Positions 1-64,000 of a stretch of 64,000 nt of DNA are shown piece after piece. Under the pieces are notes generated by a model, which did no database searches, was not told where the DNA came from, and saw only the letters and a program-made list of their open reading frames with translations. How positions within the stretch are numbered: the stretch's first letter is position 1; each line of letters starts with the position of its first letter. The translations under genes and the position numbers were made by a program. Source of the stretch: Raja brachyura (Eukaryota); assembly GCA_963514005.1 (NCBI GenBank), contig OY740803.1, positions 15,810,001 to 15,874,000 on the forward strand. The letters run 5' to 3'.

Positions 1-529
1 TACTGCAGAGAGGTATTACATATCTTTCATTCTGTGGAATTCACAAGATATCCCTGCATGGGTCTTGACTCATTATTTACACCGAGTATTATGTTGTAAT
101 GCAGCAAAACCTATGAAAACCTTGCAGTCCCTTGGAGTTAAGATATTTTGCTTCCATTCCAGTTCCATGAGTTATAAGGTGAGATTTACAGACTCCGGCC
201 TGGATGGGGACGATGGAGCTAGATGGGACGAATCAGTGAGCTCCCCAGACTATTACATACTTGCCTTTGACCTTCTCATGCTGCTGCTGGAGGGACTTGA
301 AGCATTCATTACTTGTCCGGATATTTCTCTTAATTTGAGCGGTCTTAAGCCAAACCGTGCTGAAAATCAAAAAGCTCAGGACAAGACATTTACCTGAAAT
401 GGTTACACAGCTTCTCTCTATAATTGCTGGCCGATCTGCTGAGCCCTTTCTGTTTTTATTTCCGATTCTCATGAGTTCACGAGGATGTTGATTTTTTTTT
501 TATCAGTGAGGCGATGCGGATATTCTGGA

Positions 530-650
530 AGTCTTAGAGCCATACAGCATGGTAAGAGGCCCTTCAGCCCAACTCCTGCATGCCGACCAAGATGCCACAT
601 CTAAGCCTATTCCGTTTGCTCATGTTTGGCCCATATCCTTCTAAACTTTT
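530..650 (-). mobile_element. CR1-type 3' end fragment
   Basis: catacagcatgg...aggcccttcagccca...catgccgaccaagatgcc matches the reverse of the CR1 3' UTR at 10440-10560. Confidence 0.6.
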
Positions 651-669
651 GTGCTTTCCTGGAACCACT

Positions 670-1817
670 TAGAAACATAGAAACATAGAAAATAGGTGCA
701 GGAGGAGACCATTCGGCCCTTCGAATGGTAACGCCATTCATTGTGATCATGGTTGATCGTCAGCAATCAATAACCCGTGCCTGCCTTCTCCCCATGTTCC
801 TTGATTCCACTAGCCCCTAGAGCTCTATCTAACTCTCTCTTAAATCCATCCAGTGATTTGGCCTCCACTGCCCTCTGTGGCAGGGAATTCCACAAATTCA
901 CAACTCTCTGGGTGAAAACGTTTTTTCTCTCCTCCGTCTTAAATGACCTCCCGTTTATTCTAAGACTGTGGCCCCTGGTTCTGGACTTGCCCAACTTTGG
1001 GAACATTTTTCCTGCATCTAGCTTGTGCAGTCCTTTTATAATTCTATATGTTTCTATAAAAGCCCTCCTCAACCTTCTAAACGCCAGTGAATACAAGCCT
1101 AGTCTTTTCAATCTTTCCTCATATGACAGTCCCGCCATCCCAGGGATCAATCTCGTGAACCTACGCTGCACTGCCTCAATCACAAGGATATCCTTCCTCA
1201 AATTAGGACCAAAACTGTACGCAATACTCCAGATGTGGTCTTACCAGAGCCCTATACAACTGCAGAAGAACCTCTCTACTCGTATACTGAAATCCTCTTG
1301 TTATGAAGGCCAACATTCCATTAGCTTTCTTCACTGCCTGCTGTACCTGCACGCTAACGTTCAGTGACTGGTGTACAAGGACACCCAGGTCTCGCTGTAC
1401 CTCCCCCTTACCTAACCTAACCCCATGTAGATAATAATTTGCCCCCTTTTTGCCACCAAAGTGGATAACTTCACACTTATCTATATTATATTGTATATGC
1501 CACACATCTTCCCACTCACTCAACCTGTCCAGATCACCCTGCAACCTCCTAACATCCTCTTCACAGTTCACACTGCCACCCAGCTTTGTGTCATCCGCAA
1601 ACTTGCTAGTGTTGTTCCTAATTCCCTCTTCCAAATCATTAATATATATGGTAAACAGTTGCGGCCCCAACACCGAGCCTTGCGGCACTCCACTCGCCAC
1701 TGCCTGCCATTCTGAAAAGGACCCGTTCACTCCTACTCTTTGCTTCCTGTCTGTCAACCAATTTTCTATCCGCGTCAACACCCTACCCCCAATGCCATGT
1801 GCTCTAATTTTAGTCAC
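670..1817 (-). mobile_element. CR1-clade LINE (HER1-like), 5'-truncated, ORF2 RT C-terminus and 3' tail
   Basis: Minus-strand ORFs 1203-1844 (SGVPQGSVLGPQLFTIYINDL...KFADDTKL, RALVRPHLEYC) and 767-1201 (VQRRFTRLIPG, RTRGH, RVVNLWNSLP) are joined by a frameshift near 1202. The 3' end is an (ATAGAAAC)n microsatellite on the + strand. Confidence 0.93.
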
Positions 1818-2555
1818 TTGTGCTACCAAGGCATCAGTTGCCATGTTGGCGTGAGCTTGGAGTAAGTGACTTGTTTAAAGAGTTTTAATCAGATCATGGG
1901 CTACTTTATGTGTCATTGTTCCTCTCTGATAAATTTACATGCAGACCTTTTTAACATTCTGCCATGTTCTAGTTCCTTTTTTTCATTAGTTTTAATGTAA
2001 TCACAGGTCGTTTGTTCCATTTGCAACATTTTACATTTAGCACACTAATTTTTTTTACAGACACTGCCAGTACAGTCCTGTATCACTAAACATTTTTTTT
2101 GTCTGCTTCATGCTACAAAAAAATATTTCTGTGAAGTTTCACAATCTTCATCATAACACTTGTGTGGAATTAAGATTGTGCTGGAAATTGTATCTGCCAC
2201 TCTGTATTGTCTGTTGTAGACAACACACAGATTCCTATCTGCCCACCATGGCTCTTCCTTCAATGCCTGCCAGATCCTGCTGTTAGATGAGACTGTAGCC
2301 AGCTTTTAGGATTACAGCAGAGTTGTCAACAATAACTCTTTAAAATGAAATAACTGCTGTCAATCGGGGTTCCATAGATGTTATGGAAGATTTTAATCCA
2401 ATCTCTCTGCTCCTGAAATAGAAGTCTTTTTAGTTAAGTCCAAAATTATATTAATACACGACCCAAAATGATTAGTATGCAGTATTTCATACACCAAATT
2501 TCAGCTAGTTATGAAATTAAGTGCAGATTTTTGGCTGCAATATAATATTGAAATG

Positions 2556-3473
2556 TTCAAGTTCTAGTAAGTTTATTGTCATGTGTCCCTGATAGGACAA
2601 TGAAATTCTTGCTTTGCTTCAGCACAACAGAACATAGTAGGCATTGACTACAAAACAGATCAGTGTGGCCATGTACCATTATCTACATAAATACACACAT
2701 GAATAAATAAACTGATAAAGTGCAAATAACAGACAATGGATTATTAATGTTCAGAGTTTTGTCCGAGCAAGTTTTAAAAGCCTGATGGCTGTGGGGAAGT
2801 AGCTATTCCTGAATCTGGTCGTTGCAGTCTTCAGGCTCCTGTACCTTCTATCTGAAGGTTACAGGGAGATGAGTGTGTGGCCAGGATGGTGTGGGTCTTT
2901 GATGATACTGCCAGCCTTTTTGAGGCAGTGACTGCGGTAAATCCCCTCGATGGAAGGAAGGTCAGAGCCGATGATGGACTGGGCAGTGCTTACTACTTTT
3001 TGTAGTCCTTTCCTCTCCAGGGCACTCAAGTTGCCGAACCAAGCCACAATGCAACCGGTCAGCAAGCTCTCTACTGTGCACCTGTAGAAGTTAGAGAGAG
3101 TCCTCCTTGACAAACCGACTCTCCGTAATCTTCTCAGGAAGTAGAGGCGCTGATGAGCTCTCTTAATAATTGCATCAGTGTTCTCGGACCAGGAAAGATC
3201 TTCAGAGATGTGCACGCCCAGGAATTTGAAGCTCTTGACCCTTTCAACCATTGATATAAGCGGGACTGTGGGTCCCCATCCTGCTCCTTCCAAAGTCCAC
3301 AATCAGTTCCTTGGTTTTGCTGGTGTTGAGGGCCAGGTTATTGTGCTGGCAACATCTGGACAGTTGCTCGATCTTTCTTCTGTATTCCGACTCATCCCCA
3401 TCAGTGATACGTCCCACAACATGGTGTCGTCAGCGAACTTGATGATGAAGTTCGCACTGTGACTGGCTACGCA
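2556..3473 (-). mobile_element. Rex1/Babar-clade LINE, 5'-truncated and frameshifted
   Basis: Minus-strand IIKFADDT, then VERVKSFKFLGVHISEDLSW...AHQRLYFLRRL...FYRCTVESLLTGCIVAWFGN...DPHHPGH. The 3' UTR ends with aataaa and a short tail. Confidence 0.88.
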
Positions 3474-3650
3474 GTTTGGCAGCTTTTGTTGATCTATTGT
3501 AGAATTAGGAAAATATAAAAACCTAATTATCACATCACATTAATTATGTTAATTGGACTGAATTAACTCATTTTTAAAGATTTTTGGTATTTATCAGAAA
3601 AGCAGCTGGACTGTTTTGCATTTCATTAAGCTACCAATAGAAATAAGTAA

Positions 3651-4230
3651 TGGGCCTGTCCCACTTAGGCTTTTTAGGTGACTGCAGGCGACTAGGCTGT
3701 TGTCACATGGTTGTCGGGGTGTCGCCTGTCTGGTCGTGAGCAGCCTCCTCAATCACCCAGAGTCAGAGCGTCTTTCCGGTCGCCGCTGGATTTTTAACAT
3801 GCTCAAAATGTCGCAGGTTGTCGCCAGGTGACATTGGTTGCCGCCAGTGCTGACTTTGATGAATTCCATTGGTGACTACCTACGTCAACCTACGTCAACC
3901 GGCGACAGGTACCGGCGACAGAATTGTCTTCAGTTGTCGCCGGGTCGTAGCTCGTCGCGGGTGGACGTAGGTCGTAGCATGACGCAACTGGATGTAGGTT
4001 GACTTCGGTTGCGTAGGTTGTTGCTTGTGTGGCCGTAGGTGTGGACGTAGGTGGACATCCTAATAGGCCACCGGTTGGCGATAACTAGCCGTAGCATGAC
4101 GTCGACTAGGTGGTAGGTTGTTGTAACTTGTCGTAGACATTGTTGTAGGGCGGGTCCAGTCGCCGTTTTTTCAGCGACCTGCTACGACTTTGACAGTCGC
4201 CAAATAAATCGCCTAAGTAGGACAGGCCCT
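3651..4230. mobile_element. Non-autonomous TIR DNA transposon (MITE, PIF/Harbinger-like), subfamily A
   Basis: TIR GGGCCTGTCCCACTTAGGC at 3652 and GCCTAAGTAGGACAGGCCC ending at 4229, flanked by TAA on both sides. The interior is CpG-rich with many GTCGCC/GTCGTAG/GTAGGT motifs. Confidence 0.85.
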
Positions 4231-4489
4231 TAATATATTAAATAATGTACATCGCTAGTCTCTTTTAATTTTGCATTGGGTAATCTCTTATAACTTTCTT
4301 ACCTCTGCTTGTACTGGGCAGTGGCAGAATTTAATGAACCATGATTGCTTTTATAATCAAAACAACACTCCAAAGCATTTGAGGATGGAGACAAATGAAG
4401 TACAAGAGTTCAGTGAACTGTTGCAATATTAACTTGTTCTTTACCAGGTTTGCATTTTATGGTAATATATTTAAGAAACCACAAAATGG

Positions 4490-5060
4490 GCATAGGGCAA
4501 GGCTATTAGTGCCCTCAAGCCTGCACTGCCATTCACAGTGACCGATCCTCAACATCACTTTCCACCCCATTCCTCTAACATCTATAAACTTATAGATCTA
4601 ATTTTTTAATACAATATACGATCGAGCCTCCATTACAGGGAATTCTTCTAATTTACCACCCTTAAAGTGAAAAAATTCACCCCACGTCAGTCTGAAATCC
4701 TTTCTTATATCCCTAACATTTTCCCCAAATATACACTATTAAACACTTCTAATCATTTTGAATGTTTCAATCAGTTAACTTCCTGTTCCTAACAAAAAAA
4801 TAAAGACCCAGCCTACTCAATCATTCCTATTAGGACAATCCTTCATCCCAGGTATCTGACTGGTACATCTTTGCTGCCTTCCCTCTGCACTAGGTATATC
4901 CTTCTTTAGGTTAGGTGATTAAAATTGAACATTATATTCCAGGTGTGGTCTTATACAATTGTAGTAAAGCATCCCTACTTTTGTGCTTGGATCTTCTAAT
5001 TGCCTGCTGCATCTGTATGCTAACTTTCAATATTTTATCACAAGGAGATCAAAGTCCCTT
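4490..5060 (-). mobile_element. Old degenerate CR1 fragment
   Basis: Collinear decayed similarity to 700-1390 (for example tcccaggtatctgactgg, aaattgaacattatattccaggtgtggtctta). Confidence 0.7.
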
Positions 5061-8000
5061 TGAACATGAACATTTCCAAATATCTCAACATTTTTTTTTT
5101 AAAAACTCTTTTTTTTTTAGTATCACTAAATAGCACAGTTGAAAATAAGAGTTATACGATGTGCTGTCTTTGTCCAGCAAGCAATGATACAAAACTTGTT
5201 AGGTACATTAGAGGTAACTTCATTCTTGGAAAAGCCATTATTTCTGATTTAATGTTTGGACATATCCAGCTTATCCAGAAAAGAAAAGTCACAGTGCTGA
5301 AGTAACTCAGCGGGTCAAGCAACATCTCTGGAGAACAGGTCTCAGTGACATTTCGGGTCAGGCCCCCTTTTTCTGAGTTACTCTATCACTTTGTGTCTAT
5401 TTTTAATAAATCAGCATCTGCATTTCCTTGTGTCTCCATCTTACCCATTTTTTAAAAAATGTTTAGAAAGATCAGGTAAATCAACCAACTGTTGGTGCTT
5501 TTTTATGTTGGAAAAGGCCTTTGACATTGACATACCGGCAAGCAGAACTTAATGTGTGTGTATTGGAATGCGTGCAATTCACTATTTCCAAAATCCATTC
5601 AAAATAGAACAGGTTATATTTGGCAAATCTTTTTACATCTAATTTGAAGAGAGGAATATATATAATAAAATTAACCTGCGTACTTCCTGTGCCTGCATAC
5701 TTTAAATCCAGAACCAAAACAAAATGTATGGTTTGTTACCTGCATTCAATTTCCAGCCTGTATTAAGTGAGACAACAAAGACAACTAATGAACAAAATCT
5801 GCTTGTTTTTTCTGTACTTGCTTTTCATAATGTGATGAACAAGTGGACTGAGATAAGTAACCACCAGGGCTTGAAATGGTTGCTGATTGAGGTATGCAAA
5901 GATTGATTCTTGACGTTACTATATGTGCTTTGTGGTCCACTGTAAAATCTATCAAAAAGAATTTCCTGTGATCCATACACTGCCAAATTTACTGGTGCAC
6001 TTTTCAATAGATTAACAGGAAATTTAATTGTCGTATGCAGGTTCTACTGATTGCAAAATAGCATTGTGGGATATGTTCTATATTCATATTAGTTTTGGAG
6101 CATTTGTGGCATTTGAGAGTTAGCTGACAATTCACTGCATTATAGTCATTGAGATATACAGCATGGAAACAGGCCCATCAGCCTATCGAGTTTATGCCAA
6201 CTATCAACAATCCATTTAAAGTAATCCACCACTAATCCTATTTTATTCCACGCACATTCTCATTGCCTGCCCCCTGACTCTATTACTCACCTTCACATTA
6301 GGGAAAATTGCTATAGCCAATTAACCTACCGATCCGCGTCTTCGAGATGTGCGATTTCTTTACTTATTATTTGAAGTAAAATAATGTAAGATTAAGAATG
6401 TTTTCGTAGTTTGTTATTTAATTCATGATTTTGAGGTCTATTATTCAGATGTTTTTTCAATTAAATTAGCTTTCCATTGGTGATATACCTTATCGGGGCC
6501 TGGACATACTCAGCTAGACTCTGAAACTGGCACACTGCCCCTATATAGTAGAATCTGAATTAGAAGCCAAGAGGTAGATAAAAGAAAGCCAAGTATTAAC
6601 TGAATTGCATGTGGGAAATGATATGTTTTTTTTTTAATTGGCCATTTATGTTATACTTTCGAATAGAAAAGGATCATTCTGTACCTCCCAATGTACCACA
6701 TCTGTGTGTGTGAGTTGAAATGTATTCAGCCCCTGGCACTGCCTCCACATGTACAAAATTTAAATGTGCGCAGTTGCCAATTTTTAATATTTGTGATTTT
6801 ATCGTTCTCTCGTTCAGAATTCTCTAATGTGTGGACCAATGATGTGATGCTCACAAACCTCAATGCCAATGATCAACTTCATTGATCCACATTTAATTTG
6901 GTTCTTGGCAATGTTGCACCTCTGAAAGCAGAACTGGCTTCTGTGTTTCTCAAGCCATTCCAGCACTTTCATTGATGACGCAGTGGTGCTACCTTACAAT
7001 TTGGCTATCAGTTTCAAAGTAAATTTTTGCACAGTTCACAGAATTCAGGTTAAATAATTTTTTCCGCAGAGCTATGGGAATAGAGTACTTGAGGAAGGAA
7101 CCTGAGAAACCTTGAGGAACTAAAGTACATGAGGAACTTTCATTATGCTATCTTCCAATATTAAACCTTTATAATATTTTTGAGATGCTACCACAGTAGC
7201 ACATTTACTACATAGCTGAATGCCAAGATAACATTGTTATTTCCATTCAGGTGACATCTGTATATTTTGTTATTACAGTAAAAAGTAGACAGCAATGTTT
7301 GCATTTGTATCAAAAAAGAGAATTTGGCTCCACAGACCCATGCTGGTATTTATGCTCCACATGAGTCACCATTCATCTGTATTCTTAATAGTGTTTTGAA
7401 GTAAAAGCACTCGGTTGATTCCACTTTACAATGTAAATACAATTACTATTTCCTAGTGCATACACCTTACACTTCATCAAAAAGATATGATTTTAATTTG
7501 CACAGTTTTCAAATAATTTACAAACAGGTCAACATTCATGTTGGGAAATCTGTGCAGGAAGTTTCAAGTCGGGATGATTGCTTTACCCTTCACAACATGG
7601 CGCATTAAAAGGCTGTTAGTTTAGATCAAATAATATCAAGTAGCAGCACTATGGCATTGCTATAAAGCAGAAATATTTCTGAAGAGATCTGCAGCAGAAA
7701 GATAACGTAATTCCTCAACCAGAAAAGACCTCTGTCAAATAATGTAAATACCTAGAAGGCATTTGTTCATTAATCTCCCATAAGTACTATTAAAGTTGTG
7801 GATTGGAACAGCACCTTCTATTTACTTCATTTTTTTTGACAACTCAACAGTTTGACTTCATAAGGAACATCTGGCAGGGAAGGATTTTATTTAATGGATT
7901 AATTTGATGTATTGAATAATTAGCTAGAAATTAAATATATACGTGATGATGTGGAGTGCTAATCTTTCACAAAAAAAACATTATCCTATTTGATTTAGTA

Positions 8001-9569
8001 TTTATACCGCATTTGTAATACATTTATTGTAAAACATTGCAGTTTGAATAATCAATGTTAGATCTAAATTTCTAAAATGCAATACTAATTGCCAATTAAT
8101 CTAAAAACAGTCTGCTAAAGGGTTAAAAAATAAATAAAAGCTTGAACATTTGATTCACTTTTTTTCATTACCTTCCAATGTAACCTGGTTTAAGATTAAT
8201 GAGGCAATATTATTTAAATTCCAAGACTTGCAGGCAAAACTGGAATTACAATTTCAAATAGCAGCTAAGAGTGATGACTTAATGCATCTAAATAGGTTTT
8301 CAAATTTGCATGTTTTAAATGTATGTTTGAGGCAGGATTCCATCTTTATTACTGCCACAAGGTGTGTTGGCTCAAGGGTAGAGAGGAAAGTGCACACTAT
8401 TCCTTTCTATATGCTGCAGCTTTTGCAAAGTTCTGTTGGGTTGTTTACTCTGTTCACAATCCAGACCCTCCCATGGTTTCCTTCGGATAATATGGCACAT
8501 TTCAAATGTAAAAAAAATAACAGCTAATTTCTGCTAACATGCTCTTTCAAGGGAAAAAACATCCACTTTATTAATATCCATCGTGGAATAAATATTGGTC
8601 ATACCACAAGCATAACTCCACTGCTTTCCTTCGGAGAAAGTCCCCTGCAGCCTTCGGCACCTACTCGAGCTGATCAGGAAGTCAATACGCCTGATGGTGT
8701 AACTTTCTCTAGTGCTATACTTGGGCTCAAAACTATAGTCGGACACTCAAACCTCTGCAGTGCGTCACATGCTCACACACTTCAGACTGCACTGTGGCCA
8801 ACATTGCCAGAATTGTTTTAGATGGTGAGTCTTGAGAAAGATCAAGAAAGCCAAGTTAGTTGGTTGATGGGTATAAATTACTTTCATTTGATCAGCTAAT
8901 AATCTTTGTATGCTTGCATTCATTTAAATGCAAACACATACACTTTTATTAACGCCTTTAATAAATGTGAATAAACATTTTCAATTCTCAGTATTTAACC
9001 TTAAACACCAAGCACCTAGATTAATTATTTTTTATTTTTTTAATGTGCTGCATTGGCAAGAAGCATTTCACTACACCAATTGGTGTATGTGACCAATAAA
9101 TAACCTTTGAACCTTTGAAAACTGCTGATTAAAACCTGATAAAGGACAATTGGAGAAGATTGTCGTATGGTGATGTTTAGAATTTAGCAACTGGAAGAAT
9201 TATGTTCCTCCTTGCATTTTAAGAGTGTAATGCTGTATTGCAGTGTGCAATTGCTTCAGTTTTTTTGGATGTACTTCAAACAAGTTCAAAATAACATACA
9301 AATATAATTGTACGTTATTTTTGAAGGGAATTTTCCAATGATGTTTAGGTATTATTCTCACAGACTATAGATAATAAATGATTTGAGTCTATATGAGTGA
9401 ATACAATTACCAAGTTATTGTTCGTAACAAAATATCACGCAATCATAAGGGGGTTATAATGGCTGCCGTGCAGACATCGATTTGACTTTGTACATTTATT
9501 GTATGGCAACAAATTAAAAAATGCTACTTCAGTTGAACATTTAAAATGGAATTATAAGCTGATAAAAGC

Positions 9570-9720
9570 AAGTTTAATTAAGTTCAGTTTAGAGATACAG
9601 CGTGGAAAAAGGCCCTTCGGCCCACTGAGTCCACACCGACCAGCGATCCCCACACAACAACACTATCCTACACACTAGGGACAATTTACATTTATACCAA
9701 GCCAATTAACCTACAAACAT
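9570..9720 (-). mobile_element. 3' half of an HE1-like SINE (a similar decayed copy lies at about 6145-6350)
   Basis: tttagagatacagcgtggaaaaaggcccttcggcccac...aagccaattaacctacaaac. Confidence 0.78.
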
Positions 9721-9743
9721 GAGTTTGGTGAAAGATTTCTGCT

Positions 9744-9782
9744 TCTCAATGCACCTAGAAACACATTCTAGGTGCATTGAGA
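9744..9782. repeat. Perfect 17-bp inverted repeat with a 5-nt loop
   Basis: TCTCAATGCACCTAGAA-ACACA-TTCTAGGTGCATTGAGA. Confidence 0.92.
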
Positions 9783-10219
9783 GTAAACAATGTTTGCTGG
9801 GCGCAGTGGAACAAAAAATACGTCATTAGGCTAATGTGTTTGGAAGGGTTGGTTTCTGATTACAGCAAACACACACTAATTTACTTGTGTACTGACATTT
9901 ATTTCAACATGGAACTGTAGTTTGTTAGTCTTCAATTAAAAATAAACACGATTACTATTGTAATGCATGTAAGATCAACATTTTATTACCCCAAATAGTA
10001 TCCTGAATGCTTCACCAAATTTGTGAACACCTCAGACCAGTAAATACTCTATCATTCTTTATATTTTAAAGTAAATTAATTGAATCTGAAAAAAAAGTTT
10101 ATATTATTTGCTACATTTTAATTATTGCTTTAACAAACAGACTGCATCAATTCAAGTTCCTCAATGACAAAAAAGAGTGAGTATCTGCTTTGAATTGAAT
10201 TGGCAGTTAACTTTATTGA

Positions 10220-10560
10220 TAGACTGGGTGAATGCACATAATCATTTACCCAGTGTAGGGGAATTAAGAACCAGAGGGCATACGTTTAAGGTAAGAGGGT
10301 AAGCATGTAATAGTAACCTGTGGGGCAATGTTTTCACTCATGGGGTGGAGGGTAAATGGAATGAGCTGTCAGATATGGTAGTTGAGGCAGGTACTATAAC
10401 AACATTTAAAATACACTTACACAGGTACATGGATAGAAACGGTTGAGAGTAGGTGTGGGCCAAATGTAGGCAAATGGGAGTAGTTTAGATGGGGCATCTT
10501 GGCCGGCATGGACGAGTTGAGCCAAGGGGCCTGATCCATGCTGTACGACTCTCTGACCTT
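10220..10560 (+). mobile_element. CR1 3' end
   Basis: agaaccagagggcat...tttaaggt (RTRGH region), tggaatgagctg and gggcctg...ccatgctgta tail. Confidence 0.75.
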
Positions 10561-11679
10561 ATTAAGGAATAAATATATCAGTGACTTTCAACATTTGAGC
10601 AGCTAAATACAGATTTGACATATTGCCTGAGTATTCCTGTTCCTCTGTACTAATGTTGTGATTTTTATTATGAAGGATAGTAGCACATTGAATATCTGTG
10701 AAAAGTGTCATAAAATCTTCAAGCCCATAACATTCGGATCACATGGAATCTTAAATCACTGGCATATAATGTTTCTGGATTGAAAAATTAAATCCAGATT
10801 TTAATTTTGGTAGATTATTATTTTTATGTATTTTCTTGTTGCTCTTGTTTCTCTTAATAAGTTTTCCTTTGCTCTTAAAAGTTTGTTTTGTGTGCAGAAT
10901 GTTTCATTATGTTAAATATTCTATCTTATATTGCGTGTCCTATAATCTGTTCACTTGGTCCTCATTCCGATTACCGGTAGCTAAGGCATTATACAGTCAG
11001 TTACCCTGTTCATAGGTCCCACATCCACAGTGGATGTGTACTGTGCTTCAACTTTCTAATTACTGCAAATGATAGGGCAAAGGCCCTTAGTAATGCTGGA
11101 CAAATGTAAGCAGTATGAATGGTGAGCACTATTCATTTGCTGCTGATTGCAAAAACAAATCCTTTATATAACGCATGTTCCTTGGCTTGTTTCCCATCAT
11201 AAACCAGTGAAAAAGCATGCATGATATGAAGATTTGTTTGGTACTTTGCCTAAATGGCTACAAGCCAAATATGAAGCTGCCTAAACTTGCTCTAACTTGT
11301 GACGGCATGGCCCATTTTTGCAAGGTCTCCACTTGTAAAACCCTTCGGGCCTCACGTTAAAAGGTAGCACAGGTATATGCAACATTCTTCTTTGGTTTTA
11401 CTCTATGCCAAAAAATTGTGTGTCTTTTCATGGAATTAATCTGTTGGTGCTCCCACTTTGAATTCATTTTCTTCCTGCTGGTTGATTTTCCATTCTTTTT
11501 ATTATTTTGCTTTCTATTTGTTCTGTATCTTCTTTTACAATCCTTGTCAATTTCTGATTTGAGTCAATACTTTCTTCTCTCTGAGTAAATGTGGACCATT
11601 TATTATTTAGATGTTTTGATGCTAATTTTGAATTCAAATTACAAGTCAATATATCAACAGAGCCGAATGAGTGTTTCTA

Positions 11680-12480
11680 TATAGAACATAGAACAGTGCA
11701 ACACAGGAATGGGCCCTTTGACCCACAATGTTTGTGCTGAACATGATGGCAAATTAAACTTATCTGCCTGTATGTGACCCATATCTATTTCCTGCACTTC
11801 CATGTACCTATCTAACGACCTCTTAAATGCCGTTATCATTTCTCCACCACAATCGCCTGGCAGTGCATTCCAGGCCCCCATCACTGTGCATTTGCCCTGC
11901 ACAACCCCATTAAAGTTTCTCCCTCTCAAGCTATAGCTCTGGCCTCGTGTGTTGGACATTTCCACCTTGGGGGGGAAAAAGGTTCTGACTGTCTACACTA
12001 TCTATACCTCTCATAATTTTATATACTTCCATAGAAACATAGAAACATAGAAAATAGGTGCTGGAGTAGGCCATTCGGCCCTTCGAGCCTGCACCGCCAT
12101 TCAATATGATCATGGCTGATCATCCAACTCAGTATCCTGTACCTGCCTTCTCTCCATACCCCTTGATCCCTTTAGCCACAAGGGCCACATCTAACTCCCT
12201 CTTAAATATAGCGTTAAATTAAATTAGATATTCCATCAAGTCTCCTCTCAACCTCTTACATTCCAGAGAAAACAATCCAAGACTATCCAACCTCTCTCTG
12301 TAGCTGAAACCCTCTAATCCAGGTGGGAATCTGGTAAACCTATTCTGCACCTTCTCCAAATCCTCCACATCTTTCCTGTAATGGGACAACCAGAACTGCA
12401 TGCAATACCCCGAATGCAGCTTAATCAAAGTCCTTTGGAGCTGCATAGACTTCCTGACTCTTATATTCAATGCCCTCGAT
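11680..12480 (-). mobile_element. Older CR1 fragment with a younger CR1 3' end nested at about 12031-12212
   Basis: Minus-strand ORFs give LEKVQNRFTR...SYRERL..LGLFSLE.KRLRGDL and NTRG. The nested piece has an ATAGAAAC tail and is nearly identical to 48882-49040. Confidence 0.85.
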
Positions 12481-13714
12481 CTATTGTGCTGCCAGGCTCA
12501 GTGAGCAATGAACTTGGAAATTTAGGACCTCTCTTCCTGTCACAGAGGATTTTTATTATGCTCAGTCAGTTCCATTTGCAGGCCATGCTGTTCATTTGCT
12601 CAAAACTGATACTCTACTCTGAACTCATTCATGGAAAGAGATTGCCAAGTGGATAGAACTAGTCCATTGGCTTTGTGCCAGGTTTAAGACCTTGATCTTC
12701 AAACATATTTTTTCCTTAAGCAGCCAAAGACTGTGCTGGCACACATAATGACCCCTCGTCAAACGTTGTATGTTTGGTAAAAGTATACGCTAGCAAGAAC
12801 AGTCCCATTAACGAAACAACATAGTGGAGGCACTAAAGGGGCCAGACCTTGCTTAAAGCTTTGATAAACTGTTGAGGCATTCATCGAAGATTTAATTTAT
12901 GATTTTGGCAAAGGATGTTGAAGTGTTCTGAGAGACTACGTAAAACTAAAACAAAAGAATTATTGTAATAAAGCATGCTTTGTTGTCATTTGATTCATTG
13001 CCTAATGCTTGCACTGCCTACTTTAAGATATGTGGGACTACACATGTGATAAGGAATTTAGATTGCCCAGAGAATGGGGATTGGCAGGTAGCTAACTCAT
13101 ACATTCAATAGGGCTAATAAGTAGGAAGATAACTATTATACTGAAGAAATTGGCCAGTTGAGCGGTGCTTTCAGGTCAAACTTGGGAGTAAGACTAAACT
13201 ACGAGCTGATGTGTGAGGGATATTCCTGCAAGATCGGAAAAGGCCTAAATACACTTAGTTGATTGGAATGTGAGAAAAAATGCAGAGAATAATTGAGCTG
13301 TGGAAGTTCCCAGATTCCTCCCTCTGTTCCCACAAAGTGACCTGGGTTGTTTTAGTCTAATTTTTCTCTTCTCCCAGAGGTCAAGTGTGCTGTGAGGAAT
13401 GTATATAGCAAGGTATGCAAGATATTACAAATCTGTGGTAGAGGCAGGATAGATTAGAAAATTATTTCCCTGTACGTCATTGATGCTATGTTCAGTTCAG
13501 AAACTGGAGAGACGGCAGAATCAAGGTACAAGAGATTAATGGTTACATTAATGGATTCGTGAAACAATCAAAATAAAATGTCAACCATGCAACTTGATAA
13601 CCGATAGTCTTTTATTAATGATCATTCTTAACATCATAAATAATTCTTAAACATTTTAGTATAAGAATTTGGTTAGATTTTGTACAAAGCATAGATAGAT
13701 GTGGCACATATTGA

Positions 13715-14008
13715 GCGGCACAGTGGCGTAGGGGTGTAGGGGTACAGCGCCAGAGACCCGGGTTCGAACCTGACAACGGATGCTGTCAGTACGGAATTTG
13801 TACGTTAACCCCGTGACTACGTGGGTTTTCTCCAGGAGCCCCAGTTTCCACCCACGCTCCAAAGCCATACAGGTTTGTAGGTTAAATGGCTTGGTATAAT
13901 TGTAAATTGTCCCTGCTGTGTAAGACAGTGTTAGTGTGAGGGGATTTCTGGTCAGCGCATACTCGGTGGGCCGAAGGTCCTGTTTCCATGCTGCATCTCT
14001 AAACTAAA
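13715..14008 (+). mobile_element. HE1-like tRNA-derived V-SINE, near full length
   Basis: Head with B-box-like GGTTCGAACC, V-domain-like GTGGGTTTTCTCC...GTTTCCACCCAC and CR1-type tail GGGCCGAAGGTCCTGTTTCC...CTAAACTAAA. Confidence 0.82.
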
Positions 14009-14052
14009 GTAGCTTTTAGAAGCATTCAGGAAAATTGTATGGGTGGTCCTCA

Positions 14053-14797
14053 TGGGCCTGTCCCACTTAGGCGACTGCATGAGACTATACAGTCGCCACA
14101 TGTTCGTGGGTGGTTGCCGGGGAGTCGCCTTCATGGTCGTGAGGAGTTTCCGCATTCTGGGAACAGCCGCATTATGATAGCCGTGAATTTTCCAACATGT
14201 TGAAAAATTAGCGACGACTAGAATGAAGCCACCATGGAGAGTAGCGAGAATTCTCGCGCCGTAGGTGGGTCGCCAGGAGGCCCTGGTGGGTTGCCAGGAG
14301 GTCGAAGGTTCTCAGAGGTTGTCTTAGGTTGTAGTCGGTACTGACCAGTGAATTTCATTGGCTCATTGGGGAAAAAAAGGTAAGCAGTAGTTTTCAGAAC
14401 CAACGATAACCGACATGTTAAATGTCCGCCGAGCTTCACAGAAGTGTATCTCTGGCTTATTAACAGTTGTCTCCACTCCTTCTCCCCCCCCCCCCCCCCT
14501 TTTAAAGGAGTTACTGTACACTGTGCCTTAGCCATCTTTTTACAGCGCCAACCTTCCTGTTCATTGCGGTGTGTGTCTGTTTCGCCTTGCCTTTGCACCG
14601 TGGGAATTTTTTATAAAGCGCTCCCCCCGCTTGCCCTGTCCCCCGCCTGCATAACGGGCTGGTGAAGGAAGCGATGTGTTTCCATGTGCGTGTGTTCCAC
14701 TCAGTCGTCGTTCCAGTTGCCGGTTTTTCAGGCGACTGCCGGCAACTTGACAGACGCCGGCAGTCCGTTGAAAATTCGCCTAAGTGGGACAGGCCCA
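14053..14797. mobile_element. Non-autonomous TIR DNA transposon (MITE), subfamily B, copy 1
   Basis: Same TIR (GGGCCTGTCCCACTTAGGCGA ... TCGCCTAAGTGGGACAGGCCC). The interior is collinear with 20330-21195. Confidence 0.87.
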
Positions 14798-16671
14798 TTA
14801 ATCTGATGGCAAGTAACCAAGTGAGGAGCAATGCCTTAAAAGATTATTTTGTGCCACAGAAGAAAACTTAGGCTAGCTTCCAAAAATTGAAGTAGGATTG
14901 CCAGGAAGGGACAAGGAAAGTGAATATTGGAAATTACAAATAAATGGGTAATGGATAAACTGCAGTACATGATTGTCATAGAGTGCACTTGGTATTTCAT
15001 CAAGTACTCTCTGTTGACCTGGGATAAAATAATAAAATAGCACTGTTTTCTAAAGGGATCGTTCACAGCCTAGCTCTGCATTGTGCTGATCAATTAAAGT
15101 CTGGAGTATTAGTTTCACCCAAGGTGCTTCTATGCATTATTCATGTCCCCTTGGAACTGTGCAGATGCCGAGGTTTCGAAGTAGTGAAAATGAGCACAGT
15201 TCCGTGGAAAACCAGGATTCAATCCCAAATCCATCAGGAGATACTTGAGGAAAATGGCAGTGTTTTCTCTTGGGACCAAAGGAATGTAGAAGGCCTGGGT
15301 TTACAAGAAAATCGATAAATTAAGATTGAAATAGTTTGAAAATGTTAGACAAGTCCAAAGGTCTATCATGGTGAGCAGCTGAATTGGATTTATACTTCTA
15401 GATATTCTGATTTGGGGGAACAATTAGCAAAGTTAGATAGAACGAAAGAAATGCAGCAAAGGGACAAAGTAATTTCCTTGCGTTACAAAAACTTTGAACT
15501 GGCCAGAAGAACCTCTAAATACATTTTATTTTCGACTGGTGATATTTTAAAATGGTCATTACATTTAATTTATCAAATAACAGCCAGAAGTAGACACAAT
15601 ATATTACCTTATTTATTTCAATAAATATAATGAATTATTATCTGTGCGTTTTCCAGCATGCATTTCACTGAAATGGTAGTTAGAGATTAATGCATCATAA
15701 GCTTTTATCTAATTCCTTTTGCTTTAGACTGTCTAATCTTGAGAAAGTTCATGGTGAGTGTTCTTACTGTTTGAAGCAATCAAACCAAATAATGCAGAAA
15801 ATGCACAGGGCACCATTTATCAAAATAAGGGATTAGACTGTAGATTTGATTGCAGAAGTAATGAAGGGTTTATCCAAGGTTTGAAACATATTAAAAGATA
15901 TTACTTACAAACATCTTATTCCTCTTCCATTGCCCACATAATGCAGTCTTAAGTGCTGTACATTTACTGTTAATGGCACCAAGTTGTCTCTAAGATAGAT
16001 TACATCACAAAGAGTTTCTGATGTGAAAGCCAGTTTCTAGAATAGATTAATATCCACTGTCCCCAGCGATCTGATCATTAATTTGATTAATTATTTACTA
16101 ATGCATTATAAAGTTTATAGTGGCACGGTAACGCACGACTCAACCAAAACGTTATTTTCTGTGCATGATATCATTTAGTGAAACGTGCATGCAGTCGTAC
16201 CTCACAGGTACAAAGTCATAGAGAGTCTTTAGAGTCTAAAATTCTCATATTTCAGCTGATGATCTAACCATGAGGTTTTTTGACGCCAATTGCAGGGGCA
16301 GATTTATTTGTACTAGTTCTTGACACAGTATGCATTGTCCAGCGACCTGCAATATTTTGTCTATTCAACAAGGATCCTTGTTAAGTGCTTAGTCTAGTTT
16401 TTGTACAATCAAGGTGATACTTTTACTCCCCTCCCTCCCCCTCCACCTCCACCAACCCCCAAAAGAAAATTCTTTCTCTCCAGCTAAGGACAGAAAATGT
16501 TTACACAGAATCTTTCACAGCATTAAATGGCACCTTTCTGCTGATGAACAATTCTTGTCAATTATCCATCCACTTGAGAGGGTAAATAGCCCGTCTCTTC
16601 AAAAAGTAATTGTCAGCAATTCCAACAGTAGAACGCTGCTCTGAAGTGTCAGCATGGATTTGATACCCAAA

Positions 16672-17040
16672 TTTAGTTTAGTTTATTGTCATGTGAACTG
16701 GGGTACAGTGAAAAGCTTTTGTTGCTTGCTCCCCAGCAAACAGCGGAAAGGTAATACACGATTGCAATCGAGCCATCCAGAGTGTACAAATACATGATAA
16801 AGGGAGTAACGTTTAGTGCAAAGTAAAGTCTGATTAAAGATAGTCTGAGGATCTTCAATGAGGTAGATAGTAGCTCAGGACTGCTCTTTAATTGTTGATA
16901 GAATGGGTCAGCTACCCGGAAGCTTCTGGACAGCTAGGAAGAAACGGTCCCTAAATCGGGAGGTGTGCGTCTTCACACTTCTACGCCTCATGGGAGAAGG
17001 GAGAAGAGGAAGTGACCGGGGGTGAGACTCGTCCTCCCGA
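16672..17040 (-). mobile_element. Rex1-like LINE 3' end
   Basis: tttagtttagtttattgtca tail; minus-strand HPRSLPLLPS..RRRSVKTHTSRFRDRFF resembles the Rex1 ORF C-terminus. Confidence 0.7.
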
Positions 17041-20000
17041 TAGACCAAATGTCTCCAAATTGGCCTATACGACAAAACCTTCGACTCAAAGGAGTCCTGC
17101 CACTTAGTCAGATCTAAAATATTAAATATTTGCATTGGAAATCCAGAATTTCTGGAATAGTTACATGTGGTAGACTTTGTGGCAGCAGAGCGAATATTTA
17201 CAGAGCGAACAACAAATGTCTGTAGCTTTTTAAAAGAGTAAAATACATAGGAAAATACAAAATTAACATTGAACGCTTGGCTTTCCTGTTCAAACTATTA
17301 ATAATTTTTGATCTGAATTGAAGTCCAGCACGTAAGACTTTTTACGTAAGACTAAGTGGAAATGTACTTAAACGTACTTAAACAATTATTCCTGTAGACA
17401 CAAGGGACTTCAAATGCTGGTTGACAAAAAATGACACAAAGTGCTGGAGTAACTCATCGTGTCAGGCAGCATCTGCAAGACATGGAAAGGCAAATGTTTT
17501 GGGTCGGGACACTTTTTAAGGTGATTGTAGTATGGGGGTGGGGTGAGCGAAAGCAGAAAGGGGGACGGGGACAGGTGAAAGTCAAAACCAGGAAAGTGAT
17601 AGATGGAAAGGGGGGGGGGGGGTGATTTGTATTTTATGTGTGCCTCTGTCTTTAACTGCTTCTCTGATATTAATATTTCCAACCTGTTTAGCCAAGCTTG
17701 TAGCTTTCTTGCAATGTTTTAAAAGGATGTTTGGATCATTTTACCAGTCTGGATGTGCTTTTTAAAGTAAACACTTTGATGGAAGGATAATTGCAAGCGA
17801 GCACTATTGTAAAATTATCATTTATTTGCCAAGCAACAGATGCGTATGACAATGTTTTATTGCTTTTTGTATGTGTGGGTGCCACAGACAGCTTTCATTC
17901 AGGTATATATTTCACTTTTAATATATACTGTAAATGTGCTCAAAGGTGTTTTGGAAGTCTGAATCGATCCAGTTTATGCAACTTTCTGATTTACCTTTTA
18001 ACGCGACAATTTTCAGTAGATTCTTTAATCTTTTCATTAGAATGTTTGTTTTATCTTATCTGAACTGCATGGTTGCCATAATTCTTGGTTGGTCCTCATA
18101 TTGAATGAGCAAAATCAACTTTTCATACTGAGTTCTTATCAGCAGCAGAGGGTACAGGCAGACAACTGGCTGCCAGAGCAGTATTAATATTGTACTGCTG
18201 CTGACTATCATTAGGGAAGAAGCAGCTGATGATTAGAAGATTAGGAAGACGGTACAAAACTTGCATGGTCCCATTTCTTGACACCGCTTAGAAATGTTGA
18301 TAAGTGGCCGATGTCGACTTAAGTTGTCATTCTTCCTATCACGCACTCGATGTCTTGAATTTCCCTCTCCCAAAGCACCTGTTCATGTACCAAACCTCAT
18401 TGTAGACCTGTTCAAAATAATTTCATCAAAAACAGCTAGACAGTTTTGGGAACTGTCAAATTTTGTGAATTCAGTTTTGCGGTTATGTTTTTCTGACATC
18501 TTTGGAAGTAAAATTGTTTAAGTATGCATTATTTTGTACAGATAATTCAATTTGTTCTACAGGAAAATAATTGAAACAGACTTAGTCATCTAACGGTAGC
18601 ACTCTTCATCAAATGCTAGTTTTTTTTTAACCAATGTGCATTTTTTTAATGTTTCATCTCTTCCTATTTAAACCAAGGAGAAGAACTGTGGTTAAAAATT
18701 CAACCAGAGTTCATTGACATTAAATATATTGGCATATTGACATGCAATAATGCAACATGTGAGCAGAATTGTGAGTTTCTTCAATAACATTATCTCTCAT
18801 AATTATATTTCCATGCAAAGATTATAATTTCAAGATGACCTTCCTCTGCAGTTATGCATTTATTTGTGTCAATAAATTTGAATGATATCCAACAGGAACG
18901 ATACTATTTAAACTATATTATTCTCCATCAACACTCTGCTGTACACTCATTGTTTGCCCATGACTCTGGGTTATTTAACCGTTGTGGCATTTGCAGTATG
19001 CTTAAAAATCTTGTTTGTACTGAAATTACTGAAGGGTTTCCTGCTGGATCTAATTGGCCAAAGTTTCTTTTTGGGGTCGTGTTATGTCAAAGGAACATCG
19101 GTTTTCAAGTGCCTTGTTAAGTTTTCGTTCTCATTTCCTTCCTTATTGAGATTATTTCTTTGTCACCTTCAGCCTCAGCCAACATCTGGTTATTTGTGGA
19201 AGTGAAAACTCAGAATTAGTCTAAAATACATTGAGATACTGGAAAAAGAAACAACTGCTGGTTGTACTAATGTGATGAATTATACATTTAGAAAGTTACC
19301 TTCAAACTTCTTGTCATTGACTGAGACTTGAAATAAACAAAATTCTGTTCTAGCTGTATCCAAAACAATGTACAACGAAACTACTTTGATTCATTAGCTG
19401 TCCTGCATAAACAGAACAGGGCAAAGAAAGCTGGACGTGTGACTTGCACCATGAGCTAAAACAAGTGTTCTATAGATTTGCACCTGGCGTCAGTCAAAAA
19501 GCTGCAACCCAATCAGCAAGTGTCCAATGTTCTGGGTCAGTTACAAAAAAGTACACAGTATAGCAGCTCTTAAGTCTGTTTTATGCCATTGTACTAGATC
19601 AGCTGTCAATTGTGTGCCTTTCTTGTGAGGGAAATTCTCTCTAACATTTAGACTTTGAAGTAGTAAACCAGCTGTTTCAAGCACCATTTGGGCATACTGT
19701 ATGTGTGTCCATGTGTCCTTCAAATAGTGCGCAAATCTGAATGTGATATGTTTATTCTTACAAGGAATACACTTTTGAATCCTCCCAAAAAACTTTCATT
19801 CAGAAAATACTCTTTAACTGGAACCAATTTCTATATGCACATGGGATCAGTATAAAAGTGGTTTAACTAATGAACATCACACTTCATTTCAACTATACAT
19901 TAAGAGCAACAAAATATAACACAATATGAAATTATCAAATATCCAATTAACATGACCCAATTGGGTTAGCCTAACCTCAGAATCAGAATCAGAATGCCTT

Positions 20001-20329
20001 TTATTGTCACTATACACATGTACAATGAGACTAAAATTGAACCTTCAGGTTCCATTAAAACCTTTACAGTACTGCTAGTATGCTGTGCACCATGGAAATC
20101 CCACTGATCTGACACAAAGATCTTGAAAGGACTGTGAAAATTAAATACAGCCAAAGCCAAATAGTAAATGGTTTCAGTTTGAAAAGCAGATTTCTTCCAA
20201 TTCTGTCTGGTTGTGATATTTAAGAAATTGTCTTTGGTGGATTTCTTATGCTCATCAAAGTAAACAGTGGCAAAATATCCACACTGAATTTTATCGAATG
20301 TAAATTTTATCGAATGTAAAGTCACCTAA

Positions 20330-21195
20330 CGGGCCTGTCCCACTTAGGCGACTTTTTAGGCAACTGCAGGAGACTATGCGGTCGCCACATGTTCGCGGAT
20401 GGTTGCCGGGTAGTCGCCTTCATGGTCGTGAGGAGTTCCCGCAGTCAGGGAACTGGTCGCGGCCTCATTATGGTTGTCGCGAATTTTTCAACATGTTGAC
20501 CAGAACGAAGCCACCATGGAGAGCAGCGAGAATTTTCGTGCTAAAGAAGAACTGCAGATGCTGGAAAATCGAGGGTACACTAAAGGCTGGAGAAACTCAG
20601 CGGGTGCAGCAGCATCTAAGGAGCGAAGGAGATAGGCAATGTTTCGGGCCGAAACCCTTCGTCAGACTTTTCGAGAATTTTCGTGCCGTAGGTGCAGTGG
20701 TAGTGGGTTGCCAGGAGATTGAAGGTTCTCATAGGTTCTTGTAGCTTAAAGCCATTGCTGACCGGTGAATTTCATGGGCTCATTGGGGAAAAAAAAAGTT
20801 AGCAGTATTTTTCAGAATCAAGGATAATGTCTGCCGAGCTTCACAGCCGTGTATCTCAGGCTTCTAAAAGCTGTCTCCACTCCTTCTACCCCCTTCTCCC
20901 CCCACTCCCTTTTAAGGAACTTCCCGTACACTTTCACCGTCGTAATTACAGCGGCAACCTTCCTGTTCATCGCGGTGTGTGTCTGTATCACATTGGCTTT
21001 GCACTGCGTGAATTTCACTCAGACTGCGCTCCCTCCGCTTGCCCTGTCCCCCGCCTGCATAACGGGCTGGTGAATTAAGCGATGTGTGTGTGTGTGTTCC
21101 ACTCTGACAGTTGCCGTTCCAGTCACCGGTTTTTCAGGAAAAACCTGAAAAATCGCCTAAGTCGTCTGAAAAATCGCCTAAGTGGGACAGGCCCA
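20330..21195. mobile_element. Non-autonomous TIR DNA transposon (MITE), subfamily B, copy 2, with a nested insert
   Basis: Same TIRs and interior as 14053-14797, interrupted at 20542-20671 by a Penelope-derived insert. Confidence 0.87.
20542..20671 (-). mobile_element. Short Penelope-derived (pLTR/hammerhead) insert
   Basis: 15-bp direct repeat CGAGAATTTTCGTGC (20527-20541 and 20672-20686). The minus strand has CTGACGA A GGGTTTCGGCCC GAAA. Confidence 0.8.
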
Positions 21196-21697
21196 TTACA
21201 GGCCATTCCGACGTAACTTGCTCTTTGAAAGAATTCGTAAAAAGAGGTGACATTTGTCTATTGAATGATGACTCACTTCTTGTACATCTGCCTTGTCCAA
21301 AAGTAATATTCCTGGCATATTCAGCAACTGATTCAGCAGACTAATCATAACAAATTTGACCACCATTATATTTGCATTGACAGTTTTTTTGGCATGGGAC
21401 TTGTTCGTCAGATGCTACAGCCATAGGTGGCTCTTATAATATAAAACCAGCTGTAGCCATACTCAAATTCAGTTTTTATTCAAGAGTTCATTTTAATTTA
21501 TAAACTAAACTGCTCAATTTCACTGTGTCGTGGACTTTGCTATAGTAGTGATTCAGTGAAACAATTCAAACTGCAAAATAACTACATCAACCTTGCAAAA
21601 GGTTACCAGCTTCATGCATTGTTACACTTTGTGTTCTGGTTTATTTGTCCCTGCCCAATTATGAACTGACGTTTATTTATTTTCTGAAAAACAGTTG

Positions 21698-21995
21698 GAA
21701 CATAGAACAGTACAGAACAGGAACAAGCTCTTCAGCACACAATGTCGCTCTTCATTGCTACTATATGTGCTTCCACCACGACTCCTGGCAGTGCATTCCA
21801 GGCACCTACCAATGGGGGAAAGAAAAGTGCTCCTTATTACTCCATTAAACTATTCCCCCTTCTCCCTCACCTTAAACCTATGCCATCTAGTATTTGTCGT
21901 TTCCACCTTGGGAAAAAGATTCTGGCTGTCTACCCTGTCAATGCTTCTCATCATTTTATAAACTCTGCCTCTGATGCTCCAGAGAAAACAATCTA
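21698..21995 (-). mobile_element. CR1 3' fragment
   Basis: gaacatagaacagtacag tail, cctggcagtgcattccaggc and ccaccttgggaaaaagattctggctgtctacc, matching 11680-12020. Confidence 0.75.
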
Positions 21996-22595
21996 GGTAG
22001 TTGGGGATCTATGCAGCACCATGGCCAAAATATAATCAGTCTGGAGTTATCTTTACTAAACTAGACTAGTTTTTGCTTTGTTTCTGTGCAGTTTTAGTTT
22101 AGAATTTAGTTTTGAGATAGTTCATCATTCTTTAGAAGAATTTTGTGATTTCATACCTTAATTAAGTGGCATTGAAAATAATGCTTAGTGCTTTATACCA
22201 TCATAAGTCCAGCTCAATTCCACCAGACACTCTATTGATCTACTTAGAAATCCTAAATCGTAGTGGATTTAGTGGGGAAGGAAATGTGGGTGTTGCATTA
22301 TTTTCCTTTGTATAATGTTCATCTACTGTTGGAAAGTGTAAAAGCAAAATGATGATTCTGGATTTCCTTGGACTTCAAATTGGAAATCAGTGGAAGATTT
22401 CCCAGAAAAGGGCTTAATTTTGAAAAATCTTCTGTGATGTTTCTCCATAGTCCTATTATTCTGCATAATTTCAGGTTCACTTTACCGATGTGCTTTGAAA
22501 ATTGATGTTTTAATCTCCTATGTAAAATGTGAAATGACTTTTTAGGATTTATACTGTGAACTAAACGCCTAACGTTGTTTTATAATTCCATGCAG

Positions 22596-22666
22596 TTTTT
22601 CGAGGTGCCCTTTGACTCGAACATGAACAGGACAAAGAACCGACCTCTTGTCAGGGGGCAGATTAG
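22596..22666 (+). CDS. COX10: COX10 (heme O synthase / protoheme IX farnesyltransferase) internal exon, equivalent to human exon 5
   Basis: tgcag acceptor and gttagt donor bound a 71-nt exon encoding [23 protein letters not shown](S), which contains the UbiA-family DxxMxRTxxRPL motif. The phase-2 end joins the next exon. It is too short to appear in the ORF track. Confidence 0.95.
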
Positions 22667-23569
22667 GTTAGTCTCCTTTCACCATTGTACTTGATACTTT
22701 TAACAATTTCAAGTATTTTTTTTAAGGATTTATAGAATTAGAAATGTGTGTCGGTACAGGTCCACCATCAATTTTCTGGCATCCTTGGTTCCAGAGTCTT
22801 GTCGGATTATCCATTTTGCCAGACCAACAGAGGTCGCGTAATAATTATTCAACAATTATTGGCCCACTAATTATACCCATCCCGTGTCTCTATAGTACCA
22901 TGGACTGCTGGAAACTTAAATTAAAAATGATCAATTAACAAATAAGTAAATAATTAACTCTTTCATGACAGAGGCACACATCCCTAAAGTGCGTGCACCA
23001 GACGCAATGCTCTCTTAATTTTGTTTGGTTTAACGAAAAATCGGTGATGGACCTGTAATATGTAATGTGAACTGGAAAGACAGGCACTTTGGTGTCTCTT
23101 CCAGACTTCAAGATCAAACGTCTTGAATTTTTCCACTTCCATTCTATTTGCCTCCATCATGTGAAGCAAATTGAATGAAAGTTTAAAAATTCTCAATTGC
23201 TTCAACTGTCTCTGAACAACAGCTTTATTCCATTGGGTTCAGCAATTCCACATAATGAGCGTTCAATCGTTCTACATTTTGAAGCATCTGATGTTCAATT
23301 TCTCTGCTCCAGTAGTATCTGCTCACAATAAGATGCTGGTGATGAGAAATTGGGAGCTGTAAAGTAGCAAATAAATTTAGCTCTCCGTGAACACAGATCA
23401 CTAAAAGTTGCCCTACAGGCAGAAAAACTAATAAGAAAAAGCTCATGTACTGTTGGCCTTTCTCTAAAAAAGGTCGGATAGAAAAAGAGTAAGTTATTCT
23501 CTAGTTGTATGGAGTTTGCGTTGAATTGCCTCTGGACTAATTTTTTGTTCAGTTTAACACATTATTCAT

Positions 23570-23930
23570 CTCAAACACTAATAATGCAGAGATTCACCAT
23601 TATAATATCAGAGTTTCTAAGATTTAATTTTGTAGACCAATTATATGGACTTGGCTTATATTCCCTCGAGTTTAAAAGGCTAAGAGGTTATCTATTTAAT
23701 TAAGACATTTAAAGGGATTCAGTAGGATAGATCCAGGGAAACTATGCCATGCAGTGAGGATTCCCGAACAAGAGAAAACAATAAGATTACTGCCTGATCA
23801 AGTAGAAGTTAAATTAGTTCCATAAAAGTAATTGCAGAAATTTAGAACTCTTTCACTCCACATGAAATAGTTATTGAAACTTCTGTACTGAACCATTTTC
23901 AAGGCTAGATAAGATATTTCTTGGATAATG
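23570..23930 (+). mobile_element. Highly decayed CR1 fragment
   Basis: Translation QRFT...LGLYSLEFKRLRGYL resembles the CR1 ORF2 C-terminus. Confidence 0.55.
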
Positions 23931-25509
23931 TTATCAACCCTGAACCCTGATATTTACCCTGAAAATCATCTGACTGACACAGCTAAATTGGCTATATAAT
24001 AGCAGTGATGTATTATTGTGGTTCCAAAATGTATTTCCCTGGAGATAAATAGACCTAAGTTTTCAATGCAAAAGTATAATATATCTCCTCTATGATAAAA
24101 GTGTTTTGGCACTATATACCAGGGATGTAATTTTTTGCCGATAGATTTTGTAAAAATAAAAGTGACTAATTGTAATATATGCCATTGCACATTTTGAGCT
24201 GCACATTGCATTTCCAAAATTGCCTATCCCCCATAGAGTCATTTAAAGTATTGGTTTCAGGTCTCTCCCATTACAGGAAAGAAACAATCAATGAAATGCC
24301 ATTCTTTTGTTAAAATGTAAACTAGCCTATATTGCTAAAATCACTGAAACAACACTGTCCTAAAGATTTAGATGAAAAAATGAAATGATTCAACGCAGAT
24401 TCCTCTTGTACATTCATTTAATGTGCACTGTGATTTTGATCGCAACAATTGCAGAGTACTCTGTTACGTTTTACTCTCTCACCAGTGTGCTCTGCCTCAA
24501 AGGTATAAAACTTAAAGCATCATGATGTAAAATTCCAGTGCTCTCATGACCTTGGATTCTTACACATTAATCTTGCATGCAAGCTATTGACCCTTCACAT
24601 TTTAAGACATTCTTTAATTACTTTTCGGAGGCTAGGGGGCCATGCATCCAGAGGTGTACAATGCAGGTTTCTAACACATTAATTGCAAGCTTGGGCACTT
24701 GATAAATTTGACTGGGTTATACCTCACACTGTGTGAGGAAACATCCCAGATGCTCATCTATAAACTTGGAGTCACAGTCCATTTTGCTAACTGAAGGCTC
24801 CATCTGCTTTTGGTGAGGAGCAGGGAAGAAAGATGGACTCCTAATGGAGATGTCTTCACTGTTGCTCTAATCTTCTTCCAGAGGTCAAATTGAGTTAATT
24901 TTATGGGAACTATCCTCACTAATGTGCAATTCATGCTTTGTAATTCTACCTATTTTAATTCCAAGAGCAGGCAGATAGTTGTAATTCCAAATTTTAATTT
25001 TCTAAATGGAATCTCTACAATGTTATGGATGTTCCACCTTTGGCAACTGAAACTTGTTCAGAGCAGTAAAATATTTAATTAAGCATTTATACGATCATTA
25101 AAGCTCAAAATAAGGCAGTATCACTTTTTACATCACTTTTACAATATCTCATAAAATGTGTACTCATCTTACTAAACTGCAAATTTCATTCCAATGTCAC
25201 AATCTGTTAACTGAGTAATTCCAATTTTGAAGAATATGTACACACATTATTGTGAGCATCCTATTGATTTTCTTGCAGATTGTCAAAATAACATATAATG
25301 TTATCCCTCAGATTGCAATGTCAAATTCTTTTAATTTTATTTTTCACTTAACTGAGAAAGGGAGGCAAAAAAGGTAGCGAGTGATGGAAGCTCAGAAAAC
25401 CTTTGGAAGTAAAACAATATTCCGCCCCTGTTTTGGTATCATGGGTAAATGTGTAGTTTCATAGCACATCATAGGGTTCAGTTAATTTTTAGGTATTATG
25501 TAAAATATC

Positions 25510-25718
25510 ATGGTGGCGCAGTGGTAGAGTTGCATCCTTATAGCATCAGAGATCTGAGTTCGATCCTGACTCCAGGTGCTGTCTGTACGGAAATTGTACG
25601 TTTTCCACTTGACCGTTTGAATTTTCTCCAGGTGCCCCGGGTTCGTCCCACACCCCAAAGACATACAGGTTTGTAAGTTCATTTGGCTTTGGTAAAAAAA
25701 ATGAATTGTCCCTTGTTA
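25510..25718 (+). mobile_element. HE1-like V-SINE, 3'-truncated
   Basis: ggtggcgcagtggtagagttgc, gttcgatcctgac and V-domain remnant. Confidence 0.78.
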
Positions 25719-26999
25719 CAATGGTACAGAATCTGGATATCCCATATTCAATGGCTGGTTTTGATGGGCTTAAGATACCAGCGGCTGTTACACGCATTTA
25801 TCCGCACATTTGCTCGAATCCAACGTTAATCGTGTTTTCTTCAGTGGAGCTCAGAAGTCCTGGGATTTTCTCCGCATGTCTTGAAGGTGGCAGAGGAGAT
25901 GGGAAATTGAAAAAGTAGACAGAGAGGAACATGGAAATTGGGATTTTATAAATAAATGGGTGGAGGTTATGTTGAATATTCATGAAGTACTGGTTTAAAC
26001 CCATCTTGAGTATCACGTGAGTGTGTACTACTTTTGAAAAAAGTCATCACAGAATCTACATGAATAAATTATTTTATAATATTCAATAAATGTGTTTATT
26101 ATGTATCCTACCACACCACATTTCAAAGCCAATTGTTTCAGTGGTTGAGACTGGTTTATTGAAGAGAACAGTTTAGCCCATTAATATAAAATAGGATTTA
26201 TGAAACTGCTAAATGTAATTTTTATTCATGGTTTCTGCAAACACTCCCTCCAATTTCAAATTGAATCCCATTCCTCAGCCATGAAAGCTGAATGAAGCAA
26301 AACTTTTTTATGGCATTTTATTTATATTATATCATATTTATGTTTATTCTGACCTGTCCATTTCACATTGATCCTGTGTAAGTTCCTATTATGTTTGGAT
26401 GATGTATTAAGTGGAAGAGTAATATAGCATTCATGCCCGCAACATTTTTTAAGGAGAATCTTTAAGGAAATTGTTCTGAGAAGCGTTTAATCCAATCTTT
26501 TTTTACATTTGGAACAGGCAATGCTGAATCTTGAAGGCTCTTTCAATTAAGTTTAATTAGGAATTGTGTTTTTGGTTAATTGTTCTGGTCTTTTTTTTTG
26601 CATTTTTGCTCTTGTTGATGTTTGTAGAAAATGTTAACCACTTTAACACATTAATATATTAATCAGATGTGTTGATCGGCATCATGAATGCAGAACAATA
26701 GAATGGAAAATAAAGATGACAGTCATAAATACAAACTGCTGGAGTCTGAAGAAAGGTCCAGCCCAAAACATTGTCTGCTTGTTCTCCTCCACAGATGCTG
26801 TCTGAACTACTGAGTAACTCTAGTCATTTGTTTTGTGTTCAAGATTCCCACAACAGCAGTCTCTTGTATCTGTAGGGTTTTTTTTAAGTTGAATCTTACT
26901 TGGTTCCATTTGGGTGACAATTAAACATGTAGGGCTCAGCCATTATCCCAGTAACAGCAGTTCATATTGCCTTTGGTGCATACAACAGTGGTTTAGCAG

Positions 27000-27392
27000 A
27001 ATATAGAGGATGTTTGTCAGGACAAGAGGGCCTGAGTGAAAGGGAGAGGTTGAGCTGGCTTGGAGCACAGTATAGAGGTATAAAACTATGAGAGCAATTG
27101 ATCAGGTGAATGCACAGAGTCTCTTGCTCAAAGTAGGAAAATCAAGAACCAGAGGACAGGTTTAAGGTGAGGGAGGGGGGAGGAGATTTATCATGCAAAA
27201 GCTGGTAGGTGTGTGGAATGAGCTGCCAGGTGAGGTAGTTGAGGCAGGTACTATTGCAACATTTCATAAATCTTTAGATTGGTTTAGAGGGATATAGGCC
27301 AAATACAGGTAGGTGGGTCTAGTGTAGATGGGACATGTTGGCCGGTGTGGGCCGAAGGGTCTGTTTCCAAGCTGTAAGACTCTTTGACTCTA
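27000..27392 (+). mobile_element. CR1 3' end
   Basis: aagaaccagaggacaggtttaagg, tggaatgagctgcca and gggccgaagggtctgtttcc, similar to 10220-10560. Confidence 0.75.
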
Positions 27393-27614
27393 CTGGAATT
27401 TGTCCCTAAGTGTTGATTGAGGATTGAAACTTGAAGGCCATCTTTTTTTAAATGTCCTGTGAATGTATGAAATTGTTCACTCGTCTTATCTTTGTATGTA
27501 ATCCAAAAAGTAATTTTCTCTCAATGTTATTATTCCTGATGTTGCAGAGCTGATCTTCTGTGAGGGTGAACCTCAAGCATCATGTTGCTGTAACCTCAGA
27601 TCTAACAGACAAAG

Positions 27615-27893
27615 GGCTGCATGGTAGTGCATCGGTAGAGCTGCTGCCTTACATTACCACAGTCCCGATTTTGATCCTGACTTTGACGGAGTATGTACAT
27701 TCTCCCTGTGACAGCGTTGGTTTTCTCCGGGTGCTTCGGTTTCCTCCCACATTCCAAAGACATGCTGGTTTGTAGATTAATTGTGTAAACTGTCCCTAGT
27801 GTGTAGGACAGAACTAGTTAATGGGTGATCGTTGGTTGGCGGGAACTCGATGGGCCGAAGGGCCTATTTTCACACCGTATCTCTGAATTTAAA
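27615..27893 (+). mobile_element. HE1-like V-SINE
   Basis: ggttttctccgggtgcttcggtttcctcccac V-domain and gggccgaagggcct tail. Confidence 0.8.
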
Positions 27894-28291
27894 GTTTGGT
27901 GATCTTTTCAGAATGTTTAACTTCTAAACTTTCCTTTCTCTACCCATTCAATCAGTGTTGCGCATCAGACCCCAGACAAAAGAATAAATGCTCTCTCTGC
28001 CCCCAACGCTGATCATGCAGGCTCCGAGGAGTACTTTGCAATCGGTCAGCTTGGCTTTTTACCCGAAATTTCATTTTTGTTTATCATCCCATCAGCATTC
28101 TCTTGGAGCATCACTAAAAAAAACTCTTGAATTGTATTGCTTTATCAAAATATCTGCTGATCATTCACACTTTTAATGTTCTGCAATCTGAAATCCAAAC
28201 CTCACATAACAAATTTTAGGGGCAAAAGCTTTTGAAAAATAAAACTTCAAAAGCGCTCTAATGCTGTAAAGAGCTTACAGGTATTAAAAAC

Positions 28292-31200
28292 ATCTATTTT
28301 TAAGTGAATTGAAATGTAATTTGATTCCTCTTTACTGTGTTAAAGTTAATAATCCCTCTGCTGTGATAAAGCATAAGTGGCTGCCCTGATCATGGGACAA
28401 TTGTGTAGCCAACCTTCATGTGTTTAAAGTGGTTGCCATCCTCATTTGACAGGCTACTGCAACTCCATCATGTTCCTGGGTAGATATGGGATGATGGATA
28501 GGAAGTAACGCCTGGCTCTACTGCAGAACTTGTTCATGCTATCCAATTATGAAGCAACAACACCTGCCCCCAAGAACCCTTTGTAAAAGATACTGTCATT
28601 AATATTTACCTTGGAGAGCTCCATAGACCTTTTTTGGTGAAATAACCACACATTCCTTAAAAGAAATGTCAATAAGTGAAAGTTGTTTTTAACAATTATA
28701 TAAATAGTTTATTGAGTAAAGAATTAAAATAGTGCTGGAGTTTGCACACTAGATTTTGAACAATGCGTGAAGGCAGGTTTAGAATTCCTGAAGTGTTCCT
28801 TGAGATTCAAACCAATAATTTTTAGATAATGCCACATTTTGATATTTTGAGGTAATATTAGATTTTCCTTCCTTTTGTGTGAAATATTAATTTGTTGATG
28901 ATGTAATGGAATGATAATAAATCAACCTTGTTTATGTTCACATGCTGGAGCAATGGTACAAACATAAATCACTTAAAAAAAATATATATATCATCTCATC
29001 CTTAAGAGACATAAGATTGTGCAGCGGAGCATGACCACCTGACTGATTGGACCTCCTTGTCATTGGACGAAGCCTTTGTCAACACCATCTGGTAGCTAGA
29101 ATGCAATGACCAACCCTCATTAAATGAAATTAACACACATCCATCTTCTGCTCCTCAGAACTGGAAGAAGGATTCCGACCCGACACATCACCTATCCGTT
29201 CCCTCCACAGATGCTGCCTGACCCGCTGAGTGATACACGCTACTTATGCTTTTTTGTTTGCATTCATGTGTTATAAAATCCATCATTCAGAAAAGTAATA
29301 ATGGTATATCAACTTGCAAACTGCATCTCTGCTGCAAAACAGATCAGAGTCTCTTTGAGCTGCAGATGCAAAACTGGAATGAATCCCTGGCACCTATAGG
29401 TTTTGCACATCTGCAAATTAAGCGGAAATTGTGGACATCAGCTATCAGGATTGAGGAAGGGCTGACCAGCAGATGATATGGCTCCTCCCACCGACTTTCA
29501 TGGAACATGCAGCCCATTTACAGTATAGTACTGGTAATGCACTAGTAATTCAGCAGGCACGTGGAGCTGCAGATGCTGGAGCCTTGAGCAAAAGACAAAG
29601 TGCTGGAAAAACTCAGTAGTTCTGGCAGTATCAGCGGAATGAATGGACAGGCGACGTTTCAGGTTGGGACCCTTCTTCGGACTGAAGAAGGATCCCGAGC
29701 TGAAACATTGCCTGTCCATTCCCTCCACAGATGCTGCCTGATGTAGAGTTCTGCTATAATTCAGAAGCCTGAACTGACAATCCAAACATCTGACTTCAAC
29801 ATCCAGCATAACAGCAGAGAACTACAATTCAGTTAATAACTGTAATAGGAAAGAAAAGACCAGCTAACAGTAATCTAGACAACCAAAAGCGTGTCATGAG
29901 AACTCATTTAGTTCATCAGTGCCCTTCAGAAGAGGAAACCTGGTCAAGTCTCTACGTGATTTCATGAAAATGTGATAACCAGGGATGGACAATGTTTGCT
30001 GAAGTAACCAATGATCCTAACAAATGAACAAATAAGGTGGTAATTTGAAATAAAACTGACCTGATGAAACCAGTTAACCCTGCCTCGAATGGCAATTGAT
30101 TCCCGAGTTTGTTGCACGGAAAATAACGTCATGTCACCATACGGATAACCTGCTATTGCAACTCTTGGGCTGTTTGCACTAGTAATTCCAAAGGAATTAG
30201 ATCAAACTCAGGAACAACTCATTTGTAACATACTTGTTAACCAGGACAGTGCCATAAAAGTTACAAACCACCATTGTTCTATTTTGATATCAATGTTTTT
30301 TATATCACCATTTCGCCTTAGTTTCAGGTTTAATTTAAAAAAAATCTATTTTTAAGTGAATGGAAATTTAATTTGATTCCTCTTTACTGTGTTAAAGTTA
30401 GTAATCCCTCTGCTGTGATAAAGCATAAGTGGCTGCCCTGATCATGGGACAATTGTATAGCCAACCTTCATGTGTTTAAAGTGGTTGCCATCCTCATTTG
30501 ACAGGCTACTGCAACTCCTGGTTAGATACGGGATGATGGATAGGAAGTAACGCCTGGCTCTGCTGCAGAACTTGTTCATGCTATCCAATTATGAAGCAAC
30601 AACACCTGCCCCCAAGAACCCTTTGTAAAAGATACTGTCATTAATATTCACCTTGGAGAGCTCCATAGACCTTTTTTGGTGAAATAAGCACACATTCCTT
30701 AAAAAAATGTCAATGTGAAAGTTGTTTTTAACAATTATATAAATAGTTTATCGAGTAAAGAATTAAAATAGTGCTGGAGTTTGCACAATAGATTTTGAAC
30801 AATGCGTGAAGGCAGGTATAGAATTCCTGAAGTGTTCCTTGAGATTTAAACCGATAATTTTTAGATAATGTCACATTTTGATATTTTGAGGTAATATTGG
30901 ATTTTCCTTCATTTTGTGTGAAATATTAATTTGTTGATGATGTAATGGAATGATAATAAATCAACCTTGTTTATGTTCACATGCTGGAGCAATGGTACAA
31001 ACATAAATCACTTAAAATATATATATATATATTATCTCATCCTTAAGAGACATAAGATTGTGCAGCGGAGCATGACCACCTGACTGATTGGACCTCCTTG
31101 GTTGGTCCAAGGAGGTCCAATCTACCTCCTTGGATCAAGGAGGTCCTTTGCTGTTTGCACTACCTCCGTTGTGCAAACAGCAAATTACTGTTTGCACTAG

Positions 31201-31352
31201 TAATTCCAAAGGAATTAGATCAAACTCAGGAACAACTCATTTTTAACATGCTTGTTAACCAGGACACTGCAGTAAAAGTTACAAACCACCATTGTTCTAT
31301 TTTGATATCAATGTTTTTTATATCACCATTTCACCTTAGTTTAGGTTTAATT
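28292..31352 (+). repeat. Local tandem duplication A-X-B / A'-junction-B' in COX10 intron 5
   Basis: A is about 28292-29059 and A' about 30344-31100; B is about 30170-30336 and B' about 31188-31352. High identity is visible by direct comparison. Confidence 0.93.
29560..29742. mobile_element. Palindromic Penelope-derived element (head-to-head arms)
   Basis: Arms are inverted about cttcttcgg-a-ctgaagaag (centre about 29681). Similar inverted forms occur at about 5280-5437, 37733-37883, 39560-39680, 43935-44140 and 47928-48092. Confidence 0.75.
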
Positions 31353-32343
31353 TTTTTCTTTTCGAGAAGCCAGTTCTTCACTATTGGAAACATCCTCTCC
31401 ACATCCATACTATCAAGGCCTTTCGTTATTCACTAGATTTCAATGTCCCCTCATCCTTCTAAACTCTGGCATGTATGGGCCCAAAGCCATCAAATGCTCC
31501 CCTTACGTTAACCCAATAGATTACTGGATATTTGCAAAACTAAAAGATTTGTGAGCAGGGCCAGAAAGTCGCTTTCAAATACAAACTAGGGTCTTGCTTA
31601 ATAATAGACAGCCTCCTGAAGGGCTGAATGTGCTACTCTTGCTCCTGTTTCTCATATTATTATATGCATTCTACTAGCCTGAGTAATCATGCACATCAGC
31701 AGGGGCTCAGCTTTGTTCACCTGGGTTTGCTGGGAGCAATTGGTGTTTGGGAAATCAAGCAGCTGAAATCTGGAACCCAACCTGTCCATTTCTCAAGCAA
31801 TAAACTCCAAAACATCAGGAAAGATGCCACTGATCCCTAGAATTTAATTGTATTAGTTCAATTAACATATGGAAATTACATCCCTATTTCCACCAGCCAA
31901 TTTGTCGTCCTGAAGTTGTAAAAAATGATTTAAATATATCCTGCTGAAAGTTGCTGAATGTTCAATAAACAAACAAGCTTGATGTGTAATGATTATCACC
32001 GTTTGTGTGCAATCTATGGTTCATTTAATCATTGCTGAGTTTGTGTTCAGTCAGCCTAATGTAGAGCAATGTTTGTCATGTCCAGATGGGTCATTAAATA
32101 GCCTACGTGAAACATCCTCCCATTATTCACTCTTCCAGAGGTCCTTGCAAATGTGAACTGATAAATGTGCTGTACCTAATTTCAGAAGAATAAAAAGAAA
32201 ACTTGTGCAGTTCCTTACAATTAATAGTTTTTAATGCAGTCATTTTGAAAACAAAATACTCATTTGAGAATTCAATGCACTCCATCATACCCATCCTTGA
32301 TCGAGGAAATTAATATTTGCCTAACTATAGCATAGTGCTTAAA

Positions 32344-32632
32344 GCACGGTAGCATAGTGGTTGTGTTGCTGCCTTACAGCGCCAAAGACCTGGGTTTGAT
32401 TCTAACCGTGCTGTCTGTAGGGAGTTTGTACGTTTTCCCTGTGACCGCATGGGTTTTCTCTGGGTGTTCCTGATTCCTCCACAATCCAGGTTTGTAGGTT
32501 AATTGACTTTGGTAAAAAAATATAAATTATCCCCAGTACAGTACGTAGGATAGTGCTAGTGAATCATTGGTCGGTGCAGACACGTTGGGCAGTAGGGCCC
32601 ATTTCCACGCTTTATCTCTAAACGAAACTAAA
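32344..32632 (+). mobile_element. HE1-like V-SINE
   Basis: Collinear with 13715-14008. Confidence 0.8.
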
Positions 32633-32887
32633 AGTAGCGTAAGCAAGTTCATTCATAATCACAAACTAAACACCTGTAACTGATGTAAATGTTTTGTGGC
32701 ATGGGATGGTAAAGGAGAAAATGAAAACTGGCAATTTTTTGAGTTTATGATGTACTGTATCACCAGTTGTGCATCCCTGAGATCTTAAACAGTGTGTTGT
32801 CGCAATGTAGAGATTAACTTTTCTTGTGGCTACCTGTGAATTACATATCCAGCTTGCTGATCTGTGTGTTTTCTTTTAAACCCTTAG

Positions 32888-33120
32888 TCCTTTACATGCA
32901 GTATCCTTCGCTGCCGCCTGCAGTGTGCCCGGTATAGCGGTTTTGGCACTTGGAATTAACCCACTAACTGGAGCATTGGGAGCCTTTAACATTTTCCTCT
33001 ACACATGTTGCTACACCCCAATGAAACGGCTGAGTATTCTCAACACCTGGGTGGGCTCTGTGGTTGGTGCTATTCCTCCAGTCATGGGCTGGACAGCAGC
33101 CACTGGCAGTATCAGCGCAG
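32888..33120 (+). CDS. COX10: COX10 internal exon, equivalent to human exon 6
   Basis: ccttag acceptor and gtaagt donor bound a 233-nt exon encoding (S)[77 protein letters not shown](G). YTPxKR and GAIPPxMGW are COX10 motifs, and the phases fit both neighbouring exons. Confidence 0.96.
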
Positions 33121-33481
33121 GTAAGTCTTTTACTAATCAATCTTCCAAGGAAGAATAAAGATGTGCATTGACCATACAGCAATTTGATTTTGTAAAAATT
33201 CATCTATATCAATTGTAAATATGAATTGTAATTTTAAGATGAACAGCTTGGAGGAACAAAATCTCCTATTACCTGATACAACTGTTCATTGGGTCAGACC
33301 AGATGGAAAAACCTTAACAATGTTGTATCATTAGTTGAATAACTAAATCCTGCACCTGGAAGGTATTCTATACATGTAAGTTGATTGAAAGATGAATCAA
33401 ATACAGTGGAGGAACAACCTATTGGATCATGCTGAGTAGATGAATAAGGAATAGCTGACTTATTACAGATGTGTACTATCA

Positions 33482-33761
33482 CTTTAGATTTCAGAGATGC
33501 AATGTGGAAACAGGCCCTTCGGCGCACCAAGTCCATACCGACCAACGATCACCCCGTATTCTAACGCTATCATACACACTAGAACAATTTATAATTTCCA
33601 GAAACCAATTCACCAACAAACCTGTACGTCTCTGGCATGTGGGAGGAAACTAGGGCACCCGGATAAAACCCACGCAGTCACAGTGAGACAGCACCCGTAG
33701 TCAGGATCAAACCCAGGTCTCTGGTAATTCTGTAAGGCAGCCACTGCGCCTCTGTGCTGCC
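33482..33761 (-). mobile_element. HE1-like V-SINE, minus strand
   Basis: Reverse complement of the same family (ggaaacaggcccttcggc, gtgggaggaaac, tcaggatcaaaccc). Confidence 0.8.
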
Positions 33762-35439
33762 AAAATGTTTATTTCTGTAACATAAATTATATTCCTTTAA
33801 ACACTTATTTCGAACTGATCTAGTCGTATTTCAAACGTGCTCTCCCTCATGAAACCATCAATGTGCGCATCAGTATTGTTGGGTTAAGTCTGTTGTTCAC
33901 CGTGCATTAAATGGCCACCAATTTTATAATTTAAACCAATTAGTTGTGTTTGGTTGTTTATGCAGGATGTCATTGAGTCTCTGTTACTGTGAGGATCAAA
34001 GTGATAGTTCAATGAATGTTCATCCCATGATTATTTCTAAACCTGACTCTTTCCGGCACCAAGGTTTAATTGGACATAAACAACGTCTGCAGCCATTTAG
34101 ATGAATGAATATTTTCCGGGCACACATTCAAATCATCGAATACACTTGACATGCTTGTTGCTAAATGCTATCTTATTCCGAAACCAAATGCAGAAAAGCA
34201 CAAGTTAAAGGCTTACAACTAATGCACAAACCACCCAACTGCTGATCTAGCCCTGTCCCAGTGGACACACAATGGCCCTTATCATTAATTGTTCATCAGA
34301 TAAAGAGATTTTCTCATGGTGGGTGGTGGCACTGTAGAAGAGCACTTGACACGATGCATCCTTGGTGGCCTCAGATCATCACGATTCCAAGGGCCAATGT
34401 TTTATCCCAGATATTAATGATACAAAAAGCTGCTGCAATTTTCACTCATGGAATGTTTCTACTTCAATATTGCTTTATCTAAAGTGGGTTAATGAAGGCG
34501 TTGCTGCCCTGTTGCTAGCAGGCATATTCAAACTTCAATGGTTGGTGGAGAGTGAGCTCAAAATTGAGTTTTAAACACATTCCATTTTTTCACACACTGT
34601 GGTCTCCGCTGTAACCCTATTTAAAAGACTGAGGCAGATTTGAGTGGAGCTGTCTATATTTGTATCTCTGGATCTCAGCAAGGCAGGATTCCCCCAAGTG
34701 TAAACAAATCTTCATTCCATTACAACCACCAGCACATGTGTGTAAATGCAATATAAGGGCATGCACTCTAGCTTAAGTTAACATTCAGAATATGTATCTG
34801 AATAGGTCCTTGTAACAAATTGCAATTAACGTGATGAACAAATGTCAAAATCATTTTAGTAGATGTCAATTATCTAAAATCAAGGCTACATTTCAATTCA
34901 TTTCATAACAATTCAACACTCAACACAGAATGTATGTGGTATAATTGTCTTTCTGGAACCATAAGCATTTTCCTATTCTGTGCTTTTTGTATAAGTTCTA
35001 AATAAACTGCTGCCACTAGCGGCCACACTATAATGGCCTTTGAGCTACCTGGGAACAGTAAAGCTCGCTGTTTCTCTGACATATTTCCAAGTGAACCTAG
35101 CATATGTAACTCGTAATCTGTCATCAGAGTGACCCTGTTCTGAGACACTAATGTAAACAGGGCAGTTTCAGGATTGGTCATCTTCACTGACTAGATACCC
35201 ATTCCATCTGCTAATGTAAACAAGGCTAATGATTCTTGTGCATCCTGTCACTTCCATGCTGTGACCCATAAAGAAGACTGTCAAAGGGTAATTACAGCAT
35301 ATCATTTTTGTCCTTCCTGTGGGGAGAATTATAATCATCATCATGATAATGAGTTCTTCCTCAATTCATAGTTTTTTGTAATTGCACATTGTATTCTATT
35401 TCTGCTGTTGTGTCTTTTACCTGTGATTAATGAAATTAT

Positions 35440-35985
35440 TGAACCATACAGCATGGAACAGGCCATTTAACACAACTCTTCCATGCTGAGCCGAAGCTTA
35501 CTTCTGCATTAACCCTATTGCACAGCACTTGGTCCATGGCCTTCCACGCCTAAACGATTCAATTGTTCATCTGGACACTTCATACATACTGTCAGTGATT
35601 TAGTTTTCAGTCTTTCACCACTCTTCACAGGCAGTGCATTCCAAAACCTTACCACACTCTGGATGAAGAAGATCATCCTAATATCTTCTCTGAATTTCAC
35701 TACCTTACCCCCTTACCCTCAACCTATGCAGCCTACCTTTACCTTTGATATGGGGAAGGGTATCCCGCAGCCTGTGCTAGCTGTGCCCTTCACAATTCTA
35801 TATACCTGTCGTGTCCCCTCTTAACCTTCTCTCCTCCAGGGAGAAAATACTTAGTTTCTCCAAACACTCTTCATAAAAGAACTGCTTCATCCAGGGCAAC
35901 GCCATGGTGAATCCCCTCTGCACCTTCTCCAGTGATATCACATCCTTCCTATAGCTTGTAACCAGAATTAGACACATTACTCCAG
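35440..35985 (-). mobile_element. CR1 3' fragment
   Basis: Minus-strand YRKDVISLEKVQRGFT...YEECLEKLSIFSLEERRLRGD and VVRFWNALP. Confidence 0.8.
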
Positions 35986-36847
35986 CCACCGGCGGGGGAG
36001 GGGTGTGTGGGGGTGGGGGTGTTATGGGGGTGGGGGTGTTATGGGGGCGGGGGGGTGTTATGGGGGCAGGGGGGTGTGAGCGGAGGGGAGTTATGGGGGA
36101 GGGGGGTGTGGGTTGGGAGGAGTTGTGGGGGTAGAGCGGTGTGTGGGCGGGAGGGGAAGTTGTGGGGTGAGAGAAATTTGTGGGGGGGGGGGAGTGAGCT
36201 CGGGAAAAAGGCATGGAAGAGCCATGGGCGAGAGGAGGTTATCACGGAGGAGGGGGGATGAGCCAGCGAGGGGGACCAGAGGGGTAGTGACTGGAATTGG
36301 CGGTGCGATGAGGACTCACAGCAGGCGCTGGTCGCTGATCATTCTCCTCCGCCGGGATCAGAGTCTCCGTTTTCCGTTTGGTGACATCTCTGACTCCAGG
36401 CTGGGCTGGGTCTCCGATGCTGGGCTGGGCCGGGTCTCTGACGCTGGGCTGGCTCTGCAACGCTGGGCTGCTCGGGGCTGGGCTGCTTCGGATCCCTCCG
36501 AAAATTGTGTCCGGTGGGAAACCTACGCCGGCTCTCCACAGCTCCAGTATAGACGCGATGGTACAGGAAGGGGCGGACCGTTCCGGTGAGTGACAGGGGA
36601 AGAGACTAATGCGCGTGGCGCTGAACGGCAGAAGAGATCGATCTGCGCACGCGCGGTTTTTAAGATTTTTTAAACCTCGCTCATTTTTACGACAGTCACC
36701 TGATCGAAACCTTGGTGCAATCGCAGCATTGGAGAACTGTGAGTGAACTGGAGAAAAATTGTAGCGCTATTGTGAACCGTTTTTGTGCAGGTAGAAAGAC
36801 CGCACAAACCAGAAGATAATAAGATCAGAGTTTTAGTTATGTATAGA
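35986..36847 (-). mobile_element. Probable non-autonomous Helitron-like element lacking its 3' CTAG end
   Basis: The minus strand begins A|TCTATACATAACTAAAACTCTGATC, a Helitron-style 5' end. The interior is GC- and CpG-rich with G-rich minisatellites, and the element abuts a CR1 fragment. Confidence 0.45.
35992..36192 (+). repeat. G-rich minisatellite (GGGGGTGTTATGGGGG-type units)
   Basis: More than 20 runs of at least three G in 200 nt. Confidence 0.85.
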
Positions 36848-37599
36848 TACTTTAATATAATATACTAATGTATAGTGTAGATAAAATATAGATAAATAAT
36901 GCATTCATATTTTTCAGAAAGTAGATAAATAAATGCTTAATATAATAGATTCCACAAATACAAATCCATCATCAATACATTCCATTATAGGAGGAGGCTT
37001 ATAATTTTCTAAAAAATACTTTCATTTCGTTATCTGCAAAAAATAAATTAATGATGCAGGGCTATGATTGTCGGTATCCTTACTTTGGGAATGTCCAAGG
37101 TTTGTAACAATGTTTCTGCCTTATGGGGGCTTCCCATTACTATTAAATGACACAGTGTCATCGATGTCTGCCTTTGCTGAGAGATAGAGAGTGATCCATG
37201 TTATTTAGTGCTTCATCCTTTATTCCCTGGGAGAAGGACAATGTTGTGCACAAGGAAGATTGATGAGGGACATTTGTTTACACGTGTGTGTGACCCATTC
37301 TAGTGAACCCATCCTAGTCATCAATGGCATGGAGCTCCTTCTTCAAGCGTGCTCAAACACCTGTGATGGCTGTGCACTACAGCTCAGTGACTGAGATTGG
37401 GGTGGAGGTGATGCAAGTTAAACAGTTTCCATTAAGATTAGTTCTACTCCAGTGGAGGATCTGTTGGTGTTGGGATGGAATAGTGAGACAAGGAAAATTA
37501 AAAAGGTTGGACCGTGACACAGTCTGCACTGGGGCTGGGTCTACATTGCATCTGTTGGTTAGGAGTATAGTTTGCAAGACATAATTTGGGAAACAAGGA

Positions 37600-38270
37600 A
37601 TAGTTTAATTATTGTCACTGCACCGAGGTACAGTGAAGAGCTTTTGCTTTTGCATGTTCTCCAGTCAAAGTAACGACGATCCATGAATACAATCAAGGAC
37701 CCACAGTGCACAGATAAAGAATAAAGGGTACACTGAAGATAGACATAAAATTCCGGAGTAACTCAGCGGGTCAGGCAACATCTCTGCAGAAAAGGAATAG
37801 GTGACATTTTAGGTCAAGACCCAACATCAGACTGAATTACTCCAGCATTTTGTGTCTACCTCTGGTGCAGTCCCCTCTTACACATAAAGGATACAGAATT
37901 TAGTACAAAATATCGCATTTAGTACAAAATATAGCATTGAGGTCCAATATAGTCAGAATAAAGATTATTCAAAGGTCTCCATTGAGATAGATGGGAGGTC
38001 AGCGTTGTACTCTAGCTGTGAGAGGCCTGTTCAATTGCCTGATAACAGCTGAGAAGAAACTGTTCCGGTATAGGGAGGTATTTGTTTTCAAACTTCTGAA
38101 CTTACCTGATGGGAGAGGGGAGAAGGAGGGAGTGATCGGGGTGAGACTGGTCCTTGATTATGCTGGTGGCCTTGCTGAGGCAGCATGAAGTGTAGATAGA
38201 GTCATTGGAAAGGAGGCTGATCTGCATGATGGTCCACAACTCTCTGCAATGTAGATGAACTTCTGGGATC
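37600..38270 (-). mobile_element. Rex1-like LINE 3' end, interrupted by a Penelope-derived insert at 37733-37883
   Basis: Same 3' UTR as 16672-16900 (ttattgtca...gtacagtgaa.agctttt) and a gcctgataacagctgagaagaaactgttcc segment. Confidence 0.72.
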
Positions 38271-38482
38271 AACTAGATTTGAGAAGGATTCTCCTCAGTT
38301 CATCTGGGTTGACAGAGGCAAAGGATTCTGTAAGCTTGAAAAAGATCATGTATGGCTGCTGATCCCTCCTCCTGCATCTACAAAAAATTGCACTTCCCAA
38401 TCCTGGTGAGGAGAGAGCTGGTAAAGGCCTTCTGAAATGGATTTTCTACCCAACATTGCACAACAATTTCCACCCTACAGAT

Positions 38483-38878
38483 GGTAGACGAAAATGCTGG
38501 AGAAACTCAGCGGGTGAGGCAGCATCTATGGAGCGAAGGAATAGGTGACGTTTCGGGTCAAGACCCTTCTTCAGACTGATGTGGGGGGGAGGAAGAAGAA
38601 CAGAAGAAGCAGAGACAATAGGCTGTGGGAGAGCTGAGAAGGGGAGGGGAAAGAGGGAGAGAGCAAGACTACCTGAAATTGGATGTCAATGTTCATACCG
38701 CTGGGGTGTAAACTACCCAAGCGAAATATGAGGTGCTGCCCCTCCAATTTGCAGTGGGACTCACTCTGGCCATGGAGGAGGCCCAGGACAGAAAGGTCGG
38801 ATTCGGAATGGGAGGGGGAGTTGTAGTGCTGAGCCACCGGGAGATCAGGTTGGTTAATGCGAGCTGTGCAGAGGTGTT
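38483..38878 (-). mobile_element. Penelope-like element 3' fragment: GIY-YIG endonuclease C-terminus plus pLTR with hammerhead motif
   Basis: Minus-strand PVAQHYNSPSHSESDLSVLGL...CKLEGQHLIFRLGSLHPSGMNID resembles the PLE GIY-YIG C-terminus. It is followed by a pyrimidine tract and the repeat unit seen about 15 times in the window. Confidence 0.82.
38547..38574 (-). ncRNA. Minimal type I hammerhead ribozyme motif (intact core)
   Basis: The minus strand reads CTGAAGA A GGGTC TT GACCC GAAA CGTC: CUGAnGA core, stem II, GAAA, palindromic ACGU stem III and GUC cleavage triplet. Activity is not shown. Confidence 0.7.
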
Positions 38879-39766
38879 GTTTACATCTTCCAATGCTTGC
38901 TCAAAGGCCATGTGAAAAAAAATTGTGTTTGAATTTCTGTCCCCCACTAGAGAACAACTCCATGTCGGCTTCGATATTACTTTGTAAGGCCTTAATCAAT
39001 GTTTAGCTTGCTGTTAGTGGATTGTGCAAAAATCTGGACACAGTATATAACTGCTATAACTGCACATACCATGCCCTTGGCTCCTTCCCACTTTTTTTGC
39101 ATCTGTAATATAATTAATATCTTGCTTTTGTAAAATGAATTTTTAAGCAAATTAAAACAGTACATTTTTAATCACATTCTGAATCATTCATTAGCACATA
39201 TGACATCTTAAGTAGATTAAATCTGATGCTCATTGATCTACTGTGAAATTAATTTTTGTGTTTACACATTTTTTTTAATAAGACATTGCAGTGGACTTTT
39301 TGACTAATAAGGCAGAATTAACGTGAATCAAAAAGTTTTAAAAATGTACTCAGTATTCACTTTTAAGTGCTCTTTTTAATTCAGTGTTTGTTTCGCCTGG
39401 TTTTAAGAAGATTCTTTGCATTTGTTAATGGCAAAACAATGTACACGCTGGGCATTGTAATGCGTAGAAGAATAATCAAAGTTGATTTTGCCGTACTTCA
39501 GAAGGGCTTCAACCTTGAAAAGAGAAAATGTTTTGTAAAAGATATTCTTAAAGGGGAAAAAAACAGTGCTGGAGTAACGGTGGGTTAGGCAGCATCTGTG
39601 GTGAACTCAGATGCTGAGTTACTCCAGCATTACCTTTTTCTTGTAAACTAGCACTCGCAGTTTTTTTGCTTCTCTATATTCTTAACGGAATTCAATAATG
39701 TGGGGCAAGAAAATTTTAATTCCTTAATGTTTCAAGCCTAAGACATCTCCCTTTCTCTTTGTTTAG

Positions 39767-40191
39767 GTGCATTGTTATTAGGTGGCATTCTCTACTCCTG
39801 GCAGTTCCCACATTTCAATGCTTTAAGCTGGAACCTCAGAGAGGATTACTCACGAGGAGGCTACCGTATGATGTCGGTCACGCACCCCGCGCTCTGTAAA
39901 CGGGTGGCATTCCGCCACTGCTTTGGTCTCATTGGACTATCAACGCTCTGCTCTGTCTTTGATGTGACCACGTGGACCTTTCCCCTCATTTCACTCCCAA
40001 TAAACTTGTACATCAGCTATCTCGGCTACCGATTTTACAGGGACTCCAGCCGTAGCAGTGCTCGCAAACTTTTCTTCTGTAGCCTCTGGCATCTTCCCAT
40101 GTTACTGCTCCTCATGCTGACCTGCAAGAAATCGATAGCTGGAAGTGAGAGTACGATCCATCACAAAGTTCAAACAGAAATGCAAGTGTAA
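39767..40191 (+). CDS. COX10: COX10 last coding exon (equivalent to human exon 7), ending at TAA
   Basis: Polypyrimidine tract plus tttag acceptor; encodes (G)[35 protein letters not shown]...[13 protein letters not shown]...EMQV*. WQFPHF and DYxxxGYxM are COX10/CyoE motifs. Confidence 0.96.
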
Positions 40192-40479
40192 TGTACTTTT
40201 TTTTTAAAGAAAACTTCAGAAGCTAGCTACGGTTATTTCTGTACCATTTGCCATAGTCCCATAAAGTGGGACAGTCCAATTTCTGTTCCTCGACATTTTA
40301 CGGTTTATTATTGCTGTATGTGATTCTGCAATGTTATATGCAAGCAAACCTCACTTTTCATAGGAATAGGTTCAGGCTTTTCACCCCTCAGGCATGCCTC
40401 GCTTTACCTTTCAGTTGTAATTTGGTGCAATTGTATCTCAATTCTTTTTCGCTGCCATAGCTCCATAGTCCGTCAGACC

Positions 40480-40920
40480 TGTATAACATAAGAAATAGGG
40501 GTATACACCGGCCATATGGTCCCTCGTCATCTACTCCATCATTCAGTAAGTTCATAGTTTGAACCGACCTGAACTGCACTATACTGCCCATATCCAAAAT
40601 GCTCGACTTCCTAACTAGCAGAAGTCTATTGATCTCGGTCTTAAAGGCTCCAGATATCCCAATATTCACAGCCTTGTGCGAAAGAGGTTTCCAGATATTC
40701 ACTAGTTGTGTGGGAATAAATGTTTTCCAATCCCCTTCCATAATCGCATAATAATTTTGTTCTTCATTTGCCCATTCATTTAAATCACTTGACTATATCT
40801 ACCCTAACAAATCGTTTATGACTCTTTAAATCCCTTGATCAAGATTTCACCTTGAATTACTGTGCTCAGAGGAATATAAGCAAAGTTTATGCTACTGTCT
40901 TCAAAATTTAACCACTAGCA
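40480..40920 (-). mobile_element. Old CR1 fragment just downstream of the COX10 stop codon
   Basis: aacataagaaatagg tail; minus-strand translation LVNIWKPL...AFKTEINRLL. Confidence 0.65.
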
Positions 40921-40977
40921 GGTTCCACATCTCCCTCATTGTGTCAATAAGGTTATTTTGTGATTTCCATTGATGTA

Positions 40978-41107
40978 AAAGAAGGGTCTCGACCCGAAAT
41001 GTCACCTATTCCTTCTCTCCAGAGATGCTGCCTGTCCCGCTGAGTTACTCCAGCTTTTTGTGTCTATCTTCGGTTCAAACCAGCATCTGCAGTTCCTTCT
41101 TACACAC
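40978..41107 (+). mobile_element. Short Penelope-derived insert; other single-arm copies at about 17395-17530, 26740-26872, 29160-29260, 43590-43717, 46645-46733, 49655-49747, 62392-62520 and 62680-62765
   Basis: gaagggtctcgacccgaaatgtcacc...agatgctgcctgtcccgctgagttactccagc...ccagcatctgcagttcc. Confidence 0.78.
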
Positions 41108-42050
41108 AATGTCCTTTATTATCCCGTTATGGCTGTGGATGCCTTAAACGCACAATACATGCACAAGCAACTAACAGATTAATGTATCACTAAGTGCTTT
41201 TGAACACCAGGGAATGTTCTGAAGTGCTGGCCAGAATTTCAGGAAAGATCATTGGACCACAATTTGCATTATCGTGAAATTAATTATAAAATATTTCATT
41301 CAGTGTGTTCTTCAGAGGAAACTAAAAGAAATTCTCAATTATTGTGACACTTTGTTAAATTGCAAATTGCAGGTATCTGCTGTTAATACTTGAGGATTTA
41401 CAACCAAGTTTACATTTCTCTTCCAACTATAAATGTGTGGTTAGCAGACATGTATGTTCAGAAGTACTCAGACGGTTTATTTTGCGATGTTAAAATATTT
41501 TAAATTAATGAGTTTGAACTGTTTCTTATGCCTGAATTGCAATCTTCCTGCGTAAGTTCAATTGAACACAGGTCATTCAGCAATTGATATTGTTGACCAT
41601 GTCCATTGAAATTGATGGTTGAAAATCGTTCAGATCTCATATTGGGAATTACATTATGAAACTATGTAAAATGATTAGCATTTAAACCACACACTATAAT
41701 GCCACAGTGTCAATACTTTGATATCAAAATTAGTAGATGGTGTGATTCTTCAAATCCATACCACATGGGAGAGCAGACTTGTAACTACCATCCTTTCACC
41801 CCAACAAAGCCCAGAGATCACTTCTGTAGTTTCAAGGTGACAGTGTATAAATAGAATAACCATATTTTTAACAACAGTAATGTAGTTGTAAAATCCAAAG
41901 TGTTTCATATCTATGTACCAGAGGTTGCTGTAGAAATGACAAGTGTGGTCAGGATGTGAAGTAATCCTCCAGTAATTAATCACTATCATTATGATGATTT
42001 AAACGATTGGAATCAGAACCTTAAGCAAATGAAGTCTTGTGAATGTTTGT

Positions 42051-42056
42051 AATAAA
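42051..42056 (+). terminator. Candidate COX10 polyadenylation signal
   Basis: AATAAA with an overlapping upstream TGTA and a downstream U/GU-rich tract (about 42088-42102). Alternative AATAAA hexamers lie at 40715 and 42263. Confidence 0.4.
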
Positions 42057-43449
42057 TGAGTATAACTGATCAATGTGAAATGAGTCACTTTCTTTTTGTT
42101 TGAAGGCTCTAGAATTCTGTTGTATTAGGTTATGCGGTGACAGTTTGCAACGTGAATACGCAATGCAGACTGGTGTTCGAATGCTGGGCCCTGTGGGGTA
42201 GTTTCTAATTCAAATGGTACAAATGTGTTTAGATTCTATTGTGCCTTTGTGCTTAAAAGTAAAATAAATGTTTTATATTCGTTTGTGTAAATACGAGTCA
42301 ATCCCATGTTATTTCAGGGATTATTACTCTGTCCTTGAGGACAGATTGTGTTTCTCTGAAAGGATTTGGATAACATTTATTAGAGGTCTCTTTAAAGTAA
42401 CTACTCTTAATTTTGTCTCCAGGAAAACGAAAACACATTTCACTTACTGCAGGTGGATAAATCTATTTGTTAACTGCATACACTCCAATGATTAATATCT
42501 CAGTTACTAAAGAGATACGTCTTATTGTCCTTTCAAAGTTTGGAAGATTATTTTTGATAGCTAAGTTAAAAAAGATTCCAGAAGAAAGTAATTGGAATCT
42601 TAACTTTACAGAATCTTTTACAACTGTAATAATAATAATAATAAAAAATTGTGGTGTGGAGATAGGCAATTGAACCCATTGTGTCAATGCCAGCCCATAC
42701 TGGTTGAGCAACATTGGTCTCCTGTCATTATATTTCCTACTCCTTTTACTAATTATCCTAATGTTCATGTTCAATACTTGGTAACTTCATTTTGAAAAAT
42801 ATTTTATAGGAGTCCATACCTTCCCAAAATTCTCAAGTTTTAAAAAACTTGTTCCTGAATACTGGAATAATATGTGCATAAACTCTTCCAATCATTTTGA
42901 ACACTTAATGATGCTCAGCATGAACATTTAAAGTCGGATTTTCATCTGTTGCGGGATATCCGCTCTATTTGCTAAATGTACCACTGAAGAAGATTCTTAG
43001 CAGTGTTACTTTAGTCACAGCTTACGTGCTCCCCAAAGTGTTGTTTTGAGAGATTGGTTCCTAGAACTTTACAATGGAGGAGCTAAGTCTCATCAAACAC
43101 CTTATGATGTAGATATAAATATTTTCACATTGTTATTGAAACTTTCAGGAAATCAGTGAATTCCAGCATCATCCATCTCAGAGCAGCACACGCCGCAATA
43201 GGAATTCCCCAGTGGGACCTGTGATCAAATTTATTTTTCTTATTCTTATAAATCTGTGTTTTTTTTAACTTTATTTGTAAATTATCTCACAGAGAAACCA
43301 AGATGCGTCTGAGAAAGATATTCAAAAGTCATTTGAGTGGTCAGGTACTCATCTGGCAATCTTTCCAGATTGTGCTTTCTTGGTTTATTGTTTCCCTCCA
43401 AATATTTAATATTTTCCAGGTTTTTATCTGCAGTTTATCACACCTTTTA

Positions 43450-44195
43450 ATTCAATGGTGGCACTTCCACCTTTAAGCTTCTCATGGATATGAGTGTCAG
43501 TCCGGAGCCATGAATCTAGCACTTCAGTGCAGTGTTTCAGGGAGCACAAGCTTTCAGATAGGATGTTAAACTGAATCCACATCTACCCTATGTCTGAAGA
43601 AGCGTCTCAACATGAAACGTCCCCATTCCTTCCCTCCAGAGATGTTGCCTGTTCCGCTGAGTTACTACAGCATTTTGTCCCTACAATCGATTTAAACCAG
43701 CATCTGTAGTTCTTTCCTCCACATCTGCCCTCTTGGGTTGATGTACTATCAACCAAGACACTGATCAACAGAGGGCATTAGAATTCACCCTGTTGACTTA
43801 CCAGTAAGCTATCCCCGTGTTAACATTTCTGAAAATAATTACTGCTTTATTGCCTCTGGAAGATTGCAGTTTGCAAATTAGCTCTGCCTACCTATATTGC
43901 AACAGTGATCAGATGCACACAGATCTTTTATTACAGAAAGTGCTGGAGTAAGTCAGGCAGCATCTCTGGAAAACATGGATATATGACATTCCAGGTCGCG
44001 ATGCTTCTTGAGACTGAAGAAGGGTCCTCAACCCAAGATGTCACCTATCCATGTTCTCCAGGAATGCTACCTGATCCACCGTGTTACTCCAGCACTTAGT
44101 CTCTTGTTTTGTAAACTAGCATCTACATTTCCTTGTTTCTATTTATTTTTGGTTGTTAACGGCTTTGAGACATCCTAAAGTCATGAAAGTTGTTG
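43450..44195 (+). mobile_element. Decayed Deu-domain SINE (SacSINE1/AmnSINE1-like), split by two Penelope-derived inserts
   Basis: cagtgcagtgtttcagggag...tttcagataggatgttaaactga...ctgccctct, gcaaattagct...tattgcaacagtga and ctttgagacatcct resemble the Deu-SINE consensus as recalled, not aligned. A possible minus-strand remnant lies at about 8580-8800. Confidence 0.5.
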
Positions 44196-46733
44196 TGTGT
44201 GAAAGTTTAGCCAACCAAGTGTAAATATTACAAAATATAAATAAAACAAATTATGGCCCAAGAAATGTTGCATCTACTGAAGGATTAAATCACGTAAAAT
44301 ATTACCTTGGCAGAAACCAAAACAAAATTGTTGAAAAATAAATCAGCTAGTTGATTCTTTGTCAATGTTTTATTTGCCATCTTTGATTCTGTAATTCTGC
44401 CGTGTTTCGTTTTTAAAATATCTATCCTTCACGCTCTCTTCAGTTATTTACTATTTTGACTGCCATGTCCCTGACAATGAAACGATTAGTCCTAATTGAA
44501 AGTAACATTTTAAAGAAACCTGCTGAACTGGAATTCTGACATTTGTTGAATTATACTTATTTGCTGTCAATCAAGCAGCTTTTTTTCATTATTACTTAAA
44601 CATCATTGAAAATAGCACGAATAAACTCTGGTTAAGTAACCTATAACTCGAGGGGGTTGGGTGGGTCGCAGTAGAGTTGCGTGTGCAATAGGTATGATCT
44701 GTGACAAGGAAGTGAAGCGTGGTTCGGGAAATCATTGTGACGCATCAACGGACAATGGTTGTACATTTTCATAGACCAGGAATCTCTCCCCTCCCAAGAA
44801 AAACAGTGTCACGAACAGGCAGTGTTCCACCTAGAGGCCTCAGCAAGAAGTTCAACAAAGACAAATAGCACTTGAAGCTGGAAATTAAAACTGATGACCC
44901 CCCTCCACCCTCCACCCGTTTGCTAACCTCCACAATTGGCAATTGGAACATTTAGTGCTCAGGATTTGCAATGTAAAACTCGTATCCTAATTGAGATGCA
45001 GTGTGCTGTTTTGGGGTCAGTGGGATGTTTTGTTTCGTCGAACGCTAATATCAATATGATTGCAGTGCACAAAAGATTTGGTTAAATGATCCGATTGTTT
45101 TACTCAATGCAAACGTATGATTCTGAACACGGTGGCGTTTGCCCTGGAGTTTCTCAAAGAGGGAAACAAACGCTGTCTAAAAGTACAGAGAAACGCACAG
45201 CCTGTCTACATTCACCATCCGGTGTTTTAACGCCTCAAGTGCGTTTCGAACAAAGTTTCATGTCTCAAAAGTTGTTTTTCCCCCCAGGACGGATCCGAGC
45301 GGGACCATTCCAATGCTCGGTCGACAAGGTCCGAAAACTAGGCAGATCCGCTCTCTGCTGCCTGCCATGGTATTAAAAGGTCCAGACACCTCGCCAAACC
45401 CCTCGCCCGTAACCCCCTGCTCCCTACCAATGACAACAAATGGTCTGGTTTAATCTCGAAATCGCGTTCAAATACCTTCGCGGTCTGTCAGCGGCTTCGC
45501 CCCTCTCTGCCTATGGTCTCCTGTCGGCAAATCTCTCTGAATGTGGAGTTCCCCACATTGATGCAAACGCCCTGGTTTCCTTTCCCAACTTTTGGCGGCT
45601 AGATCCCAAACTGGAGAATTACTTTCCTACACTCTTCAATTTAATCCAGTCTTTAGGATTTAACCAAACTAATATCCTTTCTCATATCTTCAGCCCTCTG
45701 TCGAGTCTGGGGGTACAATTTACACCATATGCCACTTCGGCCACTCCAACGCGGCTTCCTCGTCACGACCCCGCGCTTTATCACCCCACTCGCCTTTATT
45801 TCCACCCTTTAATTTAAACGTGTGCATTGCCCTTGGCCTTCATGTGGCAGCTAGTTCAACTCTCTGCGAATAACTTGCAAACGGATTAATCGTTGGATTA
45901 ATTGATGACTATTCGACGTGTTCCCACAAGTAGAAACATCCCTCGACGCGTCGACTCTCGAATCCCCTCATCCTATGTTTGTTCAGACGTTGGGAAATAC
46001 CTCGGGGATGGAGATTTCAGCAAAGATAGATGGATACTTTTGGAAAATGCGAATAACGACATATAGCAGTAAATTCTCTTAACACGTTGAGGAAATGCAC
46101 ATTAGTGCTTAAAACTGAGCGTAAAACTGCAGCATCTAGAAATCTATGAACAAACAATTTTGAACTACGTGTGTGGACGCGCTGCTAATAAATGACTTTG
46201 CTTCTTCAATATCCCAGAACGTTGAAGAAATGGTAATCTCGCTAACTTGTACATGAATCCTTCCATCCCACAACTCCCCTCTCTATTAATTTTATGTGCT
46301 GTAGGTTATACTTGAAGGAGTTGTTAAAGGGCAATTAATCCCAAATTAAAACTCGCTGGAGGTTAAAGGTCACCAATAATTAAGATTCATTGCATTTTCG
46401 GTCTTGTACAGCTGGGCGATGGCTGGTGCAAGAAAGCACGCAGCTGGTCGAGGGCGGATTCATTCCACCATTAACCCTTTGTATGTACATTGACAGAGAA
46501 GGGAATATCGGGCAGATGTATAAATCTCGCTGACCGTGTATCCAAGAAATGTTATTTTTTTCTGCTGCCATTGAGTAATTGTACCTCGCGTACCTCATTC
46601 ATTTAACTATTCTCAAACGGGTAACGATCTGGACAAAGTGAATCAGTCAGGCGAAGGGTCCCGACCCGAAACGTTGCCCATCCATTCCCTCCACAGATGC
46701 TGCTTCACCCGCTGCGTTCTTCCAGCACTTTGT

Positions 46734-47040
46734 AACACCTCCAGATTCAGGGACAGTTTTTTCCCCCAGTTGTTATCAGGCAACTAAACCATCCTCTCAC
46801 CAACTAGAGAGTGGTCCTGAGCTGCTATCTACCTCATTGGAGACCCTCGGACTGTCTTTAATGGAAATTTACTGGAATTCTTCTTGCACTAAACGCTATT
46901 CCCTTTATCTTGCATCCGTACACTGTGGCCGGCTTGATTGTAATCGCGTATAGTCTTTCCGCTGGCTGGATAGCACGCATCAAAAATAACTTCACTGTAC
47001 ATTAGTACACGTGACAATAAATTAAACTAAAGCAACGAAC
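46734..47040 (+). mobile_element. Rex1-like 3' end inserted into a Penelope-derived element (a related copy lies at about 51330-51590)
   Basis: ccagattcagggacagtttt...gtgacaataaa, flanked by a 9-bp direct repeat GCACTTTGT (46725-46733 and 47041-47049). Confidence 0.75.
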
Positions 47041-48234
47041 GCACTTTGTGCTTTACTCAAGATTCCAGAAGTTGCCACTTTATGTGGGTCAATTTAGTTG
47101 AAGCGCGCTCTACATTAGAGGGTTGGGTTGTTTGAAACCGTAACATTAAAGTTTTGGAAGGGATCAACCCAAGGTTTACCAATTAGCCAGGAGAATAACT
47201 GTCCACATTTGATTTGATAGTTGTCGTTAAGTAAAGCAAGCCCTACCGCTCCAAGTGGAAAGCTCATCCTTATCTATTCTGGGACATGTTTTTTTTCTCA
47301 CTGAATAAAATAGCTAACAATTATGGATAATAAAGATACATTTCTTTCTGCATATAATCTTTTAACCAGTTGGTCGTTTGGTCGATGTTTTTTAGTGGAG
47401 AGTATGCTATTGAAGAGATTCTCGACTCGTTAAAAACTACGTTCCACATTCGAAGTTTTTTTTAACAATCTTTTTGTTACTCGCAATAATTGTGTACAAA
47501 TGGTTTATTCCAGAACAGAATGCAAACGATTGACTAGGTTTGCAAAATACATTCATATGGTTTTGTCATATTTCAAAACGGGCACTTGTGCGTGTAGTGC
47601 GATCAGCTCACAGGGTGGGGGGTACAATTTTGAAATTCAATCAGTCGCCAATAGTTTTTGAAGCCGGCGATAGATGTCTATAAAATACGACACAACCGGG
47701 TTGTCATCTTTCAACTAACGTCTCCTTTAGCAATTATATGGTGACTAGTTTACTGTCGCCACCGGATAGTTCCAGGGATTTACTTTATTTAAGAACCGCT
47801 CTCTCAGATATCCGTGCCTTAATAAGGATTCGCTAATGTGAGTATTTATTCCCATTGCTCAGTCTAGTCTGACATTAGCGCAGTGCCGAGCAAGAGATGT
47901 AGGGTCGGGATTTTATCTCCGAGATTCATGTGTAGGAAGGAGCTGCACATGCTAGTTTAAACCGAAGATAGACAAAAAGAGCTGGAGTAACTCGACGGGA
48001 CAGGCAGCATCTCTGGAGAAAAGGAATAGGTGACGTTTCAGGTGGAGTCCCTTCTTCCAGAGCTGCTGTCTGACCCGCTGAGATACTCCAGGTTCTGAGA
48101 TTCCTTACCCCGGACAGGTGAGAATCTCCAGTCTTCATTCAGAAAAGAGAGCGGGGGATTTCTGGGCATGAAGGGAATCAAAGGATGTGGCGATGGTGCA
48201 GTAAGTTGGTGCTGCGGTAGAAGATCACATCATC

Positions 48235-48782
48235 TCAGGCATAGATAGGGTAGACAGTCAACCTTGTTCCCCAGGGTGGAAATTACAAAGACGAGAGGAC
48301 ATTGCTTTAAGGCGCTGCGTCAAAGTTTAAAGGAGATGTGTGAGGCAAGTTTTTGTATAATTATATACAACCAGTGGTTTGTGGTGATTGAGGCACATAC
48401 GATAGTGGTGGGTAAGAGGCTTTTAGAGGGGTTCATAGATATACTGGGGATGCGGGGGATATGAACTATGTGCAGACAGGTGCGATTAGTTTGTCTCGGA
48501 TATCATTGTAGGCGAAAGGGCCTGTTCCCGTGCTGTATTTTTCTATGTTCTATGAATGGCCGAGTGGGATCGCAGGGTCGACATTCTTGTTCCAACTACT
48601 TATGTCCTTTCTAATGAAATATTAAGTTGGGCCTATCAGATTTCGCAGATGGATGTAAAATGGTGTTCAGGGTTATGGGGAGAAGGTATGAGAATTGGGT
48701 TGAGAGGGAAGGATAGATCCGCCACGATTGATTAGCGGAGTAGACTCGATGGGCCGAATGACCTAATTCTCCTCCTATGACT
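48235..48782 (+). mobile_element. Two CR1 3' fragments (about 48235-48555 and 48665-48782)
   Basis: FPRVEITKTRGH, gggcctgttcccgtgctgta...ttctatgttctatg tail; then ggttatggggagaagg...gatgggccgaatgacctaattctcctcctat. Confidence 0.7.
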
Positions 48783-48881
48783 TAAAAACGTCCGAATAGA
48801 TACCATATACCATCTCAATGTGAAGCAGTGAAGTTATCCTCGGTATCATGATCAGCTTTAATCTTTCCATCAATAACATTA

Positions 48882-49201
48882 AACATAGAAACATAGAAAA
48901 TAGGTGCAGGAGTAGGCCATTCGGCCCTTCGAGCCTGCACCGTCATTCAATATGATCATGGCTGATCATCCAACTCAGTATCCTGTACCTGCCTTCTCTC
49001 CATACCCCCTGATCCCTTTAGCTACAAGGGCCACATCTAACTCCCTCTTAAATATAGCCAATGAACTGGCCTCAACTACATTCTGTGGCAGAGAATTCCA
49101 CAGATTCACCACTCTCTGTGTGAAAAATGATTTTCTCATCTCGGTCCTAAAAGACTTCCCCCCTTATCCTTAAACTGTGACCCCTTGTTCTGGACTTCCC
49201 C
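48882..49201 (-). mobile_element. Young CR1 3' end, 5'-truncated
   Basis: AAACATAGAAACATAG tail; near-identical to 12031-12212 and collinear with 670-990. Confidence 0.88.
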
Positions 49202-52038
49202 ATATGGATATCATACACTTTGCCTAAATATCAGATTGTTAAAGGGACGGTTATATTAATATACCAACGAAGGACCTTGTTATGAATCGATTGGCTATGT
49301 TTCCTAAAAGGCGACAATCATACATTTCAACATCTGTTTTTAAAAGAGCTCTCGGGCCTTCTGATGCCGTCAACTGGCAATATAAATGTAGCTTGTTCGT
49401 TTTACATCGCAACAAGAAACTAAAACTGAGTAAGGAAGGGTGATGTCATTCACGACAATTAAGTACAAATTTAAATATGTTTATGTATTATAACGTCCGG
49501 GTTATTTATTAAAACCATCCACTCAGTTCCCCTTTATAAAGTTGCTGCTGGAACCGCGAGATATTCCCAGCAACGTCTGTTAGTTTTCTCCCTAAATAAT
49601 GGCAGCAGTTAAAAAAAAAAAAAATCTGATTTGGTGGTATATTGTATTTGAAGTCTGAAGAAAGGTCTCGATCCGAAACGTTACCGATTCCTTCTCTCCA
49701 GAGATGCTGCCTGTCCCGCTGAGTTACTCCAGCTTTTTGTGTCTATCTTGTATTTGAAGTTGATAGAGTGGTACAATTGCAATCCTATTTTCAGGTAACG
49801 TTTGCTGAAGGTGCAAATGCAGGTTTCCAGTTTAGGCTGATATTCCACATTGAAACGCAACATTTTTTAAAGGCGTTGCACTTTAGAAGAGATAGATTAA
49901 TTGCGAATCCGGAAGCACTCGTCAGATTTACGGTGATCTTTAAGACAAATCCACTTCAGGTTAAAACGGCCGAGGATTAGACGGGCAGTGTAAGAAGGGC
50001 GCCTTTATCTAAACCTGGATTGTTTCCAGATAATCCATTGTAATGGTCATCGCGGACAATGGGCAAACCACAGAGAGGCTAATTAGGTGGATAAAATATG
50101 GATATGATACACTTTGCCTAAATATCAGATTGTTGAATGGTGCACGGTGTAAACGTGTCGCTCTCATTCCTTATATATAGGAATTTGGCCCAAGCATTAC
50201 TTTTCTTGAGATAATGGTTATCATTGTATCAATTTTCAGTTGAATTCCATTTAATTTAGTTCATTGGCACGGCGTCAATGCAAACATTTTCCAGCCAGGC
50301 AGCAAACACCGTAGCCGACCTGACTGACTTGTGAAATGTATGACACAAAAAGCTGGAGTAACTAACTGTATGTCCGGCTTGTTAGATTCACTTTACTTCA
50401 TGGGAAAACCTCCAACACTGAACTGAGAATCCAAAAAGCAAAGCCGAGCTAAAGTTTCACCACCGCAGCCATGTTTAAACGAGCGTGTTCATCCAAACAC
50501 ACTTGGAAGGGATGGAAAGACTAATGATGAAGGCCACACTGAACTGCATGGCTTATGGTCGCAATTCTTTGAAATAGTCAAAATCAGACACTTGTGTGGA
50601 TTTTTTTTTGAGAGGAAGGAAGCAAGGGTAGATGTAAAAACATCTGGTCTAACCATGTCAGATGCTTTTGGCACGGCTTTTAGTCCAGGAATCATTGTCC
50701 GTGTTCTGTGATCTAGAAACGGCTTCTTTTATTGTTTACCCATATTTTAATGCTAATTTGCAAACACAGAAGAAGCGCCCAAACAGATGTGAACCATTTG
50801 TTTGGATTGTAGTTCATTTGTCAGGGAGAAGGGAAGGCTGCCTCGCAGGATATTAAATATTACCTCGACCATTCACCGGCACTTCATATTTCAGAGTTAG
50901 AATAGATGTCGAGTTTGTAAGGAATAATGAATCTGTCCAGCGCTGCAGAAGAAGACAGACGACTGCTTGGGGAATTTTAGAAATGGAGTAAGTATTTATA
51001 ATAGTTCCTGACCACATCCCGGGAAGATTACAAACACTCTTCACGCCAGCCCCAGACGTTGTGCTTTAACCCTCGAAGTGCTGAACTTTCTTATTATTGT
51101 TTAAAAGTATCTACAAGGCGACAGAAAACTTTTAGAATCAAAACCACGTCTCCATCCTGACCATTTCCCGAAAACAAGTAACACTTTGAGATGTAAAATC
51201 CATGCCAGTGTACTCGTGATACGAGAGTGATGTCCATTCCAACATTAACACCTTGTATTTACTGTCCCGTCCTCTACAAGGAGTAAGTCGTTTATTAATT
51301 TCAATAACCGGATGAACTATTTAATATAAGACCATCCTACCAACAACTAGAGAGCGGCCTTGCGCTACTATCTACCTCAATTGAGACCGTCGGGCTGTAT
51401 TAGATCGGATTTTACTGGACTTTATCTTGCAGTAAACGTTACTGGCTTTATTCCCTAATCTCGTGTCTGTACACCGTGGATGGCTCGATCGTAATCAGTA
51501 ATCACGTATTGTCTTTCTGCTGACTGAACAGCGCGCAACAAAAGCTTTTCACTGTACCTCTTTACATGTGGCAATATACTAAACTCAATATTAGTTTGAT
51601 TGCCCCGTGTTACATGCGTTTTACATGAAAACTTTTAACAAAATCTATTGCCTGCCCACCTCCAACGTAGAAATGTTTTTCACAGCATCACTACATTTAT
51701 ACGCCAGCTATTTGTACTTGTCGTTGTTAACTCCGAGATATAACACTTATTTCCTGACTCTGATGGTAATTAACTGATCTCTGAATGCCTCATTGATCAC
51801 CTGCCAGGAATCATTTGCTCCTTTATTCATCTCAATAGGGTCTACCATTTAAAACAAATGACCGCCCGTGTTTAAAGAGCGAAACTGTTTACATTTATTA
51901 TACTCCATGATCGATACCGGCAATACGATACCTTCATATTTCATACGCTTAACTGTAGGAGCGAAATATACGCGCCGGTTAATATACGGCGCAGAATTTG
52001 AAATCTTGTTAATATTACGTCTCTATCCGCTTAGTTCT

Positions 52039-52092
52039 TTCGATCCCTACCCATTCAATCCATACCCTTTCGATCCCTACCCATTGATCCCT
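52039..52092 (+). repeat. Short tandem repeat, 15-nt unit (TTCGATCCCTACCCA-like), about 3.5 copies
   Basis: Visible directly; it also shows up as FDPYPFNPYPFDPYP in the ORF track. Confidence 0.85.
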
Positions 52093-55000
52093 GTCCAATC
52101 AAAAACGATTCCAAAATATCGGTTTACATGTCAAAAAATCATTTTCGTTTTCTCGCGTAGATGGCACATGTTGGTCGGTGTCTGCAAGTTGGGTCGAAGG
52201 GCCTGTTTCCGCGCTGTATGATTCTATGCCTCTACTAACTTTGGTTCGATGCGTGATTTAGTCAGACTGATTTCCAACTCCAAATAAAGTATGAAGTTAA
52301 ATTAGCCTTGGGTGTAATTTAATACCAGCGCATGCTACAGTTAATTGTGGGGATATACATAGAGTTCACAGAAATTAATATGACTTCCTAATGTAATCTG
52401 TAAGGGAAAAATCATTGATGTCATACTTCTTTGAACACACGTGAGTGAGTAAATTGCATCATTTACTTCATACCCCACCATACCCCACAGATCTACGTAC
52501 ACCGTGCAGAAACATGGGTATAAACTCTACTCGCCAATGTAGTTACACAACTGTGACACGTTATTATGCTCCAGTTTCAACGCTAAACAGTAACTGATTA
52601 AATTGGAGAATGTGACAAACATCAAGGAAGTGTTATCCTTAAAGGCAGCCACGCTACGATACGGGAAAATCTAAGGCATTGGGAAATATTGGTCTGTAAA
52701 TTAATAGTTACCCGATCAGTTATGAACATGAATCTGAGGTTTGAGATGCAGAGTTCATGGTGATCGGGGTCGGTTATATGCCCATTGCCCTTAGCAATGC
52801 TTGGGGAGATTGTACATCGTAATAAACTCAATATGGAGAGTTACAAATCGATCACCCCCAGAGGATCAAATTATTTTTTAAAAGTGCTTTCTGTTTAATT
52901 TCTTGCAGCCAAAAACAAGGATTGTGTGTGGATCGGATTAAACCAGTCGTTAATTACTCTGAACTGTAATCAGTCCTCTATTAATTATCTATCAAGTGTA
53001 CTTGGCGAACATATCAGCAAACTTTCATTTGTTGGAAGGATTCGCTCACTCCAATTAAAGGAGGTATTATTCCGTCCTCTCCACTTCTCCCCGCCCAACT
53101 TTCCGGAAAAAAAAGATCTTGGAACACCTGCATGGAGGACGAAGAAGGAGCGTTTGGTTGGTTTTAAATTGGTTCAAGTCTGGAAACTGTTCCCAAACGT
53201 TGCGTGGTCATTCCTGCAACAACTCTGCATTTGCCGGGAAATGTGTCTCCAGTTTTGGAAGTTTATTAGTCACGCGTGTTAGGTCGTCGAAATCGCCCTC
53301 GCATCCACCCGTCAATTTTCTGTCAGATTCATGAATTGAAAATGAACCGAGCGCTGATCTGCCCGAACTGCGGCTGCTTTACAGAGCCGGGGCCATCCGT
53401 AAACTGATTAATGTGATACAATTAAAATCATTATCAAAGGAAATGAGATGACCGGAGAAGACAAAACGAAGACTGTCTGCTCCCATTTCGATGTAGATTT
53501 CAATCCACGCCTATTAAAAGGACGGAGTAGATTTACAAAACCGATATAAGTTGAATGAATATTTTACCTCACAAGCAGACATTCTGAGTGACACCAGAAC
53601 TTTACTCATTTATCATCCAGGCCCCGTCTGTGGCTCTTTCCTCATTATTCATTGTAGACCCATGAATGTTGCAAATTTACTGTAAAACTACCCAGTAACA
53701 TATTCCCTCCCGACCCCCGCCCCAACTATAGAAACAGCGGATAGACCCGTTTCTCGCCATCGCTTTGCCCGAACTCCAAAAAGAATGGGTCATTCCCGCT
53801 TTTGTTCCAAGGATTGACTACAGCAACAAAAAAAAACACTCAATTAATTATTTTATTGGGCTGTTTAAAGTGAGTCTGTTCCATTTTAAATGAATTATTG
53901 TTAATGTTAATTTCCACTTAAAATGGGGAGTACCATTCATATATTTACAATTTTTAAGCTGTAATGTTGTTTGTTAAAATGCTGAATCATTCCAAAAATA
54001 CTTTATAGAATCAAGAGATCAGGATCTGGTACTAAAAGTAAACCCGAGGATTTGCAGTTTAAGTGTTGATGTGTGTTTTGCGTTCAAAGTTGTTGAAGGT
54101 TGTAAAAAAGCACTGCGCGAGGCGCTCGCTCTCAGAAACACTCTTGATGAACAGACATCTTAATAAAGATAATACACTACAAAAAAAAAACATTTGTGAC
54201 TCATTTCACCCCGACCCAGAGGCCTAAATGACCGGAGACTCCACACTTGTTTTAATTGTCAATCAGATAGCGCATTAAAAAAATGCAACCTTCTGTTGAA
54301 TTACAGTGTCAGGATTTCAGATAGTTATTTTTAACCTCCGAGAAATCACAGCGAACAATATAAACCGATCGAAATATGATCAACAGATATAAGATATTAA
54401 AGGACATTTATTTCCACAACTGTGGATAATCTAAATACATAATGGAATTGGACGGGGATTCTGATCATTTAATTACCACAAAATGATATTTGAAATGTTT
54501 CATATTTACCACTGTACATGCAAATAGACGTTTAAAGTTATTAGTTGCTGTGAATTAGGTTCATCCACAACGGAGCTAAATCTAGTTTCAAACAAAGTTT
54601 GATAACGGATGTCAAACTATGTATAACGTGACGCATTGGACATTCTAGCGCCGAATGTTTCATAAATCAGGCTAATTAAACAAAGGAACTTCCAATCGAC
54701 AATGAATGGAAAAATGATACATCGATGCCGGAATTCAGTTGGCTTTGTCCCCTTTGTGCAAATGTCGGTAACTTTTGAGATTGTCCCCTCATCTCCGGCA
54801 TCCGCATATCCTCTAGATTTTGGTTTCGTCCACGAATTAGCCGAGAGATTAATACTTTATAAAATAGAATTCCTTACATTTATTTAATCTAGCCCGTCTG
54901 CCCCGTCTGTTAATAGTGTTGCCTCTGCACCAGTCTCCCCATGCCGCTCTCAATATCAATTACCGAGGTACGTTTTCTACTTGAAACTGATGAGAACCGC

Positions 55001-55379
55001 CGTGAGGAATGTTACGGTCGACCTACACAAAGTCAGGAGCCTATCTCGGGGTAAGCTGCTCGTTCGGGTTCGATTCACTCATTTCCGTCAGTAGCGGGAG
55101 AAGTCAGGGTGTGTTAAATGCAGCTTTCCGGTGCGATTGTGGGCAAGTTTCACTCTGGCACGCTTGCTGGTTTGGGGATAGGCTTAGGACCAGCCGGCAC
55201 TTACCAAATACGGCCAGCGTATACTTTTTTTTAAATAAAAAGGTACTGTAATGTATCGAGCGATAGATGGGTGGCGCGATGGTCAGGGAGTGTTGTAAAT
55301 AAACCCCTGGCAAAGTTGGACGGGGCTCCAACGCCAGGTGGGCATGACCGTCACGTTTACCTTTGATACCGACTCTGGG

Positions 55380-55441
55380 CCAATTGAGAAAGCAGAGGGG
55401 GCGGTCTGCGGGCGTGGCGGCCTTCGGCTTGCCCCGATTGG
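55380..55441 (+). promoter_or_regulatory. Candidate HS3ST3B1 proximal promoter (CCAAT boxes plus GC boxes)
   Basis: CCAAT at 55380, GGGGGCGG at 55397, GGGCGTGGC at 55410 and inverted ATTGG at 55437, all in CpG-rich sequence about 350-400 nt upstream of the ATG. Confidence 0.5.
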
Positions 55442-55712
55442 AGAAAGCGCTGAGCCCATGTCAGCTCATCTGCACTCAAACTCGCTCAGGAGTGGATGGT
55501 GGAGCCGTCGATCACCCGGTGTCACTCCAGCAGGCTTTCGGGGTGTAACATTAAGCTGGGGAATTAGAGCGAGAGTCAGCTCGAAGCGGGCGCAGGATAC
55601 AAGGGGGCCGGGCTGTTATCTCATTAGCCAGCGGTTGCTTTTCCAACGATGCGGCCACAACCAACAGGCTGGTGATCGCAATCCAGTGCTCGCACGCATC
55701 TCTTCCAGATGA

Positions 55713-56321
<609 letters not shown>

Positions 56322-59300
56322 TGAGTGATAGTCGTCGGGGTGTTGGCGAGGGGAGATATCCCAGCTCCGGTGGGGGGTGTGGGGGTGTGGGTGGGGAGTC
56401 GGGGGTAAAACTGATTGTCCCATCGTCTCCCGAGGCCGGGCAGGCGTTGTGGCACCAACAGCAAACGGTGTCACAAGCCGGGAGACTGCGGTCGCTTCAA
56501 CCCAGGCGGGGGGGGGGGGGGGGGGATGGGTTGATTCCGTTGTGAATGTGTTAATTCAAAATTGAAATAGTTGTGCGGATGTTGGCTGCTGTAACCGGCC
56601 GTCAGACTCCCGGCGCGGTTATTTGTTGCGCGGCTCCCAAACAAAAACTGCATCTCCTTTTGAAAACCCAACTCCATTTTCCCTCCTTTGGCGATAGTAT
56701 ATCATGATCAGAGTTCTAACCCACAGCCCGAGTGAAGCACATTCACACGTCCTTGTCAGACAAGTTTTAATGCAACCTTTGGTGGGGCAGCGAGAAGTAA
56801 TTTTAATACTCGCTGCTTACGGCTGTAATAAACCTGCGCTTTAATGTTCATACATTCCTACAGGCGATTTATGTTGCGTGTCATTTTTACATCTCCGCTG
56901 TCTGCAGAGAAGTTTGAGTTTGCTGGTGTGAACATAAAACGTCAGGATAACCTTTGTTTTATATAACACTGTCGACTGGTGGGTGCAAAATAATGCACTT
57001 GCCCAGCCCTTGTCCATTTTCACAAGTTTGAACCATATTCAATGATTGAAATAATAACTTGCGCGGATCGGCAGTCTGACTTAATAGTTATCGCCGGCCA
57101 ACCAAGAAAATCAAAAGGCACGAAGCTATAAATTTGGTACGGATGGTGACACACGCGAAGAAAGGGTTTCTCCAACTACAAAAGGCAGCTGGTGGCAATA
57201 TCTGTACGTTAAACTCTTTATTGCGATCTAGGGGTACGATTTGGCAAAAGCGTTCTTTCGGTGGGTTTGTCTGCAGTTTAATAAACCACGATTGAGTACA
57301 TCGCCGTCCACGCTGTCTGGAAATAAAGGAGCTCCACTTGGTCGAACGACTGACTGTCTATTCCTAATTTAGGTTGTAGTCTCAACTGATTATTTTCCCA
57401 GGATCGTACTTTTGGTGTGCACTGCGAATCGCGTGTGACTTCAATGTTGATGTGTGTGTGTGTGAACAGGGTGGGGGTGGGATGATCGAGAAAGATCATT
57501 AAAATAAGTTATGGTGCAAAACTCATTGGGTTAAAACTGTAGGGAGCCGAGGGCAGTGCGCTTTTATTTTTATAGTGCTCCGTAGTGGCCCAAGAACAGG
57601 GTATATTTTGTCAGTTCAAAAGGTGAAACCCAGCAGCCTTTTAGTGTAGATCCATCAAGTCAGGAAACGTCTCAGTAACACAAGCTGTGGGAATAACGCG
57701 GGATGCAGGGAAACAGGAGATTTCCCTCTTTCCAGCGAAACCCGCTGCTCTCTCAGCCGGCTGAAGATTCCTGTGAATGCATTCTGGAAGAGAGCCCTCA
57801 TTTCCAGCCCTCAAAGGACAGAGGGCAACCAAAAAAAAAAAATCTTCCCATAACCAATTTGCTCTCCGAGATGTCCCGTCCCCGCCAGTCACGGGGAGAT
57901 GAGAATGTTTGTGTAACTTGTGGCCGCTCTGATTTTAAACACATGTTCCGGACACATAATGACAGCCCGCCGCCTCGGCTCACCTGCGAAGTCTGGTCTC
58001 CCGGCTAATTTGCCCATTTAAGACGCACCCATTCGTGTCCCCGGCCAAGAAGATATTTCTCAGAACCCAGCCTTGGTAGAAAGTGACATGCAACTCGAGT
58101 TAAGAATCTAACCGGTAGAGCTGGTTTTTGCCCCATTTGTTCAAATTACAACAATACTCAAACACGGCTTTAGAGGTGCCTGCACTAATGAATTCTAGTG
58201 ATCTGATGATTGACAACAATTACTGGAAATTGCGTTTATCTTCTCTGAAGATTGTTGGCTTTACGCCCCGGCACAATGCCGATCGTTAGAATTGTGAAAT
58301 TGTAGATTCTTTCAAAACGAAGTTCCTCCAAAAATATATTTTCTTGGAGCTTTCGTGTTTTTGAAGATGTGGTTTAAATGTGTTGTTGGCGGGGACTGAT
58401 ATTGAAAGTGATTCGAGATGAACCGATTATGAGGAAGAGCCCCGCTTTTTTCTTCAAAGCTCGAGTCTAACAAAGCGGGTGAGAGGCAGGAGAGAGGGAG
58501 CGCGGGAGAAAAGTCCTTTCGCAAATTAAAAACTAAAACTAAATGACAACGTTGGGTTCGTAGTTGTTTTCAAAATATTGGAGTGTGTAGATTTAATTCT
58601 AGCTGGCGATGAAACGCTTCGTTTCATTTATTCTTCGGGTTGAAAGATTTGTTTCAATTGAGATAAGAAAACAAGGTGTCATTTCAGAGCTGGCGCGACC
58701 TCCAGAATCTGATGAGCGTTTTATTCTGATCTCTTTCACCCCCCCTCCACATACAAATACTTCCAATTGTCCTGTGTCTTCCAAAACGCCTCGGGGAGGG
58801 AAGACTTTGATGTAAAGTTTTGTATATGATGAAACGGCACTCTGCTTGAAAGGCAGAGAGTTTGGAGAAAGTTTCAGCTTCTAATGTCCCCCCCCCCCCC
58901 CCCCTCCCCTCCTGCTTTTGAGAATAGTGCACTAAATATGTCAAGCATTTCATAATCATTGTTCGCCATTATTGTTCTCCCATGAAGTGTATCCTACCGG
59001 AAAGTTATAATTAATTGTATAATTTGGAAGTCGTTAAAATACGATTTGTTTTTGTAAATATTGAGATTTATGGATTATTTGCTTAATTGCCCAAGGACAA
59101 GGATTTTAAAAATCGTCAGGGAAAATATAACCATGGATGTAAATACGTATTGTTCCTTAAAGTGGGTGGGGGGGGGGGAATAATCTGAATAAATAAAATC
59201 CCTACTTTAGCTGCAAGTGGCATTAAGGTAGACAAGTGGGGGTCATTGTTTCTTTCCAATATGTTCAATACATTACAACATTGAAGTGAGTGTGTGTGTG

Positions 59301-61483
59301 TACACGTGTACGAATTTTACAAAGGAATCTATATTTCTGATTAAGAAATGTTAGAAAACACATTGATTGGATCATGGAAAACGCGGGGCATGCTGTCCGG
59401 CAGTAGATTCGCGTGTAGTTCTTCTGGATTATGAGTAGTGGGGGGAAAAACGACAGTTAAGTAAATGTGTAGAATATTTACGTGGCGGAAATCCCGCTTT
59501 TTTGTTGTTGATTTTTTGCGCTTGCCTCAGACTGCGCCGTGGCGCACTCGTTTGTTGACTTGGATTGAGTGGAATGTAAATCAACATTAAACAACAACAA
59601 CAATAACAACAAAAGGAAAGGAAAACACATCTCTCCAAATGTCTGCGCCCTTCTCCCGGCTCTTCAGAGACATTTGTCTGGGACTCTCTGCTGTGAGAGC
59701 GCGGGAGAAGTGTCAACAAGTGCGGGTCCTCTGGATTATCATTAGATGGAAAACACTTCAGCTGCACTCCAGGAAGAACTGGAAGTCCATTTTAAACTGA
59801 ATTTGAATAAGATGGGCAACTTTAGAAATGGAACGAAAGTCTTTCCCATTACACCTCCCGCAATAGAAAGAATAGGGACCGGGATAGAAGGCTTAACACT
59901 ATTGACGTATTTGGCAATACATTTCAGTTCAAACTAATCTCTTCTGCTAATTTTGCCCACCGAAAATGCACAAATTTGCTAATTAAATTTCAGAAGACTA
60001 CCCCACTTGGTTACTTAATTACACTCCCTACACAATCCAAAGCATATGTGAGTTTAACTTGGCAACATGTTCGGCACATAGTTTGTGGGCCGAGGGACCT
60101 GTTCTTGTGCTGTACTTTAGCATTTTCTATGCGCATCCCACTGTCAATCCATTTCGGGCAGGTATGCGCCCTAGCTGAGCGAGAAAACTAAAATAAATGG
60201 CTCGGTCAACAGCAGTCCCAATGGACTGCCGGAGAGTGGAGTGTTTAAGTTTGTTTCTATTTACTCTCATAACATAGAACAGTTGTTTCCACCTTACCCC
60301 CCCCCCCCCCCCCCCCCCCCAAACAAAACCTTTGGACGGAGGTGGGAAACGAAATAAACAAGAGTGTCCATCTGCCAGGGTTTGGTCGGCTGCTTAATGT
60401 TTAGTTGGGAGATCATTGTAATCCGGCCCAACAGCGAGCGCCGGCTAATTATAACGGGTCTATGGGCTGTTGCGGTCAGATACTGATGGTTTAGCCCGGG
60501 ACTCGTTTATCAACAGAGACCAAGGGAATCAATCGGGTGAAAAGTTGCTCCATACTGTATGTCAATCTGGAATAGCGTTGTGTCTTCTGAAATTGGATCG
60601 CGACCACAGATCCTTCGTCCCTTTGACCCGAAGAGCAACTAATTAGCAAACTAGAGTTTACTCAAAGTTCTTCTATTCCGGTGTCCATGGTGTTTATTAA
60701 TATTAGTATTTTAAAATAGACGGAATAATGTCTCCTGTTGCTCCAACGTCCAGTTGCCATTTAGACTAAAACACCCACGGTTTGCCCTCTATATTAATTG
60801 GGTAGATGCTTTACAGGCAAATGAAATAGGTTGACATATCCAAAATCGGTACATTTTAATCGAAATTCATAACGGGCTGAAGGTTTGCTATTGACATTGC
60901 GTTTGTTTTTGAAGGTTTGTTGTGGGGGAGAGGGGGGGGGGGGGGGGGGGTTGCGCGGTTTAAACCTCGTTTTTCTTGCAGTGGTATAAATAGCCTGTGT
61001 TCAGAGGGCGGGCGGCGAGGCAGCTCGCTGTGAGTTCTCCGGACAGATGGCCATGTTCATCCCGTGCCGCTGCTGCCACCGTCAGGCGGTGCCGATGCAC
61101 GTCCTCAACGCTCGTTCTTTCCACAGCCAACAAGTGCCGACCGACCCCCCTCAACAAATAGGAACTCAAAAAAAAAGGGGGGGGGGGGAGAGAGAGACAA
61201 GTCTTCACTCCATCCCAAAGGATCGAGTTTGTTTCTGCCTCGCCTGTAGGAGTCTTGAAATTTAACTCCACAACCCTTTTCCTGCCTGCGAATGGCATCT
61301 CTACCCTGCCACGCTACCAAAAAAGCATATTCCAACCAAGTGAAGAGAGAGTCAAGAGTGTTTAACTGCCATGTACACCGGGACGGGGAAAAAAATGAAA
61401 TTCTTACTTGTTGCAACTTTACAGGCACTGTTTATAGAGTAGACACCAGTCGCATTCCAAAGTCACATGGATGTGAATACGAG

Positions 61484-61739
61484 TGGCACCGCGGTACAGT
61501 TGCTGCCCAGCACCAAGACATGGGTTCAATCCTGATTAGCACGGAGTTTGCACGTTCTTCCTGAGACCGCGTGGGTTTTCTGCGGGTGCTTTGATTTCCA
61601 CCCACACTCCAAAGACGTATACGTTTTGAGATTAATTGGCTTCGGTAAGGATTGTCCCTCGTGTGCAGGATAGTGTGAGTGTAGGGGCATCACTGGTTGT
61701 CGTGGACTCTGCGCTGTATCTCTAAAGTAAAAGTCTAAA
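61484..61739 (+). mobile_element. HE1-like V-SINE in HS3ST3B1 intron 1
   Basis: ggttcaatcctga, ggagtttgcacgttct...gcgtgggttttctgcgggtgct and ctgtatctctaaa tail. Confidence 0.8.
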
Positions 61740-64000
61740 GATCCACAACAATGCAAATTGCTAAGTTAGCAATTGGCAGCTGGGGAGAATAGTGGGGAAT
61801 GGAGTGGCTAAGAGGTGCCACAGACTTGATGGACCAAATGGGATCTTAATGTCCTAAGGAAATCTTACAAATTGACGATTTGTGCGACTGGGAATTGAGA
61901 GCTGGAAGGTTTCTCTTTATTTCTCAAACTAGCCCTATTTGAGAGGTTGTCCAGTTTCCTGTGGTGATCTCCCCATCTGTGTGCGAGGCGGAGGCAGGGA
62001 CAGGAGGGTTTACTCGGACCATCCTGAGGTCTTTGCTAAGCATTCAGTAACATGAAACTACCCCCCCCCCCCCCCTCTATTACTAACTTTTTAGAAAATA
62101 ACAGCGGTAAGTTTTAGAAAGATAGAATAACTTTGAACTAATATCTGTAACAAGGAACACCGACTGGTCTAAATCCAGTGGGAAATGAACGGTTGCAGAA
62201 ATTTATATCCCTGGAAAGGATTTTAACCCATGCTTGCATTGGCGTTTGAAAGAATAAATCATTTGTCCTCAACAGTCCCTTTCAAAGAGTTGTAGGATAG
62301 CTGAGTATTTGCAAACATACACTTCCGCTTTGGAAAACATTGGCTTGACTTGGTAATTGTAATTGGTTGCCAACCATTATTTTCAGTAATGTGTCGGAAG
62401 GAAGTGCAGATACTGGTTTACACCGAAGATAGACACTAAATGTTGGAGTAACTCAGCGGGTCAGGCAGCATCTCTGGAGAGAAGGAATGGGTGACACTTC
62501 GGTTCGAGACCTTTCTTCAGTTTGATTCAACACTTTTTTTTTGCTGGGCCAGTTTTGTGCGGCTGAAACCAAATAAAGATTATTGTTCAAACCCTTGGAA
62601 ATCTGAAAGTATAAGTGTCTCTGGTTAGAATTGTAATCTCATTGTAGTTTAATAGTGTGAGAGGACAATGATGTGACTCAGTCTTGCAGAAGGGTCTCGA
62701 CCAAAACGTCACCCATTCCTTCTCTCTTCTCTCGCCTGTCCCGCTGAGTTATTTTGTGCCCATTTACATTCCCTTCTAAGAATGGGATGGACAGTTTGCA
62801 ACGGAGAATGTAAGAGTAGTGAGGTAGGGGCCCGCCAATGGTAAGGCACAGATTACCAATGTAATGCCATTTGACTTATGGAGCAGGAATGGGGTGTGGT
62901 GTTTGGGGCAGAGAGGGGGAGGCTGCGGAGAGTCGGGCGTGGTGAAGGCATGTTAGTAGCATCAGCTGCCATCAGCGATTGGAATCCAGTGGGTAAACAT
63001 CCTCGCTTGTAGGGTTACATAGAAATTAATGCCATTCTTATTGCTGATGAGCCGCAGACCAGTATACCCTTGAGGGACTTGTGCCTTGCCAATAATAGAT
63101 GTATGTGACATCAATGTCGATATATGTACACCATACAGGCCATTGGTGGAGAATGGACACTACTTGGGCTTGGCTCCTGATCCCCTTGTGATGAACAGTA
63201 GTGTGGGAGAAGGAAAGGAAAGACAATGTATTTCACGTTTCAGTAAGTTCCAGTGTGAAGAATAAAATCTAACTTCATTATAAAAAGAAAAGCCCAGAGT
63301 GTTTGATTCATTTTCTTTGCTGGGGCCAGTTTTGTTCTGCTGTAACCTAATAAGGATTCTTGTTCAGATCCTAGGTAACCTGGATGTATGAATGCATCTG
63401 GTTAGAATATTAATCTCATTGTAGTTTAATAGTGTGAAAGGACAACAGTGTGACTCACCGATACCTTAATTAACTAGAATGATTTGTGTGTTAAATTCCA
63501 AGTCCCTTATCAGAACCTGTACTGTGTGCCAACTTTGGAGCCATGGAAACTTGTTTTATTGAAGCAAATATCCTTATATCCTGGGGCTTCAATAGGCATT
63601 GCAGATATATTTACATGTGACTATATACATTTAAAATAATAGCATAAATTAAGAGATAATAGTATAATTCTATGCAATAGGCATTTTCTTTCAATTCATG
63701 TATCGTGCATTGTTTAAATTGTATTTTCAAAACCATTGGAGCAGATCTCATTAAAGGGAACATAAACGCAGCACACTCTATTGTAGCATTGTTGCTCCCA
63801 ATGTGGCAGATCCACTGTGTTGCTGAAACTTAGGATCCAATTATATACTTAATGAATTGTTTGTATTTGGGGACCATCGCTTGTGCTAGAGGAAGGACTC
63901 GGTGTAACTTTTGTCCAGGAGATTACAGAAGGCACCTTTACCGAAAACATTGTAAATGCCAAACAACATAAGTGGATGGGCGATGGGTAAACGACCTGCC

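Follow-up and report, generated by a model that had tools for sequence, protein, structure and literature searches.

Short hammerhead-bearing repeats of Raja brachyura are very probably the pseudo-LTR ends of a Penelope-like element

Endonuclease-bearing (EN+) Penelope-like elements (PLEs) of the Neptune type are described as having two cysteines within the GIY-YIG motif and a CX2-5CxxC linker between the reverse transcriptase (RT) and endonuclease (EN) (Craig 2021 PMC8557442), and their insertions, in the descriptions consulted, are 5'-truncated and carry a pseudo-LTR (pLTR), an adjacent inverted copy and an optional tail of 30-40 bp (PMC8557442; Arkhipova 2013 PMC3846280). A PLE of the anole is reported to prime internally at two sites and to extend both strands, with insertion from uncut RNA (Frangieh 2024 PMC11167929). 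The hammerhead motifs of metazoan PLEs are mostly single and dispersed and have been ascribed to truncated PLEs, with opposite-strand pairs also recorded (Cervera and de la Pena 2014 PMC4209133); the portion of that study consulted here mentions no cartilaginous fishes. Animal non-LTR retrozymes, which occur as tandem units and circular RNA, have been reported in the one chondrichthyan sampled by Li 2026 (bioRxiv 10.64898/2026.07.22.740005), where dispersed 'monomers' were also counted. A search of the shark and skate literature for the family described here turned up nothing beyond Penelope being named among the repeats of the whale shark. In addition, no description of a sharp 5' boundary shared by short copies was found in the literature searched on EN+ PLEs, and the portion of Frangieh 2024 (PMC11167929) consulted here does not discuss whether short copies have fixed 5' ends.

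The window analysed here is a 64-kb stretch of R. brachyura DNA. A profile made from unit copies in the window gave 21 matches within it and none in each of five shuffled windows used as a control, and a longer profile gave 23 matches, which resolve into 17 loci spanning 5284-62766 (Table 1). The initial annotation had proposed about 15 short units, one every 4 kb or so; the recurrence is real, at a mean density of one locus per 3.4 kb and with uneven spacing. All four direct repeats that it had listed are present at the coordinates given and nowhere else in the window, and the target-site duplications bear out its claim of independent insertion. The units had also been described as lacking an ORF, which fails for one copy, in which 38682-38888 (-) encodes the last 69 aa of a PLE endonuclease. 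Head-to-head inverted pairs account for six of the 17 loci, and one of them lies inside the 37721/37884 duplication. The copy at 40978-41107 (+) lies approximately 790 bp past the stop of a UbiA-family exon.

Table 1. Unit copies in the window, with strand in brackets (a point marks inverted pairs).
Position	Type	Structure	Flanking repeat or duplication
392..451 (+)	weak, very old match	26 bits; outside the range initially annotated; missed by the longer profile	
5284..5431 (.)	inverted pair	- arm (5284-5374) tailless; tail on short + arm (5373-5431); decayed core	weak 10-nt repeat 5251/5458
17400..17520 (-)	old single copy with tail	upstream stretch rich in pyrimidines, possibly left over from the 3' UTR of an older subfamily	
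20543..20669 (-)	short copy with tail	starts AGT-CTGA; core and stem II intact; 92% identity to intact parent over 133 nt	15-bp duplication 20527/20672
26743..26866 (+)	old single copy with tail	starts AGT-CTGA	duplication looked for, none found
29163..29233 (+)	old single copy	3' part decayed	
29563..29750 (.)	inverted pair	junction is the near-palindrome TCAG-N-CTGA	11-nt repeat 29546/29757
37729..37884 (.)	inverted pair	tail on the short + arm, none on the - arm	12-bp duplication 37721/37884
38483..38888 (-)	5'-truncated PLE	endonuclease C-terminus 38682-38888 (75% identity to parent, E 3e-25), 3' UTR, unit 38483-38578 with core and stem II intact	
39561..39665 (.)	inverted pair	both arms begin downstream of hammerhead core	13-nt repeat 39542/39676
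40978..41107 (+)	short copy with tail	begins 2-3 nt into the core	
43591..43724 (+)	short copy with tail	starts GT-CTGA	14-bp duplication 43576/43718
43932..44138 (.)	inverted pair	both arms reach core start; tail on + arm, none on - arm	
46645..46747 (+)	short copy without tail	core decayed	
47928..48094 (.)	inverted pair	tail on the - arm; short + arm lacks one	10-nt repeat 47918/48094
49651..49755 (+)	short copy without tail	starts AGT-CTGA	13-bp duplication 49642/49748
62389..62522 (-)	short copy with tail	starts CTGA	
62685..62766 (+)	short decayed copy without tail		

The units are almost certainly the hammerhead-bearing pLTR ends of autonomous Neptune-type PLEs. The suspected connection to Penelope is demonstrated by an intact parent element elsewhere in the genome (L154), which carries the unit at both ends, a 1,191-aa RT/GIY-YIG ORF from an ATG and a 10-nt duplication; a second element (L155) resembles it, and L156/L157 form a tandem with a period of 3,965 bp. 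Pfam matches of the parent ORF to RVT_1 (E 4e-4) and GIY-YIG (E 2e-3) are both weak and under the curated cut-offs, its Atlas neighbours at 0.97-0.98 bear RVT_1, HTH_animal and GIY-YIG, and its protein and that of a second family, which passes the GIY-YIG cut-off, are 32% identical over 720 aa. The parent translation contains both the paired GIY-YIG cysteines and the CX2-5CxxC linker, and the putative assignment to Neptune, as opposed to Nematis, is based on the linker and on reports of Neptune in vertebrates. In 600 kb of random DNA from the genome, the unit lies 94-513 nt downstream, on the same strand, in 14 of 18 ORF fragments that reach the C-terminus; by extrapolation, unit copies number approximately 1 million genome-wide.

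With the EN+ PLEs of the Neptune type, as far as these are covered by the sources consulted (PMC8557442, PMC3846280), the family shares a single ORF of RT and C-terminal GIY-YIG with the Cys linker, a hammerhead within the pLTR, both direct and inverted pLTRs, inverted 5' copies, partial tandems, an optional tail confined to one arm and duplications of 9-15 bp, the length of most target-site duplications at single insertions. It differs from other Neptune PLEs described there in its copy number (~1e6), in the prevalence of pieces of 95-135 bp and in the sharp 5' boundary that they share. An identity as a TIR DNA transposon or MITE was rejected, the inverted arms varying in length as head-to-head pLTR pieces and the duplications varying from 9 to 18 nt. 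Also rejected was the motif AAG-GTATG downstream of the unit as a splice donor, because its ATG opens the ORF. A search by GIY-YIG family led first to a different PLE family without the unit, and a separate telomere-associated, endonuclease-bearing PLE family was noticed in passing and may merit its own study.

In the parent and in the window copy at 38578, the core boxes, stem II, palindromic stem III and NUH site together form a minimal type I PLE hammerhead, and in the parent every core base is kept. The CUGANGA box, the one extra base, the stem II closed by G-C and the GAAAC-GUH with palindromic stem III are the same as in the minimal PLE hammerheads presented by Cervera and de la Pena 2014 (PMC4209133); the unit differs from these in a stem I of only 2 bp, like that of the D. 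virilis variant, and in a stem II of 4 bp. Searches with Rfam at the gathering score gave no match in the whole window. The GGGU/RCCC pairing was initially thought to be kept, but core and stem II are intact in only two of the 18 window arms that cover the core (20669, 38578) and in 36 of 147 sampled copies. Nor does the variation fit the structure as had been suggested: no stem pair rises above 1,000 column shuffles (best 53/1,000), each pair shows 0-3 double changes, and variants are only one-sided and of wobble type. CpG decay at the catalytic G (34/142) is at the ordinary rate of non-core CpG (25/135, p 0.31), and non-CpG divergence is similar in core (80/1309) and body (167/2312, p 0.22). 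The hammerhead in the copies decays neutrally.

Several copies had been noted to start at the CTGAAGA core, and this is confirmed genome-wide. Exact core matches, counted as young copies, number 21,300; AGT is kept upstream in 13,415 and 11 nt in only 6,268, approximately two-thirds of copies thus ending no more than ~11 nt upstream of the core and not at the predicted cut site. The figure of 6,268 leaves out upstream variants and point mutants and therefore understates the long class, and the young-family pattern omits copies truncated inside the core. The 5' ends have a bimodal distribution upstream of the core, within ~11 nt of it or at a distance of hundreds of bases, with a ratio of short to long copies of approximately 2:1. 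Among the first 30 loci, in which four pairs overlap or duplicate, 19 end within 0-12 nt, 11 run from 145 to more than 1,500 nt and none falls between. The 5' ends are therefore non-random along the PLE, a check that the initial annotation had named; of its proposal of truncation at the ribozyme hairpin, the proximity to the hairpin stands, but the ends lie just 5' of the whole motif and a block would be expected on the 3' side, which suggests that hairpin truncation is off the mark.

At finer scale, the 5' ends scatter over several bases, and none of 20 long loci picked for ORF length starts exactly at the RNA start proposed below, the nearest being 16 nt inside the core. Where the base before AGT is not C, it is G in 1,410 copies, A in 828 and T in 483, G thus making up 52% against a composition expectation of 28%; the excess is not position-specific, G also exceeding T one base further in (2,436 vs 1,204). 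A duplication followed by a single G and AGT is found in 3/30 G loci and a comparable form in 0/30 A loci, while 12/30 G loci are inverted joins in which the G may stem from the other arm. The random copies, which are mostly older, show no clear excess, with G in 4, A in 2, T in 0 and C in 15. Stuttered 5' pieces are seen at junctions and fit template-end jumping.

The unit has two 3' ends approximately 35 nt apart, with and without a tail of ~35 nt. Among 106 inverted pairs sampled, of which 17 were unscorable, head-to-head arms combine tail with no tail in 79 of 89 (44.5 expected; p ~1e-14), and in the random-only pairs in 38 of 50. Same-strand neighbours within 150 bp are 17 among 282 sampled matches and are mostly partial.

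Run-off copying has a slight balance of probability in its favour as the origin of the short units and, taken jointly with their pLTR identity, is the explanation that we consider probable. Transcription would start at or beside the A of CCAGTCT/TCAGTCT, presumably an initiator-like motif, and the mRNA would therefore carry the unit twice, in the 5' UTR and at the 3' end. Fly Penelope has an internal promoter with Inr/DPE. Priming at the two start sites in the pLTR would come from the two nicked strands of the target. At the 5' unit copy it would yield a product of 97 or 132 nt that stops at the cap, and at the 3' unit copy long, randomly truncated copies; inverted pairs would arise when two short products are joined head to head. 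In these copies the hammerhead would be carried along as a passenger, transcribed at the RNA start, copied uncut and then left to decay. Whether the repeats are a genomic record of PLE retrotransposition, in which an enzyme with two active sites primes both strands at two fixed points, 35 nt apart in the 5' pLTR of a single RNA, and runs off a capped RNA start, is evenly balanced in our judgement. The anole Poseidon element PAc, as far as it is described in Frangieh 2024 (PMC11167929), has the same two reverse-transcription starts defining the tail, extension of both strands and an uncut RNA substrate; it belongs to a different clade, and its hammerhead overlaps the start codon, whereas the parent ATG here lies 163 nt after the core start. 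In contigs assembled from putative RNA runs, which cannot reveal RNA starts, the unit is deep and the ORF thin.

The same PLE ends could have acquired their boundary at a point where the enzyme stalls or folds back, the TCAG-N-CTGA near-palindrome or antisense self-priming halting or turning it. Such a near-palindrome lies at the boundary, both arms reach it in 8/44 random-plus-window pairs, and antisense self-priming has been proposed for head-to-head repeats (Arkhipova 2013 PMC3846280, in the part consulted). Yet single, non-inverted copies end there too, with clean duplications (27/53), neither the tail/no-tail asymmetry nor the extra G is predicted by fold-back alone, and the fold of the parent 5' region is no more stable than shuffles (z 0.92), the hammerhead not being its minimum-energy structure; we regard this explanation as rather unlikely. 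The boundary also resembles a 3' splice site (pyrimidine tract, CAG|T), so that short copies might derive from spliced or splicing-stalled RNA, and the fly Penelope intron is described as ending at helix I (Cervera 2014 PMC4209133). Against this, thousands of short copies retain AG or CAG, which splicing would take out (compare the AGT and 11-nt counts above), no common exon-1 sequence precedes short copies, which also tells against a splice-activated stem I, and no GT-AG joint to the boundary occurs among the 15 of 34 contig joints listed, making a splicing origin very unlikely. Least probable is that ribozyme self-cleavage sets the 5' end of the copied RNA. In the parent no core base is lost and stem III is self-complementary, and starts at the cut site occur among 30 loci (~4 single, one three-unit tandem and several inverted joins), but cleavage would remove the core, which most copies retain, and starts at -2 to -4 are more frequent, by several-fold or more, than those at the cut site (2,238 at -4 vs 306 purine-preceded matches for the cut site, approximately half of them point mutants with the core present), where a small peak may nonetheless exist.

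The initial annotation gave a non-autonomous, retrozyme- or SINE-like family as the first of two options, and short units with their own internal promoter might indeed be re-copied by the PLE protein. Short copies are about twice as numerous as long ones and would contain all cis elements if the promoter is internal, pLTRs are able to act in trans, and tandem retrozymes are described as derived from pLTRs (Li 2026 bioRxiv 10.64898/2026.07.22.740005). Minor short masters may exist, a small TACCC-type subgroup having been found only in short copies (at least 6/82 vs 0/47 long). The modal sequence of the young subfamily is nevertheless identical in short (39/82) and long copies (37/47), and in each of the six clusters of more than 25 members, 12-46% of copies have the upstream pyrimidine-rich extension. 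A tRNA, 5S or 7SL head is absent from the window at Rfam thresholds, which a decayed head could escape, and the 5' end of the unit is the PLE pLTR itself. Moreover, the anole protein required ORF sequence downstream, which would be missing from a short copy followed by host DNA. The units share a type I hammerhead, the lack of an ORF and PLE ancestry with retrozymes, as these are presented in the accounts consulted (Cervera 2020 PMC7229834; Li 2026), but they are single or head-to-head and derive directly from a coding element; tandem arrays holding at least two complete hammerheads are absent from the window and rare elsewhere in the genome (a few tandem units, at L014, L022 and L023 and at L324-L326), and the 2-bp stem I differs from the 6-bp helix I of the canonical type I fold. 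An independent short family is therefore unlikely.

Both the element class and the ribozyme are already known, and the finding as stated is ordinary; its interest may lie in mechanism, namely the origin of the inverted repeats, tails and 5' ends of PLEs. A family with intact ORFs and more than 21,000 identical young ends offers testable numbers in the form of a predicted start for the RNA, a pair of priming sites and a pairing of tail with no tail that is almost obligate. For annotation, approximately 1 million short repeats in this genome belong under PLE ends, and not under SINEs or retrozymes.

A profile grown from the copy at 49655 matched the unit 21 times in the window against none in five shuffles, and a longer profile that includes the tail (an optional 3' extension of the unit) gave 23 matches. 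These resolve into 17 loci between 5284 and 62766, comprising 11 single copies and six head-to-head pairs; Rfam at gathering score gave no match in the window. The copies from 5284 to 39665 probably sit in introns of a UbiA-family gene, which we take to resemble COX10, and the sulfotransferase exon is presumably similar to heparan sulfate 3-O-sulfotransferase 3. The window corresponds to G000:C23:15810001-15874000, in a genome measuring 2.70 Gb. Systematically spaced DNA totalling 1.0 Mb contained 401 unit matches, of which 132 were inverted-pair arms; this would extrapolate to about 1.1 million matches genome-wide, and by the density of the sample that of the window is ordinary. The 3' part of the unit is also found in small tandem arrays (L324-L326, G000:C2:55272484-55272640; L014; L022), with three 61-nt units beginning exactly at the predicted hammerhead cut site and also 66-nt units beginning within stem II.

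Other features of the window and loci of a second PLE family (window positions unless a contig is named)
Feature	Location	Strand	Remarks
Terminal coding exon, UbiA-family gene	39742-40191	+	
First coding exon, sulfotransferase	55713-56324	+	GC-rich region
Other LINE-type retroelement fragments	767-1874 (-), 2859-3302 (-), 11654-12212, 48881-49160		repeats; RVT_1 match 1206-1874
Recent local duplication	28286-28975 and 30338-31014		about 97% identity, spacing about 2,040 bp
Second abundant short repeat family (D8, D14, D17)	13780-14008, 9583-9721, 25576-25695, 27675-27787, 32408-32480, 33490-33688, 61538-61648		unrelated to unit
Second PLE family	L115 (G000:C8:89395001-89405000), L116 (G000:C21:1-10000), L097-L105		many further chromosome ends

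The initial annotation proposed that the units had inserted independently and cited flanking duplications for four of them. All four were found in the window, and weaker flanking repeats of 10-13 nt surround four further window pairs. Independent insertion is borne out by flanking repeats scoring 10 or more, which are far above control around both random short copies (12/64; control 1.1%) and young short copies (27/53; control 1.3%). Such repeats also flank 46 of 106 inverted pairs, a count without a separate control, and each pair so flanked is therefore one insertion event.

A GIY-YIG search led to PLE proteins, one of which led to intact relatives. The parent, L154, has a 1,191-aa ORF with RT and GIY-YIG similarity, a unit at each end and a 10-nt duplication, and L156/L157 form a tandem array. 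Pfam scores of this ORF lie below the curated cut-offs; its identity as a PLE agrees with its Atlas neighbours and with a second PLE family, itself above the cut-off, to which it is 32% identical. The parent protein has a cysteine linker consistent with Neptune or Nematis as presented in Craig 2021 (PMC8557442). In 600 kb of random DNA, the unit lay downstream on the same strand in 14 of 18 ORF fragments reaching the C-terminus; the window supplies an instance at 38483-38888, and a further window copy, at 20543-20669, shares 92% identity with the intact parent.

In the parent hammerhead every core base is present, stem III is self-complementary, and stems I and II measure 2 and 4 bp, respectively, corresponding to the minimal form described in Cervera 2014 (PMC4209133). 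The core is kept in the majority sequences of the six larger clusters, with much of the downstream body fixed to the same degree, and the hammerhead is intact in 36 of 147 copies. Variation among copies had been read as fitting hammerhead structure. There was no covariation beyond that of shuffles, the catalytic G decays at the rate of any CpG and N7 changes are rare (three C, three U and three G vs 81 A), so this variation gives no evidence of selection on the copies. Among the stem II loops, CUUG is a CpG-decay form and CCCG a subfamily variant.

The 5' ends are concentrated just upstream of the core. Among 21,300 exact copies of the 46-nt core of the young subfamily, the parent's upstream AGT is kept in 13,415 and 11 nt in 6,268, a count that overlooks variants, which puts the long class at about a third of young copies. 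In the first 30 loci, some of which overlap, the end lies within 12 nt in 19, and 11 continue for 145 to more than 1,500 nt; no locus falls in between. A random sample of 148 core-reaching matches comprised 82 short matches, 36 inverted arms and 30 extended ones, although some of the 82, having pyrimidine-rich flanks, are probably unrecognised extensions. Self-cleavage could in principle set this boundary, but the pile-up lies elsewhere than the predicted cut site, with 306 purine-preceded matches there (about half still with the core) vs 2,238 at position -4, counted with a longer search pattern. Splicing, another rival, is unlikely, since thousands of short copies retain the AG. Alternatively, stalling or fold-back at the near-palindrome may set the boundary, or short masters with an internal promoter may be the source. 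The most probable reading is that the mRNA begins at the unit. The boundary sequence is CCAGTCT or TCAGTCT, presumably a match to the initiator consensus, and G before the junction stands at 52% vs the 28% that base composition predicts. This excess fits cap copying; it is present one base further in as well, derives partly from inverted joins (12/30) and is unclear in older copies.

The 3' ends fall in two clusters about 35 nt apart, a spacing that is the already known PLE tail. Single copies divide into 66 without the tail, 48 with it and 16 unclear, and one tailed and one untailed arm are combined in 79 of 89 scorable pairs (44.5 expected), or 38 of 50 in random DNA alone. That a tail can be present on one of the inverted pLTRs was described earlier in Arkhipova 2013 (PMC3846280), and Frangieh 2024 (PMC11167929) describes priming by an anole PLE enzyme at two sites of this kind, with extension of both strands. 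An mRNA starting at the unit would carry two copies of the priming signal. If the enzyme primed at the 5' one, synthesis would run off the RNA end after some 97 or 132 nt; long truncated copies would arise from priming at the 3' one, and inverted pairs from two short products becoming joined. We infer the start site, the cap copying and the two-site priming on one RNA. Near full-length copies (L151, L153, L158, L159, L166) often start at or just past the end of the 5' unit's tail, 80-170 nt after the core start, as if the enzyme halts where a second enzyme is bound.

The second PLE family is very young, endonuclease-bearing and unrelated to the unit, and lies in tandem adjoining telomeric repeats at many chromosome ends. 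Its 602-aa ORF1 weakly matches a GDSL esterase (E 0.002, below cut-off), its 760-aa RT/GIY-YIG ORF2 has copies that are mostly 96-100% identical, and it carries a full type I hammerhead of its own; esterases are already known in Neptune-like PLEs. The tandem units of about 6.6 kb terminate in (CCCTAA)n, and at the two chromosome ends examined their 5' sides face the tip; some arrays (L113, L117) are without telomeric repeats. The openly readable literature searched yielded no paper on telomere targeting, on the PLE family of the unit or on PLE copies sharing a fixed 5' end. The second family has the appearance of an EN+ PLE that targets telomeres in a vertebrate. The unit family, itself without a published description found, is a further representative of a class of PLE already known.
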